A stretch of 64,000 nucleotides of DNA. It comes from an uncultured Candidatus Saccharibacteria bacterium. GTDB taxonomy: Bacteria > Patescibacteriota > Kazan-3B-28. Below, one piece after another: positions 1 to 64,000 of this stretch. A program made the position numbers and the translations under genes. The notes below the pieces were generated by a model, which ran no database searches, had not been told where the DNA came from, and saw nothing but the letters and a program-made list of their open reading frames with translations. Positions within the stretch are counted from its first letter, which is position 1. Every line of letters starts with the position of its first letter. The stretch is from assembly GCA_964434605.1 (NCBI GenBank), contig CAYSVM010000001.1, positions 54,011-118,010 of the forward strand, read 5' to 3'.

Positions 1-102
1 GATTACGGCGATTGCGCCGTACAAGAACCATCTATGCTTCAGGAAACTAAGCGGAATTTTGATGGAAACATGGCTGGGAAGAGATTTGTTTTTCATAAGA
101 CG

Positions 103-1176
103 CTAATTAATTTCCTTGGCTAATTGGCGAATAACATCCTCAAGGGTTTTAACGTTGACCTTCCCCCAAGACCATTTGGCTAGTTTTGCATAGATGTTAG
201 CATCACGACGAGGTAATAGCTCCACTCCGGAGATAGACTTTTTAACAACTCCTTCCAAAGCATCAGCCACTGGAGCATCGGCCCAGAACTGTGGCCCTCC
301 ACCTTCAAAATCTGGGTCAATATGCAACATAATGGTTGCCTTATGGCGAGGCTGGGTGCCGATATAAATATTGAGATACTTCGATGTTCTCTTGGCGGTT
401 ACCCCCAATTCACCAAAGTCACCCCTAAGAATTGAGTTAAACAGCTGAAGATATTCCTGGATCTTGGCAGAACGACCAAAGGCAGACAGAAAATCTTCGT
501 CCGCAGGAATATCTAATGGTTTGGACTTGGCAGTTACATCCTTCTTGGTGGCAGCCCCAAATAACTTAGGTATGACAATTTCAGTGCTGTCATGTTTGTA
601 ATATTCTAGTTCAACAGCATAGATATCGAACTTGCTGTTCTGATTGAGGTAGACAATTAGATCTTTCAGACGATCTTCCAGTGAGTCCATCAAGACAACA
701 AACTTGTAATTACTATCATCCAAGTGGGTGCGGACAGTATCCCAGAGCTGTTGAGCTTCAGCTTCACTTAGGCCCAACTCTTGTTGCATCCGCTCGAACA
801 GCCCGGTTTGAAAGTGGGCACGGGTAGTTTGTTCTATCGTGGCGGTAAATTGCTCCCAATCGGTGTCGTGTTTCCAAAGCGATGCTCCATAGTCCAGAAC
901 CTGGGCAATAACTCTACGCTTATCGGCATTGCGATAGAGCTTGGTTTCGATCAGATAAATATCACCGTCGGTATCGATGGCAATAGCATCAATGGGGCCG
1001 CTACTAGTCATATATTCACGGACTAGGATCAACGGCCGAACATTCTCTTTGATATCGTAAAGCGGAACCACTTCGGGGTTCTCGTAGATGTATTTCTGCA
1101 AAGAATCTTCAAGATCGAATTTGGACTGTTCGACCTTGTGAGCCTTTTTGCCTGGTTGGGTAATAATGATGGCCAT
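103..1176 (-). CDS. PD-(D/E)XK nuclease-fold protein (NucS/RecB-like nuclease domain at N-terminus, uncharacterised C-terminal domain)
   Basis: 357-aa ORF. The motif 'VREYMTSSGPIDAIAIDTDGDIYLIETKL...VIAQVLDY' matches the RE..G.ID..A.D..G...IE.K...V.QL..Y signature of NucS-like and restriction-endonuclease-like nucleases. The C-terminal 170 aa are unassigned. Confidence 0.45.
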   Translation of the reverse strand: MAIIITQPGKKAHKVEQSKFDLEDSLQKYIYENPEVVPLYDIKENVRPLILVREYMTSSGPIDAIAIDTDGDIYLIETKLYRNADKRRVIAQVLDYGASLWKHDTDWEQFTATIEQTTRAHFQTGLFERMQQELGLSEAEAQQLWDTVRTHLDDSNYKFVVLMDSLEDRLKDLIVYLNQNSKFDIYAVELEYYKHDSTEIVIPKLFGAATKKDVTAKSKPLDIPADEDFLSAFGRSAKIQEYLQLFNSILRGDFGELGVTAKRTSKYLNIYIGTQPRHKATIMLHIDPDFEGGGPQFWADAPVADALEGVVKKSISGVELLPRRDANIYAKLAKWSWGKVNVKTLEDVIRQLAKEIN

Positions 1177-1249
1177 AGCTTCGAGTTATACTACCAGCTG
1201 TGGCCTGCCGACCTTTTGATGAATTATTCAAAAAGGGGCAGACCTCACG

Positions 1250-1480
1250 CTTAGTCAACCCGAAACCTCTGGCCCGAAGGCTGAGCATTACGGTAAGCAG
1301 AGCATCTGCCCGTCTTTGACCGCAATGCGGTTTGACGAGAATACTGCTTCTGCTTCGGGCCTACTAAAAATACAAACTTTAAAGGTTTCGGGTTGACGAG
1401 GCCATCATAACATAAAACCGCCCTCTGGGAAGGGGTTTTCCGCTTCTAGACCCAACTAACGCACTTGGGTCGCTTTGCTC
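1250..1480. ncRNA. Candidate structured RNA of unknown class in a 520-bp non-coding gap
   Basis: Perfect 14-bp inverted repeat gtcaacccgaaacc (1254-1267) with ggtttcgggttgac (1384-1397) encloses a 9-bp inverted repeat ggcccgaag (1271-1279) with cttcgggcc (1353-1361). Further local hairpins at gcag..ctgc 1297-1309, ccgc..gcgg 1320-1330 and gacccaa..ttgggtc about 1454-1476. The gap is GC-richer than the surrounding DNA and has no ORF. Confidence 0.3.
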
Positions 1481-1696
1481 GCGCACTGGTTGGCTCAACA
1501 GCTCGGTCTGGATTGGTGCCCCAAGGAGATAATTAGGACCTTTCGAGACGGCATTGGGGTATCTAGGTCAATTATAGAGCCTTAAAGAGAAAATAGACAA
1601 ATGAGATAGTGGCAAGGGGTCTGTCTTGCTATGGATTTTAAGCAGGCTTTGTGACGTAATAACTGACTAACTTAAAAAATTAAAGACAATCCCTTA

Positions 1697-2419
1697 TCAG
1701 AATATAACCGGGGTCATAGGATCCCGCCGAATAGTTGATTTACTAGCTGTGCTTGATTTGGTGTCAAAGAGACGCAAGATTTCTATTTGAGTTTTCAATC
1801 CGGGAATCCAACTAGCAGGTAGAGACCCATCTTCGATGTACTTACTCAGATTGTGAATCAGTCTAGTAAAATCTCTCTTTGGATTCCTGCTAATCGATCC
1901 ACGCACGAGTCTTAGTGATAATGCAATGTCACTTTGCTGCTGAGCGGTATAGGATTTACCCAAAATCTTCATCTGGGATTGAGTGGGACCTCCGATACCC
2001 TTTTCGATTGCCGACCTAACCTCAGATTCTGAAAGTCCATTCTCTTTTGCAAAATCTTTGATAGCCTTCTTGGTAAACTCGGAGTCAAGAGTCGCGCCTG
2101 TCCACCATGGCTCTTCATAAATTTTTCTACACAGACCTTCTGTTGTAGCGGTTACATCGTCCTCGATTACTCCTTTGGGACAGTTAGCTTTACTTGGTGG
2201 TAAACATTTGCCAGTAGAGTCTTCACAGTAAAGTGTTCCCGAATAGAATTCAGGACTATAGCAATTACCATATTTGTCGCAATCCTCCGGAAACATTTTC
2301 TGAACTGAGGATCCATAAACTAAAACTGAGCTAGGGTCTTCAACACAACTGATGATTTTCCCTTGAGCTCCATCTTCAACAACTGGGAAAAACCCAATCG
2401 GGCAGATTTGATTAGACAA
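1697..2419 (-). CDS. Hypothetical protein with a Cys-rich N-terminal half (about 10 Cys in 90 aa)
   Basis: 240-aa ORF with no recognisable catalytic motif. It lies in an AT-richer block with three other unknown ORFs on the same strand. Confidence 0.5.
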   Translation of the reverse strand: MSNQICPIGFFPVVEDGAQGKIISCVEDPSSVLVYGSSVQKMFPEDCDKYGNCYSPEFYSGTLYCEDSTGKCLPPSKANCPKGVIEDDVTATTEGLCRKIYEEPWWTGATLDSEFTKKAIKDFAKENGLSESEVRSAIEKGIGGPTQSQMKILGKSYTAQQQSDIALSLRLVRGSISRNPKRDFTRLIHNLSKYIEDGSLPASWIPGLKTQIEILRLFDTKSSTASKSTIRRDPMTPVIF

Positions 2420-2454
2420 CTGACTCTAAAGGTTATTGTCAGTAGGTTTTTTCT

Positions 2455-2796
2455 TTAATAATTCAGACAACTGCTCGCACCTTTATAGCGATTCTCATAA
2501 TCTTGTTTTAATTTTTCCTGACATGCTTGGCGGGAAATCGATGCACCCCAGCAGGGGTGACTAGTATCGTTCTTAGCATTGATATAGGCGTTAAACATCC
2601 AGTAGTCTCTTCCTGATTGCAGAGTACCAAAATCCCCTCTAGCCAACATTGCTTCATCAATCGCCTTTTGAACTTTGGGGTCATCATAAGACTTCCCTCT
2701 AATAGACGAGTTAGGGCCCATTTTGAGGTGTTGGTACATCTGGAACCTGGCCGATTGAGCCCTATAGGCATCATGGGCACGATCATAAAAATCCAC
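2455..2796 (-). CDS. Hypothetical protein
   Basis: 113-aa ORF co-directional with neighbours. A 92-aa ORF in another frame overlaps it, so the frame call is uncertain. Confidence 0.4.
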   Translation of the reverse strand: MDFYDRAHDAYRAQSARFQMYQHLKMGPNSSIRGKSYDDPKVQKAIDEAMLARGDFGTLQSGRDYWMFNAYINAKNDTSHPCWGASISRQACQEKLKQDYENRYKGASSCLNY

Positions 2797-2803
2797 GCCT
2801 CTA

Positions 2804-4099
2804 TTATTGATGAAACCAGCGCCAGATTTGCTCTTTCATTTCGTCTCGTTCTGCACGGGTAATATCTCCTTGGCGGTATTTTTTATCAGCATCTTTTAAA
2901 CCCGCAAAATATTTATCGAGCCTAGTCCGTTGAGGGCGAGAAGAAGATTGGGCGTTAAACTTATCTATGTTACCCGCCGTAACCTTTTTCCAGCCCCGCT
3001 TTTGCGCCTCCTCTTCAGTAACACAATTAGCAACCTGAGTTGGTTTGTCGTTACCTTCTTTCCAGACGAAACCTTTCTGTTTGCCCCTTACTGTTTTTGC
3101 AATCTTCTCCGCCTCTTTTGTGGTTACACGGTGAGACGGCAGTTTTTGCATCTCCGCTTCAGCCATTGACCATTGGCTGGCGTTCTCTCTAATGGCTTTA
3201 TCAAATTCTCGAATCTTTTCCCCAGCGAGTTCTTTCTTTTCGTCTATAATTCCGACACCTTTTTCTTTTAATAAATCTACCGAGAACATATCAATGGCAT
3301 CTGCGTCTACATATTTGTTTATGATTGCATCTGCCTCACCCCAAGTCATAGATTTAGTGGAAAATTTGTTATTTTCCCTCTTTTCGGCAATCCCGAGTTT
3401 TTTTAATAAACCTCCCCAGGACCTATCAGGTATAAGCACCGCACCCTCAATCCTAGTTCTAGAATTATCCATAGACCGAAAACTTTTCATCTCTTCAATT
3501 AGCGAGGAAAGATTAAAATTCAATTTGTCCAGTCTTTCGTTGTGCTGCTTTAATACGTTGCTATCGGTTGTCCTGGAGATTATTTTTTCAATTTCATTTA
3601 TTGCTTTAATGTTAGAAGAAATACGTGATTTGAAATTGTTAATCCGTAAATCCCCTCTCAGCAAAAAAGTAAAAGCATCGTTTAAAGAATCTCTTTGGCT
3701 TCTCAAATCTTCCCCCATAGTCGTGATTTTATCCACAACCTTCTGAACTTCGGTGTTGTGAGTTTTTACAGCTTCGGTTTCTTGTGCCTTTAAAGCGTAA
3801 AGGTTACCAACACTGCTTTCTTCTGGACATAGTCCTTTACCGTCTATCGAAATAGGTAGGTTATTGTAAAAACCAAGATTGGTCTCATCTCCAACAATCT
3901 TGTAATCGCGACCCCCGGTGAGAGCCCGGTATTGAGCATCCGTCAGCTGATCGGGCCCATAATACTTTGTTCCCCAAGCGAACACAGGCAAAGGGATATT
4001 AAACAAAAAGATAACCAAAAAAAGACTAACCCAAAAACAACTTTTTTGTTTATTTGAAAAATTACTCAGTAACGATGACCTGTTCATAGGTACCTTCAC
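2804..4099 (-). CDS. Hypothetical membrane-anchored or secreted protein with coiled-coil regions
   Basis: 431 aa with an N-terminal hydrophobic segment 'CFWVSLFLVIFLFNIPLPVFAWG' followed by a long charged helical region. No enzymatic motif seen. Confidence 0.55.
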   Translation of the reverse strand: MKVPMNRSSLLSNFSNKQKSCFWVSLFLVIFLFNIPLPVFAWGTKYYGPDQLTDAQYRALTGGRDYKIVGDETNLGFYNNLPISIDGKGLCPEESSVGNLYALKAQETEAVKTHNTEVQKVVDKITTMGEDLRSQRDSLNDAFTFLLRGDLRINNFKSRISSNIKAINEIEKIISRTTDSNVLKQHNERLDKLNFNLSSLIEEMKSFRSMDNSRTRIEGAVLIPDRSWGGLLKKLGIAEKRENNKFSTKSMTWGEADAIINKYVDADAIDMFSVDLLKEKGVGIIDEKKELAGEKIREFDKAIRENASQWSMAEAEMQKLPSHRVTTKEAEKIAKTVRGKQKGFVWKEGNDKPTQVANCVTEEEAQKRGWKKVTAGNIDKFNAQSSSRPQRTRLDKYFAGLKDADKKYRQGDITRAERDEMKEQIWRWFHQ

Positions 4100-4343
4100 T
4101 TTCTCTCAGAATAAGAAAAAGATTCATACTAGATAGCGCCAATTCACTCATGAGCGTTTGGCTGACCATAGGCGGCAGGGACGTTGCACTAACTACCCCG
4201 ATATTATGTTCATCACGTGGTCTTTCAGTCTGGATTGAATACGCAAAAGCCAAAGAGGCGGCAAAAACGACAACAATCCCTAAAAATATATATAAAGGAT
4301 AAAATATTTTAGAACTAGAAGATGTGGTCTTGATATTTTTCAT
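4062..4343 (-). CDS. Small single-pass membrane protein (hypothetical)
   Basis: 93-aa ORF with TM segment 'IFYPLYIFLGIVVVFAASLAFAY'. It overlaps the start of the downstream ORF by 38 nt. Confidence 0.4.
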   Translation of the reverse strand: MKNIKTTSSSSKIFYPLYIFLGIVVVFAASLAFAYSIQTERPRDEHNIGVVSATSLPPMVSQTLMSELALSSMNLFLILRESEGTYEQVIVTE

Positions 4344-4711
4344 CCTACCTCAAAAAAACTACCCTAATTACACAATATATCAAAATCAGTAGAAAGTCAA
4401 GCTTGGTAGACTCTAGACCCCACCGCAGATTGGAAAATAATTATGTACCAAGACCAACTATTTTGCTATTTGGGGCAAAATTTTCTCAACCACTACAACA
4501 GAGAACCCACACTACAATTAACCAAATATCCATCACTGGCTGGGACGGTAGGACGATTTCCCGGGTGCTCCGGGGGCCCTGCGATTCAGCTGCAACAAGG
4601 AATGACACAAAACTATAGAGCAGCTGAACGGACGCACCCAAGCCTGACGGCAGGTTCAAATCCATGATACTGCGGCCAAGAAAAAATCAGGGCCAACTCC
4701 TTGCTTTTTCT

Positions 4712-4788
4712 CTTGGCTCCGGGGGTGGGATTCGAACCCACGGTCCATCGATTAACAGTCGATTGCTTTACCGCTAAGCTACCCCGGA
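4712..4788 (-). tRNA. tRNA-Asn (GTT)
   Basis: Reverse complement reads UCCGGGGUAGCUUAGCGGUAAAGCAAUCGACUGUUAAUCGAUGGACCGUGGGUUCGAAUCCCACCCCCGGAGCCA. Anticodon loop is cU-GUU-aa, T-loop is GGTTCGAATCC, and the CCA is encoded. Confidence 0.85.
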
Positions 4789-4825
4789 ATGTGCGTCACC
4801 AATAAGATAACGCGGTAATTGTAAT

Positions 4826-6421
4826 TTACTTCAAATAATCTTTCAACTTCTTACTATCCTTACTCTTCCTCAGCTTCATCAAAGCCTTAGCCTCAATCTG
4901 ACGAATACGCTCACGAGTAACTCCAAATTCCTTTCCCACTTCCTCTAGTGTATGCGCCCATTCACCACCTAAACCAAAACGTAACTTTAGGATCTTCTGC
5001 TCTCTTGGGCTAAGCAAATCCAATACTCCGCCCACATCTCCCTTCAGAAGTTCGTAAGCCGAAGCTTCTTCTGGCGTAAGGTTATCTTCATCTGGAATAA
5101 AGTCACCCAGAAGTGAATCATCCTCATCTCCCACCGATTTCTCCAAAGATACCGTTTCTTGGGAGATTTTTAGGATATGGTTTACTTTCTCTACTTCCAA
5201 TTCCATTTCATTAGCAATCTCTTCTGGAGTAGGCTCACGTCCTAGTTCCTGTACTAGTTGTCTCTGGGTACGTGCCAAACGATTCATCGTTTCCACCATA
5301 TGGACAGGAATACGGATAGTTCTTGCCTGATCTGCAATAGCCCTAGTAATTGCCTGTCTAATCCACCAGGTAGCATAGGTAGAGAATTTGAATCCTCTTC
5401 GCCAGTCAAATTTCTCGACTGCCTTCATTAGACCAATGTTTCCTTCTTGAATAAGATCGAGAAGAGACAAGCCTCGGCCAATATATTTCTTGGCAATAGA
5501 CACTACTAGTCGTAAGTTTGCTTCTGCTAGTTGTTTAGAAGCCAACACATCTCCCTGTTCTACTCTTTTTGCCAAAGCAACTTCTTCTTCTGCTCGAAGC
5601 AAAGGAACCTGTCCTATTTCTTTCAAATACATCCTTACCGAGTCATCGCTAATGTCGTCTTCTAGCAAATGTGGATCTATATTCACATCCAACTTGTTCC
5701 GCATCTTTTTCTTGGTCGCCTCAGTTTTCTTGCTCATCTTACTGTCTTCTGCCAACGACCAGATTAGATCATCTCGAACATCAACAACTTCGATTCCTTC
5801 TTCCATTAAGATCTGGAATAGTAAATCGAGCATTTCAATCTGCTTCTCTACATTTGGAACCGCCTGTTCTAACTCCTGCTGGGTAATAAAGCCCTTTGCC
5901 TTTCCAGCCGAAACTAAGTCAGCTACCGGCCCCGGCAAGTTCCCTATACCAGAGTCTTTTCGTTTGCACTTCTTTCCAGCTTCCTCTTCATCCTCTATCT
6001 CAAACATCTTAAGCTTTGGATCTTCTGGCCTTGGTTCACCAAGCAATTCTTCCTTTTCCGATTTCTTCTTTTTGACAACATTCTTTACAGCAAGCTTCTT
6101 AGCTTTCTTTACTACTTTCTTACCAGTCTTTTTAACCTGCTTTTTTACCAAGCGCTTCTTTGCCACCTTCTTCACTATCTTTTTCGGTTTTTTCTTCAAA
6201 ACCGGTTTGCGTTTAGCAACCCGTTTGGAGACAACTTTCTTACGGACCAATTTCTTGGCTGGTTTTTTGGCTGGTTTTTTCTTCCCCATTTTTCTTACAA
6301 CCTTTTTTGCGATTTTTTTTGCCGGCTTTTTCCCGACGGTCGCCCGCTTGCGAACCACCGCCCGTTTACCCGCCGTGCGGGAGGCTGCTTTCTTTTTCGG
6401 CGCGGATTTTTTTCTCGCCAT
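4826..6421 (-). CDS. rpoD: RNA polymerase sigma-70 factor RpoD with a lysine-rich N-terminal extension
   Basis: Region 2 to 4 motifs are present: '[27 protein letters not shown]' and '[27 protein letters not shown]'. The first 140 aa or so are AKKPAKK-type repeats. Confidence 0.95.
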
Positions 6422-6445
6422 AGAAAGTCAGTTAAATACTATTAT

Positions 6446-8176
6446 CTATAATTGGTTTAATTCTTTTAGAAGCTCTGCTACTCTTGCCTGATCATTCTTC
6501 GTTTCCGCCTCGGCAATTGCTGCTGCCAGTTCATTCCTTTTAATAGTAGCAGAACGATTCACCAGCAGATCTAGATAGAACTTCATCTCTCTTTCTAGAT
6601 CTTCCATCGAAACTTCTGTGTAATTCTGTTCTAAAACCAGCAGTAATTCCAAAGCAGATGTCTTGGCTGGTTCGGGGAGCCGTTTCAAAAAATCTTCAGC
6701 CTGGAAGATAGCGTTGGAAGTATACCAAGATTGGATTGCATCGTAAATGGTATTTGCCAGTCCAGAAGCCCATTTTATCCTGCCACCAACCTCAAGTAAT
6801 CGGGGGATAAGCTTGGGGGACAACATAGGTAGCATTACCGCCCTCTCCTCCAGCCAGGTCGGAGACAGATTTTCCACCTGGGTAGGACTAGCTTTTGGTT
6901 CGGTTTTTGCTGGCTGGGGTGCTCGCTTTAGTGTGTCGTATAAAATTGCTGGTTCAACATCTACGGTACGAGCTAATCTTTTAATATAAAAATCTTTCTC
7001 GACTGGATCGATTAGCTTGTTTATAACTGCCAGTAGTTCTCTTGCCAGCTGTTTCTTGTCCTCCAGTTTTTTTACATCATACTTACGTGTTGCAATATCG
7101 AAATAGAAGTCCATTACCGGTACTGCTTCTGTAATCGCCTTTTTCCAGTACTCTGGGTTTTCTTTAATCATCGAATCGGGATCTTTGTATTCCCCTAACA
7201 AAACTACCTTCATTGCCATGTCAAACTTATTGGAAAGTTCCAATGCCCTCCGAGTCGCTTCCCCACCTGCCGCATCTGCATCCAGCGACAATACCAGTTC
7301 TCTACAATATCGATTCAACAACCGTAATTGCTGTTCAGTCAGTGCAGTACCAGAAATCCCCACTACATTTTTTACTCCAGCCTGATGCGAGCTAATTGTG
7401 TCCATCTGTCCTTCCACCAACACCACTCTACCTTCTTGCTGAATTGCTTGTTTTGCCAAATGCAAGCCATATAACAGCTCGCTCTTATGGAACAACGGGG
7501 TTTCTGGTGAATTCAGATATTTGGGGATTCCATTTGGATCCAGCACTCGACCGGTAAACGCAACTACCCGACCCAGACTATCCCAAAGCGGGAACATTAC
7601 TCGTCCAGAAAATTTATCCCACAAAAAGTTTCCCTTGCGCACCGCCAATCCAGCTTTCTCAATATCCCCCTCTTTCGCTCCCTTACGAATTAGAATATCT
7701 ATTAACGCCCTCCCCGACTTCGGCGCAAATCCAATCCGAAACTCTGCCAAAGTAGCGGGACTCAATCCCCGACCCACCATGTATTCTTTTGCCGCTCTAC
7801 CTTCGCTGGTCTCAACTAAAACTTTTTCGTAGAACTTCGCCGCCGCCTCATTTATATTCATCAAAATCTTACGAGCATCTATTCCAGATTGCGGTACCTT
7901 AGAAAGCTGGACACCGGTTTGTTCCGCCAACAACTGCAAGGCTTCTGCAAACCCTATTCCTTCTTTCTCCATTACAAACTTGAATACATCTCCACCTCTT
8001 CCACAACCAAAACAATGCCAAATCTGCTTGTCTGGACTAACCATGAAAGATGATGTTTTCTCTACATGAAAAGGACACAAACCCTTGTAGTTCACCCCCG
8101 CTTTTTTGAGCGGCAAATACCGGCCAATGAAATCGACCAAATCTATCTTATTCTTTATTTCATCTAAGTCGGTCAT
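6446..8176 (-). CDS. dnaG: DNA primase DnaG
   Basis: CHC2 zinc finger 'CPFHVEKTSSFMVSPDKQIWHCFGCGRGGD' and a TOPRIM region. It is adjacent to rpoD, as in the classic macromolecular-synthesis operon. Confidence 0.95.
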   Translation of the reverse strand: MTDLDEIKNKIDLVDFIGRYLPLKKAGVNYKGLCPFHVEKTSSFMVSPDKQIWHCFGCGRGGDVFKFVMEKEGIGFAEALQLLAEQTGVQLSKVPQSGIDARKILMNINEAAAKFYEKVLVETSEGRAAKEYMVGRGLSPATLAEFRIGFAPKSGRALIDILIRKGAKEGDIEKAGLAVRKGNFLWDKFSGRVMFPLWDSLGRVVAFTGRVLDPNGIPKYLNSPETPLFHKSELLYGLHLAKQAIQQEGRVVLVEGQMDTISSHQAGVKNVVGISGTALTEQQLRLLNRYCRELVLSLDADAAGGEATRRALELSNKFDMAMKVVLLGEYKDPDSMIKENPEYWKKAITEAVPVMDFYFDIATRKYDVKKLEDKKQLARELLAVINKLIDPVEKDFYIKRLARTVDVEPAILYDTLKRAPQPAKTEPKASPTQVENLSPTWLEERAVMLPMLSPKLIPRLLEVGGRIKWASGLANTIYDAIQSWYTSNAIFQAEDFLKRLPEPAKTSALELLLVLEQNYTEVSMEDLEREMKFYLDLLVNRSATIKRNELAAAIAEAETKNDQARVAELLKELNQL

Positions 8177-8766
8177 ATCAAAGTTAGATTACTAACTGCC
8201 TCCGGTATTTCCGGCCATCCTTTCACCCTTATCACCTGTGGTGGCAATCGATGGTATATGTTCCAAGGCTTGTCCATAACTATCAATCTTACCCCATGTT
8301 CCATCAAGGATCCTATGTGGCGCGTATCATCATCTATTAAAACCTTGCATCCCAGTCTTTCACAAACCTCCCCTTTAGTTAGTGTCTTGCTTCCGTCTTT
8401 GGGATAGTTGTTAGTAAATTCCACCGCCCTAAAAGCATTGGGGAAATTTCGGTCCAGCCACGCACGGGTAGTATCCTGCACCACATTCTGTCTTCCTGTT
8501 ACCGCATACAGCTCATGGCTTGCAAGCAGTTCTGCGATACCCTCTTTCGCCCCAGCCACCAACGGCAAATTTCTAAATCTATCTGTTTCAAAAAATCTGT
8601 GCACATCATCCACCGCCTCTTCCACCGTATTCCCCAGAAAATTCGGCCAGTGGTAATCAGTCACATCATCCCATGTCCAATTCGCTCCGTATTCCTGGTT
8701 GTACCACTTGAAAAACTCGCCGATAAACTCTGCCAAAATCTCATCTATATCTACCGCAATTCTCAT
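8173..8766 (-). CDS. HAD-superfamily 5'(3')-deoxyribonucleotidase-like hydrolase
   Basis: 'MRIAVDIDEILAEF' is the DxDx(V/I) HAD motif I of the NT5C family. The start was trimmed to the internal Met because the longer ORF (to 8850) overlaps tRNA-Ser. Confidence 0.6.
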   Translation of the reverse strand: MRIAVDIDEILAEFIGEFFKWYNQEYGANWTWDDVTDYHWPNFLGNTVEEAVDDVHRFFETDRFRNLPLVAGAKEGIAELLASHELYAVTGRQNVVQDTTRAWLDRNFPNAFRAVEFTNNYPKDGSKTLTKGEVCERLGCKVLIDDDTRHIGSLMEHGVRLIVMDKPWNIYHRLPPQVIRVKGWPEIPEAVSNLTLI

Positions 8767-8774
8767 ATCTTTAT

Positions 8775-8864
8775 TGGCGGAGGATGTGGGATTTGAACCC
8801 ACGAGGGGATTACTCCCCAACCGCCTTTCCAAGACGGCGCCATAGACCACTAGGCGAATCCTCC
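8775..8864 (-). tRNA. tRNA-Ser (GGA)
   Basis: Reverse complement is GGAGGATTCGCCTAGTGGTCTATGGCGCCGTCTTGGAAAGGCGG...GTGGGTTCAAATCCCACATCCTCCGCCA. It has a long variable arm, anticodon loop cuU-GGA-aa, and an encoded CCA. Confidence 0.85.
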
Positions 8865-8918
8865 AGTTCCTTTACCTTATATTCAAAATCTCCTTCTGAC
8901 CATATTATTATACCCGTC

Positions 8919-8947
8919 TTGACCTCCTCCTCCATCCGGTATATATT
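8919..8947 (+). promoter_or_regulatory. Candidate sigma-70 promoter for the rpsF-ssb-rpsR operon
   Basis: TTGACC (8919-8924), a 17-nt spacer, then TATATT (8942-8947), about 85 nt upstream of the rpsF ATG. Confidence 0.3.
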
Positions 8948-9030
8948 CCCTCTGTATTCACATATATCTTCTAACCTTCTCTCCCAGCCTGATTGCAGGC
9001 CGGGAAACCCACAGAAAAGGATTTTTCACT

Positions 9031-9555
9031 ATGGCTACACAAGAGGAAATCACCCTGGGAAACTACGAAATTACCCTCCTTATTTCCCCAGAAACACAGG
9101 AGATGGACGTCCAAAAGCTGGTCGCCAAACTCCAGAACCAAATCGCCCAAAAAGGCGGACGCATCTTCTCAACAGATATGTGGGGCAAACAGCGCCTCGC
9201 CTATCCAATTGGCAAGTTCGAGTTCGGCTTCTATACCACTCTAGTTTTCTCATATCCCACCGTCGAAGTTGCCGAACTAACTAAAGATATTAAACTAATC
9301 CCCGAGGTCATTCGCTACATGGCTTTATCTCTAGAGAAGGAAGGTGTTACTCCTGAAACTCTTAAAAGAGTCGATCCCTTTAAGGAAGTCCCTATTAGCG
9401 AACATACTGCTCATCCTGTTACAGAAAGCAGACCTGTTCGTACTCGCACCCGTGCAACCGCTCCAGCTTCCGAAGCCCCCAAAGCTTCCAAAAAAGACGA
9501 AGCCACTCGCATGAAAGAGCTGGAAGAAAAACTTGGTAAATTATTAGAAGAATAA
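9031..9555 (+). CDS. rpsF: 30S ribosomal protein S6 with a C-terminal extension
   Basis: The N-terminal 100 aa have the S6 fold signature 'YEITLLISPE...GGRIFSTDMWGKQRLAYPI'. The protein is 174 aa, so it carries about 60 extra C-terminal residues. Next genes are ssb and rpsR, the conserved order. Confidence 0.9.
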   Translation: MATQEEITLGNYEITLLISPETQEMDVQKLVAKLQNQIAQKGGRIFSTDMWGKQRLAYPIGKFEFGFYTTLVFSYPTVEVAELTKDIKLIPEVIRYMALSLEKEGVTPETLKRVDPFKEVPISEHTAHPVTESRPVRTRTRATAPASEAPKASKKDEATRMKELEEKLGKLLEE

Positions 9556-9584
9556 AGGCATATTAGCCATTAAACTTTAAAACC

Positions 9585-10037
9585 ATGCGTGATCTAAACA
9601 AAGTAATGTTAATCGGGAACCTGACTCGCGACCCAGAACTCCGTTCCACCAATAGTGGCCAAACGGTTGCATCTTTCGCTGTTGCTACCAACCGCTCTTG
9701 GAATGATGCCCAAGGGAATCGCCAAGATGCTGTTGAATATATAGATGTTGTTGCTTGGGGAAAGTTAGCTGAAATCGTTGGCCAAATTTACCGCAAAGGA
9801 CGTCGCACTTACGTCGAAGGTCGTTTCCAAACTCGCAGCTGGGAACAAGATGGTATCAAGCGATACAAAACTGAAGTTATCGCTTCCGACCTTATTTTGC
9901 TCGACCGTGCACCAGCAGGCGAAGTTGCCCCTCTACAAAGCAATGCATCCACCGAAGCATCCGCCCAACCAGTAGCCGCAGTTGATCCACTTGCTACTGC
10001 CGCAGATGAAATCAATATTGAAGATATTCCATTCTAA
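9585..10037 (+). CDS. ssb: Single-stranded DNA-binding protein
   Basis: OB-fold 'VMLIGNLTRDPELR...VAWGKLAEIV' and the acidic C-terminal tip 'DIPF'. Confidence 0.9.
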   Translation: MRDLNKVMLIGNLTRDPELRSTNSGQTVASFAVATNRSWNDAQGNRQDAVEYIDVVAWGKLAEIVGQIYRKGRRTYVEGRFQTRSWEQDGIKRYKTEVIASDLILLDRAPAGEVAPLQSNASTEASAQPVAAVDPLATAADEINIEDIPF

Positions 10038-10048
10038 ACTTTCAACTT

Positions 10049-10303
10049 ATGATAAAAAAATCTACTACTAGCGTTAGCCGTCGTCGAGTCACCACCCTAA
10101 CCCCCCGAAACTACAACGTTTCTACTGACGAGCTGAACTATATTGACTACAAGAACGTCCGACTTATTCGCCGATACATGACTCGCTACATGAAGATCGA
10201 ACCGCGCCGACGTTCCGGCCTCACCGCTAAGCAACAAAGAGACATGGCAACAGCTATCAAACGTGCTCGCTACATGGCTTTTGTCCCCTACGCCCTCCGT
10301 TAA
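10049..10303 (+). CDS. rpsR: 30S ribosomal protein S18
   Basis: 'IDYKNVRLIRRYMTRYMKIEPRRRSGLTAKQQRDMATAIKRARYMAFVPY' is the S18 signature. Confidence 0.9.
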   Translation: MIKKSTTSVSRRRVTTLTPRNYNVSTDELNYIDYKNVRLIRRYMTRYMKIEPRRRSGLTAKQQRDMATAIKRARYMAFVPYALR

Positions 10304-10315
10304 AAAAACCTCCTA

Positions 10316-10927
10316 ATGAAAAAAACTATTAACAGCGTAATCGTTGGCATAGTCCTAGTACTGGTATTAGTCGGTTTAGCTTGGTTTGCCCAATATGAGG
10401 CAAACCGATTTGGTTATGGCAATAAACCATCATCCACAGAGCAACAAACCACATACACCCCTTGCCCCAGTTCTCATACGGCTGAAGGTAGAGGTTTCAG
10501 TATCTCCTGCCCTGATACATATTCATTCCTTACTAATACGGTACAAAATCAGTCCGGAGAGACAATTGATTCTTTATCTTTCGTTGATGCCTCTGGCGGA
10601 CCATGGATCTTTGCAGTAGAGGTCACAGACACGACCGAACAGTCCACTGACTCATGGTTGTCCAAGCAAACCAAGGGAAACCAATTAACCGGTGGAATCA
10701 ACTTTCTTCAATGGCAAAATGCCGGCGACAAACGTTTTGCCGTTTACATTAATTATGTTCAAGTAGACACCAACGAAGACGGTAGCCCGATCTATGGACC
10801 GTACATCCAAGCCTCCATGGTGGCCACGAACAGACTTTATACTGCCATTGGTAGAAGTGATGATTACAACAATCTAGCACCAACTAAATTTTTCTTAGAT
10901 ACCCTGTCCACCTTCAGACTTACATAG
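10316..10927 (+). CDS. Hypothetical membrane-anchored extracytoplasmic protein
   Basis: 203 aa with N-terminal TM or signal 'VIVGIVLVLVLVGLAWFA'. The remainder is Ser/Thr-rich with no motifs. Confidence 0.5.
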   Translation: MKKTINSVIVGIVLVLVLVGLAWFAQYEANRFGYGNKPSSTEQQTTYTPCPSSHTAEGRGFSISCPDTYSFLTNTVQNQSGETIDSLSFVDASGGPWIFAVEVTDTTEQSTDSWLSKQTKGNQLTGGINFLQWQNAGDKRFAVYINYVQVDTNEDGSPIYGPYIQASMVATNRLYTAIGRSDDYNNLAPTKFFLDTLSTFRLT

Positions 10928-10930
10928 ATA

Positions 10931-11491
10931 ATGCTTTCTCTTAACGAAATAAAAACGGGTGTAACTATCGAGCTCGAAGGAGCTCCATATGAAGTAGTCA
11001 AATACCAGCATTCCAAAATGGGACGTGGAGGTGCTGTTTTACGTACTACTCTCAAGAACCTTTTAACCGGGAACAATATCGAACGCACTTTCCACGGTGA
11101 AGAAAAATTCAATCCTGTAAATCTAGAACGCCATAAAGCTCAATTCCTTTATCGCCAAGGATCCGATTTTGTCTTTATGGATAGCCAAAACTTTGATCAG
11201 TTCAATATCGGTAGTTCCGTTATTGGATTTGCCAGTAATTTTTTGAAAGATGGCCAAGAAGTAGACCTTATCTTCTACAACGGACAACCAATCAACACTC
11301 AATTGCCAACCAAAATGCCCTTCAAAGTTATCGAAGCAGAACCCGCTGTTAGAGGCGATACCGCAACAAACCCACAAAAAAATATTACTATCGAAACTGG
11401 CATGATCCTGCGAGCTCCAATGTTCATCAATGCTGGTAATACAATTCTGGTAGATACTAGAGATGGTTCATACATCGAGAGAGCAAAATAA
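10931..11491 (+). CDS. efp: Elongation factor P
   Basis: 186 aa. The N-terminal KOW-like domain 'IKTGVTIELEGAPYEVVKYQHSKMGRGGAVLRT' has the conserved modified-loop Lys/Arg region and three-domain EF-P architecture. Confidence 0.9.
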   Translation: MLSLNEIKTGVTIELEGAPYEVVKYQHSKMGRGGAVLRTTLKNLLTGNNIERTFHGEEKFNPVNLERHKAQFLYRQGSDFVFMDSQNFDQFNIGSSVIGFASNFLKDGQEVDLIFYNGQPINTQLPTKMPFKVIEAEPAVRGDTATNPQKNITIETGMILRAPMFINAGNTILVDTRDGSYIERAK

Positions 11492-12585
11492 TGTCTCTTA
11501 AAATCGGCATCGTTGGTCTTCCCAACGTCGGAAAATCCACCCTCTTCAACGCTCTACTTGGTGTAAACCAAGCAGCTGCTTCTAATTTTCCCTTCTGTAC
11601 AATCGAACCTAATACTGGAATCGTCCCTGTTCCAGACAGCAGATTAGCCAAACTCGCAGAACTGGAACACTCCGCACAAACAGTACCCGCTACTGTTGAA
11701 TTTGTAGATATTGCTGGACTTGTAAAGGGCGCTTCTCAGGGCGAGGGTTTGGGAAACCAATTTCTTTCCCATATCCGCGAGGTAGATGCCATTGTCGAGG
11801 TAGTACGTCTTTTCATAGATAGTTATGTAACCCATGTCAGCGGTGACATCTCCCCCAAAGATGACATTGAAATAATTAACACAGAGCTAATTTTAGCCGA
11901 CCTCCAGAATATCGAAAAACGCCTTCCCAAAGAAGAGAAGGCTGCTCGTGGTGATGCCAAACTCCAACCCAAAGTTAATTTCTTCATCCGAGTCCAAAAA
12001 CATTTAGAAGAAGGTTTTTCCGCTCGCTCTCTCGCTCTTTCGGGAGACGAATCAGTTTGGCTAAAAGAACTTCAGCTCATCTCCGCCAAACCCATCCTAT
12101 ATGTTGCTAACATCAGTGGAAGTCAAATGAGCAACACTGATTCCTTGCTCGCCCCCCTTCATGAATTGGCCACTCGAGATAAGGCTGAAATTATCGCCAT
12201 CGATGCCAAAACCGAAGCCGAAGTTACTGAACTAACCCTAGAGGAACGCGTCGACTATCTTCATGAAGCTGAAATTTCTGAATCTGGTTTAGATAAAGTT
12301 ATCCGAGCCGGGTACAGCCTCCTTGGACTGATTACCTTCTTTACCGCAGGAGAAAAAGAAGCCCGTGGATGGACTATTCATGCAGGCGATACTGCTCCGA
12401 TTGCCGCTGGTACAATTCATACTGATTTTACTAAAGGATTCATCCGCGCTGAAACCGTCGCTTACGATGACTTCATAAACAACGGTGGCTGGACTGGCGC
12501 TAAACAAGCTGGCAAAGTTAGAAGTGAAGGTAAGGAATATGTCGTCAAAGATGGAGACGTGCTTCTCTTCCGCTTTAATGTGTAG
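11491..12585 (+). CDS. ychF: Ribosome-binding ATPase YchF (Obg-family GTPase)
   Basis: 'KIGIVGLPNVGKSTLFNAL' P-loop, G-domain and C-terminal TGS domain, 364 aa. Confidence 0.95.
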   Translation: MSLKIGIVGLPNVGKSTLFNALLGVNQAAASNFPFCTIEPNTGIVPVPDSRLAKLAELEHSAQTVPATVEFVDIAGLVKGASQGEGLGNQFLSHIREVDAIVEVVRLFIDSYVTHVSGDISPKDDIEIINTELILADLQNIEKRLPKEEKAARGDAKLQPKVNFFIRVQKHLEEGFSARSLALSGDESVWLKELQLISAKPILYVANISGSQMSNTDSLLAPLHELATRDKAEIIAIDAKTEAEVTELTLEERVDYLHEAEISESGLDKVIRAGYSLLGLITFFTAGEKEARGWTIHAGDTAPIAAGTIHTDFTKGFIRAETVAYDDFINNGGWTGAKQAGKVRSEGKEYVVKDGDVLLFRFNV

Positions 12586-13669
12586 ACATCGCCTTCACGG
12601 CAGCAACTGCTTTTGATATCACCCACTTCCAAACTGTTACCAACCATCCACTTCTCTGAGTGGGACTTTCTTTAATAACCGACGGAGCTACCGGAGTGGT
12701 CTTAGTCGGTGCTTTCTTCGCGATTGATTGACCAGTCGAAGATCCCGTCCGTACTGTTACTTTAATATTAACCTTCGTATTCGGAAACCAAGTAATGTAT
12801 TCCGCTACCATAGCGAACTGCGTACTATAAACTCCTGGGCTTAGTGGAGCCTCTATCTTCAGATTGAACCAACCCGTCCCTCTCGTATCCAGTTTTCCTA
12901 AACCATCAGCGGATTCAATCACTGCTGCTCGGTTAAACTTAATCCATTCATTACTAGATAGCGTACTAGGACGATCATCTACTACTCCCAACCTTATCGG
13001 ATTGTTTGTTCCAGCCCCATACCAAACCGCATTACCAACATTAGTTACATCAACTCTAATTACACTCTGCTCACCCGGTAATAGGGTTACCGCATAAGTC
13101 TGCTTCAAAATTCTAGCCCTATAATCAGCTGCTTTCCAAATTGTAGTAGGTGGAGTTGGTAAAATAGGCTGTGGCTCATACGTAATACCACCACCACCTC
13201 CACCACCTCCCGGTAGCTGTGGAATAACTGCTGCTACAAGACTAAACACAGTATCGCTCACATCGTTTATAGACGGATCTCCTACTTTACTAACCCGAAT
13301 ACTAGCAGTTGTAGTAACAGAACCAGTTGCTGTCCAAGAATAAGTTCCATCATTAGCAGTTGATGCAGTAATCGTTTCCCAGCTTCCTCCAACCGAACGT
13401 TGTAATTCAATTTTTACATCTGTAATCGTAAGAGTGACAGTCCAAGTAATATTCTGACTAGTTCCAATAGTCCAACTTTCCCCACCATTCGGAGATGAAA
13501 CCGAAATTACTTCTCCACCCGGTGGCAAAACTGTCACCGATAAAGTTAATGCTCCACTCGTACCTGCTTGTGCCCACAGGCTCCCTAACCCAACTATCCC
13601 TATCGCTAAAACAGCACACAGCTCGCGCTCTAGCCATTGCAACAGGTTGTGTAACTTGGGATTAATCAT
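12575..13669 (-). CDS. Secreted surface protein, tandem paralog A (Ig-like N-domain, poly-Gly linker, C-terminal conserved beta-sandwich repeat)
   Basis: Signal peptide '...LLQWLERELCAVLAIGIVGLGSLWAQA', the 'PNGGESWTIGTSQNITW' domain, a 'GGGGGGGG' linker, and a C-terminal repeat shared with 13683-15023 and the SpoIID protein. Confidence 0.7.
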   Translation of the reverse strand: MINPKLHNLLQWLERELCAVLAIGIVGLGSLWAQAGTSGALTLSVTVLPPGGEVISVSSPNGGESWTIGTSQNITWTVTLTITDVKIELQRSVGGSWETITASTANDGTYSWTATGSVTTTASIRVSKVGDPSINDVSDTVFSLVAAVIPQLPGGGGGGGGITYEPQPILPTPPTTIWKAADYRARILKQTYAVTLLPGEQSVIRVDVTNVGNAVWYGAGTNNPIRLGVVDDRPSTLSSNEWIKFNRAAVIESADGLGKLDTRGTGWFNLKIEAPLSPGVYSTQFAMVAEYITWFPNTKVNIKVTVRTGSSTGQSIAKKAPTKTTPVAPSVIKESPTQRSGWLVTVWKWVISKAVAAVKAMSTH

Positions 13670-13682
13670 TAGGTTATATTAC

Positions 13683-15023
13683 TTACCGACTCCATAGACC
13701 CTTAAATTTACCCAGCAATTGGTTGAACAAACCGCCAAGATTTCTTAAAAATCTTTCAGTTTGGTCGTAAAATTCCGCTGGTCCAGCAGGAAGATTTGGC
13801 ATCGTAAAGATTGAACCAGTCTTTCCTCCAGTTGACTTTTGCACTGTAGAAGTGCTGACCGGTTTAGGCAACACCACAAATTCCCAACTCACCGTCCCAT
13901 CCATCCATTGCAAATACTCGGCTACTGGCTGAAAATATTCCACATATGTACCAGCCTTTTGAGGAGCCCTGACTTTGAATACAAATCTCCCTATCTCTCC
14001 CGGGCTAATAACTTGCTTGCCTTTCAATCCTGGTTTCTGAACATTAGCGGGACGATTGCGTAAAATCCAGCTGCTTCTCCAAAAAACGCTTTTCCTATCA
14101 CGAGGCTGCGAAGTCCCTAATCGGGTTGTATTTCTGCCGTAAGTCCGCCATTCGGTCGTTCCAGTATTTAAAAGCTTCACCCATACTTCTACATCCCGGC
14201 CAGCCTTCAGTTGCACTCTAGATTCCGACTGATTAATTAACTTAGCGGCATAATATAACCCCTCAACTTTTATCTTCTTGTCCCAAGTTGCCAATGTGCC
14301 ATTACTGTTATACACAGCTAAGATATATTCACCTGGACGAAAACCTTTTGACACCTTTAGCCGAACATGAGAATGATTGCCCGTCCATAACATTCTCAAA
14401 TTAGAATCCCCCAACTTAAAAACTGTATCGTATTCAAAGTTGGAACCAAACACATCCAATATCACTTCTGTCGTGTTCACAAATGAACTTGGAGTCACAT
14501 TCAGAAGAGTGGGGTAGAACACAAAAGTACCATTACCGCCACCACCAGGAGTCGATATTACAGGGGGAACCATTGCATCAGTAATAGCAAATACCCCATT
14601 ACTAACATCCATAATGGCTGGGTTTGTGGCATCACTGATTTTAACTATTGCAGTAGTAGTAACTGCTCCAGTAACCACCCATGGATAACTAGCCGGAATA
14701 ACTGCTACTGATGCCACGATTGTTTCCCAAGCGCCACCAGTAGTTCGTTGCAGCTCCAGTTTAACATCGGTTATCCCTGCACCCGCAACCCATTCGATAT
14801 TGTGTGAAGTTCCGATCTTCCAGCTTTCACCTCCATTAGGTACATTAAGCTGAAGCGTACCAGGTGCAGGAAGGATACTAATAGAAGTCGCTACATCAAT
14901 GGTTGTTCTCGCTTGAGCAGCCCACACCAAGCCACCGACTAAAACTAGAAATGCTAAAATCGTACACAGCTCACGCTCTAGCCATTGCAATAATTTATGA
15001 CGATTGAAGCTGATTTTCATCAA
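13683..15023 (-). CDS. Secreted surface protein, tandem paralog B
   Basis: Same N-terminal leader 'KLLQWLERELCTILAFLVLVGGLVWAAQA', the 'PNGGESWKIGTSHNIEW' domain, 'GGGGNG' linkers, and a C-terminal 'SxFWRSSWILRNRP...PGE.GRFVFKVRAP..GTYVEYFQPVAEY..W' repeat. Confidence 0.7.
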   Translation of the reverse strand: MMKISFNRHKLLQWLERELCTILAFLVLVGGLVWAAQARTTIDVATSISILPAPGTLQLNVPNGGESWKIGTSHNIEWVAGAGITDVKLELQRTTGGAWETIVASVAVIPASYPWVVTGAVTTTAIVKISDATNPAIMDVSNGVFAITDAMVPPVISTPGGGGNGTFVFYPTLLNVTPSSFVNTTEVILDVFGSNFEYDTVFKLGDSNLRMLWTGNHSHVRLKVSKGFRPGEYILAVYNSNGTLATWDKKIKVEGLYYAAKLINQSESRVQLKAGRDVEVWVKLLNTGTTEWRTYGRNTTRLGTSQPRDRKSVFWRSSWILRNRPANVQKPGLKGKQVISPGEIGRFVFKVRAPQKAGTYVEYFQPVAEYLQWMDGTVSWEFVVLPKPVSTSTVQKSTGGKTGSIFTMPNLPAGPAEFYDQTERFLRNLGGLFNQLLGKFKGLWSR

Positions 15024-15109
15024 GCTGTTTTTGTTTTAATTTTATTGTCCATTATACCACAAAATCTGCTTTCAGTCAAGAAAGTAGTCTTTTAATCAAC
15101 TACTGTAAT

Positions 15110-16081
15110 TTACGTAACTCTTCTTCTCTCCTGATACTTATCCTTTGGCATTGTGAAGATCATTTTGCCTGCTACAGTCTGAAAGACCCTAGTAACCACC
15201 ACTTCAATTTCCTGTCCAATAGACCTATCTCCCCCTTCTACCACCACCATTGTGCCATCATCTAGATAGCCTACGCCCTGACCAACATCTTTTCCAGACT
15301 GTATTACCCTAAGCTTCATCGCTTCTCCAGGTAATACTACTGGACGAAGAGCGTTGTTAAGTTCGTTGATATTCAAAACGACCACGTTCTGGATTCTTGC
15401 CACCCGATTAAGATTGTAGTCCACTGTCATTAACCGAGCATGATATTTCTTGGCTAAACGAATAATCTTTGAATCCACATCGGGTTCAGTTACAAAATCA
15501 TCATCCACTACATCCAATTGGACACTACGCTCATGCCTAAGTTCATCTAACACTTCTAATCCTCTTCTACCCTTATTGCGTCGGATAACTTCTTCGGAAT
15601 CTGCCACCAACTGCAACTCGTCCAAAACAAATCTTGGTAATACTAACTTTCCCGAAACAAACCCAATCTTTACGAGATCTGCGATTCTCCCATCGATAAT
15701 CACACTAGTATCGAGAACTATTCCCCCTTCCACCAACCCGCCCGGAGTATCTCTCCGCAACTTTTTTGTTTCTTTCACTAAAGTATCCATCAATGAAAAA
15801 AGTTGAGTCAGAGAAGCCCCAATCTTTTCCCTTTGATTGTAAAAGAAAGTGGTAGTTAAAGCTACCGCAAAAATGTTTACCAGTAATGGCAACCAGACTC
15901 CCCACACCCCTGACATTTTCGCAAGCGGTAAGGAAACTAGCGTTCCGATAGAAAGCCCCACTATCACCCCGAGTAACGTCATCACAAACACCGATGATGG
16001 AATCATCGATATCTTCTTTGCTATCACCACATAAACCACGAGGAATAATAGTAGCGCACCAATAAGAATCTGCCAGATCAT
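15110..16081 (-). CDS. PIN/TRAM-domain membrane protein (YacL-like)
   Basis: Two N-terminal TM helices, a PIN domain 'GIVLDTSVIIDGRI', and a C-terminal TRAM-like beta-barrel. It sits beside clpC, as yacL does in Firmicutes. Confidence 0.75.
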   Translation of the reverse strand: MIWQILIGALLLFLVVYVVIAKKISMIPSSVFVMTLLGVIVGLSIGTLVSLPLAKMSGVWGVWLPLLVNIFAVALTTTFFYNQREKIGASLTQLFSLMDTLVKETKKLRRDTPGGLVEGGIVLDTSVIIDGRIADLVKIGFVSGKLVLPRFVLDELQLVADSEEVIRRNKGRRGLEVLDELRHERSVQLDVVDDDFVTEPDVDSKIIRLAKKYHARLMTVDYNLNRVARIQNVVVLNINELNNALRPVVLPGEAMKLRVIQSGKDVGQGVGYLDDGTMVVVEGGDRSIGQEIEVVVTRVFQTVAGKMIFTMPKDKYQERRRVT

Positions 16082-16128
16082 AAACTAATTGTTTAGATAA
16101 ATCCTAATAAAACCAAAGATAAGTCCCC

Positions 16129-18621
16129 CTACACCGCTGCTTTTACTCGCGCTTTTGCCCGAGCCAAGCTCAAAACCAACTTGTCATCTACTTGCTCAAC
16201 TTTTACTGTCGAGCCCTTAACAAACTGTTTTGCCAAAATTCCTTCTGCTAATCGATCTTCTATCATTGTTTGAATCAATCTTCTGACAGGCCTCGCACCA
16301 AGCTCTGGCTCAAAACCATGCTCTACAATCCATTTCCTAGCACCAGTTCCCACGTCTAACTTTATCTTCTGCCTATCCAGTCTCTTCATTAAATCATTGA
16401 GCTGCAATTCGACAATCTTCTCAATCTCTACCGAACCAAGCGCTTTGAAAACGATAACCTTATCAAATCGATTCACAAGCTCTGGACGGAACCTTTTCTT
16501 CACTTCATCCAAAACCTGCTCTTTGATTTTGCCATAATCCTGCACTACATCTGCCCCGCGACTAAATCCCAAAACCGCATGCCGATTCAGTGCTTCCGTT
16601 CCGACATTAGAAGTAAGGATAACGATAGTATTTCTAAAACTCACTCTTCTACCCTTAGCGTCAGTTAGCGATCCGTCTTCAAGCATCTGCAATAAAATAT
16701 TCATCACTTCCGGATGTGCCTTTTCTACTTCATCCATCAGCACCACAGAATATGGCTTGCGCCGCACTGCTTCAGTAAGTTTACCCGCCTCTTCGTAACC
16801 GACATATCCAGGAGGAGCACCGACTAACCGAGAGACAGTATGTCGCTCACTAAACTCACTCATATCCATTTTTATCAAAGCATCCCTGTCTCTAAAGACT
16901 TCTTCAGCCAACACTTTTGCAAGTTCAGTCTTTCCAACTCCGGTTGGACCCAAAAACAGAAATGATCCCATTGGTCGATCTGGATTACCAATATCTACTC
17001 TTGAACGCTTAATCGCAGACGCCACTGCCTCCACCGCCTCGTCTTGTCCAATAATCCGACTCCTTAAAATATTGTCTAAGTCCTGCAATCTTTCAATTTC
17101 ATCAGCCGCCAAATTACCCACTGGAATGTTGGTCCATTGGGAAACAACCTTAGCGATATCTTTGTCGTCAACCTTCGGCCAACCAGTCTTCTTGCCATCG
17201 TGATGCTGTTTTGAAAGCGTTTCTATCTTTTTCTTTAGCCGGATCTCAGCTCCACGCAATTTAGCTGCCGTTTCATAATCCTGGATATCTATTGCTTCTT
17301 CTTTCTGAGCAGTTATCTTAGCTAACTCTTCTTTTTCAGTGTTGGCTAATTCTGGCTCACTTATTCCCGAAGAAATTCTTACTGCCGAAGCTGCTTCATC
17401 AATTAAGTCTATCGCCTTGTCCGGCAAAAAACGATCGTTGATATAACGCACAGAAAGATTCACAGCTGCCTCGATAGATTTATCAGTAATATTTACTTTG
17501 TGATAATTTTCATAATTCTTCCGAACACCTTTAATAATTTTTATCGTGTCGTCAGCCGTTGGTTCGCTAACCATTACTGGCTGAAAACGTCTTTCCAAAG
17601 CAGCATCTTTTTCAATATGCTTACGATATTCGTCCAAAGTTGTAGCACCTATCATCTGCAAAGCCCCCCGAGCTAATGCCGGCTTCAATATATTAGCTGC
17701 GTCTAAACTTCCCTCCGCACTTCCAGCACCAACCAATGTATGAAGCTCATCTACAAACAAAATTACATCAGCTGCTTTGCCAACCTCATCTACCATCTGA
17801 TTTATTCTATCCTCGAACTCTCCCCTATATTTAGTTCCAGCTACCATAGCAGATGGGTTAATCGCCATGATTCTTTTTTTCTTCAAATTCTCAGGCACAT
17901 TACCATCCCGCACCATAAGGGCCAAACCTTCTGCAATTGCAGTTTTACCAATTCCCGGTTCGCCTAACAATACAGGATTATTCTTAGTACGACGATTCAA
18001 TATTTGTATGACCCGAGCTATCTCCTGATCCCTCCCTATTACCGGATCAATCTTTCCTTCTCTTGCCATATTGGTAATATCTACACTGAATTGATCAAGA
18101 ATTGGAGTAGTACTCTTACCGTCTCCACTTCCTTCTGTAGCTCCAACCCGAACCCGAGGTTCACGTTCACGGTTTGCTTCCATAAGTGATGCGACTTGAG
18201 TTGCCACTACACCCGGATCAAGACCCAATTCTAGTAAAATAGCATACGCACGACTTCCTCGATTCTGTGCCATTGCAAACAACAAATGTTCTGTTCCTAT
18301 ATAAAAACTTCCATATTGAGCTGCCACCAACACGGCCCCCTCGATGGATCTTTTTGCATTATCAGTCAATCCAACCCTCTGTCCAGATCCTCGCTGCACT
18401 AGACCCATCATCATTTCGACTCGCTCTCCGCTTACACCCAAACTACTCAACACCTCGTAAGCCGAACCACTCCGAACATTTAACATAGCAAGCAACAAAT
18501 GTTCACTACCCAAATGTGCGTCGCCTAAATCACGTGCCAACTTCTGGGCATTGGTTAATACCTTTTTAGCATTAGTGGTGAATTTGTCTAAGAAATAATT
18601 ATCCATAATCTCCCCCCTCAC
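16129..18621 (-). CDS. clpC: ATP-dependent Clp protease ATP-binding subunit ClpC
   Basis: Clp_N repeats, two AAA+ modules (Walker A 'GEPGIGKT' and 'GPTGVGKT'), and a UVR-like linker '[20 protein letters not shown]'. Confidence 0.9.
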
Positions 18622-18627
18622 CCCGTT

Positions 18628-19764
18628 TTAGACTTCTGGCTCATCTCCAGTCGATTCCTCACTTGGCTTCTCCTTTTCCATAGGCAACACTTCCTCTGTC
18701 TCTTCTGTTTCGTCCTCCGAATGACCAAGCGCGTGACTACCTTTTTCTACCTCGATCTGCCATCCAGTTAGTTTGCTTGCCAATCTTACGTTCTGGCCAG
18801 CCTTACCAATTGCCAAAGACAGTTGGTCTTCTTCCACTTTAATTAGTGCTGAATGATTTTCCTCATCCAGTACCACTTCCTTGATCTTAGCTGGAGACAG
18901 TGCGTTGATAATATATTGTTTGGGATCCTCACCCCATAGAACAATATCTATTTTTTCTTCTCCAATTTCCGCCATTACTGCCTGAACCCTAACTCCCCGT
19001 CTTCCTACCAAAGAACCTACCGGATCCACTGCTTCTTGCAAAGAATGAACTGCAACTTTTGAGCGAACCCCCGCCTCTCTGGCAACTCCTTTTATCTCTA
19101 CCGTTCCACCAGCAATCTCTGGAACCTCCATTTCAAATAGACGGGCGATCATCTGTGGATGAGAACGAGACAAAAGAACTTGTGGTTCCTTACCAGAATC
19201 ATCAACCTTTACGATATAAAATTTCATTCTCTGACCAGAGTAATAATGATCAGTCCTAGATTGTTCGGATGGAAATAAAATACCAGTCGACTTTCCAATA
19301 TCCACCATTACCACATTTCCCTCTACTCGTTGGATAGTTCCGTTAATCAGCTGGCCTTCTTTTTCTTTGTATTCTTGGAATATCATTGTTCTTTCCGCTT
19401 CTCGCAATCTTTGCAAAATAACCTGCTTAGCAGTTTGTGCTGCAACCCGACCATATTCCGCTGGAGGAAAAACTTCTTCACGAATCTCTCCGCCAACTTC
19501 GGCCTTCTTATCCATCTTCTTAGCATCTTTTAGAGAAATTTCCTTTACCGGATCCTCTACTTCTTCCACTATTTTATGCACCACAAAAAGACGAGCTTTT
19601 TCACTCTTGGGATCCATCTGTGCAACCACCAATTGCTCTTTCTGACCAAAATCTTTTCGATACGCAGCTGCCAATGCCGCCTCTACTGTCTCCAAGACAG
19701 CTTCTCTAGAAATCCCTTTTTCTTCTGCGATCTGCATGATCGCTGCCATAAATTCAGATGCCAT
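18628..19764 (-). CDS. nusA: Transcription termination/antitermination factor NusA
   Basis: N-terminal domain, an S1 domain and two KH domains, 378 aa with an acidic C-terminus. Confidence 0.9.
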   Translation of the reverse strand: MASEFMAAIMQIAEEKGISREAVLETVEAALAAAYRKDFGQKEQLVVAQMDPKSEKARLFVVHKIVEEVEDPVKEISLKDAKKMDKKAEVGGEIREEVFPPAEYGRVAAQTAKQVILQRLREAERTMIFQEYKEKEGQLINGTIQRVEGNVVMVDIGKSTGILFPSEQSRTDHYYSGQRMKFYIVKVDDSGKEPQVLLSRSHPQMIARLFEMEVPEIAGGTVEIKGVAREAGVRSKVAVHSLQEAVDPVGSLVGRRGVRVQAVMAEIGEEKIDIVLWGEDPKQYIINALSPAKIKEVVLDEENHSALIKVEEDQLSLAIGKAGQNVRLASKLTGWQIEVEKGSHALGHSEDETEETEEVLPMEKEKPSEESTGDEPEV

Positions 19765-19865
19765 AAGACTATCCTTTATCTAACTACTATACCTATCATA
19801 AACCAGCAGGCTTGAGTATCAAACCCGCTCATAACAACGCCCACACTATACAAAAAACTACCCCC

Positions 19866-20477
19866 CTAGTCAAGGGTAGACTGAGTAAACTTACTTCGTA
19901 ATACCACCTTAACTGGGGCAAAGCTCTTTCGATGTGCTCCGCAAATCCCATGTTTGGCAATCCTCTCTTGATGCAAAGAAGTACCATATCCCTTATGAAT
20001 AGCAAACCCAAATCTCGGATATTTCTGATGCAAATCTACCATCAGTCGATCTCTCAAAACCTTTGCCACAATAGAAGCTGCTGCAATAGACATCGATTTT
20101 CTATCGCCATCAATAATCCCACTACTAGGAGCCTGCGAAAAATTTACTTTAAAACCATCCACTAAAATAAAGTCGGGCTTCTTCTTCAGCCCCTCAACTG
20201 CTTTAGCCATTGCCACGTAAGTCGCTTGCGCCACCCCCAACCTATCTACCTCTTCTACTTCTACTACACCCACCCCAATGGCTAGGGCCAGCTTCTCTAT
20301 CTTCGCCAAAAGATCATCCCGTTGAGCGGGACTTAGTTGTTTTGAATCATTGATTCCTGTTTTTTCAGGAAGTTCAGAAGGCAAAATAACAGCAGCAACA
20401 ACAACTGGTCCAGCCCAAGCGCCTCGACCAGCTTCATCTACTCCAGCAACTAACTTAACTCCGGCCGCCTTCAGCAT
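19866..20477 (-). CDS. rnhB: Ribonuclease HII
   Basis: 'GVDEAGRGAWAGPVVVAAVIL' catalytic motif. The start was placed at the internal Met (MLKAAGV). The longer ORF to 20549 would overlap rplS by 95 nt. Confidence 0.85.
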   Translation of the reverse strand: MLKAAGVKLVAGVDEAGRGAWAGPVVVAAVILPSELPEKTGINDSKQLSPAQRDDLLAKIEKLALAIGVGVVEVEEVDRLGVAQATYVAMAKAVEGLKKKPDFILVDGFKVNFSQAPSSGIIDGDRKSMSIAAASIVAKVLRDRLMVDLHQKYPRFGFAIHKGYGTSLHQERIAKHGICGAHRKSFAPVKVVLRSKFTQSTLD

Positions 20478-21072
20478 CGTTTCCAACTCCAGCGTCGGAC
20501 TGGTCAGTAGCTGACTGCTCTTCCCCCGGGTCTTGCTCTTTGATTCCATCGTTTACCTCCGGCTGGGAATCGGATCCCAAAGATTCGCTTTCTTCCTGAA
20601 TTGGTTGAGCCTCTTCCGCCTTCTTTTCTTCTTCCGCTTGTACCGCCTCGGCAATATCTTCTTCAGTCGCTTCTGTCTTTACTTCCTCCACCTGACCCAA
20701 AGCCTCTGCCCATGCTTCCTTTTTACGTCCACTTTCTTTCATCTTCAACGCTTTCCCCGTCAGAGCCCGAAGAAAATACAACTTCGCTCTTTTAGCTGCA
20801 GAGCTTTGCTTAAACTCAACCTTCACCACATTAGGCGAATGAAGCAAGAACACTTTTTCTACCCCAATACCAGAAGCGATCTTCCGTACAGTAAAACTAG
20901 CATTTGCGCTCACGCCATGATTGGTTGCAATTACAATGCCTTCAAAAACCTGTATTCGCTCCTTGTTACCCTCACGAATCTTTTGATGCACACGCACCAC
21001 GTCCCCAACCTCTATTTTGGGCACATCGGACTTACGGAACAGCTTCAAAATTGGTTCAGCAATTGAGTTCAT
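20455..21072 (-). CDS. rplS: 50S ribosomal protein L19 with an acidic C-terminal tail of about 90 aa
   Basis: L19 core 'KIEVGDVVRVHQKIREGNKERIQVFEGIVIA...RKIASGIGVEKVF', followed by an E/D/Q-rich tail. Confidence 0.85.
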   Translation of the reverse strand: MNSIAEPILKLFRKSDVPKIEVGDVVRVHQKIREGNKERIQVFEGIVIATNHGVSANASFTVRKIASGIGVEKVFLLHSPNVVKVEFKQSSAAKRAKLYFLRALTGKALKMKESGRKKEAWAEALGQVEEVKTEATEEDIAEAVQAEEEKKAEEAQPIQEESESLGSDSQPEVNDGIKEQDPGEEQSATDQSDAGVGNDAEGGRS

Positions 21073-21123
21073 AACCTGAACATCCTACCAAAAGGCCGTC
21101 TCCAGTGCAAGGTTTTTTGCAAA

Positions 21124-21154
21124 GTCCCCACTCCTGTAAGGAAGGAGTGGGGAC
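21124..21154. terminator. GC-rich hairpin (11-bp stem) between the lipase-like gene and rplS
   Basis: gtccccactcc-tgtaaggaa-ggagtggggac. The flanking T/A runs are weak on both strands. Confidence 0.4.
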
Positions 21155-21162
21155 TTAAAGGT

Positions 21163-23118
21163 TCACTTCACGTCAAACTGAGTCCCTTTAGCTCGCCAGA
21201 TAGCAGCCTGGTCCAGACTAATGGACTCATCCCCTCTGGCAATGGTGGAAACTATCTCTGCCAGATTCAGCTGACGGATATCTCCCCCTATAGCCAGATA
21301 CAGCCAGTTTTCCTGACTATCCATACCCATTAAGGTAGGCATGGGGATTTGGCCGTCTGAAAGCACTTCGTTCAAAGCCTTGGCACCAACCGTTAGACTC
21401 ACCCGCAAAGTCCCCCATTGGCCAGTAACAACGCTAACGGTGGATTCATCTGCCTCTGCCCGTATCGCCAGTAAGACTGGACCTATCTTGATCGGGCAAA
21501 GTGTCCGATTGTCCACTAGTCTAGTTTTGCCCAGGGGGTATTCATTTGCCTCCAGACTCACCCACCTAAGGTCACTACCACCAGAAAAATTAGTAGTAGA
21601 AAAATAGACCTTGCCTCCCAAGACCACAGGCGGATATTCAATCGCTAGAGGCCCTTGAACAAGTACCCTAGAAAGACCTCCGTTTGTTCTTAGAACCAAG
21701 TTGCCGTTGCTAACAAAGACAATCAGCCCGTCTCCAACAGAAGCCAGAGAGCTCTTTCCGTCCCTTGTTAGTTGGACAACTTTGTTACCGGAAATTAGGA
21801 CGATGTCGGAACCACCTGCGTAATTCCATGTCGCAAGCAGTTTGTCGTCCATCCACTGTGGCCAAGAATACCAGCCTTGTGGCAAATAGAGTTTACGTGG
21901 GTTAGCAAACTGACTGTCGGCAACAGAAATACCACTATCCTCGTTAATCCAAACCAAACGCGCCTGATCCAGACCATCCGCTTGTGTTTGAGGGATGTTA
22001 ATAACAGGAACATCTGGCAACCAAAGATCAAATGTGCCACTTTCCGACTCAGTCTTCTGCAAGATCCTTGGAAAAAGCCAGTCGATAACTGCACGATGAA
22101 CTTCTAGACCACCATTCCCCTGGAGCATCTCTGCGTGGTCGTGGTTTTCAACCAGCAGAGTACGGGCATCCCCGGTATATCCTTCGCACCAGGCCGAACT
22201 CAATGGAACCATCCCGTCACTTCCCTTGTGTTGCGAATCTTCGATCAGCCGAGCACCTAAAGTGTAAACCGGCCGATCTTGATTAGCCCCAAAAGGAAGT
22301 TTGGAACTAGTCAGAAATGCAACTCCGATATTCCGCCCCATTAAACTCCGACTCAATGGTGGAATCTTACTCCCAACCAAAAGCCAGTCTTCGGTAAACG
22401 GATGTTTGGAATGCAAATCCCGCATCTCAGCACAGTCGGTACGCAACCACCTCGTCCCTTCCGAATCGGGAGGCAAACGTGGCTCCAAAAATTTCCACCA
22501 CACTTTATAAAAGTATGGGAAAAGTTTCTGAACCACCGTTTTTACTTTCTCTTTATCCGCCAAAGGACTCCCCAAATGCGGAGTGGAAAGAGTAATTACT
22601 CGATCCACTTTTCTGCCACCGGTTCGCACCCAGTAGCAGTAAGCCACATTCCCGCCTTTACTATGGCAGACCAATGAAAGCTTCTGCCCCGCTTTGGTAA
22701 GGTCGGGATCGTTTTCAATCTTGGCGTCCAACCACCCTACGATATCCGGATCGCCAAAACTGGAGTTGTACCAATACCCATACCATTTGGTTTTGTCGTA
22801 CAATTTTTCCCCGCATTCTTCTAAGAAGATTGCTTGGCAGTTAGAGAGCAAGGAATTTGTCATCCTGCGAAAATCGTTCTCCGATGGACCATCTTCGTCC
22901 CTAGACCCATTCATTCCAAGAACGAGAACAACAGGATACCGATTCCCCAACGGCTGACTGTCGCTAAGTTCAACCCAGCAACCCCTAGCCTTCCACGCCC
23001 GCAAATCGTCTCCGATGGAGTTCTGCAACAAACTGTCTGGGCCAACTGATGCCCAGACTGCCGTGGTAGCAATTAATGCTACTCCCACAGCTTTCCAAGA
23101 CAACAGTTTGGCCAGCAT
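21163..23118 (-). CDS. Secreted alpha/beta-hydrolase (lipase/esterase-like, PGAP1/DUF676-type) with a C-terminal beta-rich domain
   Basis: Signal peptide 'VGVALIATTAVWASVG' and a nucleophile elbow 'LVCHSKGGNV'. 651 aa. Confidence 0.55.
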   Translation of the reverse strand: MLAKLLSWKAVGVALIATTAVWASVGPDSLLQNSIGDDLRAWKARGCWVELSDSQPLGNRYPVVLVLGMNGSRDEDGPSENDFRRMTNSLLSNCQAIFLEECGEKLYDKTKWYGYWYNSSFGDPDIVGWLDAKIENDPDLTKAGQKLSLVCHSKGGNVAYCYWVRTGGRKVDRVITLSTPHLGSPLADKEKVKTVVQKLFPYFYKVWWKFLEPRLPPDSEGTRWLRTDCAEMRDLHSKHPFTEDWLLVGSKIPPLSRSLMGRNIGVAFLTSSKLPFGANQDRPVYTLGARLIEDSQHKGSDGMVPLSSAWCEGYTGDARTLLVENHDHAEMLQGNGGLEVHRAVIDWLFPRILQKTESESGTFDLWLPDVPVINIPQTQADGLDQARLVWINEDSGISVADSQFANPRKLYLPQGWYSWPQWMDDKLLATWNYAGGSDIVLISGNKVVQLTRDGKSSLASVGDGLIVFVSNGNLVLRTNGGLSRVLVQGPLAIEYPPVVLGGKVYFSTTNFSGGSDLRWVSLEANEYPLGKTRLVDNRTLCPIKIGPVLLAIRAEADESTVSVVTGQWGTLRVSLTVGAKALNEVLSDGQIPMPTLMGMDSQENWLYLAIGGDIRQLNLAEIVSTIARGDESISLDQAAIWRAKGTQFDVK

Positions 23119-23151
23119 TTGTGGCCACCTCCTTTTTGTTAAAGTACAGTC

Positions 23152-26100
23152 TTATTTAAGAATTTGGAAAAGCTCCCTTTCTAACTCCAAAGATCTAGCT
23201 GCTTGCGCACTAGTGGGAACTTTTTGCCATCGACCGTTACTAAATACCTCTAGCATTACTTTATTCGCACCCGGATACTTTTCCAGAGTCTGCTTTAGAA
23301 CCGTCAACTTGGCATTTGTAAAAGCTTTGGGCAATTTTATTAGCATCCCCCCTTCTGTGTATTCAAATCTTTGCACCATTGAATAAGCCACCACAGATCG
23401 ATTATCCGCTTTGCTAGTCATCGCGACTGCTTCTTCCAATTGCTTTAAATATGCATCAGTGACTTCATATGCTTCGCCAACCAAAATCTTTGGTTCCGTA
23501 AGTATTGCAATACTTTCGCCCTGATTCTCCGCTCGTTCTTTTACTGTTACCTTCCCGGATACCAACACCACCTTATCTCGTTCCCAGATACTTCGGGTAG
23601 CATCCAATACCCTTGGAAAAACTATCGCCTCAATCGTTCCTCCCAAGTCTTCTAATGTAACGAACAACATTGCGTCACCGTTTTTGGTAAATACTTTCTG
23701 AACTCTAGCCACCACCCCCGCTACTTTTGCAGTCCTACCGTCATCTTCTCCAGAAAGAGAAATCGTAGATCTCACAATACCAGATAGTCGTGGCATAATT
23801 TCTTTTAAGGGATGCTTAGAAACAAAAGTTCCAAGATATTCTTTCTCCCAAATCAATTTTTGCTGATCAGTTGCCGAATCTGCCGAAACAAGCTGGATTG
23901 TCTGCTTAGTTGCTACTTCCTCTTTTCCAAATATTCCCAATTGATTGGAATTCAAGTGTCTCTGATGTTCAGAAGAAAAGTTCAAAATTGATTCAACATT
24001 AGTAAACAAAGCATTCCTCTCCCCAAAGTCATCCAATGCTCCTGCCAGAATTAAACTCTCTAAAGTTTTGCGATTTACTACTTCCTTACCAGCACGTTTA
24101 ATAAAGTCTGCCAAGCTCTGATACAAGCCATTCTTCTGCCGCTCTTCCACAATAATGTCCGATACTTTCTGCCCAACATTTTTAATCGCATTGAGCCCGA
24201 AAACAATATCTCCAGTTTCCTTCACCACGGCAAAATCAGTAAAACTTTTATTCACTGAAGGTGGCAAAACCCGAATCTTCATATGCTCACACTCGGCAAT
24301 ATCTTTGGCGATTCTTTCCAAGTCCTGCTGGTCAGATGTCATTAGCGCGGCCATAAATGCATTGGGAAAATGTGCTTTTAGATACGCTGTCCAGTAAGCA
24401 ATAACCGCATAACTCACAGCATGTGCCCGGTTGAAACCATAAAGCGCAAACGGCTCAACAAAATGAAACAATTGTTCAGCAATATCTGCTCTCACCCCGT
24501 TAGCAATACCTCCAGCAATGAATTTCTCTTTTTGCTCGTTTAGAAGTTTCACGTTTTTCTTTCCAATCGCCCTTCTCAAAACATCTGCTTCACCCAATGT
24601 AAATCCGCACAAGTCCCGAGCAATCTGTAAAACCTGTTCCTGATAAACAGCAATCCCATATGTATCTTTCAGGATAGGCTCCAATTTGGGATGTAAGTAT
24701 TCTATCTTTTTTAGTCCGTGCTTACGAGCAATAAAATCAGGAATAAGCTCAATCGGACCCGGTCTATAAAGTGCAACCATAGCAGCAATGTCTCCAAAGA
24801 CACTCGGCTTTAATTCTTTTAGATACCGTCTCATCCCTTCACCTTCCAGCTGAAACACACCCGTTGTATTAGTTGCCGCAAGAAGAGTAAAAGTTTTTTT
24901 ATCATCAAAAGGTAACTTGCTCAAGTCAATTTCTTTTTCGTGAATCTTTCTGACAATTCTCAAAGTATTCTTGATGATAGTAAGGTTCTTTAATCCCAAA
25001 AAATCCATTTTCAAAAGCCCAATGGACTCCAACGGATACATTGAATATTGGGTCACCAAAACCTTATCATCTGACGGAGAATATTGAATAGGAGTGTAAT
25101 TTGTAAGATCCATATCCCCAATCACAACCCCAGCTGCATGCACCGAAGCGTGTCGTATTGTTCCCTCTAGTCTCATAGAAAGATCAATCAGCTTCTTAGC
25201 CATCTCACCTCCCTCATAGATCGCTTTCAATTCCTGGACACTTTCAATATGTTTTTTTAAAGGAATGAACTTCCCTTGTTGAGGCGGTGGAATTAGTTTG
25301 GCAATCTTGTCCACCTCGCCATACGGTACTCCCAAAACTCTTCCAACATCCCGAATTGCCGCTCGAGAAGCCATGGTCCCAAAAGTAATAATCTGTGCCA
25401 CCTTGTCGTTACCATACTTTTGTCTAACATATTCAATTACTTCTGCCCTCCGATCGTCCGCAAAATCCAAATCGATATCCGGCATACTCACACGTTCTGG
25501 ATTAAGAAAACGTTCAAAAAGTAATCCGTGCTCTAGAGGATTTACTTCGGTAATGCGCAAGACATATGAGACCAAACTACCTGCCGCACTTCCTCTTCCT
25601 GGTCCAACTACAATCCCCTGGTCTTTAGCCCAATTCACAAAATCTGCCACCGTCAGCATATATCCCTTGTATCCCATCTGAGCGATCACCCCAATCTCGT
25701 AATCCAGACGTTGGCGAATCGCATCGTCTATCTTTTCACCAAATCGCATCTTCAATCCCGCTTCCACTTGCTTTAAGAAGAAGTCATCAACGGTTTTTCC
25801 ACCAGGAGGAACGAATTTAGGAAAAACTAGCTTTCCCATTGGGATCTCTAAATTACATTTCTCAGAAATCTTAATGGTGTTTTCAATTGCCTCAGGAACA
25901 TGCTTAAACGCTTCGATAATCTCCTGTGGTTCCCTCACATGATATGCTTCGTCACGCATAGACATCCTGTTAGTATCGCCCATACGAGCTGCCGTCTGGA
26001 CACATAGCAATGCATCTTGTGCCTCTGCGTCATCTGCAGACAAATAATGAGAATCTGCCGTCGCTACTAACGGAATATTAAGTTCATTAGAAAGCAAGAT

Positions 26101-26670
26101 AAGTGCATCATTTACCTTTGCTTGTTCAGGAATATTTGGATGGTATTGTAGCTCTAGATAATAGTCTTCTTTAAAGACTTCTTTGTGCCATGTTGCAACC
26201 GACTTAGCTTTTTTTAAGTCGTTAGCCAATATCGCCTGTGCTACTTCCCCCTTCAAACATCCCGACATTGCCACCAGTCCTGCTGAATATTTATTCAGCG
26301 TTTCACGATCAACTCTCGGTTTGTAATAAAATCCCCGCAGATGCGCTTCTGTAGTTAGCTTCATTAAGTTGCGGTACCCTTCGAGATCTTTTGCCAGTAA
26401 AACTAAATGAAAATAATTTCGCTCTCCCCGAGTCATCTCACGATCCGACATCTGCCCAGCTGTAACATAGACCTCATTACCAATAATCGGCTTAATACCA
26501 GCCGACCTACATTCTTTGTAAAACTCAATAGCACCGTACATCACTCCGTGATCGGTCAGCGCTGCCGCTTCGCTTCCCTGCTCTACGATTTTCTTCACCA
26601 AATCTGGTATCTTCGTCATACCATCGAGCAGACTGTAATGGCTGTGCAGATGCAGATGCACAAACTTCAC
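23152..26670 (-). CDS. dnaE: DNA polymerase III alpha subunit
   Basis: PHP domain 'HLHLHSHYSLLDGM', the pol III alpha core, and an OB domain. 1172 aa. Confidence 0.95.
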   Translation of the reverse strand: MKFVHLHLHSHYSLLDGMTKIPDLVKKIVEQGSEAAALTDHGVMYGAIEFYKECRSAGIKPIIGNEVYVTAGQMSDREMTRGERNYFHLVLLAKDLEGYRNLMKLTTEAHLRGFYYKPRVDRETLNKYSAGLVAMSGCLKGEVAQAILANDLKKAKSVATWHKEVFKEDYYLELQYHPNIPEQAKVNDALILLSNELNIPLVATADSHYLSADDAEAQDALLCVQTAARMGDTNRMSMRDEAYHVREPQEIIEAFKHVPEAIENTIKISEKCNLEIPMGKLVFPKFVPPGGKTVDDFFLKQVEAGLKMRFGEKIDDAIRQRLDYEIGVIAQMGYKGYMLTVADFVNWAKDQGIVVGPGRGSAAGSLVSYVLRITEVNPLEHGLLFERFLNPERVSMPDIDLDFADDRRAEVIEYVRQKYGNDKVAQIITFGTMASRAAIRDVGRVLGVPYGEVDKIAKLIPPPQQGKFIPLKKHIESVQELKAIYEGGEMAKKLIDLSMRLEGTIRHASVHAAGVVIGDMDLTNYTPIQYSPSDDKVLVTQYSMYPLESIGLLKMDFLGLKNLTIIKNTLRIVRKIHEKEIDLSKLPFDDKKTFTLLAATNTTGVFQLEGEGMRRYLKELKPSVFGDIAAMVALYRPGPIELIPDFIARKHGLKKIEYLHPKLEPILKDTYGIAVYQEQVLQIARDLCGFTLGEADVLRRAIGKKNVKLLNEQKEKFIAGGIANGVRADIAEQLFHFVEPFALYGFNRAHAVSYAVIAYWTAYLKAHFPNAFMAALMTSDQQDLERIAKDIAECEHMKIRVLPPSVNKSFTDFAVVKETGDIVFGLNAIKNVGQKVSDIIVEERQKNGLYQSLADFIKRAGKEVVNRKTLESLILAGALDDFGERNALFTNVESILNFSSEHQRHLNSNQLGIFGKEEVATKQTIQLVSADSATDQQKLIWEKEYLGTFVSKHPLKEIMPRLSGIVRSTISLSGEDDGRTAKVAGVVARVQKVFTKNGDAMLFVTLEDLGGTIEAIVFPRVLDATRSIWERDKVVLVSGKVTVKERAENQGESIAILTEPKILVGEAYEVTDAYLKQLEEAVAMTSKADNRSVVAYSMVQRFEYTEGGMLIKLPKAFTNAKLTVLKQTLEKYPGANKVMLEVFSNGRWQKVPTSAQAARSLELERELFQILK

Positions 26671-26761
26671 TCCTCACCTCCCTATCTTCAAGAAGTTGGT
26701 ATAAAACGTTACCCCTAATTCTATCACCTTCCCCCAGGCCCAGGAATCAAGAAGCAACCCC

Positions 26762-27385
26762 CTACCCCCTACGCCTACCTGAAAATGCTATCCCCAGAAG
26801 AATAGAAATAACTAACGCTAACCCCAACCCTCCCAGCAAAACAGGGCTAGCCAGCATGAAATCAGCAAACCCCACTGCTAATCCAACCAGCCACTTCCCA
26901 ATTTCCACCTTAGCGAGAAACCAAACCAACAAAACAAAAATTAAAATACCAGCCAAAAAACCTATAAGCATTCGCGGGTGAGTTCCCCAAAAATAGTTTA
27001 GTCCCGTAGTCCATCTTTCGAACCACCCCCGTTCTTTCCAATCTCTGCCGATCATATCCAGAATTCCCTGCAAAAAAGCAGAACTCGCTTTACTAGCATC
27101 TGTCTTCGTTATCCGATGTCCAATATGGCCTAGAATATGTTGGTAAACTTTTTCTGCCGAAAGTAACGCTTTAACATCTCGGAACAACTCTCCGGCATTA
27201 CGAATCCGTTCCTCAACACCCTCGCCAAAACTCACCTCATCTAGTACCTGACGAAAAATCTTCGCCGCCTCTACGACCGCCATTGCCCAACTCGCATCGT
27301 CCTTAGTGGCAAGTAGCTGTTCCACCCTCTTCCATTCCGCCTCAACTGAAACAGTATCTTTAGTAGTTGTTTGCAATTCGTCCAT
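26762..27385 (-). CDS. Hypothetical membrane protein (C-terminal TM helices)
   Basis: 207 aa with a soluble N-terminal helical domain followed by 3 TM segments. Confidence 0.5.
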   Translation of the reverse strand: MDELQTTTKDTVSVEAEWKRVEQLLATKDDASWAMAVVEAAKIFRQVLDEVSFGEGVEERIRNAGELFRDVKALLSAEKVYQHILGHIGHRITKTDASKASSAFLQGILDMIGRDWKERGWFERWTTGLNYFWGTHPRMLIGFLAGILIFVLLVWFLAKVEIGKWLVGLAVGFADFMLASPVLLGGLGLALVISILLGIAFSGRRRG

Positions 27386-29727
27386 TACACAAAGTTTACA
27401 ATCTTATCTTCAACAAAAATATACTTAGACGAACTAGCTACTAGAGCTGCTAGTTTGTCGTTCTCATTGACCGCAGCTAATACCACTTGCTCATCTGATC
27501 CAGCGGGAATGCTTACCGTACCACGCAACTTCCCTTTTTCCTGCACGACAATTGTAACCATTGTTGCCTTTGTTTTTTTAGGGTCAAATATGGGCCACTT
27601 TGCATCTGATACGCTCCCTTTTTCGCCCAACACTTTCTGCCACAACTCTTCCGCCAAATGTGGTGCGAAAGGGTTTAGTAGTTTCACGAAATCCCCCAAC
27701 CAATTATTACTATCTTCTTTAGATACCTCATTAATGAATTCCATGAAAGCAGCAACCGCTGTATTAAACTTCATTCCCTCGATATGTTCAGTCACTTTTT
27801 TGATAAGCCCGTGGATCGCATCGCTTTGTCCGCTCACCCTACCCGACCGGCTACTTACTATTCGGTAAACCCGATCCAAGAACTTTCTTACCCCAACCAC
27901 TCCATTCGTATCCCAAGCAATAGATTGGTCGAATGGACCCATAAACATTTCGTACATTCGTACCGTATCTGCTCCGAATTGCTCTATTAGATCATCAGGG
28001 TTTATTACATTCCCCCGACTTTTGCTCATCTTCTCCCCATCTGTTCCCAGTACCAATCCTTGATGTCTCAACTTCAGAAATGGTTCATCAAAAGATAGGT
28101 AACCAAGTTTCTTTAACACTTTTGTAATAAATCTCGCATAGAGTAAATGTCCGTTAGTGTGCTCCGCCCCACCAATATACAAGTCTACTGGCATCCAGTA
28201 TTTCAACTGCTCCTTGCTAGCAAATTCCTTTTTGTTATTCGGATCACAGTAGCGTAAAAAATACCACGAAGAACATACAAACGTATCCATAGTATCTAAT
28301 TCCCGCCTTGCTCCTGCACCGTATTTTTCTATTCCGTCCTGGAAAGCCTCCGAACCAGCCAATGGCGATTCACCCTTGGGGGTGAAGTCTACATCAGTAG
28401 GAAGTAAGACTGGTAAATCTTTTTCATCCAAACTTTTAACTGCTCCATCACCCAAATAAACGATTGGAATTGGCGCCCCCCAATATCTTTGACGAGAAAT
28501 TAGCCAATCATGCAATTTGTACCGTACCTTCATCTCTCCGCCAAACTTCTTAGCAATCTCTAGTCCAGCCTTTTTTGAATCCTGCCCATCAAACTCACCT
28601 GAATTCATCAACTCACCATGTCCGGAATAAAGTTTTTCATCAGACTTAATAACCTGAATAACTGACAACTCAAACTTTTGGGCAAATTCAAAATCCCGCT
28701 CGTCATGCGCTGGCACCGCCATAATCGCTCCCGTCCCATAATTAGTTAGTACGTAATCAGCGATCCAAATTGGAATTTCTTTTCCAGTTGCTGGATTCAC
28801 CGCAAAACTTCCAGTAAACACTCCCGTCTTTTCCTTTGCCATCATCCGATCCAAATTCGTCTTTAATCTAGTCTGAGCCACATATTCCTCAACTGCCATT
28901 TTCTGCTGGGGAGTTGTAAGCTGGTTCACCAATTCGTGTTCTGGAGCCAGCACCATAAATGTAGCTCCAAACAATGTATCCGGTCTTGTTGTAAATACCT
29001 CGATATCCAAATCGCCCGATTTAAACCTCAACATTGCGCCTTCACTTTTTCCAATCCAATTGCGTTGTCCTGTCTTAGTAGACTCTGGCCAATCGAGATT
29101 ATGTAACCCTTCCAACAACTCTTCAGCAAAATCTGTAATCCGGAAAAACCACTGCTTAAGTTTCTTCTGTTCTACTTGTGTTCCGCATCGATCACACTTG
29201 CCGTCGTTCACCTGTTCATTCGCTAACACCGTCTGACAACCAGAACACCAATTGGCATATGCCTCTTTTTGGTAGGCATAGCCGTTATCGTATAGAACCT
29301 TAAAGATCCATTGTGTCCATTTGTAGTAATTAGAATCGGAAGTATTTACTTCCCTGTCCCAATCGTATGCAAATCCAAACGCCTTCACCTGCCGAGTAAA
29401 GTTAGCAATATTATCTTTTGTAGTTTGACTCGGATGAACCCCCTTTTTGATAGCATAATTTTCTGCGGGCAAACCAAATGCATCCCAGCCAACTGGACGC
29501 ATTACGTTGTAGCCCTTCATTCTGTAATAACGAGCAAAAATATCTGTAGCCGTGTAGCTACGAGGATGTCCCGTATGCAAACCATCCCCTGATGGATATG
29601 CGAACATGTCCATCGCGTAAAACTTTGGCCGCTTGTCTCCATTAACCACCCGAAAAGTCTGCTCTTTGGCCCAGTACTTTTGCCATTTCAGCTCTACCTC
29701 CTTGTGTTCATATCTCCCTTCTGCCAT
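27385..29727 (-). CDS. leuS: Leucyl-tRNA synthetase
   Basis: 'PYPSGDGLHTGHPRSY' HIGH region, 'WDAFGLPAEN', and KMSKS 'KMSKSRGN'. Confidence 0.95.
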   Translation of the reverse strand: MAEGRYEHKEVELKWQKYWAKEQTFRVVNGDKRPKFYAMDMFAYPSGDGLHTGHPRSYTATDIFARYYRMKGYNVMRPVGWDAFGLPAENYAIKKGVHPSQTTKDNIANFTRQVKAFGFAYDWDREVNTSDSNYYKWTQWIFKVLYDNGYAYQKEAYANWCSGCQTVLANEQVNDGKCDRCGTQVEQKKLKQWFFRITDFAEELLEGLHNLDWPESTKTGQRNWIGKSEGAMLRFKSGDLDIEVFTTRPDTLFGATFMVLAPEHELVNQLTTPQQKMAVEEYVAQTRLKTNLDRMMAKEKTGVFTGSFAVNPATGKEIPIWIADYVLTNYGTGAIMAVPAHDERDFEFAQKFELSVIQVIKSDEKLYSGHGELMNSGEFDGQDSKKAGLEIAKKFGGEMKVRYKLHDWLISRQRYWGAPIPIVYLGDGAVKSLDEKDLPVLLPTDVDFTPKGESPLAGSEAFQDGIEKYGAGARRELDTMDTFVCSSWYFLRYCDPNNKKEFASKEQLKYWMPVDLYIGGAEHTNGHLLYARFITKVLKKLGYLSFDEPFLKLRHQGLVLGTDGEKMSKSRGNVINPDDLIEQFGADTVRMYEMFMGPFDQSIAWDTNGVVGVRKFLDRVYRIVSSRSGRVSGQSDAIHGLIKKVTEHIEGMKFNTAVAAFMEFINEVSKEDSNNWLGDFVKLLNPFAPHLAEELWQKVLGEKGSVSDAKWPIFDPKKTKATMVTIVVQEKGKLRGTVSIPAGSDEQVVLAAVNENDKLAALVASSSKYIFVEDKIVNFV

Positions 29728-29860
29728 GGGTATATCATAACAAAAACAAGCTCAAAGCCGTTCCCTACCCTATATACTAGTAATTTAGAGATAAAAAGAG
29801 GATACTTTATTTGTATTTATCTCCAGCTTTCATATATCTACTAACCTTACTTTAAATAAG

Positions 29861-30958
29861 ATGAAAAAATCTAAGAATTCGAATCGTCGCCGTCAAAAAA
29901 AACAAAAATCCCTTGGCTGGATTCTACCCGTTGCCGTAATCGTCGTAATTGGCCTTTTCGGTTGGTATGCACAAAAACAAGGAATCTTTTTTGGAGCAGA
30001 TGCTTCTACTTTGACTGGCAACACTCTGCAAGAACTTCAAGTTGATCCCACCAGCATTAGTCTTGCCGAAGGACAAAGCTCCTACGTTAATGCTACAGTC
30101 AAAGGTCTTTCTGCTTCTGCGGGAACTCCAACATACAAATGGATCAACGATGCACCTGGCACTAGCGTTGGAGTAAAAACAGCCCTCAGTAATACTTCCT
30201 CTAACCAAGTTCGAGTAACGGCTGTCTCGGCACCGAATAATGGTGGATGGAGTCTTCTAAAAGTTGTTGCGTCCTTCGGAAATACTACTAAAGAATTTGG
30301 TACTACCATTCGAGTTTCTCCTCGAAAAATTGCTTCAACCCAAATTGCTCCCGCTTCCAACTACCTCAAAGTTGCATTCGGGAAAAGCTTAACTTTAGAA
30401 GCAAGAGCTTTCGACGAAAAAGAAGGTGTAATAAATAACGCTCAAGTCCAATACAAGTGGAGAATCCAGAACGGAACAGCAAACGCAACCTTCCACAACC
30501 TTCGATCTACCGGTCCATCAGTACAAATTTGGCCTATAAATCCATCGGGTGGGCACTTCATTGTCTTCGTGGACGCTACCTATCGAGACACCACTGTATC
30601 AGCAGCACAATTTGTGTCTGTCATTGCCAAACCGGCTTTGGAATCTGTGGTGATAACGCCCAAGATGGGTACTTATTTCTCTGGGAATAAAACTCCATAC
30701 ACCTTCACCGCTCAAGCTTTTGATTCAGCTGGCAACAAGACAACGGCCACCTACACCTGGACAACATCCGGAATTCCAAGTTGGGCAAACCCAACTACTA
30801 CCCAGGGAATTCGTGCGGATGGCAGTGCATATCTGAATCTCAGCATGTACCTAGATCCAAACCGAGCTGGATGGGCTGGACCAATTTATGTCACAGCCAC
30901 TAGCGATGGTATTAGTAAATCGGATCACTCTTCCATTAATCTCGTGAAAAACACCTAA
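29861..30958 (+). CDS. Membrane-anchored surface protein with bacterial Ig-like (Big_2-type) repeats
   Basis: N-terminal basic region plus TM 'WILPVAVIVVIGLFGW'. Repeated 'xATxxAxSAP' Ig-like segments. Confidence 0.55.
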   Translation: MKKSKNSNRRRQKKQKSLGWILPVAVIVVIGLFGWYAQKQGIFFGADASTLTGNTLQELQVDPTSISLAEGQSSYVNATVKGLSASAGTPTYKWINDAPGTSVGVKTALSNTSSNQVRVTAVSAPNNGGWSLLKVVASFGNTTKEFGTTIRVSPRKIASTQIAPASNYLKVAFGKSLTLEARAFDEKEGVINNAQVQYKWRIQNGTANATFHNLRSTGPSVQIWPINPSGGHFIVFVDATYRDTTVSAAQFVSVIAKPALESVVITPKMGTYFSGNKTPYTFTAQAFDSAGNKTTATYTWTTSGIPSWANPTTTQGIRADGSAYLNLSMYLDPNRAGWAGPIYVTATSDGISKSDHSSINLVKNT

Positions 30959-31010
30959 TTCCTAAATAATTCTTGAACTTACAAAATTGCCCTTCGGGGC
31001 AATTTTGTTT

Positions 31011-31086
31011 TGGTGGACCGTACCGGATTCGAACCGGTGACCTCCTCGATGCCATCGAGGCGCTCTACCAGCTAAGCTAACGGCCC
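31011..31086 (-). tRNA. tRNA-Ala (GGC)
   Basis: Reverse complement is GGGCCGTTAGCTTAGCTGGTAGAGCGCCTCGATGGCATCGAGGAGGTCACCGGTTCGAATCCGGTACGGTCCACCA. It has the G3:U70 pair, anticodon loop aU-GGC-au, and an encoded CCA. Confidence 0.85.
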
Positions 31087-31761
31087 ATCCTGAATTATCC
31101 TAATTGCCTGCATGATATCCGTAAACAGATGAGCAGACAAGTAATCTATTCGACATACCCCCTTGTAATCAACTTTAGCAGTCGGCTTCCCTACAGTCCT
31201 CCTATCTACTTGGGGCTTGTAAAACTGCTTATTTGGTATACCTGTGATTCGTGCCCAAAACTTCTGTAATTTAGCAGGGTCTTGGTCTGCACGACACTGA
31301 ACTGTACAACGAAACTTAGACCCATCTAAAGAATAACAATATCTCAATAACTTTAAGTACAACTCAATGACTGCGGGGTCAGCATTACCAAAATACAACG
31401 AATCCTTTTTCCAGCTTTTACCCCCTTCACCTAAATAGAGCACAGCAAGAGCAATTTTGGCCACATCCTTGTTTCTGATTGTCTCCGCCAAATGCCGATT
31501 GCTTGTGAGTAAAGATTCTAGATACTCCCTTCTCCTAATGCGATTCACTTGAGCGGCCTTATCCCGTGCCTTCTGTAAATTCACTCGGTTTATTTCTCGT
31601 AACTTCTGATTATACCGATGGCCCAACTGAATATTGCGACACCAATAGTTCAATGTCCCCTTTGGGACTATAACACCCAGCCGTTTATTAATCTCGGCAT
31701 AAGTCATTCCTTCTGAACGAAATTCTTTAGCTCGTTCCTTGAGGGTAGTTGTACTGTTCAC
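31072..31761 (-). CDS. HTH-containing protein, possibly a LAGLIDADG-type homing-endonuclease-like protein
   Basis: N-terminal HTH 'MTYAEINKRLGVIVPKGTLNYW'. The internal 'LAVLYLGEGGKSW' resembles the LAGLIDADG/GxxDGEG motif. Its 3' end overlaps tRNA-Ala by 15 nt. Confidence 0.35.
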   Translation of the reverse strand: MNSTTTLKERAKEFRSEGMTYAEINKRLGVIVPKGTLNYWCRNIQLGHRYNQKLREINRVNLQKARDKAAQVNRIRRREYLESLLTSNRHLAETIRNKDVAKIALAVLYLGEGGKSWKKDSLYFGNADPAVIELYLKLLRYCYSLDGSKFRCTVQCRADQDPAKLQKFWARITGIPNKQFYKPQVDRRTVGKPTAKVDYKGVCRIDYLSAHLFTDIMQAIRIIQDGPLA

Positions 31762-31791
31762 CCTTTTATTGTACCACAGAGCATATACATG

Positions 31792-32199
31792 CTACACTTC
31801 AATCTTCTTCGCGATCTTACCCAGTATTGGCATCTCCCACTTTTTGTTTCGGAAGATAAAATATATTCCAATCATGCTTAACGCTACAAACAATATCCAA
31901 GCTGCCGCTCCCAAAACAGACACTAGACCAAAACTGGTTGTGGGCATAAGTGCTACCACGAAAGATTCAAGCATAAAGAGGACAAACCATACAACAACCT
32001 CGGCACCGAACAGCACCATGCCCTGTCTCGCATGGAAATAAACCTCATCTTGATCGTGACGCAGAATTAAAGGAATGATAAACATCACTGAGATATAAGA
32101 TAGGGCGGCAAAAACCTTATCCTCCCCACTCAAATGACCCGCACTATGAGTCGCCTGATGCTCCTCCTGATGCTCCCTAATTGGTTCTTGTTCTTTCAT
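31792..32199 (-). CDS. Small polytopic membrane protein (DUF4870-like)
   Basis: 'LSYISVMFIIPLI...HARQG' followed by further TM helices. 135 aa. Confidence 0.45.
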   Translation of the reverse strand: MKEQEPIREHQEEHQATHSAGHLSGEDKVFAALSYISVMFIIPLILRHDQDEVYFHARQGMVLFGAEVVVWFVLFMLESFVVALMPTTSFGLVSVLGAAAWILFVALSMIGIYFIFRNKKWEMPILGKIAKKIEV

Positions 32200-32211
32200 A
32201 GAATAGAGAAG

Positions 32212-33540
32212 TTACTTCTGTCGCTCCAATAATACCCTAGATTCTAAAATAATCAACGCCAGAGCCAAAAAGAATAAAAGACGACCTTGTTGGAAAGAAA
32301 CCGCCCAATGATCAACCAATCCAATAGTCAAAATACCCACCAATGGCATCCCCACCCACCATTCAGCCGGATTCCGCCTAATTACTCCTACCCACAACCA
32401 GATTACCGCCAATACAAACCATATCCAAATACCAAAACCAACTACACCGTTTTCAGCTATTAGTAGTAAGTAAATATTGTGTATGGGCTTATACACCCAA
32501 GCCAACTGGTTTGGTTCGATTTTTACAAGTGCTTGAGTATAGTTACCCGTACCAACCCCAAATATTTCATTACCCGCAAGAACTTGTTTCCAATCACCAA
32601 TACTCTCAACCCTATCCTCCACCGACTTTTGTTCCAACCGTGATTCAGTTGAGAACCTTTCGGTAATATTGGACCATTGCCAAGTAGCTGTCACCAATAT
32701 TCCGAACGTAACCGCAATCAAAGGTACCCACACCCACCTCTTTGTTCGCCAAAATCCAACAATTACTACTGTTAATAAGACCACCAAAGCCACCACCCAA
32801 CTCATCCTTGAAAAAGACAAGACCAATCCGATTCCAACAAGCACCGCAAACAAGAACAAAAAACTTTTTTGTTTTCTAGTTGCACTATTATACAACGCCC
32901 CTAACGGGATTACGGTAAATGCCATCAATCCCCCTAGTATATTGGGGTGTGGCAACATTCCTTCCGCTCGGATCTGCCGGCGAGCTTCATCTCCAACCAC
33001 CGCCACCCCTCCTTGATCGGGACTAAGTGGAGACTCACCTAAAATCTGCATTCCAAGATCGTGGTTAACCAGAAACTGACCAATTCCCCAAACCGCCTGG
33101 AAGACTGCACCCAAAACCAATGGCCACAAAACTTGGCACCAATCCCGTATATTATTGAATAAATAAATCACCCACCCAAACATTAGCCAGTAGTGAATTG
33201 CTTGTTGCAAACTATTCCCCCAATCCATCCCATACCAACTAGAAACGGTAATCCATGTCAGCCATAGAAGTAATGGACGCCAAACCAACCTATTGGGTAA
33301 AGAAACCTTGGGTCGACGAATAAACCACAACCCTAGCAAGATAAAAATCAGTAAGTCGGTGGCATACAAGTGAATGGAAGTATATTCAAAATAGTTCCCA
33401 CCGAGATTGGCAAAGTAAAAAGTGTGCCTCAACTGCCAGGGCAACATAAACAAAGACAGCCACAAAATTATTGCTTCAATCTTCCTCAGCCAGAAACTCT
33501 TCCACCACTGCTCTAAGATGATATCTCTTGTCATCGCCAA
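32212..33540 (-). CDS. O-antigen ligase / Wzy-like polytopic membrane protein
   Basis: At least 10 TM helices with a large loop containing 'SFSRMSWVV', similar to the SRGAW motif of O-antigen ligases. The true start may be an internal Met, which would avoid the 65-nt overlap upstream. Confidence 0.55.
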   Translation of the reverse strand: MAMTRDIILEQWWKSFWLRKIEAIILWLSLFMLPWQLRHTFYFANLGGNYFEYTSIHLYATDLLIFILLGLWFIRRPKVSLPNRLVWRPLLLWLTWITVSSWYGMDWGNSLQQAIHYWLMFGWVIYLFNNIRDWCQVLWPLVLGAVFQAVWGIGQFLVNHDLGMQILGESPLSPDQGGVAVVGDEARRQIRAEGMLPHPNILGGLMAFTVIPLGALYNSATRKQKSFLFLFAVLVGIGLVLSFSRMSWVVALVVLLTVVIVGFWRTKRWVWVPLIAVTFGILVTATWQWSNITERFSTESRLEQKSVEDRVESIGDWKQVLAGNEIFGVGTGNYTQALVKIEPNQLAWVYKPIHNIYLLLIAENGVVGFGIWIWFVLAVIWLWVGVIRRNPAEWWVGMPLVGILTIGLVDHWAVSFQQGRLLFFLALALIILESRVLLERQK

Positions 33541-34399
33541 AATGAATCTTTACTATCTGATCATTTACTAGCACTAATGGGTTCTGTCCAAATTTTTTCA
33601 CATTTTTATCAATAATACCTAATTGTTTTTTCTTTAGACCCGCTTCAATCTTGTCTCCCCAGCTTCCACCCAGAATCTTTTCTAATAATATTGTTATCCT
33701 AGAAGCTCCCCCCTTCACCTCCATTTCTGGCCTGTACTGTGGCGACCTGTATGCTACAGGCACCACATTCTTTAGCCACAAATTAGCTTGCCAAAACTTT
33801 CTAAAAAAGTCTGGCTGATAAACCGGGATGAAATCACATACCCAATATGCCAATAGGTAGTCGTTTGGGATACCAGATCGAGATAAATCCATTCCATCTT
33901 CACTCAAAAAAAGATCGGGAGAGATTTTTAAATACTTTTTTCGACCAGCCCGCCAACCCAGAAACTTTAACCACCACAAGATAATTGCCCGTACTGTCCA
34001 AAGTCGTCCCCTTCGAGCAACCACAAAAAAATCAATATCCGAATCCTTACCCACATTGTCGTGAGCCAGACTGTTCATTACTCCCACTAATTTCACAAAA
34101 GGAATCCACCTAAAGAGACCCGCCCTTCTTCGTGCCAATCTCCAAAACTTCTTTGCTAATTCTAAGTTACCGCTCTGTCTATTCCGGGGATCACCCCAAT
34201 AATATGTTCCCTCTATACTAGGCAAATCCAGCTCTTTTATCGCTTCTTTTATTTCTTCAAAAGACCAGTCCTCCTGCCATCCATAGCGCCGAAGCTGAGG
34301 TAATGTCAAAGTCCGTCCTCGGCTGGAGTAATCAGCTCCGAAGAACACCAAGGGTATCAATCGCTTCCTTATCCGACCCCCCATCAGTTTTTTGCCCAT
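33476..34399 (-). CDS. Hypothetical protein, possibly nucleotidyltransferase-fold
   Basis: 307 aa with a 'GKDSDIDFFVV' motif (G[SD]xD[IL]D, pol-beta-like NTase). It lies in a cluster of envelope-glycan genes. Confidence 0.4.
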   Translation of the reverse strand: MGKKLMGGRIRKRLIPLVFFGADYSSRGRTLTLPQLRRYGWQEDWSFEEIKEAIKELDLPSIEGTYYWGDPRNRQSGNLELAKKFWRLARRRAGLFRWIPFVKLVGVMNSLAHDNVGKDSDIDFFVVARRGRLWTVRAIILWWLKFLGWRAGRKKYLKISPDLFLSEDGMDLSRSGIPNDYLLAYWVCDFIPVYQPDFFRKFWQANLWLKNVVPVAYRSPQYRPEMEVKGGASRITILLEKILGGSWGDKIEAGLKKKQLGIIDKNVKKFGQNPLVLVNDQIVKIHFGDDKRYHLRAVVEEFLAEED

Positions 34400-34440
34400 T
34401 ACCTTTATGTTATCTTGAAGATACTAACTCTAACAAATCT

Positions 34441-35430
34441 ATGGCCAAACAAAGAGCCTTTTCAGGCATTCAACCCAGCGGCATTATCCACCTCGGCAAT
34501 TACCTCGGAGCTATTCTTCCTTGGGTGGAAATCCAGAACAAATACGAAAGCATTTTTTGCGTAGTAGATCTCCACGCTATTACCGTTCCTCAAGACCCCA
34601 AAGAACTAACCGAAAGCACTTACCTAACTACTGCAATTTATCTTGCCTCAGGAATTGACCCCAAGAAATCTATCATCTTTGTTCAGTCACAAATCCCTGC
34701 TCATACTGAACTAGCTTGGGTTCTCAACACCATTGCTCATATGGGCGAACTTTCTCGTATGACTCAATTCAAGGATAAATCTCAAAAAGGTAGTGTTGAA
34801 AATACTTCTGTTGGATTGTTCGATTACCCCGTGTTAATGGCTTCAGATATTTTATTGTATCAAGCGGGAGTTGTTCCTGTCGGCGAAGACCAGAAGCAAC
34901 ATGTTGAGCTAGCTCGCAACCTAGCAGAACGATTCAACAACCGCTTTGGAAAAACCTTTGTTGTCCCTAATCCGATAATTGGTAAAACGGGTGCCCGCAT
35001 TATGGCACTAGATAACCCGAATAGAAAAATGAGCAAGAGCGACCCTACAGGAAGTTACATCGCCCTAACTGATAGCCCTGATATAATTCGCAAAAAAATT
35101 ATGCGAGCCGTCACCGATTCTGGTAGTACGATTAAATTCGATCCCAAGCGAGAAGGACTATTCAATCTCCTCACCACCTACCAAATGCTTTCAAGAAAAA
35201 CTGAATCTCAAATCGAAAAACATTTTGCAGATAAGGGATATGGCGACTTCAAAAAAGAATTGGCTGAATTAGTTGTCGACTCTCTTGCCCCAATCCAGAA
35301 AAAAATCGACTACTTCATGAAGAACCGCCAACTTCTCGACCAAATACTAAAGACGGGAGCTCTCAAAGCTTCCCGTATTGCTAATCCCACTCTTACCGAA
35401 GTAAAAAAGAAAATTGGCTTCGTTAGCTAG
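34441..35430 (+). CDS. trpS: Tryptophanyl-tRNA synthetase
   Basis: 'GIQPSGIIHLGNYLGAI' HIGH-like region and KMSKS 'KMSKSDPTG'. The start was set at ATG 34441; the upstream in-frame extension is unlikely. Confidence 0.9.
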   Translation: MAKQRAFSGIQPSGIIHLGNYLGAILPWVEIQNKYESIFCVVDLHAITVPQDPKELTESTYLTTAIYLASGIDPKKSIIFVQSQIPAHTELAWVLNTIAHMGELSRMTQFKDKSQKGSVENTSVGLFDYPVLMASDILLYQAGVVPVGEDQKQHVELARNLAERFNNRFGKTFVVPNPIIGKTGARIMALDNPNRKMSKSDPTGSYIALTDSPDIIRKKIMRAVTDSGSTIKFDPKREGLFNLLTTYQMLSRKTESQIEKHFADKGYGDFKKELAELVVDSLAPIQKKIDYFMKNRQLLDQILKTGALKASRIANPTLTEVKKKIGFVS

Positions 35431-36197
35431 TCTATTTTTCTCACTCCCTCAAACTCGAAATTATATTCTACCAACTGCTCACCTTCTCGTTGGCGTAATT
35501 TATCGTGATGCCGTCTTTCTTCCAAGCACCACTTGATAAATTCGTCCGCATTCTGCTCCCTCAATGCCCGCACTATATTTTCAGTACAATTACGAAGCTC
35601 TTTCAAAGTATTAATTGTTTCCTCATCTCCCGCCAAAACCTTATTCACCACCTCCTCGTTTTTCAATCCACTATGAGCATATGCCTTCGAATAGAACGGA
35701 ATTGCCTTTTTTATTTTCTCCAGAAAATCTTGGTTTAAATCAGTCAGAGTTTCCACACTATATGCACCAGCTCGGTTAGTAATAATATTGAAACCTCCTC
35801 TGCTTGCCACAATTTGATCCTGGTATCCCCCAAGTACTCCCAATATTTTGTTTTCCACTTCGTAAGAAATCATCTCCGCCACCTCTCTATCTCCTGTCGC
35901 TGCAAACCCTAATGCCACCCCTAAAGCAGCACTTTGGGCAAATCCTCTAAACCCAAAAACATCTTCACTAATAGTGATTGTCTTGTTTTTCAGATTATAA
36001 ATGTTAGCGAGAAGCCTCGGAAGTTCTTCGTTCTTGGCATTTATTTTCAGACCTTCGCCATCCTCAATCTCAACAGTTACAAATTTATCAATCGCAGCAT
36101 TCACAGTATATCCCCCCACAATTGCGTTTATCGGGAATATATCTAATAGTCCTCCCCCAAAACAGACTCTCATTGGTGCCTTTACTCGAATAATCAT
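35427..36197 (-). CDS. GHMP-family sugar kinase-like protein (short)
   Basis: N-terminal 'RVKAPMRVCFGGGLLD' resembles the HddA/GHMP motif 'RAPLRISFAGGGTD'. At 256 aa it is shorter than typical GHMP kinases. Confidence 0.45.
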   Translation of the reverse strand: MIIRVKAPMRVCFGGGLLDIFPINAIVGGYTVNAAIDKFVTVEIEDGEGLKINAKNEELPRLLANIYNLKNKTITISEDVFGFRGFAQSAALGVALGFAATGDREVAEMISYEVENKILGVLGGYQDQIVASRGGFNIITNRAGAYSVETLTDLNQDFLEKIKKAIPFYSKAYAHSGLKNEEVVNKVLAGDEETINTLKELRNCTENIVRALREQNADEFIKWCLEERRHHDKLRQREGEQLVEYNFEFEGVRKID

Positions 36198-36213
36198 ACC
36201 CCCGCATTATACC

Positions 36214-36909
36214 CTAACCCCTCGCCACTACGACTCCCCAGACCGCCTTGGCCCCAGCGTTTTTGAGGGCTTGTGCTGCTGCCTCCAGAGTTGCTCCTGT
36301 AGTCATAACATCATCTACTAACAAGACCTTCTCTCCCCGTAAGTCCGCAGAAGACGAAAATGCTCTGTACACATTAGCCTGTCGCTCGAGTTGACTCAGC
36401 TTCGTCTGGGTCACAGTTGCACACACCTGTCTTAGCCAATTCGGCCGATACTCCACCCCTAGATATCTGGCAAGTTTTTTTGCAAGAAGATCTGTTTGGT
36501 TAAACCCTCTTCCGTGAAACTTGCTTGTATGCAAAGGCATAGGAACAACTACCCACCCTTCCCATTCCTGAGTCACAACTGCTTGAAATAAAATCCAGGA
36601 AAGAATTGTCGCTAAATCAGTCAGCCCGTTGTATTTAAGTTTGTGAACTAACTCTCGCATTGGTCCACCTTCGTAACTTGCCGCTACAATAACACCATCT
36701 AGATCGAGATACTTCTCACACTTCTCGCATGTTTTTCCATTCGCAGAAGCTCTACCACATCGACAACACACCTGTTCTCGCACCACAGAAATTTTCTCGG
36801 CACAATCCGTACACAACCAACCTCCTACCGTATTGCATCCTACACAAAAAGCCGGTGCAATTGCATCTCGAACAAATCTAACTAATTTACCTGGAACCGA
36901 TAGTAACAC
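36214..36909 (-). CDS. comFC: ComF family phosphoribosyltransferase (ComFC-like)
   Basis: N-terminal Cys4 'CVGCN...CTDCAEKI' and the C-terminal PRTase motif 'VLLVDDVMTTGATL'. Confidence 0.8.
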   Translation of the reverse strand: MLLSVPGKLVRFVRDAIAPAFCVGCNTVGGWLCTDCAEKISVVREQVCCRCGRASANGKTCEKCEKYLDLDGVIVAASYEGGPMRELVHKLKYNGLTDLATILSWILFQAVVTQEWEGWVVVPMPLHTSKFHGRGFNQTDLLAKKLARYLGVEYRPNWLRQVCATVTQTKLSQLERQANVYRAFSSSADLRGEKVLLVDDVMTTGATLEAAAQALKNAGAKAVWGVVVARG

Positions 36910-39184
36910 CAGTGTAATAGTAAGTCAAAATCTCCTGATAACTCTTTCCTTGCAAAGCCATATTCTTTGCTCCCCACTGAGCCATCCCCACGCCATGCCC
37001 CCAACCTTGTCCTGTAAAAACAAAATCTGCTCCCGAAGGAACAACGTCAAACTTCATACTTTTAATCTCATTATTGTTAGTTAGGTAGTCAAATGTCTTA
37101 GAAGATACCGGAACCGTACGCCCGCTTTGCAAAGTAAAAGTCACCGTCTTCACTCTGGATGAAGGGAAACGTTCTGTCACCGCCACTCCTGTAATTACAT
37201 CCCCACCCGAAACTATATTCAAAGTTTTATTAAATCGAGTCTGTAAATAATCTTGAGTAAGGGTTGCCGTCCATTCAATCGGCTTGGCATATGGATCTGG
37301 AACCGCTCGCAAATATGGGATTGTTTTTGTCCAAACATTTTCTACATTTTCTGTATATCCTCCACTATCTGAGAAATAATAGGCAGAAATTGGAGTACCG
37401 TTGTATCTAATAATCACTCCCCTAGTGGCTTCTGCTGCCGCACACAAACCAGGACGAGATTCTTCGTAATTGTAACCGTAATAGACTTGGTCTCTTGTGT
37501 CATCATAGATATCAAAAATATCAGCTATGGGAGCAGTCAACTTTATAAGAGCATAAGTGCGAGCCGCTACCATCTGGGCTTTCTGGGCTTCTACTGGCCA
37601 CCCTTCTGGAACCTCGGCAATTCCTTTCATATAATCTTCAAACTCCAGTACATTCACTACCCAAACATTTCCAGATATGCTCGACCTACGTACATCAATC
37701 ACTCCACGAAATGTGTTGTAACTACTGCCAATTCCACTAGTCTTCACCGTTAACAATGTTTTATTCAAAGGAATAAAACGTAACCAATCATTCACTGACT
37801 CGCCCGTATTCAAACTATATCCACCGTTAAAAGCAGTTGCCGTAATACTGCCACCAGAGACTTTTTTAACCAATCCCTTATCGCTCCCCCTCCGAATTAC
37901 AAAACTATCTCCCTGTACTGTAATTGGGTCGGTTGTCGAAGTAATCCCAACCCTAATTGGATCTTTAATCGTTAGCTCTTCTTCAACTACAAAATTCCAG
38001 TGTAGACCGCTATCATTCAGCCAAGTAATACCCTCTGCAACTGGACGAAAGTATTCCGTGTATTTCCCTATTTTATTCGGAGCCTTGATTACAAATTCAA
38101 AACGTCCAACTGCACCCGGAGCAATTTCTGCTGGAGTTAGCGCAACCACTCTATTCTTAGAGAGCCACGAACTATCTTGAAAAATACTTGCTCTATCCAA
38201 GCTCCGAGCTGTTCCAAGCTTAACCGCATTGAGACCACCGTTCTTCCAAATAGTATTACCAGTGTTCTTAATCTCTGCCCACAATATAGCCGTATCTCCC
38301 GGTGCCACAGACACGTCCCCCGCAGATTGATTCACCAACTCGGCAGACCAAATAGCCGGCACTACTTTTATTACTAGTGAAAACTTTACTGGTATCCATG
38401 CAGTCCCCTCCGCCACCAAACTAAATTCTTCTCTAAAAGTCCCCGTTTTCTTGGGAGCTTGCACTGTAAAAGTAAAATCACCACTACTCCCCGGTTGGAT
38501 TGCCATACCTGCCGACGTAACACGGTTCTTACTCAGCCAGCTAGAATGGTAAAAGTTACTTGTCCGATCATATGGAGAGCTAGTCCCTATCTTCACCGCT
38601 CCCGCTCCACCATTAGCCCAAACAGTGTCTCCTATATTCTTTACGTTTACAGTAACAGTCGCGCTTTCCTGCGCTTTCAATTCTACCGTCGAGATAGATT
38701 GGCTCACCAGTTCTCCCTTGAAAACCGCTGGTTGTACATTGATAGTCAAAGGAATAACAAGATTCAGCCAAGCTACCCTTTCCATTACCAATCCAAAGTT
38801 GTCTATCACCTTGCCCCTCCCTGTTGCTACTGCAGAAAAAACAAAATGAGCCGTTTCACCAGGCGCTACCGTTGCTTCTTGCATAGTCGCCGGTCTATTG
38901 TCTCCAATCCAGCCTTGTGTCCAAAATCTACTCTTGTGATCTCTTGGCCTGATTGTCCCCAAGTTTAAGGCATTATTACCACTGTTACTCCAAGTAGAAG
39001 TCCCTGTATTTTTCACTGCTACCGTAAAAGAAACTTCCATACCAACCTTTGCGGTGACTGGCGAATTAGTCGAAACTAGTTGCGCCCTAAGTTCCGTACC
39101 CTGTGCCAATACAAAAGAAGAGAGAGATAATAGCCCTCCCGCGATTAATACAAAGACCCCCAGAATGGTAATCAGTTTTTTCAT
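36887..39184 (-). CDS. SpoIID/LytB-domain protein with three N-terminal Ig-like beta-sandwich repeats
   Basis: Signal peptide. Three copies of a repeat of about 95 aa ('GT.RP.D..S.F....W...NR...PG....F.F...AP..G.Y.E.F..VAEG..W'). C-terminal SpoIID domain 'EDYMKGIAEVPEGWPVEAQKAQMVAARTYAL...YYFSDSGGYTE'. Confidence 0.8.
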   Translation of the reverse strand: MKKLITILGVFVLIAGGLLSLSSFVLAQGTELRAQLVSTNSPVTAKVGMEVSFTVAVKNTGTSTWSNSGNNALNLGTIRPRDHKSRFWTQGWIGDNRPATMQEATVAPGETAHFVFSAVATGRGKVIDNFGLVMERVAWLNLVIPLTINVQPAVFKGELVSQSISTVELKAQESATVTVNVKNIGDTVWANGGAGAVKIGTSSPYDRTSNFYHSSWLSKNRVTSAGMAIQPGSSGDFTFTVQAPKKTGTFREEFSLVAEGTAWIPVKFSLVIKVVPAIWSAELVNQSAGDVSVAPGDTAILWAEIKNTGNTIWKNGGLNAVKLGTARSLDRASIFQDSSWLSKNRVVALTPAEIAPGAVGRFEFVIKAPNKIGKYTEYFRPVAEGITWLNDSGLHWNFVVEEELTIKDPIRVGITSTTDPITVQGDSFVIRRGSDKGLVKKVSGGSITATAFNGGYSLNTGESVNDWLRFIPLNKTLLTVKTSGIGSSYNTFRGVIDVRRSSISGNVWVVNVLEFEDYMKGIAEVPEGWPVEAQKAQMVAARTYALIKLTAPIADIFDIYDDTRDQVYYGYNYEESRPGLCAAAEATRGVIIRYNGTPISAYYFSDSGGYTENVENVWTKTIPYLRAVPDPYAKPIEWTATLTQDYLQTRFNKTLNIVSGGDVITGVAVTERFPSSRVKTVTFTLQSGRTVPVSSKTFDYLTNNNEIKSMKFDVVPSGADFVFTGQGWGHGVGMAQWGAKNMALQGKSYQEILTYYYTGVTIGSR

Positions 39185-39270
39185 AAATCAGCATTTTCCA
39201 TTATATCCCAATCTTCATTCTTTCTCCTCCTCTTGCTGGGCTCACCCTGATATCCGATACTATTAGAGAT

Positions 39271-39672
39271 ATGTTACGAGATACCTTCTTCACAAAATCA
39301 GATCCCAAGGAAACAGACCCCTCCTTATCCGAAACATCCGAGCTAGAATTACCCGTAGATCTTCTTCGGGTCAAAGACAAGCTAATCGCCAGAACACCCA
39401 TAGTCGGGGTAGATATTAGCCGAGTTAGCGTATCTCTAGGGCAAAACCAACTCACCATTCATAAGGCGGCAGTTTCACCCACCCTCTTGGATGAACCAGA
39501 TCGGGTATATAGTGAAGAGTGTCACTGGGGAGAATTATCCCGCTCCATAGATCTACCCATGCCGGTAAACCCAGACAATACCAGAGCGTCCCTCCACGAT
39601 GGCATTCTTACTGTAATCATGCCAATCTTAAATCCCCAACACTCTAAAATTATCCGCATTAAAAAACCATGA
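39271..39672 (+). CDS. Hsp20/alpha-crystallin family small heat-shock protein
   Basis: Alpha-crystallin domain 'PIVGVDISRVSVSLGQNQLTIHKAAV...LPMPVNPDNTRASLHDGILTVIMP'. Confidence 0.8.
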   Translation: MLRDTFFTKSDPKETDPSLSETSELELPVDLLRVKDKLIARTPIVGVDISRVSVSLGQNQLTIHKAAVSPTLLDEPDRVYSEECHWGELSRSIDLPMPVNPDNTRASLHDGILTVIMPILNPQHSKIIRIKKP

Positions 39673-40544
39673 GCAAGAAAATGAACAAACTTCCGAAAGT
39701 TCGTAAAGCAGTTATTGCCATTGCTGGTTTTGGAACCCGCTTTCTTCCAATGACCAAAGCGTCTCCCAAAGAGATGCTCCCGATCATAGACAAACCAATC
39801 GTCCAATATATCGCAGAAGAATTATCTGGTGCGGGGATAGAAGAGATTATTCTAGTCACCAACTGGCAAAAAAAGTCTGTTGAAGATCACTTTGATCCCT
39901 CGTTTGAACTAGAAAACATGCTCCTTGCTCAGGGCAAAAAAGACCTTGTGGCAAAAATGAAAAGAATAAGCCAACTAGCCAGCTTTAGCTACATGCGACA
40001 GATCGAGGGATATGGCAACGCTCTACCTGCCATTACCGCCAAAGACCTTATTGGCAATGAGCCTTTTATTTACGCCTTCGGTGACGATCTAGTAAAATCC
40101 AAAGTCCCTTTCGCTAAACAACTCATTGATGCCTACAATAAATATGGATGTAGTGTGATCGGTGTGCAGGAGGTCGACAAGAAAGAAATCTCAAAATATG
40201 GCATAGTAAAGTTGTCAGGCAACACTGCCTTCCTTGAAGACATTATTGAAAAACCATCTCCAGACAAAGCGCCTTCTCGCCTCGCATCATTCGGACGCTA
40301 TCTATTCACTCCAGAAATCTTCGATGCTCTATCTAAAATAAAGAAGGGTAAAGGAGGAGAATACTGGATTGTCGATGGTATTAAAATATTAGCAACTAAA
40401 GGAAGAGTTGCCACCTGCAAGGTAATAAATGGGAAATGGCTTACCACCGGAGATCCCCTTACCTATCTAGACACCCTACTAGATTACGCCCTAGACCAAC
40501 CAGAACTAAAGCAAATTATCCTTAATAAAGTACGTAGCAAATGA
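39669..40544 (+). CDS. galU: UTP--glucose-1-phosphate uridylyltransferase
   Basis: 'KAVIAIAGFGTRFLPMTKASPKEMLPIIDKP' signature. 291 aa. Confidence 0.9.
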   Translation: MSKKMNKLPKVRKAVIAIAGFGTRFLPMTKASPKEMLPIIDKPIVQYIAEELSGAGIEEIILVTNWQKKSVEDHFDPSFELENMLLAQGKKDLVAKMKRISQLASFSYMRQIEGYGNALPAITAKDLIGNEPFIYAFGDDLVKSKVPFAKQLIDAYNKYGCSVIGVQEVDKKEISKYGIVKLSGNTAFLEDIIEKPSPDKAPSRLASFGRYLFTPEIFDALSKIKKGKGGEYWIVDGIKILATKGRVATCKVINGKWLTTGDPLTYLDTLLDYALDQPELKQIILNKVRSK

Positions 40545-41890
40545 AAAAATTATTCCGTTCAATTACCGTACTACTACTGGGGGGCTTACTGTTAAGCGCC
40601 GCTCGTTGCAGTTCATCGCTCTCTCCCAACCCCAACGATCCCACCCCTACTCCAATAACCAAAGAACCTATTACCCTAGAATACTGGCGCCTGTGGGATG
40701 ACAGCAGTATTTTCGATGAATACATTAAAAGCTACCAAAGCGAACATCCCAATATTTCCATAGAAGTAAAAAAAATAGAGATAAAGCCAGGCTATGACAT
40801 CTACAACTACCAAAGGGATGTAATAAAAGCAATTGCCGATGGCGCTGGCCCAGATATGTTCATGATCCACAACACTTGGTTGCCCTACCAAATAAACCAA
40901 ATCTCACCCCTGCCTGCCGGCACCATGACCCTAAGAAACTACAAAGACATCTTTCCCGAAGTCGTCCAACAAGACTTCGTAGACAATGATAAAATCTACG
41001 GTATCCCATATGGCATCGACAACCTTGTCCTCTACTACAACACAGATATTTTTAGTGAAAAGAAAATAAAGACTCCACCCAAAACTCTACAAGAGCTAGT
41101 GGAACTAGTCCCTAAATTAACCGAAAAAGATAGCAGGGGGAATATAGTCCGCTCAGCCATTCCTCTCGGTGGAACCGATGGCATCCCGAGAGCCGCAGAC
41201 ATCGTGGCTGCCCTTATGATGCAATACGGGGTAGATATGACATCTGGTGATCATAAAACTGCAACCTTCAATCTGCCAGTGCCAGGAAGCAATCCTCCGA
41301 TAATGGCCGGACAAGAAGCACTTACTTACTACACTCAGTTCGCCAATCCTGCTTCTTCCGTATATACCTACACCGATGCGAAGAATTCTGCTGGAACCCG
41401 TCTCTTCCCTTCGGATGTCCAAGCATTCATGGAAGGAAAAACTGCCATGATGCTTCACTATTCTTACCAGATAAAGAATATCCGTAAATTTGCACCAAAG
41501 CTAAAATTTGAAACAGCAGTTCTGCCCCAAAATCAACTTCAAAGTCCCGTAACCATTACGAACTATTGGGGAGAAACAGTTTCCAAAAACAGCCGGCACC
41601 CCAATGAGGCCTGGGACTTTATTAACTACATGATAAAACGCAACAACCAAAGTACTTTCACTCGTACTGCTGGATACGTATCTGCTCGTAAGGATCTGCG
41701 TGACACCGCCTCCAGTCGTCGTTATTATTCGGCCGTAGCCAACCAGATTCCCTACTCTCAAACTTGGTACCGAAAAAATACTCCCGATATCGAATCAATC
41801 TTTATTCGCATGATAAACAGCGTTGTTCGCGATAAGCTTTCATCTTCAGTGGCAGTAGACACAGCAGTCCGAGACATTAATCTTCTATGA
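40541..41890 (+). CDS. ABC-transporter extracellular solute-binding lipoprotein (family 1, sugar-type)
   Basis: Signal plus lipobox-like 'LLSAARCSSS', about 420 aa periplasmic-binding fold, sequence typical of sugar SBPs. Confidence 0.7.
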   Translation: MKKLFRSITVLLLGGLLLSAARCSSSLSPNPNDPTPTPITKEPITLEYWRLWDDSSIFDEYIKSYQSEHPNISIEVKKIEIKPGYDIYNYQRDVIKAIADGAGPDMFMIHNTWLPYQINQISPLPAGTMTLRNYKDIFPEVVQQDFVDNDKIYGIPYGIDNLVLYYNTDIFSEKKIKTPPKTLQELVELVPKLTEKDSRGNIVRSAIPLGGTDGIPRAADIVAALMMQYGVDMTSGDHKTATFNLPVPGSNPPIMAGQEALTYYTQFANPASSVYTYTDAKNSAGTRLFPSDVQAFMEGKTAMMLHYSYQIKNIRKFAPKLKFETAVLPQNQLQSPVTITNYWGETVSKNSRHPNEAWDFINYMIKRNNQSTFTRTAGYVSARKDLRDTASSRRYYSAVANQIPYSQTWYRKNTPDIESIFIRMINSVVRDKLSSSVAVDTAVRDINLL

Positions 41891-42120
41891 GTATTATTGG
41901 ACAAATATTCGACAGTATTAAAGAAATAATCTTTTTTATTCAAGGAACTATTTCAAAGGTTGCGTACTCTGTTGTTGTCCTGATGATTATAATCGGAGGC
42001 ATTCAATACATCATGGGACAGAAGGATGCTGCTAAAAAAACCTTAACTGCCGCTATTATCGGAATTATTATTATCCTTCTTGCGGCGGTAATAGTAGTTT
42101 CAACTAGAAATCTTTTCTAA
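41887..42120 (+). CDS. Small two-TM protein, VirB2/TrbC pilin-like paralog
   Basis: 77 aa with two hydrophobic helices that align with the C-terminal hairpin of the next ORF ('GGIQYIMGQKDAAKKTLTAAIIGIIII' versus 'AGIMYITAPGGKTDTAKNMIINAIVGIVII'). Confidence 0.5.
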   Translation: MSIIGQIFDSIKEIIFFIQGTISKVAYSVVVLMIIIGGIQYIMGQKDAAKKTLTAAIIGIIIILLAAVIVVSTRNLF

Positions 42121-42197
42121 ACCTCATTTTCCTTAAATTTCTGATACAATAAATAAGCAATATATTCGCATACTAATATTTTAAAAGGAGTTATCTT

Positions 42198-42533
42198 ATG
42201 AAAAATTGGCTTCGCGCAACAACAGCACTGGCCTCCTCCGCCATTTTTATGATCCGACCGGCTTTTGCCCAGAATGCACCTGTAATTGAACCGATACAAG
42301 GAGGTGGAATAGAGACCATTATCGATGCTATCCAGAATGTCATTAACTGGATGCTTATGATCGCTGGTGTTTTGGCAGTTGCCTACTTGGTTTATGCTGG
42401 CATTATGTACATTACTGCACCAGGAGGAAAAACTGATACAGCTAAGAACATGATTATCAATGCCATCGTTGGTATCGTCATCATCACGCTATCTTACGTT
42501 ATCGTAAACACCGCAATGAGCCTTATGGGCTAA
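42198..42533 (+). CDS. VirB2/TrbC-like T4SS pilin
   Basis: Signal peptide 'ALASSAIFMIRPAFAQ', then two TM helices separated by a short Gly/Lys loop, total 111 aa. This is the canonical VirB2 topology. A terminator follows. Confidence 0.6.
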   Translation: MKNWLRATTALASSAIFMIRPAFAQNAPVIEPIQGGGIETIIDAIQNVINWMLMIAGVLAVAYLVYAGIMYITAPGGKTDTAKNMIINAIVGIVIITLSYVIVNTAMSLMG

Positions 42534-42558
42534 ACACCCAATATCTACACATATAAAA

Positions 42559-42586
42559 GGCCGCCCTTCTCGGGCGGTCTTTCTTT
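42559..42586 (+). terminator. Rho-independent terminator after the pilin gene
   Basis: ggccgccc-ttctc-gggcggtc hairpin followed by tttcttt. Confidence 0.55.
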
Positions 42587-42675
42587 GGCGGAGGCGACAG
42601 GATTCGAACCTGTGAGGGGCCTAAGCCCCAACCGGTTTTCGAGACCAGCGCCATCAACCGCTCGGCCACGCCTCC
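42586..42675 (-). tRNA. tRNA-Ser (CGA)
   Basis: Reverse complement is GGAGGCGTGGCCGAGCGGTTGATGGCGCTGGTCTCGAAAACCGG...AGGTTCGAATCCTGTCGCCTCCGCCA. Long variable arm, anticodon loop cU-CGA-aa, CCA encoded. Confidence 0.85.
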
Positions 42676-42689
42676 GTATTCATTGTAAT

Positions 42690-43151
42690 CTACCTTTTCC
42701 GAAGATCTCGGAAAAATCCTTTCATCAACTCCGCTACCGTACCGTCATTCTTCATTCTCTGGCAATGCAATCTAGGAAAGAGCTTATTCAACTGCATCCT
42801 AGACATTTTGCTTTCTACTGAACCAAATGATGGATCGGCTAGCAAATAATAGACGTTTTTTACTCTTGCATTACCCAATGCACCTAGACACATCAAACAT
42901 GGCTCGAGTGTCACATACATACTCGCCCCTTCTATCCGCCAATCTCCAATCTTCTTTTGGGCTTGTCTTAAGGCAACCAATTCGGCATGCATCAATCCAT
43001 CCTTTTTTGTGTGGGTTTGGTTGAATCCTCGACCAATAACCTTACCTTTGGTGTCCACCATTACCGCACCAACAGGAACTTCTTTTTTCGCTAAAGCCTT
43101 CCGTGCTTCACGGATGGCTAGCTGAAAGTATTGCAGATGAGTATCCACCAT
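42690..43151 (-). CDS. tadA: tRNA-specific adenosine deaminase
   Basis: CDA-fold zinc motifs 'HAELVAL' and 'PCLMCLGAL'. 153 aa. Confidence 0.9.
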   Translation of the reverse strand: MVDTHLQYFQLAIREARKALAKKEVPVGAVMVDTKGKVIGRGFNQTHTKKDGLMHAELVALRQAQKKIGDWRIEGASMYVTLEPCLMCLGALGNARVKNVYYLLADPSFGSVESKMSRMQLNKLFPRLHCQRMKNDGTVAELMKGFFRDLRKR

Positions 43152-43163
43152 ATATATACCAGC

Positions 43164-43253
43164 TGGCGGAGAGGGCGGGATTCGAACCCGCGATACCCTT
43201 GCGGGTATAACACGTTAGCAGTGTGCCGCTTTCGACCACTCAGCCACCTCTCC
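43164..43253 (-). tRNA. tRNA-Ser (GCT)
   Basis: Reverse complement is GGAGAGGTGGCTGAGTGGTCGAAAGCGGCACACTGCTAACGTGTT...GCGGGTTCGAATCCCGCCCTCTCCGCCA. Long variable arm, anticodon loop cU-GCT-aa. One A:C mismatch in the anticodon stem as I folded it. CCA encoded. Confidence 0.75.
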
Positions 43254-43330
43254 TGGCGCGCCCGAAGGGAGTCGAACCCCCGACCTTCTGGTCCGTAGCC
43301 AGACGCTCTAATCCACTGAGCTACGGGCGC
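43254..43330 (-). tRNA. tRNA-Arg (ACG)
   Basis: Reverse complement is GCGCCCGTAGCTCAGTGGATTAGAGCGTCTGGCTACGGACCAGAAGGTCGGGGGTTCGACTCCCTTCGGGCGCGCCA. Anticodon loop cU-ACG-ga, CCA encoded. It is directly abutting tRNA-Ser(GCT). Confidence 0.85.
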
Positions 43331-43341
43331 ATCTTTTCTGG

Positions 43342-43815
43342 CTACAGTTTGAAGAATCGGCCAATCCTATCCACAGGATCTTCCCCCCGACTGGCATCTT
43401 CTGGCAAGAACTTTCCCAAAATTTCCCTTATCTTTTCCACATCCACGTCGCCTATTTGTAAAGTCAACAACAATCCGAACTTCCTATTTGGCAATATATT
43501 CACAACTCTCGCCTCTTGTCCCAACACAATCCAAAACAACTTCAGCTTACTATATGGGTATACCCTCCCACCAACCTCCACGCCCGTTTCCAGAATGCGA
43601 TGCCAAAAAGTTCTTGGTTGGATTCTCCGTAAAAGATATATCACCAATCCCACCATTACTACCACCACTAGTGTCACCCATTGCCCAACCCATGCTGTCC
43701 ATATTGCAGCTACTAGCAAGAATGCCAAAGTCCAGCCACTCCAGCCAGCCGTACTCCCCCCAGAAAACTCGGGGGCTTCCCACTCGTATAAGATTTTTTG
43801 ATCCTCTTGGTTCAT
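43342..43815 (-). CDS. Small membrane protein (hypothetical) nested between tRNA genes
   Basis: 157 aa with two TM helices 'WTLAFLLVAAIWTAWVGQWVTLVVVVMVGLVIYLL' and a soluble C-terminal domain. Other ORFs in this interval on the plus strand overlap tRNAs and are rejected. Confidence 0.5.
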   Translation of the reverse strand: MNQEDQKILYEWEAPEFSGGSTAGWSGWTLAFLLVAAIWTAWVGQWVTLVVVVMVGLVIYLLRRIQPRTFWHRILETGVEVGGRVYPYSKLKLFWIVLGQEARVVNILPNRKFGLLLTLQIGDVDVEKIREILGKFLPEDASRGEDPVDRIGRFFKL

Positions 43816-43835
43816 GTTGTCTATATTATACCTTC

Positions 43836-43925
43836 TGGCGGAGGCGACAGGATTCGAACCTGTGAAGAGCTTGCACCCTAACTAGTTTTCAAGACTAGCG
43901 CCATAAACCACTCGGCCACACCTCC
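43836..43925 (-). tRNA. tRNA-Ser (TGA)
   Basis: Reverse complement is GGAGGTGTGGCCGAGTGGTTTATGGCGCTAGTCTTGAAAACTAG...AGGTTCGAATCCTGTCGCCTCCGCCA. Long variable arm, anticodon loop cU-TGA-aa, CCA encoded. Confidence 0.85.
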
Positions 43926-43950
43926 TTTTCCAAAGAACACCTATTCTATC

Positions 43951-45996
43951 TTAAAACCCTATGTGTACAAAGTTCTTATAGGTAACCTTGTCTGTCTTTT
44001 CTCCTGATAAAACAGAAATCCCCGTTCCGCTAAAGATATCGTGCATTCCGTCTAATACGGCATATAGGCCCAATGGAGCAGAAGTTAGCGCTACGTCCAG
44101 ACCAATATCTTGCGCTCGACCGAGCCAGGAATCACTGGTATATACGAATATGGTAGCGGCCTTACTAAAAACCCCGTTATCTATAGGTAGATCCATAAAA
44201 TGCCAATCCTTTTCGTCTATTACACCATCTTTCCCCGTATTATCAAAACCCACTCCACCTTCAGCCACTGCCACCGCTCCATTCGGAAAAACATCTAAGT
44301 CAGCAACCCCGTTATCTAAATCATCTTCAGGACTGTAGACAATTATCTGTCTTACCATGAGATCTGAATTCCAATCATTTGGTGCTACTGCTAGTTCTGC
44401 TGGCATTCGCTCCAAGTCCAAAACCAATTGACGAATATTCTGCCGTGCTTCATATGCCTTCCATAAAGAACATTTGTTCTTCGTCGATCCTTGCCACCCC
44501 ACCATGTTTGCTACTTGCATCATTCGAAAAGTCATCTGCAATCCATCATGCAGAGTCTGCATCAATTCTTCGTCCTTCCATTCAAGCACCCTGCCACGAG
44601 TCTTTTCTCGAACTGCCTTCAACTTCTCCAGCGCATCTTCCGCATATACCACTGTTTGTGCATGAATCCCCGAGTCCAAACCTTGGGCGGACATAATCTT
44701 TAGATTGTTTATCATAATGTCCAGAGCACTCCCCACCTTCCCAAACCATGTTTCGGGATCATCGACAAGCGCTTCCATCTCATTTCTATACACCTCATTT
44801 TTATCTGCCTTTTTTGCAATACCAAACAAAGCCACACCGCCTTCGTAAGCTGTTTTGCTATCAACCTGCAACTGTTCGTAAATCGGTCTTATTATATCTT
44901 GACTCGCCACTTCCTGCCAACTTACTTTAACTGGAGCATTATTCCTCATATCCCCGTCATTATCCCTAAAACATGCCTTAGCCAGTCCATTGCTTATCCG
45001 CCCAATTTGGCTAATCCCCAATCCTTGTCCGGTTTCATATGCACTCTGCGCATCCAAGAGTTCTTCTGTTTGGTCCGCAAGCGCAATTCCCGCAATCTTT
45101 ACCGCCGCCTTTCGCCTTGTAGCAGAAGGACCATTACTAGTGCTAATTTTTATTCCAATTACTCCATCTCTTTTTTCCCATTTTTCTCCCAAATATTTTA
45201 GGGTTGTCATGATTCGCCAATCCAGATTCATTGTCATTCTCCCATCCACCTCTCTCCATTCAATATCTTTTTCTAATCCGTTTTCAAAGACCAATACTCC
45301 ACTATTTTTTAGCCTCATCACTTCTCCGGCCAAAACTTGGTGTTTGGGATCTTCATAGTCCATTTCTATTGGGAAAGAACCACCACCTTCATTGAAAGCT
45401 TTGTGTGCTACTCCACCGAATTGGAAAAATAAGGCTATTACGATAACAATTATTAAAGCAACTAGCACTATTATCCAAAAATATGGATTCGACATTAAAG
45501 CCTTCAGGGCTATCCCTGTCGTCCTCGCTGTCGCTGCTGCTTTTTCAGCTTGCTGCGCTCTCTTTTGAGCAAGACGAATTTTTTGTTGTACCTGTCTTAT
45601 TCTATTCGCAGCATCTTGGACATGTTCAGGCCCAGATTGTTCGCCTTTCTCTTTTCCATTTTTCTGCTGTTTTTTATTCTTCGGCTCTTCTTCCTCTTCT
45701 TCCGGTTCTTCCTCTGGTTCTTCCTCTGGTTCTTCTTCCGGTTCTTCATCTAGCTCTCTTTCGACATCATCCAGTTTATTTTGCACTTTGCGTTTCAGGT
45801 TTTCTGCTAAATCATCACTCCCCTCATCCCTGTACCTAGAGGCCTCCTCCCACTGCTTCCCAACTTCATCCAACACTTCTAGTAATCTATCCACAACTTT
45901 CTGAGACAAGTTCTTAGCCAAAAGCAAATCTTTGACTCGTTGTTGCAGGTGGGCAATTTTCTGTCTTAACGATTTTTCTTTTTCTTCTTCAGCCAT
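43951..45996 (-). CDS. Large bitopic membrane protein: N-terminal cytoplasmic coiled coil with acidic EPEEE repeats, one TM, large extracytoplasmic domain of about 480 aa (hypothetical)
   Basis: 681 aa. '(EPEEE)n' runs, TM 'YFWIIVLVALIIVIVIALFF', and no catalytic motifs recognised in the C-terminal domain. Confidence 0.55.
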   Translation of the reverse strand: MAEEEKEKSLRQKIAHLQQRVKDLLLAKNLSQKVVDRLLEVLDEVGKQWEEASRYRDEGSDDLAENLKRKVQNKLDDVERELDEEPEEEPEEEPEEEPEEEEEEPKNKKQQKNGKEKGEQSGPEHVQDAANRIRQVQQKIRLAQKRAQQAEKAAATARTTGIALKALMSNPYFWIIVLVALIIVIVIALFFQFGGVAHKAFNEGGGSFPIEMDYEDPKHQVLAGEVMRLKNSGVLVFENGLEKDIEWREVDGRMTMNLDWRIMTTLKYLGEKWEKRDGVIGIKISTSNGPSATRRKAAVKIAGIALADQTEELLDAQSAYETGQGLGISQIGRISNGLAKACFRDNDGDMRNNAPVKVSWQEVASQDIIRPIYEQLQVDSKTAYEGGVALFGIAKKADKNEVYRNEMEALVDDPETWFGKVGSALDIMINNLKIMSAQGLDSGIHAQTVVYAEDALEKLKAVREKTRGRVLEWKDEELMQTLHDGLQMTFRMMQVANMVGWQGSTKNKCSLWKAYEARQNIRQLVLDLERMPAELAVAPNDWNSDLMVRQIIVYSPEDDLDNGVADLDVFPNGAVAVAEGGVGFDNTGKDGVIDEKDWHFMDLPIDNGVFSKAATIFVYTSDSWLGRAQDIGLDVALTSAPLGLYAVLDGMHDIFSGTGISVLSGEKTDKVTYKNFVHIGF

Positions 45997-47454
45997 CTAG
46001 ATTTTCATTACAAAAATTCCTGTTGTTGTAGTCAACATTAGCATTTTCCCGATGGAACTGTATTCCATGGAGTTTATTTGCAAATTAGTTTCCTGCCCCA
46101 CAAATGGGATCATAGTCCTATCTCCGTTGTTTATATTTATTCTAATAAAAGTCTGATTTGGAGCTACTATTAAAATTTCGTCTGCACTCAACCAAGTGAT
46201 AGGTGTGCTTGTTGATGCCAACTCTCCTTTTTCAACTATCTCCGACTGAGCCGTTGCAAATTCATATGTTTTCAGTTGCATCTTCCCCTCTATCTCTACG
46301 ACATATGCGAGTTTCGCACCATCCGAAGAAATAGCATACTGACTTCCGGCAACTCTGTCCTGAACTATCTCGGAAATAGATTTCGCCACCAAGTCTACAA
46401 GCAACAATTTTCCCGCAGATTCTATAAGCAAATACCTATCATCTGCACCCCAGATCATTTTAGGGTTATCCAGTTGAGGCAAGTCAACAATTACTCGCTC
46501 CCACTCTTCTCCACTAGGAAGTGCCCGTACAAGAGAGTATTCCCCATCTGCAGTATCGTAGATATATAGTATCTCCGCCCCATCGTTGCTGTATGCCACC
46601 TGTCTAATACTTTCATTAAGCGCAACTGGCTGCCACCCACTAGATGTTTTTAGACTGTCATCAAAGAACCACGTACTAGTCCCTATATATTTAGAAGCTC
46701 CTTGGGTTGGCCGTTCTCCCAAAACAATATATCTCCCTCTAACCTGCCTATTATCTTGCATATTCTTGAGTTTCAGTTGGCCAGTAAGCTTCACTAACGC
46801 CGCTTGTGTCACCGGAGACCAAGTAATGTCACCCACCCCACTAAAACTTCCCCTAAAGAGAGAAGCAACCTTATTTTCCGTGGTACTCGAAGACTTAAAA
46901 CTACCATCTATTGGATCGTAATATGCGACTTCTAGCCCATTGCGATTCAACCGTGGATAAACAACATTGCCTTCTACCAATTTATCTATACTAGGTATAG
47001 GTAGAAGCCCTAGATTTAATAGGATCTTGTCGCCCCGAACAATCTCAATCGTCTTCTCAAGTTCCAGAAAACCATCTTTTGTTAAACCAAGAATATGCTT
47101 ACCTGCTTTAAGCTTTACAACATATCCTGTGTCGATCGTTCCATATGGTTTGTTATCAATTTTTAGCCCAACCGCTGCTTCATTTAGTTCAAAAGTCACT
47201 TCTCCCACATTGAATTTCAACCCCAAGAGCAAAAAGTAACCCGTCCCAAAGACCAGAATTGCAGCAAACAGACTAATCCCTATCGCCTGCCAATTAATTC
47301 GAGTCTGTTTTTTGGGAACACGGTTAGAAAAATTCAAATTTATACCCACTCCTTTAGTAGGAGCAGGTTTTCCTCTGCTCTGTCGTAATAATTCCGCTAA
47401 TTGTTGTTCTGGCGTTTTTTCGCCCCCAGACTGGCTAATTTGCTCATCTGCCAT
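45997..47454 (-). CDS. Membrane-anchored PEGA-like and beta-propeller (TolB-like) protein
   Basis: 485 aa with N-terminal TM 'IGISLFAAILVFGTGYFLLLGL', a PEGA-like beta-sandwich 'YVVKLKAGKHILGLTKDGF', and repeated 'SxDGxxLxYxxD' propeller blades. Confidence 0.55.
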   Translation of the reverse strand: MADEQISQSGGEKTPEQQLAELLRQSRGKPAPTKGVGINLNFSNRVPKKQTRINWQAIGISLFAAILVFGTGYFLLLGLKFNVGEVTFELNEAAVGLKIDNKPYGTIDTGYVVKLKAGKHILGLTKDGFLELEKTIEIVRGDKILLNLGLLPIPSIDKLVEGNVVYPRLNRNGLEVAYYDPIDGSFKSSSTTENKVASLFRGSFSGVGDITWSPVTQAALVKLTGQLKLKNMQDNRQVRGRYIVLGERPTQGASKYIGTSTWFFDDSLKTSSGWQPVALNESIRQVAYSNDGAEILYIYDTADGEYSLVRALPSGEEWERVIVDLPQLDNPKMIWGADDRYLLIESAGKLLLVDLVAKSISEIVQDRVAGSQYAISSDGAKLAYVVEIEGKMQLKTYEFATAQSEIVEKGELASTSTPITWLSADEILIVAPNQTFIRININNGDRTMIPFVGQETNLQINSMEYSSIGKMLMLTTTTGIFVMKI

Positions 47455-47550
47455 ACCAACCTACAACACTTTTTTGAGTATTTGTAAACCATGACTATTA
47501 TGCCATCTCGCCACTTCCCTTACTAGCCGTATTCCAATCCGTAATAGGGG

Positions 47551-47579
47551 TTGACAAAATACGATTTTTTTGATAAAAT
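47551..47579 (+). promoter_or_regulatory. Near-consensus sigma-70 promoter (extended -10) upstream of the VirB6-like gene
   Basis: TTGACA (47551-47556), a 17-nt spacer, then TG-n-TAAAAT (47571-47579). About 28 nt upstream of ATG 47608. The ORF track's TTG start at 47551 coincides with the -35 box and is unlikely to be a real start. Confidence 0.5.
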
Positions 47580-47607
47580 AAAGGTACAAAAATCAAAAAC
47601 AAAACCG

Positions 47608-50163
47608 ATGAAGCGCTTCATTAGTTTTATTACCTCTCTTAGAAATATCAAACGCCCACAACTTATCTTGGGTGGTCTTTTAGTAACCACAACTGTCATT
47701 ACAACCCTAATTGCTTCTCCCGCTTACGCATTCACCTTAAGTCCCGCAGCTGCTGCCGCAGGCATCCTAACAAATCTGTTCCTTTCTGTAGGCGAACTAA
47801 TCCAATGGGCATCTGTCCTGTTTCTTAGCCTGATTATCAATGTTATCTTACCCGGCCAGAACAGCCTTATCTTTGGAGAACAGGTATTTACTGCATGGAG
47901 AACCATGCTTGATCTTACTAACATCGTTTTCTTCCTAGCACTCTTTATCTTCGCTATTTTCATCATCACTCGTAATGCCGGCTACAACTTCAAAAAAGCT
48001 GTTATCGCACTTATTACCGCCATTGCCCTAGCCAATCTAAGTTTAGTTATCGTCCAATTACTAATTGAAATGGGTGATGCCTTACGAAATTTCAGTAGCC
48101 TTATCCCCGCCTTTGGAATGCAAGGAGGAGACACTACTCAACTGAGGGAGTGGCTACATGGACTGGTTTTGCCAAAAGACTTCAATCTTGAGGCTGCTTC
48201 TAAAGATGTTTGGGATATAGTATGGGTAGCTTTTCAAGTAATGGCCGCCCAAGCTATCATCGCCTACGTTCTATTCCGCCTAATGTTCGTACTAGTCGAA
48301 CGTGCTATCCGTTTGGCAATTTTAGCTATCTTTGGACCAATCCAAGCTGCAATTAGTGTTCTACCTCAAAAAGAACTCCAAGGACTAGGTAGCAACTGGT
48401 TCGGAGATGTTTTGCGCTGGGTTCTAGTTCTCCCCCTCTCCTTTATTCTTATCGGCATTGCCCGTCTAATCATGCCAACCAAAAGCGCTGCAACTCTTGA
48501 ATCATTTCTAAATCAAGCCCAAAAAGATGGAGGCACTCTAACTGGAACTGAAGAGCTGTTTCTTCTCATAATCGGCCTCGGAGTCCTTGTCGCTGCATCT
48601 TCTGTTCCAACAATGTTAAAGGTCCCAGTTTCTGCCCTCACCAACATGTTACCTAACTACGTAGGAAAAGCTGGCAAGGATTTAGGAAAAGCTGTTGGCA
48701 AAGGTATTTGGAATAATGTTAAGGCTAGGGGTAAACATATGGCCTTCAAGGTCGGAAGAAATATACCTGGCTATCGTTGGGTAGCCGGTAAAATTGCCGA
48801 TCGCAAACGAGAAGTCGACGCTCAAGCAAAACAACGCGCTTCCTTTGCCGACAAAGCCGCGCGCGACCGCGCTGTTAGTCGATACAACAAGAATAATCAA
48901 AGACTTGAAGGTAATATTAAAATCCAGCTCGAACAAGAACCCGGAGCCAAGCAACATGGTGGCTTTGATGCTTGGTTAGCCGCAGACCCAACAGCAGCCA
49001 AAGCTGCTAAAAACAGAATTAAAGATAGAGCCGAAAAGAGTGATCTCGGACTCGCCGTTGATGCAGACAACAAAGCATACATGGCCGCTATTATGGATGA
49101 GGTTGAGTCTGAATCCAAGAAAGACCGTAATGCAGGTGAACAAAAAGATGCTATCAATGAGCTAATTGAAAAAATTAAAAGCAACCCGAACGATAACGAC
49201 GCAAAAATGAAGCTATCAGCCATGCTTATACTCTTGAAACGCGAAACTAACAGAACGGGAGCTGGACGCAAGGACGCTATAGAAGCATTTGACGATGTAA
49301 TTGAGAAAAATAGCCTAGAAGACAAGGAAAAACGTTCCAAACTCGGTATCCATAACAAAGTAAATCTTAATCCGGTAGGAAAAAGCAAAAAAACCTCTGG
49401 TGTAGATGACGCAGAAAAAGATATAAACCATATGGCCAAAGTCCAAGTGGAACTTAAAGGCCTAGAAGAACTCAAAGAAGCTTTTAAAAACGGATTGTCT
49501 TTACCAAATAAACTGATGGACTTTCAGATGACAAACTTCAAAGATTCCAAAAAACAAGAACGAGTCGACGCTATTCTTGACAGCCCTCACGCAACCCAAG
49601 AAGAAAAAGCTGGAGTGGTAGCTAAGACGCTGGAGATAGGAAGGGAGCTTGCCCAGGCCATCGTGGGTGCAAATCTTCGTGGAGACGATTTGGGTAGAAT
49701 GTCTGATCAAAACGCCCTCGGCACTTCTTTGGAGGATTTCCTCAAAACCACTGTTGATGGTCGCATACAATCTAAGCGATCTGAACTTAATAACATCAGG
49801 GAAACTGTCGCTACAAAAAGCGCCGCTCAACCAGGAATGAAAGTAATTAAAGACACTGTTGCCAGCCTTGATCCTTCTGATATCAGCGAGCTTAGTAATA
49901 ACCTTAAAGAACTTGGAGACATTATCTCCTTAGTTCTTGCCCAAGGACACAGTGATACCGCGGTAAATGAATTGCCTCAGATTAACCAAGATCAAATTGG
50001 AGAACTTATAAATAAAATAGAAAACGGACTTAAACTCCCAGGCGGAACTCTTAGTAACAATGGGGAGAACGCACTAAATAGGTTAAACCAGACTTCAATT
50101 GGTATATATAAAATTCTCCGCGACCAGAGCGGTACATACACTGATCTTCGTGATGCAATATAA
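47608..50163 (+). CDS. VirB6/TrbL-like polytopic T4SS channel protein with a long hydrophilic C-terminal extension
   Basis: N-terminal 330 aa or so with at least 6 TM helices in a TrbL/VirB6-like arrangement, then about 520 aa of charged, Lys/Asp/Glu-rich soluble domain. Confidence 0.65.
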   Translation: MKRFISFITSLRNIKRPQLILGGLLVTTTVITTLIASPAYAFTLSPAAAAAGILTNLFLSVGELIQWASVLFLSLIINVILPGQNSLIFGEQVFTAWRTMLDLTNIVFFLALFIFAIFIITRNAGYNFKKAVIALITAIALANLSLVIVQLLIEMGDALRNFSSLIPAFGMQGGDTTQLREWLHGLVLPKDFNLEAASKDVWDIVWVAFQVMAAQAIIAYVLFRLMFVLVERAIRLAILAIFGPIQAAISVLPQKELQGLGSNWFGDVLRWVLVLPLSFILIGIARLIMPTKSAATLESFLNQAQKDGGTLTGTEELFLLIIGLGVLVAASSVPTMLKVPVSALTNMLPNYVGKAGKDLGKAVGKGIWNNVKARGKHMAFKVGRNIPGYRWVAGKIADRKREVDAQAKQRASFADKAARDRAVSRYNKNNQRLEGNIKIQLEQEPGAKQHGGFDAWLAADPTAAKAAKNRIKDRAEKSDLGLAVDADNKAYMAAIMDEVESESKKDRNAGEQKDAINELIEKIKSNPNDNDAKMKLSAMLILLKRETNRTGAGRKDAIEAFDDVIEKNSLEDKEKRSKLGIHNKVNLNPVGKSKKTSGVDDAEKDINHMAKVQVELKGLEELKEAFKNGLSLPNKLMDFQMTNFKDSKKQERVDAILDSPHATQEEKAGVVAKTLEIGRELAQAIVGANLRGDDLGRMSDQNALGTSLEDFLKTTVDGRIQSKRSELNNIRETVATKSAAQPGMKVIKDTVASLDPSDISELSNNLKELGDIISLVLAQGHSDTAVNELPQINQDQIGELINKIENGLKLPGGTLSNNGENALNRLNQTSIGIYKILRDQSGTYTDLRDAI

Positions 50164-50173
50164 CTAAAATAAT

Positions 50174-50710
50174 ATGGCAGTAAAAATCCCACAAGATGTT
50201 ACCCGTGAAGATAAGCTGATTGGTCCGCTTACCTTAAAGCAGTTCCTTTATTTACTTGCCGGTAGCTCAATCATCTTCATCACCTACCAATCCACTATGA
50301 GCTGGCTCTTATTTATCGTTGTCAGCCTCATCGTAGGTATCCTGTCCCTCTTACTTGCATTCGGAAAGATCAACGGCCGTCCCTTTGGTGTATTCCTGCT
50401 AAACCTACTTCACTTTATTCGTTCATCCAAGAATTTGGTTTGGCACAAAGAACATCGAGCTAAAGTAAAGAACATAAAAGTAAGTGCTTCGGATATCAAA
50501 GACACAAAAACAGAACTTGCAGATCGTCAGTCTGGAAAACAAATCAAAATGCAGATCGAACAGCTCGCCCATATCCTAGATACGGGTGGTACAATGAACA
50601 GTGAACAAACAGAATTTACTGCTACATCAATCAGCACTATTACTCCCCCAAAAACCACAGTCGAACCTACCGACATCGAAGATGTACTTAAAGATGTTGA
50701 CCAATCCTAA
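50174..50710 (+). CDS. VirB3/PrgI-like small membrane protein
   Basis: 'DKLIGPLTLKQFLYLLAGSSIIF' followed by a second TM. This matches the PrgI/VirB3 family pattern, and it sits immediately upstream of VirB4. Confidence 0.55.
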   Translation: MAVKIPQDVTREDKLIGPLTLKQFLYLLAGSSIIFITYQSTMSWLLFIVVSLIVGILSLLLAFGKINGRPFGVFLLNLLHFIRSSKNLVWHKEHRAKVKNIKVSASDIKDTKTELADRQSGKQIKMQIEQLAHILDTGGTMNSEQTEFTATSISTITPPKTTVEPTDIEDVLKDVDQS

Positions 50711-50716
50711 ACCAAT

Positions 50717-51394
50717 ATGGCACGCAAACAACCAAAATTCAAAAGTACCCAACAGTTCCTTCCTGTCCAAGAAATTAGGGATGGGATAGTGGTCTTAAAA
50801 GGCGGTGGATACCGTACAGTGCTAATGGTCAACGCCATTAACTTCAGCCTGAAATCAGCAGACGAACAACAGGCCTTACTAAACAGCTACCAGAACTTTC
50901 TCAATGGTCTTTCTTTCCCTATCCAAATCGTGATGCAATCTCGCACACTCGACCTAACCAACTACCTAACCAGCCTCGAACAAGCAGCTAGTAAGCAGAC
51001 TAACGACTTGCTTCGTACCCAAACAAACGAATACACCACTTTTGTTCGCGATCTTGTTGGGGTTGCCAACATCATGAGCAAAACCTTTTACGTAATCGTC
51101 CCCCACAACGAGATGCCCCTACTTACCGGTGGATTCCACCTATTTGGAAAAAAGAAAAGCTCTCCTAGCCGTCAGTTTGAGGAAATAAAAACTGCTATGA
51201 GCGAAAAAACCAACCTCATCTCAAGCGGACTAGCTAGTCTAGGATTAAACAATGTTCAACTAAATACCCAAGAGCTAATCGAGCTTTTCTATACCAGCTA
51301 CAACAGTGATTCTGCTCGTCGGCAAAAGCTCTTTTCCGTAAGCAATGTCGATGCTTCTATTATCCGTAACGTAAAAGATGCGGAGGCCCAATAA
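50717..51394 (+). CDS. Stand-alone VirB4 N-terminal-domain-like protein
   Basis: 225 aa. 'FLPVQEIRDGIVVLKGGGYRTVLMVNAINFSLKSADEQQALLNSYQNFLNGLSFPIQIVMQSR' resembles the N-terminal region of VirB4/TraE-type ATPases. Its stop overlaps the next ATG (TAATG). Confidence 0.5.
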   Translation: MARKQPKFKSTQQFLPVQEIRDGIVVLKGGGYRTVLMVNAINFSLKSADEQQALLNSYQNFLNGLSFPIQIVMQSRTLDLTNYLTSLEQAASKQTNDLLRTQTNEYTTFVRDLVGVANIMSKTFYVIVPHNEMPLLTGGFHLFGKKKSSPSRQFEEIKTAMSEKTNLISSGLASLGLNNVQLNTQELIELFYTSYNSDSARRQKLFSVSNVDASIIRNVKDAEAQ

Positions 51395-53184
51395 TGTTCG
51401 GAAGAAAAAAGAAAATTCAGACTGCCGAAGAACAAGCTGCTAAGAAAGCGGCGGAGAGTTTTGAAAGCGGTCTTGTTTCTGTCCGCGACCTTATCGCCCC
51501 TACTGCCATGGAGATCAAAAACGACCGTCTACTTCTAAACGGCAAGTTTGTCCGCAGTTTCTTCGTGTTAACCTACCCTCAATATATCGAGACCAATTGG
51601 CTCGCTCCCCTAATAAACTACGACGTCAATATAGATATTTCAATGCACATCTATCCCGTAGACAACGCAAACATTATGCGTGTCTTGCGTCGGAAAGTAA
51701 GCGAAATGGAATCGTCTCTTCGCATCAACGAGGAAAAAGGAGCCATCCGCGATCCTGAACTGGAGATTGCCTATAACGATGCCGAGGAGTTACGCGATCG
51801 CCTCCAAAGAGGTATCGAAAAGTTCTTCCACTACGCCCTATACTTCACCATCTATGCCTCCAGCGAAGAAAAGTTAGACAGCGTAACCAGCCATATTGAA
51901 ACGACCCTTGGTGGCCAACTGGTTTACACCAAACAGGCACTGCTGCAAATGGAACAAGGATTTAATTCTAGCCTTCCTCTTGGTCTAGACGAACTAAATG
52001 TTGTCCGAAACATGACCACATCTTCAGTAGGGACCACTTTCCCCTTCACCTCAGTCGATCTCACTACTGGAAAAGGTGTCCTGTATGGTATCAACCGACA
52101 CAACAATTCCCTCATCCTCTTCGATCGATTCGAGTTAGAAAACGCCAACATGGTAGTCTTTGCCAAATCTGGTGGTGGTAAATCCTATGCCATTAAACTA
52201 GAGGTTCTCCGTAGCATGATGTTCGATACTGATGTTATCGTTATCGATCCCGAGAACGAATACAAAGCTTTAGCAGATGCTGTTGGAGGCAGTTACATTT
52301 CAGTGAGTTTGAATAGTGAAAAACGAATTAATCCATTTGACTTACCCAACCTTGGCACCAATGCTGATGGGGAAAAAGTTCTCCGCGCTTCCGTTATTAC
52401 CCTCATGGGCTTAATGAACCTAATGCTTGGCAAACTCACTCCAGAAGAAGAGGCTCTAATGGAAAAAGCGCTAATGGAAACCTACGCCTTGAAGGACATT
52501 ACTGGAGATATCAAGACCCACCAGAATCCTGCCCCAACAATGCAAGACCTATACAACGTTTTGGGAAATATGACTGGTGCAGAAAGCCTGGCCTTGCGTC
52601 TAACCAAATACACCACAGGAACCTTTGCCGGTGTCTTTAACCAACCGACAAACTTTGAATTAGATCGCGGTCTAATGGTCTTTTCTATCCGTGACTTGGA
52701 AGACACTCTCCGACCAATCGCTATGTATGTTGTCCTAAACTACATTTGGAACAAGATTCGTTTCAATATGAAGAAGCGAATGCTGGTAATAGACGAAGCT
52801 TGGATTCTTATGCAGTACGAAGACTCTGCCAAATTCCTTTACTCCATCGCCAAACGTGCCCGTAAATATTACCTCGGACTCACCACAATCACCCAGGATA
52901 TCGAAGACTTCTTGGGCTCCAAGTACGGCAAAGCAGTTGTGGCAAACTCTTCGCTACAGTTACTTCTGCGCCAATCCCCCGCCTCTATCGACATAGTTGC
53001 AGAAACCTTCAACCTTACCCAAGGAGAAAAATTCCTTCTACTTGAATCAAATGTTGGTGAAGGTCTATTCTTCGCTGGTACCAACCATGCTGCCATCAAA
53101 GTGGTTGCCAGCTACATTGAAGACCGTATTGTTACTTCGGATCCCAGTCAGCTAGCAGAACTTCGTAACCTCACAGGAGGTTAA
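51394..53184 (+). CDS. virB4: Type IV secretion ATPase VirB4 (CagE/TrbE/TraE family)
   Basis: N-terminal 'LLLNGKFVRSFFVLTYPQYIETNWLAPLIN...DISMHIYPV', Walker A 'VVFAKSGGGKSY', and Walker B 'MLVIDEAW'. 596 aa. Confidence 0.85.
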   Translation: MFGRKKKIQTAEEQAAKKAAESFESGLVSVRDLIAPTAMEIKNDRLLLNGKFVRSFFVLTYPQYIETNWLAPLINYDVNIDISMHIYPVDNANIMRVLRRKVSEMESSLRINEEKGAIRDPELEIAYNDAEELRDRLQRGIEKFFHYALYFTIYASSEEKLDSVTSHIETTLGGQLVYTKQALLQMEQGFNSSLPLGLDELNVVRNMTTSSVGTTFPFTSVDLTTGKGVLYGINRHNNSLILFDRFELENANMVVFAKSGGGKSYAIKLEVLRSMMFDTDVIVIDPENEYKALADAVGGSYISVSLNSEKRINPFDLPNLGTNADGEKVLRASVITLMGLMNLMLGKLTPEEEALMEKALMETYALKDITGDIKTHQNPAPTMQDLYNVLGNMTGAESLALRLTKYTTGTFAGVFNQPTNFELDRGLMVFSIRDLEDTLRPIAMYVVLNYIWNKIRFNMKKRMLVIDEAWILMQYEDSAKFLYSIAKRARKYYLGLTTITQDIEDFLGSKYGKAVVANSSLQLLLRQSPASIDIVAETFNLTQGEKFLLLESNVGEGLFFAGTNHAAIKVVASYIEDRIVTSDPSQLAELRNLTGG

Positions 53185-53186
53185 TT

Positions 53187-54458
53187 ATGCGTCCTGTAAG
53201 CGTAATTGGTGTTGTCTTTTGGGGAACAGTTGGAATCCTAACACTCATCGCAGTACTGACTGTTACTTTTACAAGAGAAACTACGGGAATCGAGGAGCGT
53301 TGGGGAAGCCGAACAGCAGAAGAGCGCCAAACAGACCTACTCGACCCCATCTCCATTTTAGCCAAGAATAAAAACTACCAATCAAACGTTAGTGGCAACA
53401 AAAGCATTCGTCCAACCGGTTCGTCTGATCACGACAACGACGGCCTTACCAATGATATAGAAATCTCCCTAGGAATTGACCCTGCCAATCCCGACACAGA
53501 CGGAGATGGAGTATTAGATGGTATCGAAAAGGAACTTGGAACAAATCCCAACGATCCAAAAGAAGGTGGACTTGCTCCGGTACCCCAAACCACAACGCCA
53601 ACCTCTACCCCAAACCAACTTGTTATCACCCGCCTCTCCAAGACAGCCATCGTTGGTGGTCGGCCAGTGCACTTCGTCACTCTTCCCGTAGGAAGTACTA
53701 TTCAATTCCGTATTCGAGCAGAAGCAACAAATTTGGGTGGAAGCCACACCTTAGTACTTGAAGACAAAATTCCCAACTCTTTCCATGACTTTACCGGAAC
53801 CATTCAGGTGAATAATTCACCAACCTCAAAAATAACCAAAAATTCGCTTAGTCGATATGTAATTAGAGTTAGCCCTAATACCCAAACAGTTGTTGTAGAA
53901 ATCAACTTCTCAGTTACTGCCACCGCCGTTGGCAATTGGGAAAATATCGCCAACATCTACAAGCCAAACGAGTTAGACGGCCTGTCCGACAAGGTGTATC
54001 TCCGCATTACTAATCCAAAAAGTTACACCACCCAGCCTCCAGCCAGCTGCACCATCTGTAATCTCTTCTTACTCGGTCGTGCCAACAAAGATGAAGCATG
54101 GGGCACTAGAATATTTGCCGAAACAAATACCCAACTAGACTTCTATATCTCCATTGAAACATCAAATCTTGAAAGCGAAACCAAAACTTTTTCCATAAAA
54201 GACGTACTCCCCTCCGGACTCAAATACGTCCCTGGCAGTGGCAAAGTTTTTTACGATAACCGCTCCACTCCCAAACAGCTCCCCGATACCTGGATAACAG
54301 ACTACAATCTCACCACTACGCATAAAACCAACCGATTTGAGCTCTACTTTTCTGCTACAGTAGAAACAGACGCTCCCTTCGCTCTAACCAACAATACTGA
54401 GGTAGTTAGTTGGGATGGCAAATCTTATCAATCTAGCGTAAAAGTAAACTCCAAATAA
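53187..54458 (+). CDS. Secreted/surface protein with thrombospondin-type-3-like Ca-binding repeats and a DUF11-like repeat domain
   Basis: N-terminal TM or signal sequence, then 'DHDNDGLTNDIEISLGIDPANPDTDGDGVLDG' (DxDxDG repeats), then beta-rich repeats. SD 'ggagg' sits 7 nt upstream. Translationally coupled to virB4. Confidence 0.55.
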   Translation: MRPVSVIGVVFWGTVGILTLIAVLTVTFTRETTGIEERWGSRTAEERQTDLLDPISILAKNKNYQSNVSGNKSIRPTGSSDHDNDGLTNDIEISLGIDPANPDTDGDGVLDGIEKELGTNPNDPKEGGLAPVPQTTTPTSTPNQLVITRLSKTAIVGGRPVHFVTLPVGSTIQFRIRAEATNLGGSHTLVLEDKIPNSFHDFTGTIQVNNSPTSKITKNSLSRYVIRVSPNTQTVVVEINFSVTATAVGNWENIANIYKPNELDGLSDKVYLRITNPKSYTTQPPASCTICNLFLLGRANKDEAWGTRIFAETNTQLDFYISIETSNLESETKTFSIKDVLPSGLKYVPGSGKVFYDNRSTPKQLPDTWITDYNLTTTHKTNRFELYFSATVETDAPFALTNNTEVVSWDGKSYQSSVKVNSK

Positions 54459-54460
54459 CC

Positions 54461-56113
54461 ATGACCAACCAAGCCCCTCATCCCCAGAACGAAGACGATG
54501 CCCCAATGGAGCAGTTTGTAACCACCCTCCAACGAAGGAAGGAAGAAGAATATACCCAGAAAAAAGCATCTGAACTAAACCTCACTTACCAAAACTTGGT
54601 TGGCTTCCAACCCAACCCATCTGCTGTCAGTATTGTCCCCAAAGACCTTGCCCATTCCGCCAATATCTTTGCATATGAAAAAGACGGAACCGTTATTTCC
54701 CTTGCGCTTTCAAATCCCGAAGATCCCACGACCATAGACGCCCTAAAGAAGCTTTCTGCACTAGATGAATTTGAATTCAAACCAGTATTAGTCTCTTCTT
54801 CTTCAATGAAATACCTACTAGGAATCTATGACACCTTTTCTCCTACTCAAACTAAAGTCGATGATATAAATATCGATACCAAGCTACAAGAAAAGTTTTC
54901 CAAACTAACTAATCTAAAAGAGCTTCAAACAGCTCTCACTACCGCCTCAACCAGCGAACTAACTGAAACTATCTTTGCTGGTGCTATTGGTTTAAATGCT
55001 TCCGACATTCATATCGAGCCCACCAAAGAAGGTGTTCGTCTACGCTTCCGACTCGATGGCGTCCTCCATGATATTACCGAGCTTCCCTTGGACCGGTTAG
55101 ATACTCTAACCAACCGTATCAAAATGCTATCCCAACTGAAACTCAACCTCACTGAAACCGCCCAAGATGGACGTTTCTCTATCCACACCCCCAAAGGAAC
55201 CTATGATATCCGTGTCTCAATCCTTCCCACCCAATACGGAGAATCTGCTGTTCTACGTCTACTTCCCCAAGAAGGAAGTTTTATTAACTTGGATAAGATT
55301 GGTTTTTCTCCCGAAGTAAAACAATGGGTAGACTCAGCCATTCACGAACCCAACGGCCTTATCCTAAACACCGGTCCCACTGGTTCCGGTAAGACCACCA
55401 CCCTTTATGCAATCCTGAATACCATCAATAAGCCAGATTCAAAAATCATTACCGTAGAAGATCCTGTAGAATACCGTCTTGAAGGAATTACCCAAACCCA
55501 AGTCAATGTAGAAGAAGACTATACTTTTGCCAACGCTCTTCGTTCTATCGTCCGCCAAGACCCAGACATTATTTTAGTTGGAGAAATTCGTGACAAAGAA
55601 ACTGCCAACATTGCAGTAGACGCCGCACTGACTGGACACCTTGTCCTCTCCACCCTACACACCAATGACGCTGCCGGTGCTGTTCCCCGGCTAGTAGAAC
55701 TTGGTGCCCAACCAAAGCTATTCTCCGACGCTCTTCGTCTTATTATCGCCCAGAGGTTGGTTCGTCGTCTTTGCCCTAAATGCAAAGAAGCATACTCACC
55801 CAAAGGCGCGGAGTTAGAAAAAATAAAATCCATCTCCCCTTCCACTCTCCCCAAAACTATCTACCGTCCCAAAGGATGCGATGCCTGCAATGGAACGGGG
55901 TACCATGGCCGTATCGGCATCTTCGAAGTGTTACGAATCACTCCAGAGATAAAAGAAGCTATCAATGAAGGCAAGGGTGCAGCTGAACTCGCCCAACTAG
56001 CTATTTCCCAAGGAATGATTACACTCGCCCAAGATGGACTAGCTCGAGTAATTGAAGACACAACCTCTCTAGATGAATTGCTTCGGGTTGTCGGAGGAAA
56101 CAAAACCAACTAA
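54461..56113 (+). CDS. GspE/PilB-type secretion ATPase (type II/IV secretion, type IV pilus assembly family)
   Basis: GSPII_E_N-like N-domain, Walker A 'GPTGSGKTTTLYA', Asp box 'VEDPVEY', Walker B 'ILVGEIRD', His box 'LSTLHTNDA', and C-terminal tetracysteine 'CPKC...CDACNGTG'. Confidence 0.9.
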   Translation: MTNQAPHPQNEDDAPMEQFVTTLQRRKEEEYTQKKASELNLTYQNLVGFQPNPSAVSIVPKDLAHSANIFAYEKDGTVISLALSNPEDPTTIDALKKLSALDEFEFKPVLVSSSSMKYLLGIYDTFSPTQTKVDDINIDTKLQEKFSKLTNLKELQTALTTASTSELTETIFAGAIGLNASDIHIEPTKEGVRLRFRLDGVLHDITELPLDRLDTLTNRIKMLSQLKLNLTETAQDGRFSIHTPKGTYDIRVSILPTQYGESAVLRLLPQEGSFINLDKIGFSPEVKQWVDSAIHEPNGLILNTGPTGSGKTTTLYAILNTINKPDSKIITVEDPVEYRLEGITQTQVNVEEDYTFANALRSIVRQDPDIILVGEIRDKETANIAVDAALTGHLVLSTLHTNDAAGAVPRLVELGAQPKLFSDALRLIIAQRLVRRLCPKCKEAYSPKGAELEKIKSISPSTLPKTIYRPKGCDACNGTGYHGRIGIFEVLRITPEIKEAINEGKGAAELAQLAISQGMITLAQDGLARVIEDTTSLDELLRVVGGNKTN

Positions 56114-56167
56114 GTGCTATACTGGAACCAGAGGTGAAAGGGGCGGAATCTCAACCGCTTTTCTTTT

Positions 56168-56863
56168 ATGCCAAAGCTTCGTCACTTATTTCTGGGTATG
56201 ATTTTTCTCGGCCTTATCGTTGCCGAGGCTGTTCCCGTACTAACCAAACTCTCCTCTCCCGCCCAATCTGAGCGCCAACTCACCGCAGAAGAACAAAACA
56301 CCATTCTCTCTATCTTACAAAAACCAGAGGACAGTTCCTCTTCTACTTTTACTGGAAAATTTTTAGATATTAGTTGGCCACTTGATCCAAACCAAGTAAA
56401 AAAAGATGTCATCATGTCTTCGACCATGATGGGAAGTCCCCAACTAAATCAAGTAGCCTCTCCTGTTCAAACTCCCGACGACAGTCTTACTGGCATCCTT
56501 CCTCCAATCAACAGCGACCTGTATTACGCCTACCAAGATGGCGGTAGGTTTTGGTATGGCCAAGGTAGCAATATTTTAGTTATCTTCCCTAACGAAAGTA
56601 TCCGCAGCTTCAATAAAGCAACCGGAGCGGAAACCATGTGGATGCAAGATCGTCTTGCCTATCCCCCAATCAGTGACCCAACAGCATACACCAACTACCA
56701 ACAAAACTACCGCGCATTAATTGTTGCCGAAACTACTCAGTGGGTGTTAATGGAATTCCCTTCCGGGGGAATAGTCAAAGTCTACAAACCGCAATACACC
56801 GCCTCGGGAGGTAGTGGCAGTGTTTCTTCTCTTCCCAGCTTCTTGTTTAACTTGATCGACTAG
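56168..56863 (+). CDS. Hypothetical secreted or membrane-anchored protein (size and topology compatible with a VirB8-like component, speculative)
   Basis: 231 aa with an N-terminal hydrophobic anchor 'LFLGMIFLGLIVAEAV' and a soluble domain with no motifs. Confidence 0.45.
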   Translation: MPKLRHLFLGMIFLGLIVAEAVPVLTKLSSPAQSERQLTAEEQNTILSILQKPEDSSSSTFTGKFLDISWPLDPNQVKKDVIMSSTMMGSPQLNQVASPVQTPDDSLTGILPPINSDLYYAYQDGGRFWYGQGSNILVIFPNESIRSFNKATGAETMWMQDRLAYPPISDPTAYTNYQQNYRALIVAETTQWVLMEFPSGGIVKVYKPQYTASGGSGSVSSLPSFLFNLID

Positions 56864-58973
56864 TCGGCCAACTCGCAGTTATTACCTCTCCATCATAGAG
56901 CTCTTGCCACACTGCCTCTGTAGCAAATGGCACAAATGGATGCAATAAGACGAGAGAGTTTTTTAGAATATAGTGAAGGACTGCTCCAGCCGCTCCACTC
57001 CTCTTGGTATCGTCCAACTGATTCTTGTACTCCTCAATTATCTTGTCACAGAATGTGTGCCAGAAATATTCGTAAATAAATTCACCCGCCTGGCCAAACT
57101 GGTAGTCTTCCATTAGCTTTGTAAGAGTACCCACTACCCCACCAAATTCTTTCAGTACCTCCTTGTCTCTTTCGTTCAACTGGGCTTCATCTATAGAAAT
57201 ACTTTTGGGTTGTTTTAGCGTCACAAATCGTGCTGCATTCCAAATCTTATTTGCAAAGTTTCGATACGCTCTTATCTTGTCTTCAGAAACATTGGTATCA
57301 TTCCCTGCGGCTGTCCCAACAATAAGGCCCATCCTTAAAGCATCTGCCCCATATCTCTCTACCATCATTAGTGGGTCGATCACATTACCCTTAGATTTAG
57401 ATATCTTTTGACCATGCCCATCTCGTACTAGACCATTGAGATAAACCATCTCGAACGGAACTGTTCCCGTACAATAGATTCCCAACATAATCATTCTAGC
57501 CACCCAAAAGAAAATAATATCCCATCCCGTTTCCATCACCGTTGTCGGATAAAAGTATTTGAAATCAGGAGTAGACTCCGGCCAACCTAAAGTAGTAAAT
57601 GGCCACAGCGCCGAGGAGAACCACGTATCTAAAGTATCTGGGTCCTGTTCTACTGGACCACCCAAAGCAACCTCTGCTTCTTTTGCATTCTCCGCCACGA
57701 CAAACTTCTCTTTGTCTGAAATCAGGTAGTATACCGGTACTCGATGCCCCCACCAAACTTGTCGACTAATATTCCAATCCCGAATATTGTTCATCCAGTT
57801 GAAATATATTTTTTCAAAACGCTCTGGAACGAACTTTATCTTTCCCGTCTTAACTGCGTCAATAGCTAGCTTAGCTAAAGGCTCTATCTTTACAAACCAC
57901 TGTCTTGAAACAAACGGCTCCAACATTGTTCCGCACTTTTCACAATGTCCCACGCTATGTACATGCTTCACTTGTTTTTCCACCAATCCAAGCTTCTCTA
58001 AATCAGCCAATACTTTCTCTCTTGCCTCCATCACCTTCATCCCCGCGTAAGGCGAACCAACCACCTCCGCCATTTTCCCCCTCTCGTCAATAACCAAAAT
58101 CTGTGCAAGGTTATGTCTCCCTGCAATTTCAAAGTCATTTGGATCATGCGCTGGTGTAACCTTTACCGCACCAGTCCCAAAGTCCTTATCCACCACTTCG
58201 TCCGCAATTACCGGTATCTCCCTGTCGGTAAGAGGAAGTTTAAGAGCTTTTCCAATCAAGTCCTTATACCTCTTATCACTCGGGTTCACCGCAACCGCAG
58301 TATCCCCAAACATAGTTTCTGGACGAGTTGTTGCAACAACCATAAACCCAGAGTCATCGACAAAGGGATACTTGATATAAGTAAGGGTCCCTTCTACTTC
58401 CCTGTGGTCTACCTCCAAATCCGAGAGCCCAGTCGCACATTTACTACACCAATTTACAATCCGCTCCCCTCGGTAAATCAGCCCCTCGTCGTACATTTTC
58501 TTAAAAGTGTAATACACCGCCTTACTTACATCTGGGTCTAGGGTAAACTTCTTACGAGTCCAATCGCAACTAGCACCAAGCTTGCGCAATTGATTTTCCA
58601 TCACCTCACGAGTAGCCGTCATGTGCTTATGCAACTCATGCACGAACTTCTCCCTCCCTAATTCAAACCGGCTAATCCCTCTTTCTTTCTGTAGTAGTTT
58701 TTCAAAAAACACCTGGCTTCCCAAACCCGCATGGTCTGCTCCGGGTAGCCACAACGTAGGCTCCCCCTTAAGTCTGTGGTAGCGGACCATAATATCCTCT
58801 ACTGCCACAAACAATGCATGTCCAATATGCAGTTGGTCATATGCATTTGGAGGAGGCATAGTAATTACATATGGTTTTTTCTTCGGATCTATTTTGGGCG
58901 TAAAAGCCCCCACCTTTTCCCATAGGCGGTAAATTTCTGGCTCTAGTTCAACAAAATTAAAGCTTTTTTCCAT
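56847..58973 (-). CDS. valS: Valyl-tRNA synthetase (compact form)
   Basis: 'PPPNAYDQLHIGHA' HIGH region, 'GADHAGLGSQ', KMSKS 'KISKSKGN', and the editing domain. At 708 aa it lacks the long C-terminal coiled coil. Confidence 0.75.
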   Translation of the reverse strand: MEKSFNFVELEPEIYRLWEKVGAFTPKIDPKKKPYVITMPPPNAYDQLHIGHALFVAVEDIMVRYHRLKGEPTLWLPGADHAGLGSQVFFEKLLQKERGISRFELGREKFVHELHKHMTATREVMENQLRKLGASCDWTRKKFTLDPDVSKAVYYTFKKMYDEGLIYRGERIVNWCSKCATGLSDLEVDHREVEGTLTYIKYPFVDDSGFMVVATTRPETMFGDTAVAVNPSDKRYKDLIGKALKLPLTDREIPVIADEVVDKDFGTGAVKVTPAHDPNDFEIAGRHNLAQILVIDERGKMAEVVGSPYAGMKVMEAREKVLADLEKLGLVEKQVKHVHSVGHCEKCGTMLEPFVSRQWFVKIEPLAKLAIDAVKTGKIKFVPERFEKIYFNWMNNIRDWNISRQVWWGHRVPVYYLISDKEKFVVAENAKEAEVALGGPVEQDPDTLDTWFSSALWPFTTLGWPESTPDFKYFYPTTVMETGWDIIFFWVARMIMLGIYCTGTVPFEMVYLNGLVRDGHGQKISKSKGNVIDPLMMVERYGADALRMGLIVGTAAGNDTNVSEDKIRAYRNFANKIWNAARFVTLKQPKSISIDEAQLNERDKEVLKEFGGVVGTLTKLMEDYQFGQAGEFIYEYFWHTFCDKIIEEYKNQLDDTKRSGAAGAVLHYILKNSLVLLHPFVPFATEAVWQELYDGEVITASWPTSRSS

Positions 58974-58976
58974 ATC

Positions 58977-59960
58977 TTAATCCGTAACTACATTGGCATT
59001 GTACCACTTGTATTTTTCTCCTTTTAGAGAAGGGGTTCCAGCAAGAGCTGCCATCCCAATCATTGCCGCATTATCGGTACAATATCTAAACTCGGGAATA
59101 ATTAAATTTACCTTCATCTTTTCCCATAGTCTTACCACTTCATCTCTAAGTCTTCTGTTTGCCGCCACTCCCCCTCCAATCAATACTGTCTTAGCCTTAT
59201 ACTTCTTTACCGCAGCAAAAAGTTTGCTAGCCAACAATTCAACGACTGCCTCCTGAAACTCATAGGCAATATCTGCCGGTTTTCCCTTTAAACGAGTTAC
59301 CGCTGTTTTTAGTCCCGAAAAACTAAAGTCAAAATTATCTTCATCAATCATTGGGCGTGGCAACTTTATTCTCCCCCTCTTTCCTGTTTGAGCAATCTTA
59401 GATACAGCCGGTCCACCTGGATAACCAAGGCCAAGAGTTCTTGCTACTTTATCAAAAGCTTCTCCAGCCGCATCATCCCGCGTCCCTCCTACATATATAT
59501 ATTCCCCAGTATGTTTTGTTAAAACAATTTCCGAATGTCCTCCACTTGTTACCAAAGAAACCAAAGGATATTCCACCTTCTCTCCTCCCAGCCACCCAGC
59601 ATAGATATGTCCAAGTAAGTGATTAACCCCGATAACCGGCTTGTTCCACAAATACCCCAACGTCTTGGCCGCACTTACACCCACTAACAAAGATCCTAGC
59701 AATCCCGGGTTGGTAGTTACCGCAATAGCGTCAATCTTTGCCACCGAAAGTTTGGCTTTCTTCAATGCCAGTTCAATTAGCGGATAAATAGTCTCCAAAT
59801 GTTTTCTCGACGCAACCTCTGGGATCACTCCACCAAAACTAGCATGCAGTTTTTCCTGCGAAGCAACCAAACTAGCTAGTACCAAAGCCTTTTCGCCTCC
59901 GCCCTTGAGTACTGCCACCGAAGTGTCATCACAAGATGTTTCAATAGCTAAAATTTTCAT
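58977..59960 (-). CDS. tsaD: tRNA N6-adenosine threonylcarbamoyltransferase TsaD
   Basis: 'MKILAIETSCDDTSVAV' start, and 'HLLGHIYA' and 'SGGV' metal-binding motifs of the Kae1/TsaD family. Confidence 0.9.
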   Translation of the reverse strand: MKILAIETSCDDTSVAVLKGGGEKALVLASLVASQEKLHASFGGVIPEVASRKHLETIYPLIELALKKAKLSVAKIDAIAVTTNPGLLGSLLVGVSAAKTLGYLWNKPVIGVNHLLGHIYAGWLGGEKVEYPLVSLVTSGGHSEIVLTKHTGEYIYVGGTRDDAAGEAFDKVARTLGLGYPGGPAVSKIAQTGKRGRIKLPRPMIDEDNFDFSFSGLKTAVTRLKGKPADIAYEFQEAVVELLASKLFAAVKKYKAKTVLIGGGVAANRRLRDEVVRLWEKMKVNLIIPEFRYCTDNAAMIGMAALAGTPSLKGEKYKWYNANVVTD

Positions 59961-60025
59961 TTACCAGAGCATTATATCACCAAAAACAATAGTCCTGAAG
60001 CGCATTTTTTGGTAAACTTTTAAGT

Positions 60026-61030
60026 ATGAGGCTAGCAGTTGCCACCCCTACCGTTTGGGACTCCTATCTTACCAACAATCTGTCTGGTCATTTTCTGCAA
60101 AGCTGGGCATGGGGAGATTTCCAGGAAAAACTAGGCAACAAGGTTTGGCGACTAGTAATTGAAGACAATAGTGATATCGTAGCTGAGCTTTTAGTGATTA
60201 AACTCAGTCTAGGTTTTGGGCAGTCTATTCTCTATTCTCCTCGCGGACAATTTATAGACAAAAGCCAGCCCCTATCTACCGCCCAAGCAGCTGCCTCTCT
60301 CTTGCTTGCAGAAATACAAAGAATTGCAAAAGAAGAGAAAACTGTTTTTTTCCGCATAGATCCGCCCACTAAAAGCACCGACATTGCCATGGAGCGTTTT
60401 TATACTTCTCAAAAATTCGTACACAACCGCAAGAACATCCAACCACGTCACTCATCCATCCTAGATCTCTCCCCTAGTCCCGAACAGCTGTTGAATCGAA
60501 TGAAATCTAAAACTAGATACAACATCCATTTAGCAGAGCGCCATGAAATAATTGTAACAAAATCAGACCAGCCCGAAGATTTTCAGACATTTCTAAAACT
60601 CACTCGCGAAGCATCTACTCGCCAAGGATTCTCTCCTCATTCTGACCGCTACTACCAACTCCAATATTCCATCTTGCACCCTGTTGGCATGCAAGATCTC
60701 TGGGTTGCTCGTCGCAACAATGAGATATTGGCTGCAATCCTAGTAAATTATTTTGGCAAATCTGCAACCTACGTCCATGGTTCCTCGGATAATCGTTACC
60801 GCGAACTCATGGCCCCCCACCTACTCCAATTTACCGCTATAAAAGACGCTCGCGAACGTGGATTTGATTATTACGACTTCTGGGGAATAGATCCTAATCC
60901 CACCCATCCCTGGGCCGGCTTTACTAGATTCAAACGCGGATTTGCCGGAGAAGAGATAGAGTACCTTGGAACATTCGAACTTCCTACCAATCCTCTTATA
61001 TACAAGCTATATCGTCTTTTTAGTAAATAA
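60026..61030 (+). CDS. FemAB-family peptidoglycan interpeptide-bridge aminoacyltransferase
   Basis: 'HFLQSWAWGDFQEKLG', a GNAT-like tandem fold, and C-terminal 'YYDFWGI'. 334 aa. Confidence 0.75.
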   Translation: MRLAVATPTVWDSYLTNNLSGHFLQSWAWGDFQEKLGNKVWRLVIEDNSDIVAELLVIKLSLGFGQSILYSPRGQFIDKSQPLSTAQAAASLLLAEIQRIAKEEKTVFFRIDPPTKSTDIAMERFYTSQKFVHNRKNIQPRHSSILDLSPSPEQLLNRMKSKTRYNIHLAERHEIIVTKSDQPEDFQTFLKLTREASTRQGFSPHSDRYYQLQYSILHPVGMQDLWVARRNNEILAAILVNYFGKSATYVHGSSDNRYRELMAPHLLQFTAIKDARERGFDYYDFWGIDPNPTHPWAGFTRFKRGFAGEEIEYLGTFELPTNPLIYKLYRLFSK

Positions 61031-61031
61031 T

Positions 61032-62375
61032 ATGAAAAAACTTATTAAAAAACTCTTAGGCAAAACCTTCTCCCCCTCTTCTCCGTTGTATGAAGCCTAC
61101 CATAAAACACGTGGGATAGCAGCAGCTGCTCTTACTGGATTTCCCTCCCGAAAAATGGTGGTTATTGGTGTCACCGGAACAAACGGCAAAACTACAACCT
61201 GCAATCTACTCGCCGGTATCTTAGAAGAGGCGGGAGAAAAAGTAGGACTCGCTACTACTGTAAATTTTTGGCTGGGAGAAAAGCGCTGGGTTAATGAAAC
61301 TAAAATGACCACCTTTAGCCCCTTCCAGTTACAGAAGCTCCTTCGCCAAATGGCTTCTGCAAAATGTCGCTATGCGATTCTAGAAACCTCCTCCCACGCC
61401 CTCGCCCAACACCGAGTAATTGGAGTAGATTATGACTTAGCTGTATTTACTAACCTAACCCCAGAACACCTCGACTTCCATCTTACCTTCGAAAACTACA
61501 GAGATGCTAAACTAAAACTCTTTCAAAAACTTTTTCTTTCTCGTCGCAAGACCGATACGCCAAAAGTAGCGATAATTAATTCCGATGATCCGTCTGCCCA
61601 ATTCTTCACTCAAATCGCTGCAGACAAAACCTACCTCTACTCGATAAATGAATTTTTAGGTACTACCACCACCAGTAGCACTGTCTCTGCAAAGGTTATT
61701 CGCGAAGACGAAGCAGGAACTGTCTTTAAGGCATCAACACCACTTGGGAACACCACAATCCACCTCCGCCTCCCAGGCAATTTCAATATACAAAATGCCC
61801 TTGCCGCCATTAGCGCAGCATTGGCTTTGGGAATCACTCTTGAGGATATAAAGAAGGGGTTAGAAAAAATTACTGCTATACCAGGAAGAATGGAGCGTAT
61901 TGATGCAAAACAACCCTTTACCGTTATCGTAGATTACGCCCATACACCAGATGGCTTCACCAAAGCCCTCTCTACTGCACGCTCATTCACAAAAGGAAAA
62001 TTAATTTCTGTATTTGGTAGCGCAGGCGACCGAGACAAGCTAAAGCGACCCCTTCTGGGTGAAGTAGCCAGCAAGTATTGCGATACCATCATCCTCACCG
62101 AAGAAGATCCTGGCAGTGAAAACCCGTTAGATATTATTAAATCAATTAAAAAAGGTATCCCTCCCAATTTCCGAGAAAACGTTAATATATTCACTATCCC
62201 CAACCGTAAAGATGCCCTATCTCGCGCCTTTCAAATAGCCAAGCCCCGAGATACGGTTATGCTCCTAGCAATGGGAGCCCAAACCAAGATGGCCACCAAA
62301 AAAGGCCTTGTCCCATACAACGAGCGCCAATTTGCCCAAAATCTGCTAGAATCAATTGTTAGACATACTACTTAA
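61032..62375 (+). CDS. murE: Mur ligase, UDP-MurNAc-L-Ala-D-Glu:diamino-acid ligase (MurE-like)
   Basis: 'VIGVTGTNGKTTT' P-loop and Mur-ligase middle and C-terminal domains. The start was set at ATG 61032; the upstream in-frame extension overlaps femX. Confidence 0.8.
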   Translation: MKKLIKKLLGKTFSPSSPLYEAYHKTRGIAAAALTGFPSRKMVVIGVTGTNGKTTTCNLLAGILEEAGEKVGLATTVNFWLGEKRWVNETKMTTFSPFQLQKLLRQMASAKCRYAILETSSHALAQHRVIGVDYDLAVFTNLTPEHLDFHLTFENYRDAKLKLFQKLFLSRRKTDTPKVAIINSDDPSAQFFTQIAADKTYLYSINEFLGTTTTSSTVSAKVIREDEAGTVFKASTPLGNTTIHLRLPGNFNIQNALAAISAALALGITLEDIKKGLEKITAIPGRMERIDAKQPFTVIVDYAHTPDGFTKALSTARSFTKGKLISVFGSAGDRDKLKRPLLGEVASKYCDTIILTEEDPGSENPLDIIKSIKKGIPPNFRENVNIFTIPNRKDALSRAFQIAKPRDTVMLLAMGAQTKMATKKGLVPYNERQFAQNLLESIVRHTT

Positions 62376-62387
62376 AGAAAAACCCAT

Positions 62388-63218
62388 ATGATTGAATTTG
62401 ACCAAAACCTCAATCCAGTTGAGCCCCAACAACCTGGGACTAATTTCACTCCTCCCCCAGTGCCACCAGTCGCTCCCAAACCACCCATTGTTCTCCCCAC
62501 AGGCAACCGGAATATTGGACTGACCGTTGCAATACTCATCCTCCTTATCACCACTGCGGGTCTATTTATCTACGGCTCTCGACCGGTAACTACCGGACAG
62601 ATGGAAGGACTCACCGTAAACGCAGACTCCACTGTATATGTCACGCCGGATATTGCTAAAGTTAACGTTGGTGTAATGAAAACAGGCAAAACCGTTGCTG
62701 AAGTAGAAAGCCAGTTATCTAGCGCTTCGGATAAGATCACGGCCGCCATTCTGGGAACTGGTGTGAAGGAAGCGGATGTTAAAACCGTAGATTACAACAT
62801 CTATCCAGACCAAACATATTCCTCCACAGTTGGCACTCGCATTACTGGGTATACTGGTCGCCACAGTCTCGAAGTTACCATTCGCGACTTAAATAAAACC
62901 GACGAAGTATTAAGCATAGTAACCGCTGCAGGAGCAAATGAGGTCGGGCAACTCCTCTTTACTGTTGAAAACCAAGACGACAAAGTTACCGAAGCCCGCA
63001 AAGAAGCAATCAAAAAAGCCAAGGACAAAGCTAAGCAAATGGCCGAGGATGGTGGCTTCCGTCTTGGTCGATTAATTTCTATCAATGAATACAACCAGAC
63101 TCCCGGTCCACTCTATGGCTATGGTGGCAGAGGTGGTGCAGTAGACAGTGCCCCAAACACTCAATCTGGGAGCCTCGCTATTCAAGTGAATGTTACTTTG
63201 GTTTACCGAATCCGTTAA
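62388..63218 (+). CDS. SIMPL/DUF541-domain protein with a Pro-rich N-terminus and TM anchor
   Basis: TM 'IGLTVAILILLITTAGLFIY', the SIMPL domain ('VNVGV...TVDYNIYP...LAIQVNVTLVYRI'), and a 'GYGGRGG' Gly-rich stretch. Confidence 0.75.
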   Translation: MIEFDQNLNPVEPQQPGTNFTPPPVPPVAPKPPIVLPTGNRNIGLTVAILILLITTAGLFIYGSRPVTTGQMEGLTVNADSTVYVTPDIAKVNVGVMKTGKTVAEVESQLSSASDKITAAILGTGVKEADVKTVDYNIYPDQTYSSTVGTRITGYTGRHSLEVTIRDLNKTDEVLSIVTAAGANEVGQLLFTVENQDDKVTEARKEAIKKAKDKAKQMAEDGGFRLGRLISINEYNQTPGPLYGYGGRGGAVDSAPNTQSGSLAIQVNVTLVYRIR

Positions 63219-63240
63219 ACCAACCCTATCTCGATAAATA

Positions 63241-63266
63241 AACCCCGACCCCGTGTCGGGGTTTAT
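63241..63266 (+). terminator. Terminator hairpin after the SIMPL gene
   Basis: aaccccgac-cccgt-gtcggggtt followed by a short T tract. Confidence 0.5.
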
Positions 63267-63275
63267 AATATACAT

Positions 63276-64000
63276 ATGGCAAAAAAGAAATTGGTACTAA
63301 TAGACGGCAACTCCCTTGTGCATCGAGCATTCCATGCCTTCTCCCGCGCCGAACTAACCTCCCCTAGTGGACAACCTACCGGTGCTATCTATGGCTTTGC
63401 TGTGATGCTTATAAATATCTATACCAAACTCAAACCCGATTACATCGCGGTTGCTTTTGACACCGAAGCACCAACCTTCCGCCACAAAGAATATGTTGAA
63501 TACAAGGCCACTCGTATCAAAGCCCCACAGGAACTCTACGACCAAATCCCCGAAGTGCAAGCACTGCTGGAAAGTTTCAATATTCCAATTTTTCTTAAAG
63601 ACGGTTTTGAAGCCGATGATATTATCGGCACTCTCGCCAAACAAGCACCGACCGATATCAATACCTACATCGCTACCGGTGATATGGACGCCCTCCAACT
63701 CGTAAACAACCATACTTTTATTTACGCCCCGCGCAAAAGTTTTTCGGACATTACCACCTACACTCCTGAAGACGTTTTTAAAATTAAAGGAATCAAGCCA
63801 GAACAGGTTGTCGACTTCAAAGGACTACGAGGAGATCCTTCAGACAATATCCCAGGGGTTGCAGGTATCGGCGAAATAACTGCCCTAAAGCTTTTGCAGG
63901 AATTTGGTACTATCGAAAAAATCTACAAAAATCTAGATAAAATTTCCCCAACCACTGCCGAGAAACTAAAGAAAGATGAGAAAAACGCTATTAAAAGCCA
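63276..64000 (+). CDS. polA: DNA polymerase I, N-terminal 5'-3' exonuclease domain (partial, runs off the window)
   Basis: 'KLVLIDGNSLVHRAFHA', '...GFEADDIIGTLA...', and H3TH 'KGLRGDPSDNIPGVAGIGE'. The ORF is open to the end of the window. Confidence 0.85.
   Translation, partial: MAKKKLVLIDGNSLVHRAFHAFSRAELTSPSGQPTGAIYGFAVMLINIYTKLKPDYIAVAFDTEAPTFRHKEYVEYKATRIKAPQELYDQIPEVQALLESFNIPIFLKDGFEADDIIGTLAKQAPTDINTYIATGDMDALQLVNNHTFIYAPRKSFSDITTYTPEDVFKIKGIKPEQVVDFKGLRGDPSDNIPGVAGIGEITALKLLQEFGTIEKIYKNLDKISPTTAEKLKKDEKNAIKS

Follow-up and report, generated by a model that had tools for sequence, protein, structure and literature searches.

From the gene content of the 64,000-nucleotide window (the whole stretch of DNA that was analysed), it is probable, at about 80%, that the locus described here is the Kazan-lineage version of the chromosomal type IV secretion system (T4SS) typical of Patescibacteria (CPR). 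The host belongs to the uncultivated candidate division Kazan (class Kazan-3B-28); the top named relatives of its VirB4 are 'candidate division Kazan' proteins with 74–82% identity, and the reduced-genome lifestyle put forward in the original prediction fits this reduced-genome Patescibacterium. Profile searches recovered the predicted T4SS-type set of two VirB2-like pilins, PrgI/VirB3, VirB4, a TSP3 protein and a PilB/GspE ATPase, and all the ORFs named at the outset are present where they had been placed (Table 1). The split VirB4, the divergent pair p681 and p485, and the solute-binding protein (SBP) gene within the cluster had been missed. The proposed check of synteny across related genomes found one and the same gene order in all 22 loci of the Kazan clade that were compared, 17 from genomes and 5 from metagenomes.

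Table 1. Features of the T4SS cluster (positions are those of the window).
Feature	Position	Strand	Basis or description
Orphan solute-binding protein (SBP_bac_1/8)	40541..41890	+	Pfam SBP_bac_8 107.7 bits
VirB2-like pilin 1, 77 aa	41887..42120	+	T4SS_pilin 24.2, TrbC 23.8 bits
VirB2-like pilin 2, 111 aa	42198..42533	+	T4SS_pilin 35.3, TrbC 32.1 bits
p681, single-pass membrane protein	43951..45996	-	Acidic coiled N-terminal part, 480-aa ectodomain
p485, PEGA-domain and beta-propeller-like	45997..47454	-	N-terminal anchor; weak Pfam matches
Predicted sigma-70-type promoter of main operon	47551..47579	+	TTGACA-17-TAAAAT with TG extension
VirB6-like extended polytopic membrane protein, 851 aa	47608..50163	+	Topology, orthologue matches, position
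PrgI/VirB3-like, 178 aa	50174..50710	+	Pfam PrgI 39.3 bits (cut-off 27)
TrsD/TraC-like, 225 aa, detached VirB4 N-terminal domain	50717..51394	+	NCBIfam profiles
VirB4 ATPase, 596 aa, without N-terminal domain	51394..53184	+	CD1110 family, TraG P-loop
TSP3 surface protein, N-terminally anchored	53187..54458	+	TSP3_bac 35 bits
PilB/GspE-type secretion ATPase, 550 aa	54461..56113	+	T2SSE 408 bits and MshEN
Terminator-like hairpin and T-run, 3′ of PilB	56139..56162	+	Pattern scan
p231, N-terminal anchor, conserved beta-rich C-terminal domain	56168..56863	+	15 orthologues

The two proteins called as TrbC/VirB2-type stand up to profile search, pilin 2 with T4SS_pilin and TrbC scores that both exceed the Pfam cut-offs and pilin 1 with both scores slightly under them. 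Each has two hydrophobic helices, with a signal peptide in pilin 2 and none in pilin 1. Orthologues of pilin 1 occur in three further loci (L003, L007 and L011), the L003 copy carrying a precomputed PF18895 match, while pilin 2 resembles the Mbov_0395 pilin-like family (E 9e-5) and its HMM matches the pilin arrays of 10 non-Kazan T4SS loci. The last 4 nt of the SBP gene are shared with the first pilin gene. In L078, L080 and L023, too, a VirB2-like pilin array has an SBP homologue immediately ahead of it; no ABC permease or ATPase was found near the window gene, and the SBP may serve the pilin module as an accessory. Between the pilin genes and the remaining cluster lie tadA, a small membrane protein gene and four tRNA genes.

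The main operon has intergenic gaps of −1 to 10 nt and one strong predicted promoter, a consensus match only (11 of 12 positions, the best in 41–57.5 kb), located 29 nt before the ATG at 47608. This ATG had been chosen correctly as the start of the VirB6-like gene, and the TTG at 47551 of the longer ORF was rejected since it falls in the promoter −35 box. The PilB gene starts 2 nt after the gene upstream and is predicted to be co-transcribed as the final gene of the operon; the candidate terminator hairpin behind it has 8 pairs, 4 of them G-C.

Within the operon, the VirB6 assignment is the weakest family call of the locus. It is favoured indirectly, by the topology (about 7–8 hydrophobic segments in residues 17–339, then about 510 hydrophilic residues), by the position directly upstream of the PrgI gene, and by the orthologues, which show precomputed TrbL_3 matches and, in 4 of 19, TrbL/VirB6 matches under threshold (best E 4e-5); the window protein itself, however, gave no match in Pfam or NCBIfam. 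Its AF2 model was too poor for any fold comparison. By hhalign it resembles a 779-aa Pontibacillus protein (probability 85%, E 6e-6) encoded two genes upstream of a CD1110 VirB4, the same relative place as here. The PrgI/VirB3 call is sound, with a score over the cut-off, and 69 of the fetched loci have PrgI ahead of VirB4. Neither a VirB8-like protein nor a classical VirB1 was identified at the locus.

VirB4 is split into the TrsD-like N-domain ORF and a separate ATPase. The former matches positions 100–237 of the NCBIfam VirB4_plasma profile (E 5e-12), positions 2–123 of the CD1110 profile (E 9e-7) and TrsD (E 4e-4); its orthologues carry PF26593 TraC-like, it is 31% identical (E 2e-38) to the ORF preceding the Pontibacillus VirB4, and it was seen in 75 loci. 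The ATPase covers positions 180–730 of the 752 in the VirB4-like CD1110 profile (392.9 bits, curated cut-off 325) and has a TraG P-loop (91 bits), and the clear Walker motifs that had been predicted are both visible (KSGGGKS and LVIDEAW). It is 27% identical to residues 220–772 of pCF10 PrgJ (E 4e-46), 98–63% identical to more than 100 Patescibacterial proteins, and 38–39% identical to the closest plasmid-borne VirB4s, which belong to the CD1110 family of Bacillota and Actinomycetota. Nearly all the other VirB4 loci that the genome scan yielded keep the PrgI-TrsD-VirB4 core; they come from Saccharimonadia, Doudna-, Andersen- and Berkelbacteria. Several loci labelled Gracilibacteria had VirB4 alone.

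The surface protein that follows was correctly read as bearing calcium-binding repeats (TSP3_bac). It also has a DUF11 repeat, an RrgB isopeptide domain match (28.1 bits, cut-off 30) and one transmembrane segment (residues 3–29). With its calcium-binding repeats and Ig-like DUF11/RrgB-type domains it is a candidate adhesin or wall-spanning stalk. Its orthologues evolve fast and differ in length (280–489 aa), and TSP3 proteins also occur in T4SS loci of the Andersenbacteria type.

For the divergent pair, the confident structural model of p681 contains a MepA-like sub-domain, and the combination of a MepA/LAS-like sub-domain with a helical bundle makes p681 a candidate cell-wall-remodelling component. 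Catalysis by this domain is doubtful, because no more than 25 of the 46 family members keep the putative third zinc ligand. HMM matches to p485 were found in 22 non-Kazan loci, on the same strand and 2–6 kb downstream of VirB4, which points to p485 as a conserved component of the T4SS cluster; likewise, in Southlakia epibionticum, the PEGA protein SEML1_0005 flanks the T4SS and is essential. Relatives of p485, p681, TSP3 and SBP were found within T4SS clusters of other lineages.

The last ATPase is of the GspE/PilB type with a tetracysteine motif (CPKC...CDAC), as had been predicted, and scores 492 bits with GspE and 483 bits with PilB, both under the equivalog cut-offs. The claim that it stands in place of VirB11 is not borne out. 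The MPF_FATA-like class is not known to have a VirB11, so with a VirB4 of the CD1110/MPF_FATA-like type there is none for PilB to replace. Could PilB nevertheless be a genuine subunit, recruited as a second or third motor of the Kazan T4SS and doing in VirB2-pilus biogenesis what VirB11, of the same superfamily, does in diderms? The place as final operon gene with a 2-nt gap and a terminator-like hairpin, the position behind VirB4-TSP3 in 22 of 22 Kazan-clade loci long enough to show it, and the full set of intact ATPase motifs would agree with this. So would a second lineage (L078, L080), the only other one with the linkage, where in another arrangement PilB abuts the T4SS cluster beside a VirB2-like pilin gene. 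A canonical type IV pilin motif lies within 10 kb in none of the 22 Kazan-clade loci (48 of 75 ordinary PilB loci), and PilC and PilM Pfam matches are absent from the annotated neighbourhoods. Against this, the adjacency is non-specific, because valS and tsaD follow just as regularly wherever the contig is long enough, leaving the linkage inseparable from general synteny, and tiny gaps occur elsewhere in the genome (SBP/pilin 1, efp/ychF). Of 61 non-Kazan Patescibacterial T4SS loci with the same core, several with pilin arrays, 59 have no PilB within 10 kb, and PilB is likewise missing from the essential cluster of S. epibionticum. In L087, from a related lineage, PilB-valS-tsaD-femAB-mur is kept and the 10 kb upstream contain no T4SS gene (the contig extends only 5.7 kb beyond these), and the Moranbacteria gene (L089), the closest non-Kazan relative that was looked up, stands as an orphan among unrelated genes. 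The protein moreover has the full length of a canonical PilB/GspE, including the N-terminal domain and the zinc-finger cysteines, and reaches only 59 bits with the VirB11 model (cut-off 250). A subunit role is unlikely, and on balance PilB more probably assembles a type IV pilus or pseudopilus, its gene merely being placed in this operon. The next gene product, p231, is restricted to the Kazan clade (15 orthologues, none outside), where its gene invariably follows PilB. Its invariant E20 lies inside the anchor helix, and its weak profile match to the type IV pilin PilE1 (8pfb_G, E 4e-4) is out of register with pilin E5.

The analysis shows the content and order of the genes, their families and their conservation. 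In the arrangement that we infer for pilus formation, cargo and the roles of p681, p485, the TSP3 protein and PilB, the VirB6-like protein, PrgI/VirB3 and the two-piece VirB4 would form a membrane translocon, and this would assemble a short pilus or conduit across the monoderm wall from the two VirB2-like pilins. The peptidoglycan would be opened or scaffolded by p681 and p485, and the TSP3/Ig-like protein may serve as surface adhesin or stalk. By analogy with Saccharibacteria, in which a T4SS has been published as essential for epibiotic growth, the apparatus most likely mediates contact-dependent exchange with a host cell, exporting proteins or other cargo. Import of DNA, nucleotides or other host macromolecules, as by ComB (Helicobacter) or Ced (Sulfolobales) and perhaps with the pilin-linked SBP capturing cargo, seems distinctly improbable: VirB4 does match the DNA-import ATPases CedB (E 3e-13) and CedD (6e-3), but its conjugative VirB4 matches are far stronger. 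The translational coupling of the orphan SBP gene to the pilin genes, a pairing conserved in three lineages, and the inability of Patescibacteria to make nucleotides, amino acids and lipids speak for import. Loss of comEC in S. epibionticum, however, ended transformation and left viability intact, so nutritional DNA uptake is not the essential role there.

The chromosomal, non-conjugative reading of the locus was right, although known rather than new. The flanks are housekeeping genes, as had been noted, with the same base composition as the locus, and the lack of a coupling protein or relaxase held for the full 64 kb. Among window ORFs of at least 100 aa, none showed a T4CP or relaxase domain; 13 of them have no Pfam match, so a divergent relaxase is formally possible. 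A gene for either protein might also lie in another part of the genome; in a published survey most Patescibacterial VirD4 homologues lie far from virB4. Because of the missing genes and the housekeeping context, the apparatus is apparently not a conjugation machine. A conjugative element, degraded or dispersed, that still moves DNA with a coupling protein and relaxase from outside the window is very improbable as an explanation: the conjugative CD1110 type of VirB4, the T4CP and replication-relaxation gene adjoining VirB4 in the nearest Actinomycetota relative (Embleya), the tRNA genes (common integration sites) inside the locus and the VirD4 homologues frequent elsewhere in Patescibacterial genomes are outweighed by 64 kb without integrase, repeat-bounded island or compositional anomaly, by relaxases in only 103 Patescibacterial genomes of the published survey, by a non-essential t4cp homologue beside essential T4SS genes in S. 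epibionticum, and by a chromosomal position and flanks kept while VirB4 identity drops to 70%, which argues for vertical inheritance.

Taken together, the locus resembles the chromosomal, relaxase-less, pilin-bearing systems already published for Patescibacteria (McLean 2020, Wang 2023, Quiñonero-Coronel 2025, the last a survey across Patescibacteria with Kazan-3B-28 genomes in its dataset), so the implied novelty of the architecture does not hold. The statement that the component mix matches no canonical MPF class is only partly right: a Bacillota replicon shares the core of pilin-like and VirB6-like proteins, VirB3, TrsD-like protein and short VirB4, and its module also includes a peptidoglycan peptidase. 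The one detail that has not been described before is the PilB-type ATPase gene closing the operon, with an unproven tie to the machine. The published systems share with the present one the VirB2-like pilin array and the Gram-positive-type core, and the T4SS of S. epibionticum, essential in that organism (Wang 2023), likewise has a pilin array and lacks recognisable coupling and relaxase proteins.

From the layout of the region between 40.5 and 56.9 kb, two plus-strand gene blocks can be distinguished, with a divergent minus-strand pair, p681 and p485 (window proteins named by their length in amino acids), in between. The first block couples an orphan solute-binding protein gene (SBP) to two genes for VirB2-like pilins, which lie 9 kb upstream of virB4. 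The second is opened by a putative promoter and runs from the VirB6-like gene through p231 with gene-to-gene distances of 10, 6, -1, 2, 2 and 54 nt, p231 being convergent with a valS-like gene (class I aminoacyl-tRNA synthetase). The tRNA cluster located between the blocks contains tadA, the tRNA adenosine-34 deaminase gene, which neighbours its substrate gene tRNA-Arg(ACG) together with three tRNA-Ser genes. It also encodes a 157-aa membrane protein with no Pfam match, of which homologues (E 1e-24 to 1e-33) are found in 22 non-Kazan VirB4 loci, invariably on the opposite strand and 6-11 kb downstream of VirB4, making it a conserved neighbour.

Features of the T4SS (type IV secretion system) region, with positions in the window
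Feature	Position	Strand	Remarks
SpoIID-domain protein, 765 aa	36887-39184	-	Lytic transglycosylase family, with Ig-like domains
SBP	40541-41890	+	4-nt overlap with pilin gene 1
VirB2-like pilin 1	41887-42120	+	Two hydrophobic helices; just under the T4SS_pilin and TrbC Pfam cut-offs
VirB2-like pilin 2	42198-42533	+	Two hydrophobic helices; T4SS_pilin 35.3 bits and TrbC/VirB2 32.1 bits, both above Pfam cut-offs
tRNA cluster	42586-43925	-	Between the blocks; tRNA genes for Ser (three) and Arg-ACG (one), plus tadA and the gene of a small membrane protein
tadA	42690-43151	-	
tRNA-Arg(ACG)	43254-43330	-	
Membrane protein, 157 aa	43342-43815	-	
p681	43951-45996	-	
p485	45997-47454	-	
Putative promoter	47551-47579	+	TTGACA-17-TAAAAT, near-consensus (11/12 positions), top match of the region
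VirB6-like	47608-50163	+	ATG start
PrgI/VirB3	50174-50710	+	PrgI 39.3 bits, above Pfam cut-off
TrsD-like ORF, 225 aa	50717-51394	+	
VirB4	51394-53184	+	
TSP3-repeat protein	53187-54458	+	
PilB/GspE ATPase, 550 aa	54461-56113	+	
Terminator-like hairpin	56139-56162		After PilB
p231	56168-56863	+	

The VirB4 protein matched the NCBIfam model 'VirB4-like conjugal transfer ATPase, CD1110 family' with 392.9 bits (cut-off 325), the match spanning profile positions 180-730 of 752 only. In that model, the TrsD-like ORF covers positions 2-123 (E 9e-7); it also matches TrsD (E 4e-4) and, in the mycoplasma-ICE VirB4 model, positions 100-237 (E 5e-12). In BLASTP, the window VirB4 pairs with residues 220-772 of PrgJ from pCF10 (27% identity, E 4e-46). 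As read from these profile positions, VirB4 is split into two ORFs, a TrsD-like N-terminal domain and the ATPase, an arrangement described as TrsD plus VirB4 in the survey of Quiñonero-Coronel 2025 (PMC12102498). The window VirB4 is 98-63% identical to more than 100 Patescibacterial VirB4s versus at most 39% for plasmid VirB4s, and is assigned to the Patescibacterial clade related to MPF_FATA. PrgI and the TrsD-like ORF lie directly upstream of virB4, as a trio that recurs in 69-75 of the fetched loci and is characteristic of Patescibacterial T4SSs; the VirB2-like pilin array near virB4 consists here of two genes.

In HMM searches, the component calls of the original prediction held up for PrgI, pilin 2 and VirB4, all above their cut-offs, with pilin 1 just below; the VirB6-like window protein had no Pfam or NCBIfam match, and its family identity is the weakest of the assignments. 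It has about 7-8 hydrophobic segments followed by some 510 hydrophilic residues. Among its orthologues, four of 19 have TrbL matches, under the cut-off and all on the same part of the Pfam model, and precomputed TrbL_3 matches are also present. Alignment of profiles with hhalign related it to the 779-aa protein at the equivalent place of a Pontibacillus module (E 6e-6) but not significantly to pCF10 PrgH alone (E 0.077). Searches of its profiles against PDB sequences found nothing, and the AF2 model, built from an 8-sequence alignment, was too poor to use (pLDDT 52).

To assess conservation, 80 VirB4 loci from species-representative genomes were searched with 16 window proteins. Of the VirB4 relatives that carry a name, the best come from 'candidate division Kazan' MAGs, at 74-82% identity; the closest relative, RA.bin10, is 98% identical. 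At a VirB4 identity of at least 70%, every locus retains the same order as far as its contig reaches, namely p681(-), p485(-), VirB6-like, PrgI, TrsD-like, VirB4, TSP3, PilB, p231, valS(-) and tsaD(-). Among them are the loci of CP011216.1, a closed genome, and of METB01000001.1, a contig of 700 kb, and five more Kazan-clade loci from metagenomes are in agreement. At 66% identity or less, the loci are labelled Saccharimonadia, Doudna-, Andersen-, Berkel- or Gracilibacteria, and at the BLAST level mostly PrgI, the TrsD-like ORF and VirB4 alone are common to them and the window. In one Kazan relative, small GIY-YIG (homing-endonuclease-like) genes are present at several points of the syntenic region; among the fetched neighbourhoods (numbered L001 onwards), such insertions lie at 1025-1276 and 15375-15668 of L001 and at 18966-19226 of L002, and none was detected in the window.

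Profile searches extended these relationships to the accessory proteins. Relatives of p485, a PEGA/beta-propeller-like protein, occur in 22 non-Kazan loci, 2-6 kb downstream of VirB4 (for example, L024 14193-15536 and L027 14958-16172); next to these, a few loci also have relatives of p681 (L027, E 1e-12), and TSP3 proteins are present in Andersenbacteria-type clusters. The SBP gene (SBP_bac_1/8) has neither an ABC permease nor an ABC ATPase gene in its vicinity; an SBP gene lies immediately upstream of pilin genes in the window as well as in L078 (13574-16466), L080 (13501-16508) and L023 (48-2802), an order that thus recurs in three lineages. Since these T4SS neighbours are found by profile outside Kazan, p485 and the TSP3 protein are assigned to the cluster as components, p681 probably belongs to it as well, and the SBP perhaps does; p231 is Kazan-specific in these comparisons. 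Neither the SBP-pilin pairing nor the PEGA/propeller protein is mentioned as an accessory in the accessible parts of the T4SS literature. Behind its N-terminal anchor, the TSP3 protein has two TSP3 repeats of the calcium-binding kind and then Ig-like domains, and shows an RrgB isopeptide domain at 28.1 bits (cut-off 30) and one DUF11 repeat.

In a set of 1.84 billion proteins, the ectodomain of the membrane protein p681, whose model has a MepA-like sub-domain, found no more than 48 representative relatives. No Pfam match was obtained in 49 family members and no sequence match in the PDB, and a Foldseek search of the model against the PDB gave nothing significant. Its H599-x6-D606 and H678 resemble the zinc ligands of LAS enzymes, H678 being conserved in only 25 of 46 relatives; a VirB1-analogous role in binding or cutting the wall is plausible. 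The SpoIID-domain gene is situated 2.7 kb upstream of the pilin genes and 1.4 kb upstream of the SBP gene, and its product could be an additional wall remodeller for the apparatus.

The 550-aa ATPase of the second block has a full-length PilB/GspE architecture (N-terminal MshEN/GspE-N, Walker A, Asp box, Walker B, His box and a tetracysteine motif) and scored 408 bits with T2SSE, 492 with GspE and 483 with PilB, the latter two both below their equivalog cut-offs. The original prediction of a PilB 'instead of VirB11' is not supported: the VirB11 model (TIGR02788) gave 58.8 bits versus a cut-off of 250, PilB is absent within 10 kb in 59 of 61 non-Kazan T4SS loci, and, because the T4SS class parent to the window system has to our knowledge no VirB11, there is nothing for PilB to replace.

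Recruitment of this ATPase to the Kazan T4SS as a functional component is also unlikely in our view, even though by position it is a member of the T4SS operon and is strictly conserved in 22 Kazan-clade loci. In two further loci, L078 (JAOUGE010000001.1) and L080 (CAZAOT010000003.1), PilB lies at the edge of the T4SS cluster and converges on a gene for a VirB2-like pilin. No PilC, PilM/N/O, prepilin peptidase (PilD) or type IV pilins were found in the window or within 10 kb in the Kazan-clade loci, nor PilC or PilM in annotated Kazan neighbourhoods, and the literature and supplements gave no usable record of type IV pilus genes in Kazan genomes. A metagenome scan with PilB yielded 5 Kazan-clade and 75 ordinary bacterial PilB loci, the latter serving as a positive control; a type IV pilin motif was seen in 48 of these 75 versus none of the 22 Kazan-clade loci. 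However, valS, tsaD, femAB and a Mur ligase gene are just as constant beside the operon, so the adjacency of PilB may be plain synteny. In L087 (Ga0268387_1164587), a 48%-identical PilB precedes valS-tsaD-femAB-mur, and the 10 kb upstream of it, beyond which the contig continues for only 5.7 kb, contain no T4SS gene; the closest non-Kazan PilB examined (Moranbacteria, L089) is likewise isolated among unrelated genes. Small gaps and overlaps between unrelated neighbours also occur elsewhere in the window, every motif of the protein is that of an ordinary PilB/GspE, and the Southlakia epibionticum T4SS cluster has no PilB. A PilB/GspE gene in a T4SS cluster has zero occurrences in the survey text and two supplementary files (one of them truncated) of PMC12102498, and is mentioned in none of McLean 2020, Wang 2023, PMC12102498 and a 2025 review.

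A more elaborate proposal, which we consider improbable, is that in Kazan, and possibly in a Berkelbacteria-like sister lineage, a full-length PilB/GspE was recruited as an extra motor of a monoderm VirB2-pilin T4SS, as an independently arisen VirB11 analogue working with the lineage-specific TSP3 adhesin and p231. If PilB were part of the machine, this would be a new way to power a VirB2 pilus, which the evidence does not favour. L087, a low-GC relative, encodes at 1997-9894, before its PilB-valS genes, a Peptidase_C39_2 protein with a membrane anchor, two further anchored proteins of small size and a secreted protein of 1786 aa; BLASTP of p681 against the last found nothing, though their C-termini are alike ('...HIGF' versus '...HVGF', that is, '...H[IV]GF').

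We have also considered p231 as a canonical type IV pilin, and rejected it because the hydrophobic helix accounts for its profile match to PilE1 (E 4e-4), which is not in register with the pilin E5, and because the hydrophobic segment lies before, not after, the putative G|xxxxE site; it stays a weak lead. An integrative conjugative element (ICE) is rejected because integrase, relaxase and coupling protein (T4CP) are lacking in the 64 kb and the position is vertically inherited.

These absences rest on a Pfam scan of every window ORF of at least 100 aa (13 of them without any match), in which no T4CP, relaxase or integrase was detected in 64 kb, as the original prediction had held for the first two. 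The VirD4/TcpA-type coupling protein and relaxase expected of MPF_FATA are therefore not found in the window; no VirB8-like protein (PrgL/TraM, NTF2-like) was matched by sequence in the locus, where p231 has the size and topology of one; and Pfam and NCBIfam gave no matches there to the VirB7/9/10 outer-membrane core or VirB5 of MPF_T. The flanks carry rpoD, dnaG, rpsF, ssb, efp, ychF, a Clp ATPase gene, nusA, rnhB, rplS, dnaE, leuS, a class Ib aminoacyl-tRNA synthetase gene (TrpRS/TyrRS family), the SpoIID-domain, Hsp20 and sugar nucleotidyltransferase genes, the valS-like gene, tsaD, femAB and a Mur ligase gene. The locus has the GC content of its flanks. As in other Patescibacterial T4SSs, the cluster is relaxase-less (over 64 kb) in a vertically inherited chromosomal context, with housekeeping flanks kept across the clade. 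The plus-strand GC skew is strongly negative in 30 of 32 2-kb bins (about -0.13 to -0.33) regardless of gene orientation, the exceptions being bins 1-2000 and 48001-50000; this strand asymmetry is far above that of most bacteria.

Taken together, the gene order and family matches across 40.5-56.9 kb bear out the T4SS-like gene set originally proposed, and the locus is a real, well-conserved T4SS, the Kazan-lineage form of a described system. A chromosomal T4SS was reported in Saccharibacteria (McLean 2020), and Tn-seq showed, in S. epibionticum only, that epibiotic growth requires the T4SS, whose composition is unusual and Gram-positive-like, whose pilin array is essential and in which neither coupling nor relaxase proteins are recognisable (Wang 2023, PMC10633639). 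The phylum-wide survey describes a monophyletic VirB4 clade related to MPF_FATA, with TrsD, PrgI/VirB3, VirB6 and VirB2 arrays near virB4, relaxases almost absent and a chromosomal location, and its genome table includes Kazan-3B-28 assemblies (PMC12102498); the 2025 review describes such systems as a new type of T4SS. In view of these published systems, the central interpretation, that an epibiotic bacterium of reduced genome has here a T4SS which is chromosomal and non-conjugative, is correct and already known.

We infer from homology and Saccharibacterial genetics that the VirB6-like protein, VirB3 and the split VirB4 would form a translocon, which would build a pilus of the VirB2 type across a wall remodelled at that site, and that the apparatus most likely serves contact-dependent exchange with a host cell. 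We know of no Kazan bacterium in cultivation. The Kazan version provides comparative data, in which the VirB6-like protein, PrgI, the TrsD-like ORF, VirB4, the pilins and the PEGA protein are the invariant parts, peptidoglycan hydrolases (versus the MepA-like p681) and surface adhesins are swapped between classes, and the pilin-coupled SBP gene and PEGA/propeller protein are indicated as recurring accessories.

The S. epibionticum gene table lists a PEGA protein, lysozyme, VirB4, a 293-aa ORF, PrgI, VirB6-like proteins, six pilins and Hsp20. Its cluster (SEML1_0006-0019) and that of the window are alike in being chromosomal without relaxase or coupling protein, and in their array of VirB2-like pilins with an Hsp20 gene nearby, an extended VirB6-like protein, PrgI/VirB3, a short VirB4 immediately preceded by a TrsD-like ORF, and a protein with a PEGA domain at the cluster edge; p485 matches the essential PEGA protein SEML1_0005, just outside the published boundaries. 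The window VirB4 is 65-66% identical to those of loci labelled Saccharimonadia. In contrast to the six S. epibionticum pilins, Kazan has two, with tRNA genes and tadA between them and the core; the lysozyme/amidase/SLT genes downstream of VirB4 are replaced by the TSP3/Ig-like protein, the PilB-type ATPase and p231; p681 and p485 are upstream and divergent; an SBP gene is linked to those of the pilins; and neither dnaA nor dnaN adjoins the locus.

Compared with pCF10 (MPF_FATA; PrgH-PrgI-PrgJ-PrgK-PrgL-PcfC), the window has in common the order VirB6-like, PrgI (VirB3) and CD1110-family VirB4, and both are monoderm systems without VirB7, VirB9 or VirB10. However, pCF10 has a one-piece VirB4, the VirD4-like PcfC, a relaxase, the PrgK lysozyme, the VirB8-like PrgL and LPXTG adhesins but no pilin, whereas the window has a split VirB4 and pilins without T4CP or relaxase. 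The best plasmid-borne VirB4s (Embleya, Streptomyces, Pontibacillus and Priestia) are 38-39% identical, and the Embleya locus contains PrgI, VirB4, T4CP and a relaxase-like gene. The module of Pontibacillus sp. ALD_SL1 (replicon NZ_CP062975.1, 351801-361354, L171) is set among flagellar/chemotaxis genes and comes with a peptidoglycan metallopeptidase (DD-metalloendopeptidase) after VirB4 and no adjacent T4CP or relaxase. It resembles the window in its Mbov_0395 pilin-like gene, its 779-aa VirB6-like protein with a common core motif, a small VirB3-sized ORF, a TrsD-like ORF (31% identical, E 2e-38) and a short CD1110 VirB4 (38% identical), but lacks PilB, TSP3, p485 and SBP, and its host is a free-living Firmicute, in which it resides on a large secondary replicon. 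The mix of pilin and Gram-positive core is therefore not unique to CPR bacteria, and the Pontibacillus module may offer a non-CPR model of this T4SS type.

Follow-up and report, generated by a model that had tools for sequence, protein, structure and literature searches.

The open reading frame at 47608..50163 of the window, which is the whole stretch of 64,000 nucleotides that we analysed, encodes the VirB6 subunit (TrbL/PrgH class) of a chromosomal, monoderm-type T4SS in a Patescibacteria bacterium, as judged from profile, fold and gene context. Behind its membrane domain the protein carries a long tail, the last ~262 residues of which have been replaced between genomes that are ~88% identical. 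As the best overall explanation we propose a T4SS VirB6 protein with a probably cytoplasmic tail and a swappable distal module, an account to which we give about an even chance of being correct.

The VirB6-like protein and its locus

The ORF is real and not spurious: it runs unbroken for 851 aa from an ATG at 47608 to the stop codon at 50161-50163, and public assemblies contain an identical called protein (P0001). Since all homologues are 850-1110 aa long, a fusion artefact does not account for the long tail. The gene is the first of an operon encoding the VirB6-like, PrgI/VirB3, TrsD and VirB4 proteins; a terminator-like site was looked for between it and prgI, and none was seen. The locus comprises the following elements.

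41887-42120 and 42198-42533, forward strand: two VirB2/TrbC-type pilin genes (77 and 111 aa; Pfam)
43951..47454, reverse strand: divergent pair encoding a 681-aa membrane protein and a 485-aa PEGA/beta-propeller-like protein (family matches, synteny)
47551..47579, forward strand: sigma-70-like promoter of the VirB6-like operon (TTGACA, 17 nt, TAAAAT, TG-extended -10; 11/12 matches)
47608..50163, forward strand: VirB6-like CDS, 851 aa (ORF call and identity to the public called protein)
47608..47730, forward strand: signal-peptide-like N-terminus, residues 1-41 (5 K/R, hydrophobic 19-37, A-x-A (AYA) at 39-41)
47731..48618, forward strand: TrbL/VirB6-superfamily membrane domain, residues 42-337 (profile, fold, TM analysis)
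50174..50710, forward strand: PrgI/VirB3-like protein, 178 aa (PF12666, E 1e-9)
50717..51394, forward strand: TrsD-like protein, 225 aa, like the N-terminal part of VirB4 (NF045975, 4.8e-12; TrsD NF041427, 4e-4; PMC12102498)
51394..53184, forward strand: VirB4-family ATPase of the CD1110 type, 596 aa (NCBIfam/Pfam match, 2.9e-117)
53187..56113, forward strand: TSP3-repeat/isopeptide-domain-like protein (423 aa) and PilB/GspE-type ATPase (550 aa; family matches)

The gene cluster is kept across 19 related loci, which stem from Kazan, Saccharibacteria and unclassified Patescibacteria MAGs. The divergent pair accompanies the VirB6-like gene in nearly all of them, and in related genomes the genes for the TSP3-type protein and the PilB/GspE-type ATPase share synteny with the cluster. 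The TrsD-like gene and virB4 overlap by 1 nt. The pilin genes lie ~5 kb upstream of the VirB6-like gene; the 111-aa pilin matches PF18895 (1.2e-8) and PF04956 (1.4e-7), the 77-aa pilin more weakly and under the curated cut-off. No relaxase or coupling-protein genes were found among the window ORFs scanned. Two 90-bp cross-matches, near 42.6 and 43.8 kb, were considered as repeats and turned out to be tRNA-Ser genes.

Because the query gives no match in Pfam, NCBIfam or the PDB sequences, its assignment to VirB6 needs the evidence of profile, fold and context. It stays below the gathering threshold of Pfam PF04610, and only one of its 17 close homologues reaches TrbL (E 0.0014); family and PDB sequence searches with the query and with profiles A1 and A4 returned coiled-coil noise only, and a tblastn search of plasmids with the N-domain gave no match. 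A profile of the N-domain retrieved 15,500 cluster representatives, nearly all of 600-1500 aa and with the domain near the N-terminus. Among the 112 relatives found by this profile at E <= 1e-20 and scanned against Pfam (60 + 52), TrbL is matched by 25 (16/60 and 9/52), and TrbL_4 (two) and DUF7263 (one, marginal) are the only other families matched. Two sequences, P0092 (31.3 bits) and P0102 (27.7 bits), exceed the TrbL gathering score of 25.9. Furthermore, a Foldseek search of the AlphaFold model against 350,542 PDB chains ranks three chains of R388 TrwI/VirB6 (7o3v_G, 7o3v_F and 8rtd_L) at the top and DotA fourth; the leading match (probability 1.0, TMt 0.49, 285 aligned columns, E only 0.023) is weak but specific. 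The 153-sequence family profile aligns P244 and W264 with P179 and W197 of A. tumefaciens VirB6 (E 7.5e-5 in a one-target search), a score equalled by 1/1000 block-shuffled controls; hhalign of a 17-sequence profile with VirB6 is not significant.

Residues 1-337 consist of a signal-peptide-like segment and 6-8 further hydrophobic helices, five of which are robust as TM helices (64-82, 103-121, 131-153, 271-289 and 317-337) and three marginal (41-59, 212-230 and 234-252). Most of the 17 homologues likewise have an A-x-A-like site, and the signal peptide is probably cleaved. Invariant in the membrane domain are YNFKK (126-130), R232, P244, P253, W264, W271 and P276. The protein thus resembles canonical VirB6/TrbL (A. 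tumefaciens VirB6, R388 TrwI) in its hydrophobic multi-helix domain, which yields the best PDB fold matches, in the alignment of the signature Pro...Trp loop region, and in being encoded beside virB3, virB4 and virB2-type pilins. It differs in its signal-peptide-like start with extra N-terminal helices, in its extension of 514 aa compared with a C-terminus of about 35 residues, and in its monoderm host; genes for VirB5, VirB7, VirB9 or VirB10 were not found in the window. The label TrbL/VirB6-like given in a preliminary description is therefore borne out by gene order, profile relatives, fold and the alignment with A. tumefaciens VirB6, though not by any direct Pfam or NCBIfam match; the polytopic part, described there as the N-terminal third, makes up 40% of the protein.

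Tail architecture and replacement of the distal module

The tail, residues 338-851, contains no hydrophobic segment and is divided into three parts.

48619..48759, forward strand: basic Gly/Lys-rich juxtamembrane linker, residues 338-384 (low model confidence)
48760..49374, forward strand: conserved proximal all-alpha tail domain, residues 385-589 (pLDDT 73-92, net basic)
49375..50160, forward strand: variable distal tail module, residues 590-851 (helical, net acidic, mostly low-confidence model)

Charged residues account for 31% of the tail (K 11.1, D 8.1, E 6.9%), compared with 11.6% of the N-domain, and 76% of it is helical in the AlphaFold2 model, in agreement with the earlier description of more than 500 K/D/E-rich, mostly helical residues. 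The description as coiled-coil-rich is not supported: only two windows of ~30 residues pass a crude heptad scan, and residues 385-589 form one all-helical domain, in which a single 54-aa helix (389-442) is followed by eight shorter ones. The other helices of the tail measure about 5-30 residues in the AlphaFold2 models. Two AlphaFold2 runs agree in that 385-589 is confident and helical and that most of the distal part, except for a short stretch near 644-685, has pLDDT < 50; residues 591-641 form a low-confidence linker. The proximal domain ends in a conserved G..xK(V/F) motif (G580, K584), and the 50 aa preceding it carry a net charge of +4 to +9 in 15 near-full-length proximal matches and of +3 in the truncated match of P0032. 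Across the clade the charge polarity of the tail, basic proximally and acidic distally, is kept, as are several distal motifs.

Family and structure searches found no known fold or family for the tail, and Pfam detects no repeat family in it. The possibility of a VirB5 fused to VirB6, with a TraC/CagL/TrwJ fold in the proximal domain, was rejected, the structure search having shown no VirB5-like fold. The tails of 153 relatives show no further TM segments, no sortase motifs and no informative domains, and the 112 relatives scanned hold no secreted-type domain. The tail profiles recognise only 16 of the 153 family representatives; the tail family is restricted to a small sub-clade.

The nearest genome (L002) is collinear with the window at ~88% nucleotide identity, and a metagenome scan gave no closer relative. 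Nucleotide identity to it amounts to 87.8% up to 49373 and 87.4% from 50173, with no similarity at 49374-50172; that is, similarity ends at residue ~589 and resumes 10 nt past the stop codon. Within the distal DNA the identity of 51.5% equals that of a shuffled control (51.2 +/- 1.4%), compared with 85% in the proximal region, and the proximal domain is 81-83% identical to that of P0002 with a dN/dS of 0.21. Hence, the distal module has undergone mosaic replacement between close relatives. The query's distal module matches only that of P0006 (E 4e-18), a protein whose N-domain is 48% identical to the query's, and the distal module of P0002 matches that of P0004 (51%). In P0003 similarity drops elsewhere, directly after the N-domain. 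Silent cassettes for gene conversion were found neither in the window nor in related loci, and the distal DNA shows no compositional anomaly, its GC of 0.39-0.45 being like that of the flanks.

The VirB6-like gene is the least conserved in the eight-gene conserved cluster: VirB4 keeps an identity of 94-98% in comparisons in which the distal tail cannot be aligned, and the immediately downstream prgI is 93% identical. The expectation that the tail evolves fast is thus confirmed.

Side of the membrane on which the tail lies

The tail most likely lies on the cytoplasmic face, a placement to which we give an even or slightly better than even chance, because the extension starts at the point where the short cytoplasmic C-terminus of canonical VirB6 would be. 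The Trp loop of VirB6 is cytoplasmic in the A. tumefaciens topology, and so is the C-terminus of VirB6 in A. tumefaciens, Brucella and ComB6 (PMC7648143). Between W264 and the tail there are exactly two robust TM helices (271-289, 317-337), so that the equivalence of W264 with W197 of this cytoplasmic loop puts the C-terminus inside. Charge across the last TM helix leads to the same side: in the 153 family representatives the 60 residues past it contain on average 8.5 K+R and 2.9 D+E, compared with 1.4 K+R and 3.0 D+E before it, and in the query 12-14 K/R stand just past the last hydrophobic helix, preceded by an acidic loop. This difference in charge argues for a C-terminal flank inside. The composition score of the tail (+0.048) also groups it with cytoplasmic proteins of the same genome, which range from +0.011 to +0.094 (leave-one-out; TrsD alone lies outside, at -0.012), as against -0.052 to -0.002 for the secreted set, yet the K/E/A-rich composition may reflect helicity and not compartment.

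The preliminary description saw in the tail the extracellular, host-contacting part of the apparatus, and we consider this doubtful: the protein's own signals, namely the Trp-loop anchor, the basic flank and the composition, favour the cytoplasm, but hypervariability and the Anaplasma tails keep an outside location alive. In such an arrangement, to which we attach a clear minority of our confidence, the proximal domain would be a pilus-base collar or span the wall, replacing VirB5/VirB8/VirB10-type parts that have no counterpart in the monoderm system, and the distal part would be surface-exposed, in contact with the host bacterium or under phage or host pressure. VirB8 homologues are indeed scarce in Patescibacteria (PMC12102498). 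Conservation near the membrane with a hypervariable tip is typical of surface fibrils, and the VirB6-like gene, the fastest-evolving member of its cluster, outpaces in most loci even that of the putative surface protein TSP3. Such extreme variability, a near absence of Cys from the tails (0.05%) and the Pro/Thr-rich ends of a few homologues are more typical of exposed proteins.

Topology, too, can be read in this direction. TM parity over the whole domain hinges on the three marginal helices, and AlphaFold draws 201-249 as one helix; with the resulting six helices after the signal peptide the C-terminus would be outside. The R388 structure solved by cryo-EM shows just alpha1 and alpha2 of VirB6 embedded in the membrane and the remaining hydrophobic helices as a dome in the periplasm (PMC9259494); should the protein studied here be arranged likewise, the positive-inside argument would no longer apply and its tail would begin outside. 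The C-termini of Anaplasma extended VirB6 proteins (VirB6-3/4) are trypsin-accessible and surface exposed (PMC7648143), and the divergent C-terminal region of ConG is predicted to be extracellular (bioRxiv 10.1101/2021.01.25.428195). Against an outside tail stand, besides the basic flank, the W264 anchor and the cytoplasm-like composition, the lack of a VirB5-like fold and more than 110 tails in which no beta-rich, adhesin-like, wall-binding or sortase features were found. The earlier description had also held that a cytoplasmic and strongly conserved tail would point to a structural role; we find the cytoplasm favoured and the tail strongly variable.

Relation to known systems and possible role

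With at least five hydrophobic helices and a large hydrophilic C-proximal domain, which define 'extended VirB6' (PMC12857230), the protein is a new variant of this known class. It shares with Anaplasma VirB6-3/-4 (Rickettsiales extended VirB6) a TrbL domain followed by a large hydrophilic C-terminal extension. In Anaplasma, the T4SS genes that differ from strain to strain are virB6 and virB2, and most of their variation falls at the 3' end (PMC7648143). Those tails, however, are tandem-repeat rich, far longer, trypsin-accessible and from diderm bacteria, whereas the query tail is helical, has no Pfam-detected repeat family and carries topogenic signals of its own that point to the cytoplasm. 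Closer in lineage is Southlakia epibionticum SEML1_0013 (an essential gene; at least 1085 aa), which belongs to the same phylum-level chromosomal MPF-FATA-like cluster with PrgI, TrsD, VirB4 and pilins (PMC10633639, PMC12102498) and has helical domains past its membrane part, a likeness of layout. Compared with the Patescibacteria T4SS VirB6 homologues at large, the query stands apart through its narrowly distributed tail family. VirB6 tails and their variability were not analysed in PMC10633639, PMC12102498 or PMC12857230.

The entry-exclusion targets F TraG, SXT TraG and ICEBs1 ConG are VirB6-like proteins whose partner specificity is set by a short divergent stretch, reported on either membrane side (bioRxiv 10.1101/2021.01.25.428195). 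ConG is like the query in having a divergent C-terminal region. In contrast to these proteins, the variable unit of the query is a ~260-aa module and not a few residues, we identified no exclusion gene, and conjugation is not a known function of the system. A monoderm counterpart is the VirB6-like TcpH of pCW3 (832 aa), in which a K/N/E-rich tail of ~400 aa, basic at its juxtamembrane start, comes after a polytopic N-terminal part; its tail is of low complexity, unlike the folded helical domain of the query, and the family profile gives no match to TcpH (E 0.1-1), which excludes it as a detectable sequence relative. The TcpH tail is reportedly cytoplasmic.

For the VirB6 protein with a probably cytoplasmic tail, we envisage the following arrangement. 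By analogy with R388 TrwI and pCF10 PrgH, residues 42-337 would form oligomers in the membrane over PrgI/VirB3, TrsD and VirB4, and the N-domain would serve as a platform that recruits and polymerises the VirB2-type pilins of the locus. R388 VirB6 is presumed to be a pilin-assembly platform (PMC9259494), and from this structure and bioRxiv 10.64898/2025.12.18.695078 we infer that the VirB2-recruiting platform may be pentameric. The basic Gly/Lys linker would hug the membrane, and the conserved basic helical domain 385-589 could be a structural adaptor beside the ATPase complex. The acidic distal module 590-851 is swapped from lineage to lineage through recombination at the edge of the domain and might set partner specificity, through cargo or adaptor docking or through exclusion-like recognition. 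We tentatively suggest, at a level well below that of the overall account, that this ~260-residue module works as an interchangeable cassette for specificity in an essential epibiont T4SS, re-assorted among lineages at the proximal/distal boundary and choosing the partner, be it cargo or adaptor inside or a host or sibling cell outside.

It is improbable that the distal tail is a weakly constrained helical spacer without specific function, whose divergence would result from relaxed selection and occasional recombination. The low AlphaFold confidence over most of 590-851, the lack of a known fold or family and the narrow reach of the tail profiles fit a spacer. Neighbouring genes, though, have a dS of about 0.3-0.9, and neutral drift cannot explain DNA at shuffled-control level with a sharp edge at the domain boundary; moreover, distal length stays within 263-353 aa among the eight closest homologues, helicity is predicted throughout, and several motifs and the acidic charge persist in the clade. 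Even less probable is an effector-like payload fused to a channel subunit and cleaved, released or translocated, an idea put forward for the extended VirB6 of Rickettsiales: a conserved N-terminal part for delivery joined to an exchangeable C-terminal module resembles polymorphic effector/toxin logic, linker 591-641 might be a cleavage site and Anaplasma has been suggested to release its tails into the target cell (PMC7648143), but family and fold searches found no toxin or enzyme domain, the window holds no silent cassettes, and no immunity or partner gene co-varies with the swap. A polymorphic toxin with an immunity gene was likewise rejected, given the conserved prgI and the return of similarity directly behind the stop codon.

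In summary, the VirB6 tail is the fastest-evolving, modular and recombining part of an otherwise highly conserved machine. In the single species examined, epibiotic growth requires Patescibacteria T4SS genes, that of the VirB6 homologue among them (PMC10633639), and according to a recent review it is not known what the extra domains of extended VirB6 proteins do (PMC12857230). If the distal tail is only a structural spacer, the finding shrinks to one more extended VirB6. What is new is the wholesale replacement of the distal half between close relatives, which may set T4SS specificity; if the module is indeed a specificity cassette, it would be a large-module counterpart of the short TraG/ConG regions read by exclusion proteins. 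The distal tail thereby offers a concrete swappable element for host range, cargo choice or self/non-self discrimination.

VirB6L and its secretion locus

The gene follows the preliminary description, from the ATG at 47608 to the stop codon at 50161-50163 (851 codons), and the same 851-aa protein is called on a public contig (P0001). No terminator-like site was found between it and the next gene. The features of the locus are as follows.

27385-29727 and 56847-58973 (-): two class-I aminoacyl-tRNA synthetase genes, Leu/Ile/Val/Met group
41887-42533: two tandem VirB2/TrbC-type pilin genes (77 and 111 aa), 5 kb upstream of the T4SS core
42586-43925 (-): cluster of tRNA-Ser(cga), tRNA-Ser(gct), tRNA-Arg(acg) and tRNA-Ser(tga)
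43951-47454 (-): 681-aa membrane protein (mem681) and 485-aa PEGA/beta-propeller-like protein (PEGA485)
47551-47579: sigma-70-type promoter with extended -10 (11/12 matches)
47608-50163 (+): VirB6L
50174-50710: PrgI/VirB3 protein, downstream of VirB6L
50717-51394: TrsD-like protein, 225 aa, resembling the N-terminal part of VirB4
51394-53184: VirB4 ATPase, CD1110-type, 596 aa
53187-56113: TSP3-repeat/isopeptide-domain-like protein, then a PilB/GspE-type ATPase with MshEN domain

By hydropathy, the VirB6L N-terminus resembles a signal peptide, with five K/R, a hydrophobic stretch at 19-37 and A-Y-A at 39-41 (an A-x-A-like site occurs in most of 17 homologues), followed by more hydrophobic helices up to residue 337. 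The earlier assignment as VirB6-like lacks a direct match of the query (none in Pfam, NCBIfam or PDB sequences), but the indirect evidence is consistent with it. A profile of the N-domain (residues 42-337) retrieved 15,500 cluster representatives at E <= 1e-3 among 1.84 billion, and nearly all of the best 150 matches are 600-1500 aa long with the domain near the N-terminus. A scan of 112 of these relatives found 25 with a match to Pfam TrbL/VirB6 (best 8e-10), two of them above the gathering score; the only other Pfam matches are TrbL_4 (2) and one marginal DUF7263. The relatives' TrbL domain maps onto query residues ~110-335, so that the TrbL domain ends with the last hydrophobic helix of VirB6L. 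The AlphaFold2 model, with pLDDT mostly 70-89 over residues 50-340 (56-68 over ~160-210 and ~290-320), finds R388 TrwI/VirB6 chains as its best three Foldseek PDB matches, then DotA. In hhalign, a 17-sequence profile of close homologues gave no significant match to A. tumefaciens VirB6, its sole alignment pairing P244/W264 with P179/W197; a profile of 153 family representatives gave the same alignment at E 7.5e-5 in a single-target search, and 1 of 1000 block-shuffled controls scored as high. Altogether, VirB6L is very probably a divergent member of the VirB6/TrbL superfamily.

The block comprising mem681, PEGA485, VirB6L, PrgI, TrsD, VirB4, TSP3-like and PilB genes, the first two on the minus strand, is conserved across the related loci retrieved, which stem from MAGs of Patescibacteria with the labels Kazan, Saccharibacteria or unclassified. 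Two genes make up VirB4 (50717-53184), one for a TrsD-like protein matching the N-terminal part of VirB4 models and one for an ATPase, with a one-base overlap between the ATPase ATG and the TrsD stop, an arrangement reported for Patescibacteria (PMC12102498). The mem681/PEGA485 pair, divergent from the VirB6L gene, accompanies it in almost all of 19 related loci (31-93% identity), and the two proteins, without confident family assignment, are candidate parts of the apparatus. The TSP3-like and PilB/GspE ATPase genes remain syntenic with the T4SS genes in a number of related genomes, suggesting that the two machineries are functionally linked. The window ORFs scanned included no gene for a relaxase or a coupling protein. 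The locus agrees with the published Patescibacteria T4SS, which is MPF-FATA-like, comprises TrsD, PrgI, VirB6 and pilins and usually lacks a relaxase (PMC12102498). Such a system is essential in Southlakia epibionticum (PMC10633639), where no coupling protein is recognisable, and Patescibacteria T4SS loci are generally without relaxase (PMC12102498, PMC10633639). In kind, VirB6L is ordinary: the extended VirB6 of an already described Patescibacteria T4SS.

The tRNA cluster and a TadA-like deaminase gene lie between the pilin genes and the T4SS core; the tRNA-Ser genes account for 90-bp cross-matches in DNA comparisons, which are not repeats of a mobile element. The remaining window genes are chromosomal housekeeping genes (RpoD, DnaG, DnaE, Clp ATPase, aminoacyl-tRNA synthetases, Mur ligase, TsaD), and the LeuRS editing domain is full in the 27385-29727 synthetase, with only a short match in the 56847-58973 one.

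Replacement of the distal tail segment

No hydrophobic segment was found in VirB6L residues 338-851, of which 31% are charged (K 11.1, D 8.1, E 6.9%); the AlphaFold2 model has 76% of them in helices. Calling this tail coiled-coil-rich proved an overstatement, as only two windows of ~30 residues pass a crude heptad test; in the models, the longest helix has 54 residues (389-442) and the others about 5-30. Two AlphaFold2 runs, of the full length with 17 sequences and of the tail only with 9, concur on three parts.

Residues 338-384: basic Gly/Lys-rich linker, low confidence
Residues 385-589: proximal all-alpha domain, pLDDT 73-92, closed by a conserved G..xK(V/F) motif
Residues 590-851: distal part, helical, mostly pLDDT < 50

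A long tail is a general feature of the family (median 539 aa), and the essential VirB6-like Southlakia SEML1_0013 likewise carries ~640 residues of helical domains past its membrane part. Of the 153 representatives, only 16 are recognised by a profile of the proximal part and only 16 by one of the distal part; this tail is thus clade-specific, and its fold has no known counterpart. Charge polarity is kept across the clade, the linker ranging from +4 to +9 in 15 near-full-length proximal matches and the proximal domain from +1 to +10, with a mostly negative distal part. GC skew stays below zero in nearly all 2-kb bins of the window (1-64000; about -0.13 to -0.33), regardless of gene orientation; it is about 0 in the first bin (1-2000) and also in the tail region, there because of purine-rich K/E/D codons.

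Our main new result is the replacement of the distal segment. Over 37608-49373 the window is collinear, at 87.8% nucleotide identity, with its nearest genome (L002, GCA_022703745.1); similarity is undetectable over 49374-50172 and returns (87.4%) at 50173, ten bases past the VirB6L stop codon. VirB6L is 83% identical over residues 1-590 and unalignable over 591-851, while orthologous neighbours are 83-98% identical (most 88-98%; 83% in the fast-evolving TSP3-like protein, dN/dS 0.13). In global alignment, the proximal tail DNA reaches 85% identity and the distal DNA 51.5%, versus 51.2 +/- 1.4% for a codon-shuffled control. With distal DNA at the control level and synonymous divergence of neighbouring genes only 0.3-0.9, drift cannot account for the pattern, hence the segment was replaced. 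The breakpoint falls where the folded proximal domain ends.

Relationships of the distal modules are discordant: that of the query has its sole match (31% over 218 aa, E 4e-18) in P0006, a homologue with only 48% N-domain identity to the query, and those of homologues P0002 and P0004 compare at 51%. A second junction appears against homologue P0003, where identity drops from about 80% to about 40% right after the N-domain. The P0003 contig (L021) also hints at further recombination tracts around the gene: its VirB6L N-domain is 80% identical in amino acids versus 67-70% for flanking proteins, neighbouring genes are only 68-73% identical to the window in DNA, and identity rises to 93% over the initial 61 nt of prgI (L021 6559-6619 versus window 50173-50233). 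Even the alignable parts of VirB6L are the fastest-evolving in the locus (dN/dS 0.18-0.21 versus 0.012-0.154 in neighbours), and in related locus L005 VirB4 is 94% identical versus 45% for the VirB6L N-domain. Neither the window nor the related loci contain silent cassettes, the distal DNA shows no anomaly of composition, and no neighbouring gene co-varies with the distal module.

Membrane side and proposed role of the tail

On balance, we lean towards a cytoplasmic tail. In A. tumefaciens, the conserved VirB6 Trp lies in a cytoplasmic loop between TMD3 and TMD4, and the C-termini of canonical VirB6 (A. tumefaciens, Brucella, ComB6) are cytoplasmic (PMC7648143). In favour of the same location here, W264 aligns with this Trp, exactly two robust TM helices (271-289, 317-337) separate it from the tail, and the 60 residues after the last helix hold 8.5 K+R versus 2.9 D+E across the 153 representatives. 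The loop before that helix holds 1.4 versus 3.0 in the same set, and one topology, with the tail inside, satisfies the positive-inside rule in every loop. A composition log-odds score, with 14 cytoplasmic and 5 secreted proteins of the window as training set, separated the two groups at zero in leave-one-out except for TrsD (-0.012); the tail scores +0.048, within the cytoplasmic range.

A surface-exposed tail is the less probable reading, though a realistic one. AlphaFold draws residues 201-249 as a single helix, which gives C-out parity, three VirB6L helices are energetically marginal, and the R388 structure shows VirB6 embedded in the membrane by alpha1 and alpha2 alone, with the other hydrophobic helices forming a periplasmic dome (PMC9259494). 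[quoted passage not shown] Other traits typical of exposed proteins are hypervariability combined with conservation next to the membrane, an almost complete lack of Cys and, in a few homologues, ends rich in Pro and Thr. The host-contacting role first proposed for the tail fits this hypervariability; however, VirB6L's own topogenic signals point the other way. Further rival explanations take the tail to be cleaved or translocated, or to be a functionless spacer.

By homology, the N-domain would be a membrane platform that works with PrgI/VirB3, TrsD and VirB4 in the extraction and polymerisation of VirB2-type pilins (PMC9259494; bioRxiv 10.64898/2025.12.18.695078). We propose that the tail is an extension of the C-terminus that canonical VirB6 has in the cytoplasm: its basic linker would run along the membrane, the conserved basic proximal domain may be an adaptor, and the acidic, recombining distal module could serve variable partner recognition. 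VirB6-family proteins are targets read by exclusion proteins, with specificity regions reported on either membrane side (bioRxiv 10.1101/2021.01.25.428195). Module replacement in VirB6L is moderately interesting and offers a clear experimental handle; with so sharp a replacement, VirB6L varies more than any other element of a machine that is conserved and probably essential.

Follow-up and report, generated by a model that had tools for sequence, protein, structure and literature searches.

The open reading frame at 54461..56113 on the forward strand (ATG start, 550 amino acids) encodes, to judge from its sequence, a catalytically intact, hexamer-forming motor ATPase of the PilB/GspE family. 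It belongs to a large and distinct subfamily of such ATPases, here called group A, which is genomically uncoupled from pilC, and its gene adjoins a type IV secretion system (T4SS). We tentatively prefer to see it as an orphan motor of a type IV filament that was captured into the T4SS operon, an explanation to which we give somewhat less than an even chance and which we favour over a VirB11- or DotB-like ATPase of the T4SS itself. The linkage of PilB to a T4SS is not mentioned in the published surveys of patescibacterial T4SSs, nor is any PilB, GspE or T2SSE gene in their T4SS clusters (PMC12102498, Quinonero-Coronel et al. 2025; PMC10633639, Wang et al. 2023), and no report turned up in a literature search that combined PilB and VirB4 in Patescibacteria. 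New here are the lineage-wide arrangement, its absence from 76 other VirB4 loci and the position of group A apart from the PilC-linked PilB/GspE proteins.

Domains and motifs of the ATPase

Compared with solved structures, the protein scores 375 bits against Geobacter PilB, 350 against PilF of T. thermophilus and about 320–330 against GspE/EpsE, as opposed to 125 bits against PilT and 38 against VirB11 (HP0525). A Pfam search places the T2SSE family (PF00437) at residues 163–542 with an E value of 3.5e-122, and an N-terminal MshEN/GSPII_E_N domain (PF05157) at residues 40–120 (4.7e-7; 30.1 bits, cutoff 23.1). The motifs expected of a secretion ATPase were all located: Walker A (GPTGSGKTT, 305–313), the Asp box (IITVEDPVE, 329–337), an atypical Walker B (DPDIILVGEIRD, 367–378), the His box (TGHLVLSTLH, 391–400) and, in the C-terminal domain (CTD), a tetracysteine zinc motif formed by CPKC (438–441) and CDAC (473–476). 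An earlier note on this DNA had called the protein a PilB/GspE-type ATPase with all motifs, a GSPII_E_N domain and a tetracysteine motif, and had set it apart from VirB11; both statements hold, the second in view of the low VirB11 score and the presence of both the N-domain and the cysteines.

PilB_Gm has two arginine fingers in its N2D domain, R271 and R286 (PMC5424180). R251 and R266 of the present ATPase align with these residues, and both are invariant in 18 orthologues. Orthologues that are 47–93% identical are full-length in all lineages and share 141 invariant columns, which include Walker A, Walker B, the Asp and His boxes and both arginine fingers. The tetracysteine motif is gone from some of them, namely P0052, P0064 and L172, the last being a deeper relative with a ValS that is 49% identical.

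Organization of the T4SS locus

The ATPase gene forms part of a chromosomal block with the order VirB6-like/PrgI/TrsD/VirB4/adhesin/PilB. The host is an ultra-small bacterium of the Patescibacteria ('Kazan'), and the ATPase gene lies at the end of its chromosomal T4SS operon. Ahead of the block, a T4SS pilin of the VirB2/TrbC type (42198..42533, forward strand, 111 amino acids) has a signal peptide and two transmembrane helices, and matches PF18895 (T4SS_pilin, 1.2e-8, 35.3 bits with a cutoff of 26.6) and PF04956 (TrbC, 1.4e-7); a tRNA/tadA cluster separates it from the T4SS core. Two genes on the reverse strand, divergent from the core, accompany the cluster. One encodes a conserved membrane protein of 681 amino acids (43951..45996), for which no Pfam family was found, which has orthologues at the same position in Kazan loci and which weakly matches a 1625-amino acid protein downstream of VirB4 in L172. 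The other (45997..47454) encodes a 485-amino acid protein with weak matches to PEGA and beta-propeller domains, the orthologues of which occur in Kazan loci and, in L172, downstream of VirB4.

A promoter-like site in the divergent intergenic region (47551..47579, forward strand; TTGACA-17-TAAAAT with an extended TG) matches the consensus at 11 of 12 positions, the best of the region scanned, and is likely to be the start of the T4SS transcription unit. Because of this site the ATG at 47608 is a likelier start for the VirB6-like protein than the TTG at 47551 where the mechanical ORF call begins. This VirB6/TrbL-like polytopic membrane protein (47608..50163) has a long hydrophilic C-terminal half; it has no Pfam match and is assigned only via positional orthologues that match PF19590 (TrbL_3). 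It is followed on the same strand by a PrgI/VirB3-like protein (50174..50710; PF12666 PrgI, 9.7e-10) and by a TrsD/TraC-like protein (50717..51394), a homologue of the VirB4 N-terminus, which has NCBIfam matches to TrsD and to the N-terminal portion of VirB4 models, and orthologues of which match the TraC-like family PF26593. Next comes the VirB4 ATPase (51394..53184, forward), which is MPF_FATA-like and of the CD1110 family (NF045971, 2.9e-117, 392.9 bits with a cutoff of 325; PF19044, 8.2e-26).

Between VirB4 and PilB, on the same strand, lies the gene of a membrane-anchored, adhesin-like protein of 423 amino acids (53187..54458) with a TSP3 repeat (PF18884, 1.1e-8), weak isopeptide or DUF11-type domains and a match to TIGR04226 (3e-6) that stays under the cutoff of that model. 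Gaps of 2 nucleotides separate the adhesin-like gene from VirB4 on one side and from PilB on the other. The translational link to VirB4 that the earlier note proposed thus stands as membership of one operon, whereas a direct junction does not, as the adhesin-like gene intervenes. The flanking genes that it named, VirB4 and an adhesin-like protein upstream and a small anchored protein downstream, were all found. A gap of 54 nucleotides after PilB contains a terminator-like hairpin with a T-run (56139..56162, forward; 8-pair stem with 4 GC pairs), which is a consensus match only, the region having 22 terminator-like sites, a number that exceeds the 14.3 in shuffles (sd 3.6) only mildly.

The small anchored protein encoded directly downstream of PilB, p231 (56168..56863, forward, 231 amino acids), is specific to the lineage. 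It has an invariant Glu20 within its transmembrane helix and a conserved, beta-rich C-terminal domain; an AF2 model reaches a pLDDT of about 90 for residues 110–210, and a fold comparison of the model gave no significant match. All 35 proteins of the family are encoded on Kazan-type contigs, and they are found only where PilB is adjacent to the T4SS, always immediately 3' of the Kazan PilB. The possibility that p231 is a pilin, raised by its N-terminus (G-LIVAE, Glu at +5), was rejected since cleavage would leave too little of the hydrophobic helix.

The window, i.e. the entire stretch of 64 kb that was analysed, contains no pilC or gspF gene detectable with a PilC/GspF HMM, in line with the earlier note, which had seen no platform protein nearby. 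The ATPase is the only match to the T2SSE family in the window, which therefore has no PilT either. Neither a prepilin peptidase nor PilM/N/O was found within the 64 kb, and none of the six reading frames contains a prepilin motif of the G|FTLIE type. Among the T4SS cluster genes scanned there was no relaxase or coupling protein.

Conservation in the Kazan-3B-28 lineage and in other Patescibacteria

The layout of T4SS and PilB is kept across the Kazan-3B-28 lineage, down to 48–49% PilB identity. The earlier note had named a lack of T4SS association in relatives as evidence against its reading; what is found is that PilB and the T4SS core adjoin each other in all loci of the Kazan lineage that were examined, and about 43 contigs, some only 7.7–14 kb long, carry orthologues of both. 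In Kazan loci the transcription unit of PilB and the T4SS has 2-nucleotide junctions or overlapping stop and start codons. The T4SS core is inverted in L172, with PilB and the p231 homologue still paired and adjacent to it. No pilC, pilM/N/O, pilT or prepilin gene occurs within 10 kb in about 12 loci of the lineage; the PilC HMM gave nothing in the loci L001–L008, and the families listed for L172 do not include T2SSF. However, the neighbouring housekeeping genes valS-tsaD-femAB-murE-polA are conserved as well as the adjacency of PilB and the T4SS. This adjacency could therefore be inherited gene order, and taken by itself it says little.

Outside the Kazan lineage the arrangement disappears. 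None of 76 non-Kazan patescibacterial VirB4 loci, 57 of which have at least 3 kb of downstream sequence, has an adjacent T2SSE/PilB gene, and it follows that patescibacterial T4SSs work without an operon-encoded PilB. The only one of the 76 with a group A gene (L114) has it 8 kb away, which is about what is expected by chance. The two closest outgroup lineages of VirB4 have peptidoglycan hydrolases downstream of VirB4.

A subfamily apart from PilC-linked PilB

Not one of 19 group A loci is pilC-adjacent, as opposed to 55 of 73 other PilB loci (Fisher p = 7.7e-10). Non-Kazan PilBs among the matches listed in a scan of genome contigs with a PilB alignment provided a reference set. The subfamily also differs in a diagnostic sequence motif. 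All 48 of the 48 representatives of classical type retain the E-x-R of AE(K/R)R-PQDGR, group A has lost it, and the ATPase of the window has LKLNLTETAQDGR where classical PilB has AE(K/R)R before PQDGR. This loss hints at altered contacts with a partner or between subunits. Tandem-fused double ATPases and forms lacking the N-domain occur in group A, which is found only in Patescibacteria as far as loci with a known source are concerned.

In a small neighbour-joining (NJ) tree the Kazan sequences join those patescibacterial ATPases that are not linked to PilC (bootstrap 78%), and 62 of 62 classical or PilC-linked sequences lie across one stable, unrooted NJ split from group A. The phylogeny that the earlier note had suggested as a check thus yields a grouping apart from ordinary PilC-linked PilB. 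Monophyly of group A, which had the 78% support in the small tree, was lost on PilT rooting of a tree of 199 sequences; the trees are NJ only and their rooting is uncertain, and we therefore claim only the unrooted split. The Kazan branch is not lengthened, which suggests that the ancestral function was retained.

Group A genes outside the Kazan lineage are not T4SS-linked: 7 of 8 such loci lie in a housekeeping block polA-tsaE-DHH-X-ruvB-yebC-ruvC. In Kazan loci polA is still found at 8–10 kb, which fits positional orthology with the group A genes of the housekeeping block. Components of type IV pili (T4P) are reported to be widespread in these bacteria (PMC6744442), and each of the sampled patescibacterial T4P operons has a PilB of its own, of classical type and adjacent to pilC (8 of 8 loci).

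Possible function of the ATPase

If an orphan filament motor was captured into the T4SS operon, its gene would originally have stood in the polA-tsaE-DHH-X-ruvB block, as in most Patescibacteria. In the Kazan-3B-28 lineage it would have become paired with p231 beside the chromosomal T4SS core, and an inversion of the core would have put VirB4 and the adhesin gene directly upstream, so that in this genome transcription of the ATPase would begin at the VirB6 promoter, with no further gene ahead of the hairpin. Like other PilB/GspE motors, the ATPase would act on a membrane platform through domain rotation powered by ATP. The machine it serves would be a T4P or pseudopilus, of which the other parts, including the partner platform, would be encoded elsewhere. 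The shared operon would then mean co-expression of two host-contact machines instead of one chimera, and the motor would not dock directly on the T4SS.

This explanation agrees with the full-length, PilB-type character of the protein (375 bits with Geobacter PilB versus 38 with VirB11), with the complete set of catalytic motifs and with the invariant arginine fingers; moreover, group A elsewhere is not linked to T4SSs, and T4SSs elsewhere have no adjacent PilB. The unlengthened Kazan branch, the nearby polA, the limited value of adjacency and the reported spread of T4P components likewise speak for it. Against it stand the lack of pilC, pilM/N/O, pilT and prepilin genes near the Kazan loci, the loss of E-x-R in group A, and the persistence of the PilB–p231 pair by the T4SS core in L172. 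Furthermore, the T4P operons have a PilB of their own, so that it needs explaining why their machine should have another motor, an orphan.

The earlier note had offered a hybrid machine, in which the motor serves the T4SS channel, next to a T4P motor with partners elsewhere. Its T4SS linkage is indeed kept in relatives, but the hybrid is weakened by the 76 loci without PilB and by the housekeeping location of other group A genes. In such a hybrid, for which the chances are appreciable though clearly on the lower side, a PilB-like hexamer would have been recruited as the third ATPase of the Kazan T4SS. By analogy its docking site would be below VirB4/TrsD or at the cytoplasmic half of VirB6, and there it would help to extract VirB2-type pilins or to gate the channel, with p231 as a lineage-specific adaptor. 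Precedents are VirB11, which docks in this way in VirB/D4 systems, and DotB, a PilT-like ATPase that docks on DotO in Dot/Icm. The common, tightly spaced transcription unit, the adjacency on about 43 contigs and in every Kazan-lineage locus, its survival of the core inversion in L172, the confinement of p231 to T4SS-adjacent PilB, the complete uncoupling of group A from pilC and its divergent motif all argue for this recruitment, as does the fact that patescibacterial T4SSs have VirB2-like pilins and no VirB11 (PMC12102498). However, a single internal inversion explains L172 with no need for selection for proximity, the adjacent housekeeping synteny is kept equally well, and the group A subfamily is widespread outside T4SS contexts. 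A role of p231 as a cytoplasmic docking adaptor is excluded because the protein has almost no cytoplasmic portion.

A wider version, which we consider unlikely, is that group A would be the missing VirB11/DotB-equivalent motor of patescibacterial T4SSs in general, usually encoded away from the cluster, with the Kazan operon as the one lineage where gene order reveals the partnership. Most patescibacterial VirD4 homologues are encoded away from the T4SS cluster, and the T4SS is essential for epibiotic growth in Saccharibacteria. To our knowledge no third ATPase of the patescibacterial T4SS has been described. If true, secretion-superfamily ATPases would have been recruited to T4SSs independently for a third time, in this case from the PilB branch.

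More doubtful still is a separate function of group A that has to do neither with classical T4P nor with T4SSs. A candidate would be ComGA-like DNA uptake or processing coupled to recombination, and the Kazan location would then join the ATPase to a T4SS that imports DNA or other macromolecules. The neighbourhood of ruvB, ruvC, yebC, polA and a DHH phosphoesterase in the non-Kazan loci points in this direction, as do the unusual architectures and the position of T4SS loci of the class ABY1 beside comF, recG and radA, most clusters lacking a relaxase (PMC12102498). These neighbours are housekeeping genes, however, and may reflect plain inherited synteny; no comGB/pilC-like, comEA or comEC gene is nearby, and competence in Saccharibacteria depends on comEC, whereas the essentiality of the T4SS is independent of comEC (review PMC12857230). 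Finally, the idea of a degenerating or catalytically inactive relic that persists through its place in the operon, to which the loss of the tetracysteine motif in three orthologues might point, is effectively refuted by the full-length conservation and the 141 invariant columns.

A PilB-family motor in a T4SS operon across a whole class offers a concrete candidate, open to testing, for an additional energising component; failing that, the arrangement points to co-regulation of pili and the T4SS during host contact. Group A proteins are currently annotated simply as 'GspE/PilB'. Should they turn out not to power classical T4P, then tallies of pili genes for these organisms claim more than is known.

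Comparison with known systems

The best sequence match of the ATPase (residues 38–544) is to PilB of T4aP (G. metallireducens, PDB 5TSG/6OLJ; T. thermophilus PilF). The two agree in domain order (a GSPII_E_N-type N-domain, N2D and CTD), and the catalytic motifs, the arginine fingers and the tetracysteine motif are common to both. Unlike curated PilB, however, the ATPase stays under the NCBIfam equivalog cutoff (TIGR02538, 483.1 versus 675.65), and its gene lies in a T4SS operon with no pilC, pilM/N/O, pilT or pilin nearby. With GspE (V. cholerae EpsE, PDB 1P9R/4KSR) it shares the zinc motif and the N-terminal domain. The GspE model TIGR02533 is its top NCBIfam match, although the 492 bits are below the equivalog cutoff of 630.25. 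In contrast to GspE systems, neither gspF nor gspL nor a pseudopilin gene lies near the ATPase, and in a monoderm-like Patescibacterium an outer-membrane secretin is not expected (PMC6744442).

The ATPase belongs to the same hexameric superfamily as VirB11, DotB and TraJ, which serve T4SSs, and it is encoded with VirB4 and VirB6; should the machine be a hybrid, these three would be its functional counterparts. In sequence the ATPase is nevertheless far from each of them (VirB11, TIGR02788, 58.8 bits versus a cutoff of 249.95; DotB, 81.8 versus 463.3; TraJ, 101 versus 368), and VirB11 is a short two-domain protein without the PilB N-domain or the zinc motif, both of which the Kazan ATPase has.

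The Kazan T4SS shares the core of VirB6, PrgI/VirB3, TrsD, VirB4 and VirB2-like pilin with the chromosomal, MPF_FATA-like T4SSs of other Patescibacteria (PMC12102498, PMC10633639). In place of the peptidoglycan hydrolases of its nearest lineages it has the adhesin, PilB and p231. The thin pilus of R64 (IncI1) is a T4bP with PilQ as its ATPase, and it assists a conjugative T4SS (also cited in PMC12102498). Unlike R64, whose pil operon is complete and includes platform, pilins and peptidase, the Kazan locus carries the ATPase alone; like R64, it has a PilB-family ATPase and a T4SS on one element, and in R64 the two cooperate functionally.

The PilB-like ATPase and its operon

Here a T4SS operon includes the gene of an intact PilB-family ATPase, which forms a pair with a lineage-restricted membrane protein. 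Within one class-level lineage this arrangement is conserved, and the ATPase belongs to a subfamily that is not linked to PilC. The gene (54461-56113, forward strand, ATG start; hereafter PilB) encodes 550 aa, and its product matches T2SSE of Pfam (E 3.5e-122) and, above the Pfam cutoff, the N-terminal MshEN/GSPII_E_N domain. Walker A, Asp box, Walker B and His box all occur where expected, as do two CxxC pairs. Comparison with solved structures yielded 375 bits for Geobacter PilB, about 320-330 bits for GspE, 125 bits for PilT and 38 bits for VirB11. Judged by sequence, the product is a PilB/GspE protein and not VirB11, as an earlier note on this DNA had argued from the GSPII_E_N domain and the CxxC...CxxC motif; the secretion-ATPase motifs claimed there were all located. 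The protein scores under the curated NCBIfam equivalog cutoffs for PilB and GspE alike.

Two arginine fingers have been described in Geobacter PilB (PMC5424180). Their counterparts in the alignment, R251 and R266, are invariant across 18 orthologues whose identity to the window PilB is only 47-93%; the enzyme is thus under purifying selection. In some orthologues the tetracysteine motif has decayed, having lost two of its cysteines or all four (P0052 and P0064 in alignment A1, and L172, a deeper relative that lost all four). Since the catalytic motifs are retained in these proteins, zinc binding is dispensable in part of the Kazan lineage.

The window comes from a patescibacterial (CPR) chromosome; the housekeeping genes rpoD, dnaG, clpC, dnaE, leuS, trpS, valS, tsaD and murE are among those around the locus, and close homologues carry the names 'candidate division Kazan' or 'Patescibacteria group bacterium'. 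On the forward strand, a VirB6/TrbL-like gene (orthologues match TrbL_3) is followed by genes for PrgI/VirB3-like and TrsD/TraC-like proteins, VirB4 (NF045971, 392.9 bits, above cutoff) and a 423-aa TSP3-repeat adhesin-like protein, which lies 2 nt past VirB4 and 2 nt before PilB. The observation of a PilB-type ATPase gene among T4SS genes was correct, and PilB is within the T4SS transcription unit, but the proposed translational link to VirB4 is one gene off, the adhesin-like gene lying in between. The best promoter-like site of the region, TTGACA-17-TGATAAAAT, is found at 47551-47579 (forward strand); the mechanical ORF start of the VirB6-like gene, TTG 47551, falls on this site, and the true start is probably ATG 47608 (MKRFISF...). 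Upstream of the T4SS genes, and divergent from them, are conserved genes for a 681-aa membrane protein and a PEGA/beta-propeller protein. The VirB2/TrbC-type pilin gene is parted from the remaining T4SS block by a tight cluster at 42586-43925, comprising four tRNA genes (Ser-CGA, Ser-GCT, Arg-ACG, Ser-TGA) and genes for a tadA-like deaminase and a 157-aa membrane protein.

Downstream of PilB, a 54-nt gap with a terminator-like hairpin (forward strand) precedes the gene of a 231-aa membrane protein (p231; 56168-56863, forward strand), after which valS is convergent. The p231 family was found in the Kazan lineage only, and a fold search with p231 gave no match. In its alignments (A2/A3), a glutamate, E20, is invariant within the single TM helix, in the context G-L-I-x-A-E, which bears a superficial likeness to the prepilin +5 Glu. 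PilC/GspF, a second T2SSE ATPase and a prepilin motif are all absent from the 64-kb window, in agreement with the earlier statement that no PilC/GspF is nearby.

Elsewhere in the window, two neighbouring paralogous surface-protein genes (12575-15023; 364 and 446 aa) share an N-terminal anchor (…LLQWLERELC…) and Ser/Thr-rich Ig-like repeats, and a SpoIID-domain protein (36887-39184) carries related repeat modules. GC skew over 1-64000 is negative throughout, and strongly so: almost every 2-kb bin lies at about -0.15 to -0.33 regardless of gene orientation, and the cumulative value drops steadily to -6.8, a marked strand compositional asymmetry.

A PilB-like subfamily without linked PilC

By a profile scan of genome contigs, a reference set of at least 80 PilB/GspE loci from many phyla was assembled, about 15 of them patescibacterial. 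Within 10 kb of the 80 loci listed there are no T4SS genes, and PilC/GspF lies just downstream in 55 of these loci. In an NJ tree of the ATPase core (384 columns, 200 bootstraps, simple distances, PilT as outgroup), Kazan PilB groups at 78% with patescibacterial ATPases lacking an adjacent PilC, and not, as an ordinary T4P PilB would, with the classical PilC-linked PilB/GspE of other phyla, where patescibacterial PilBs with adjacent PilC are placed.

The ATPases grouping with Kazan PilB (group A) occur in three forms: full-length; about 432 aa, with the entire GSPII_E_N domain absent and the CxxC pairs kept (L015:9953-11251, L018:9953-11248, L024:9905-11200, L038:9980-11284); and tandem fusions of about 1,000 aa, in which a full PilB unit precedes another ATPase core within one chain. 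The tandem fusions (L011:10001-13111, L013:9887-12916, L014:8116-11169; P0276-P0288) measure about 980-1,047 aa, come from Parcubacteria and Moranbacteria, and account for 14 or more clusters at 50% identity. Assembled as trimers, such chains could mimic a hexamer; to our knowledge, tandem-fused PilB-like proteins have not been described.

Diagnostic of group A is the replacement of the classical motif (D/N)IAE(K/R)R-PQDGR by LK(L/I)N....QDGR, with loss of Glu and Arg; further substitutions occur at K328, Y354 and L414. When 1.84 billion cluster representatives were searched exhaustively, roughly half of the 150 nearest carried the group A motif, including 14 tandem fusions; by this sequence criterion group A is large, its taxonomic range being drawn from loci of known source only. 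In a 199-sequence tree, likewise NJ with simple distances, a single split keeps the 62 classical or PilC-linked sequences together on one side, and it is stable under bootstrapping, with on average 61.5 of the 62 on that side. The PilT branch joins the other side, that of group A, which may therefore be a grade and not a clade. PilC adjacency is 0/19 in group A versus 55/73 in the others (Fisher p = 7.7e-10).

In seven of the eight non-Kazan group A loci (L011, L012, L014, L015, L018, L024, L038), the ATPase gene is part of a conserved block polA(5'-3' exo)-tsaE-DHH-[ATPase]-ruvB-(LTD)-yebC-ruvC, extending about 6 kb to either side (DHH, DHH phosphoesterase; LTD, LTD protein). This neighbourhood may reflect a link to DNA metabolism or plain inherited synteny. 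At the PilB position of the Kazan loci DHH and ruvB are absent, and polA is kept 8-10 kb downstream (63282-63989 in the window). Kazan PilB is thus compatible with being the positional orthologue of the group A ATPase elsewhere, beside which, as an ancestral orphan gene, the T4SS block would have come to lie.

Linkage to the T4SS among relatives

The same gene block surrounds PilB orthologues of 71, 61, 53, 51 and 49% identity. PilB and VirB4 orthologues occur together on about 43 contigs, as judged from equal longest-contig sizes in the two orthologue sets, some of only 7.7-14 kb, and a VirB4-anchored metagenome scan added three further Kazan-type loci. In the deeper relative L172 (locus at 2364-21641; ValS 49%, VirB4 66-67% and PilB 48% identical to the window), the genes for PilB and a p231 homologue point away from VirB6-PrgI-TraC-VirB4-M23-PEGA-1625aa-pilin, where the product of the gene at the pilin end has 385 aa and a T4SS_pilin domain. 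The two layouts differ by a single inversion of the T4SS core; PilB-T4SS proximity therefore predates operon fusion, and co-transcription is not universal. At the deepest Kazan nodes, identity is 70-76% for VirB4 versus 49-53% for PilB and 54-67% for ValS; constraint on the T4SS ATPase VirB4 is unusually strong in this lineage.

Outside the Kazan lineage, the scan covered 76 patescibacterial VirB4 loci (downstream sequence of at least 3 kb in 57 and at least 9 kb in 37), and a T2SSE gene adjoins VirB4 in none of them. In the closest outgroup VirB4 lineages (65-66% identity), peptidoglycan hydrolases beside dnaN/dnaA follow a pilin array, VirB6, PrgI, TraC-like protein and VirB4, with no PilB at the locus. 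The linkage is lineage-specific. One of these non-Kazan T4SS loci, L114 (12075-21270), has a group A PilB-like gene (514 aa) 8 kb away, convergent with the last of four VirB2-like pilin genes and 22 nt from it. Chance alone would give about one such case per 40 loci if the gene is single-copy and the genome measures 0.6-1 Mb; the L114 gene may be a neighbour by chance or represent a second instance of linkage.

Possible functions of PilB

The target on which PilB acts we infer from these patterns. It is quite plausible, and the reading to which we lean, that group A keeps one function everywhere, in that PilB would power a type-IV-filament platform encoded away from the T4SS operon and would merely be co-expressed with the T4SS. 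The neighbouring housekeeping order valS-tsaD-femAB-murE-(SIMPL)-polA is likewise conserved in Kazan loci, so that the conserved PilB-T4SS adjacency is weak evidence of function. VirB11 and DotB are ATPases that dock on T4SS components, and by analogy PilB may dock on VirB4, TrsD or VirB6 in a hybrid machine, which we consider possible but somewhat doubtful. The earlier interpretation, a hybrid T4SS or a T4P motor with partners elsewhere, holds in part: T4SS association extends across PilB relatives of 49-71% identity and to L172 (48%), and is limited to the Kazan lineage. The ruvB/polA neighbourhood also hints at a distinct function tied to recombination or the uptake of DNA, which we regard as improbable. 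Gene decay is excluded by the conservation pattern among orthologues.

Comparison with known systems

In such clusters PilB, GspE or T2SSE is never mentioned by the patescibacterial T4SS survey (PMC12102498), a 2025 T4SS review or the Southlakia genetics paper. Both the PilB-family ATPase and the patescibacterial T4SS locus are known already; their arrangement together was not described before, as far as our literature search reached, and it would be of high interest if PilB is truly a component of the T4SS.
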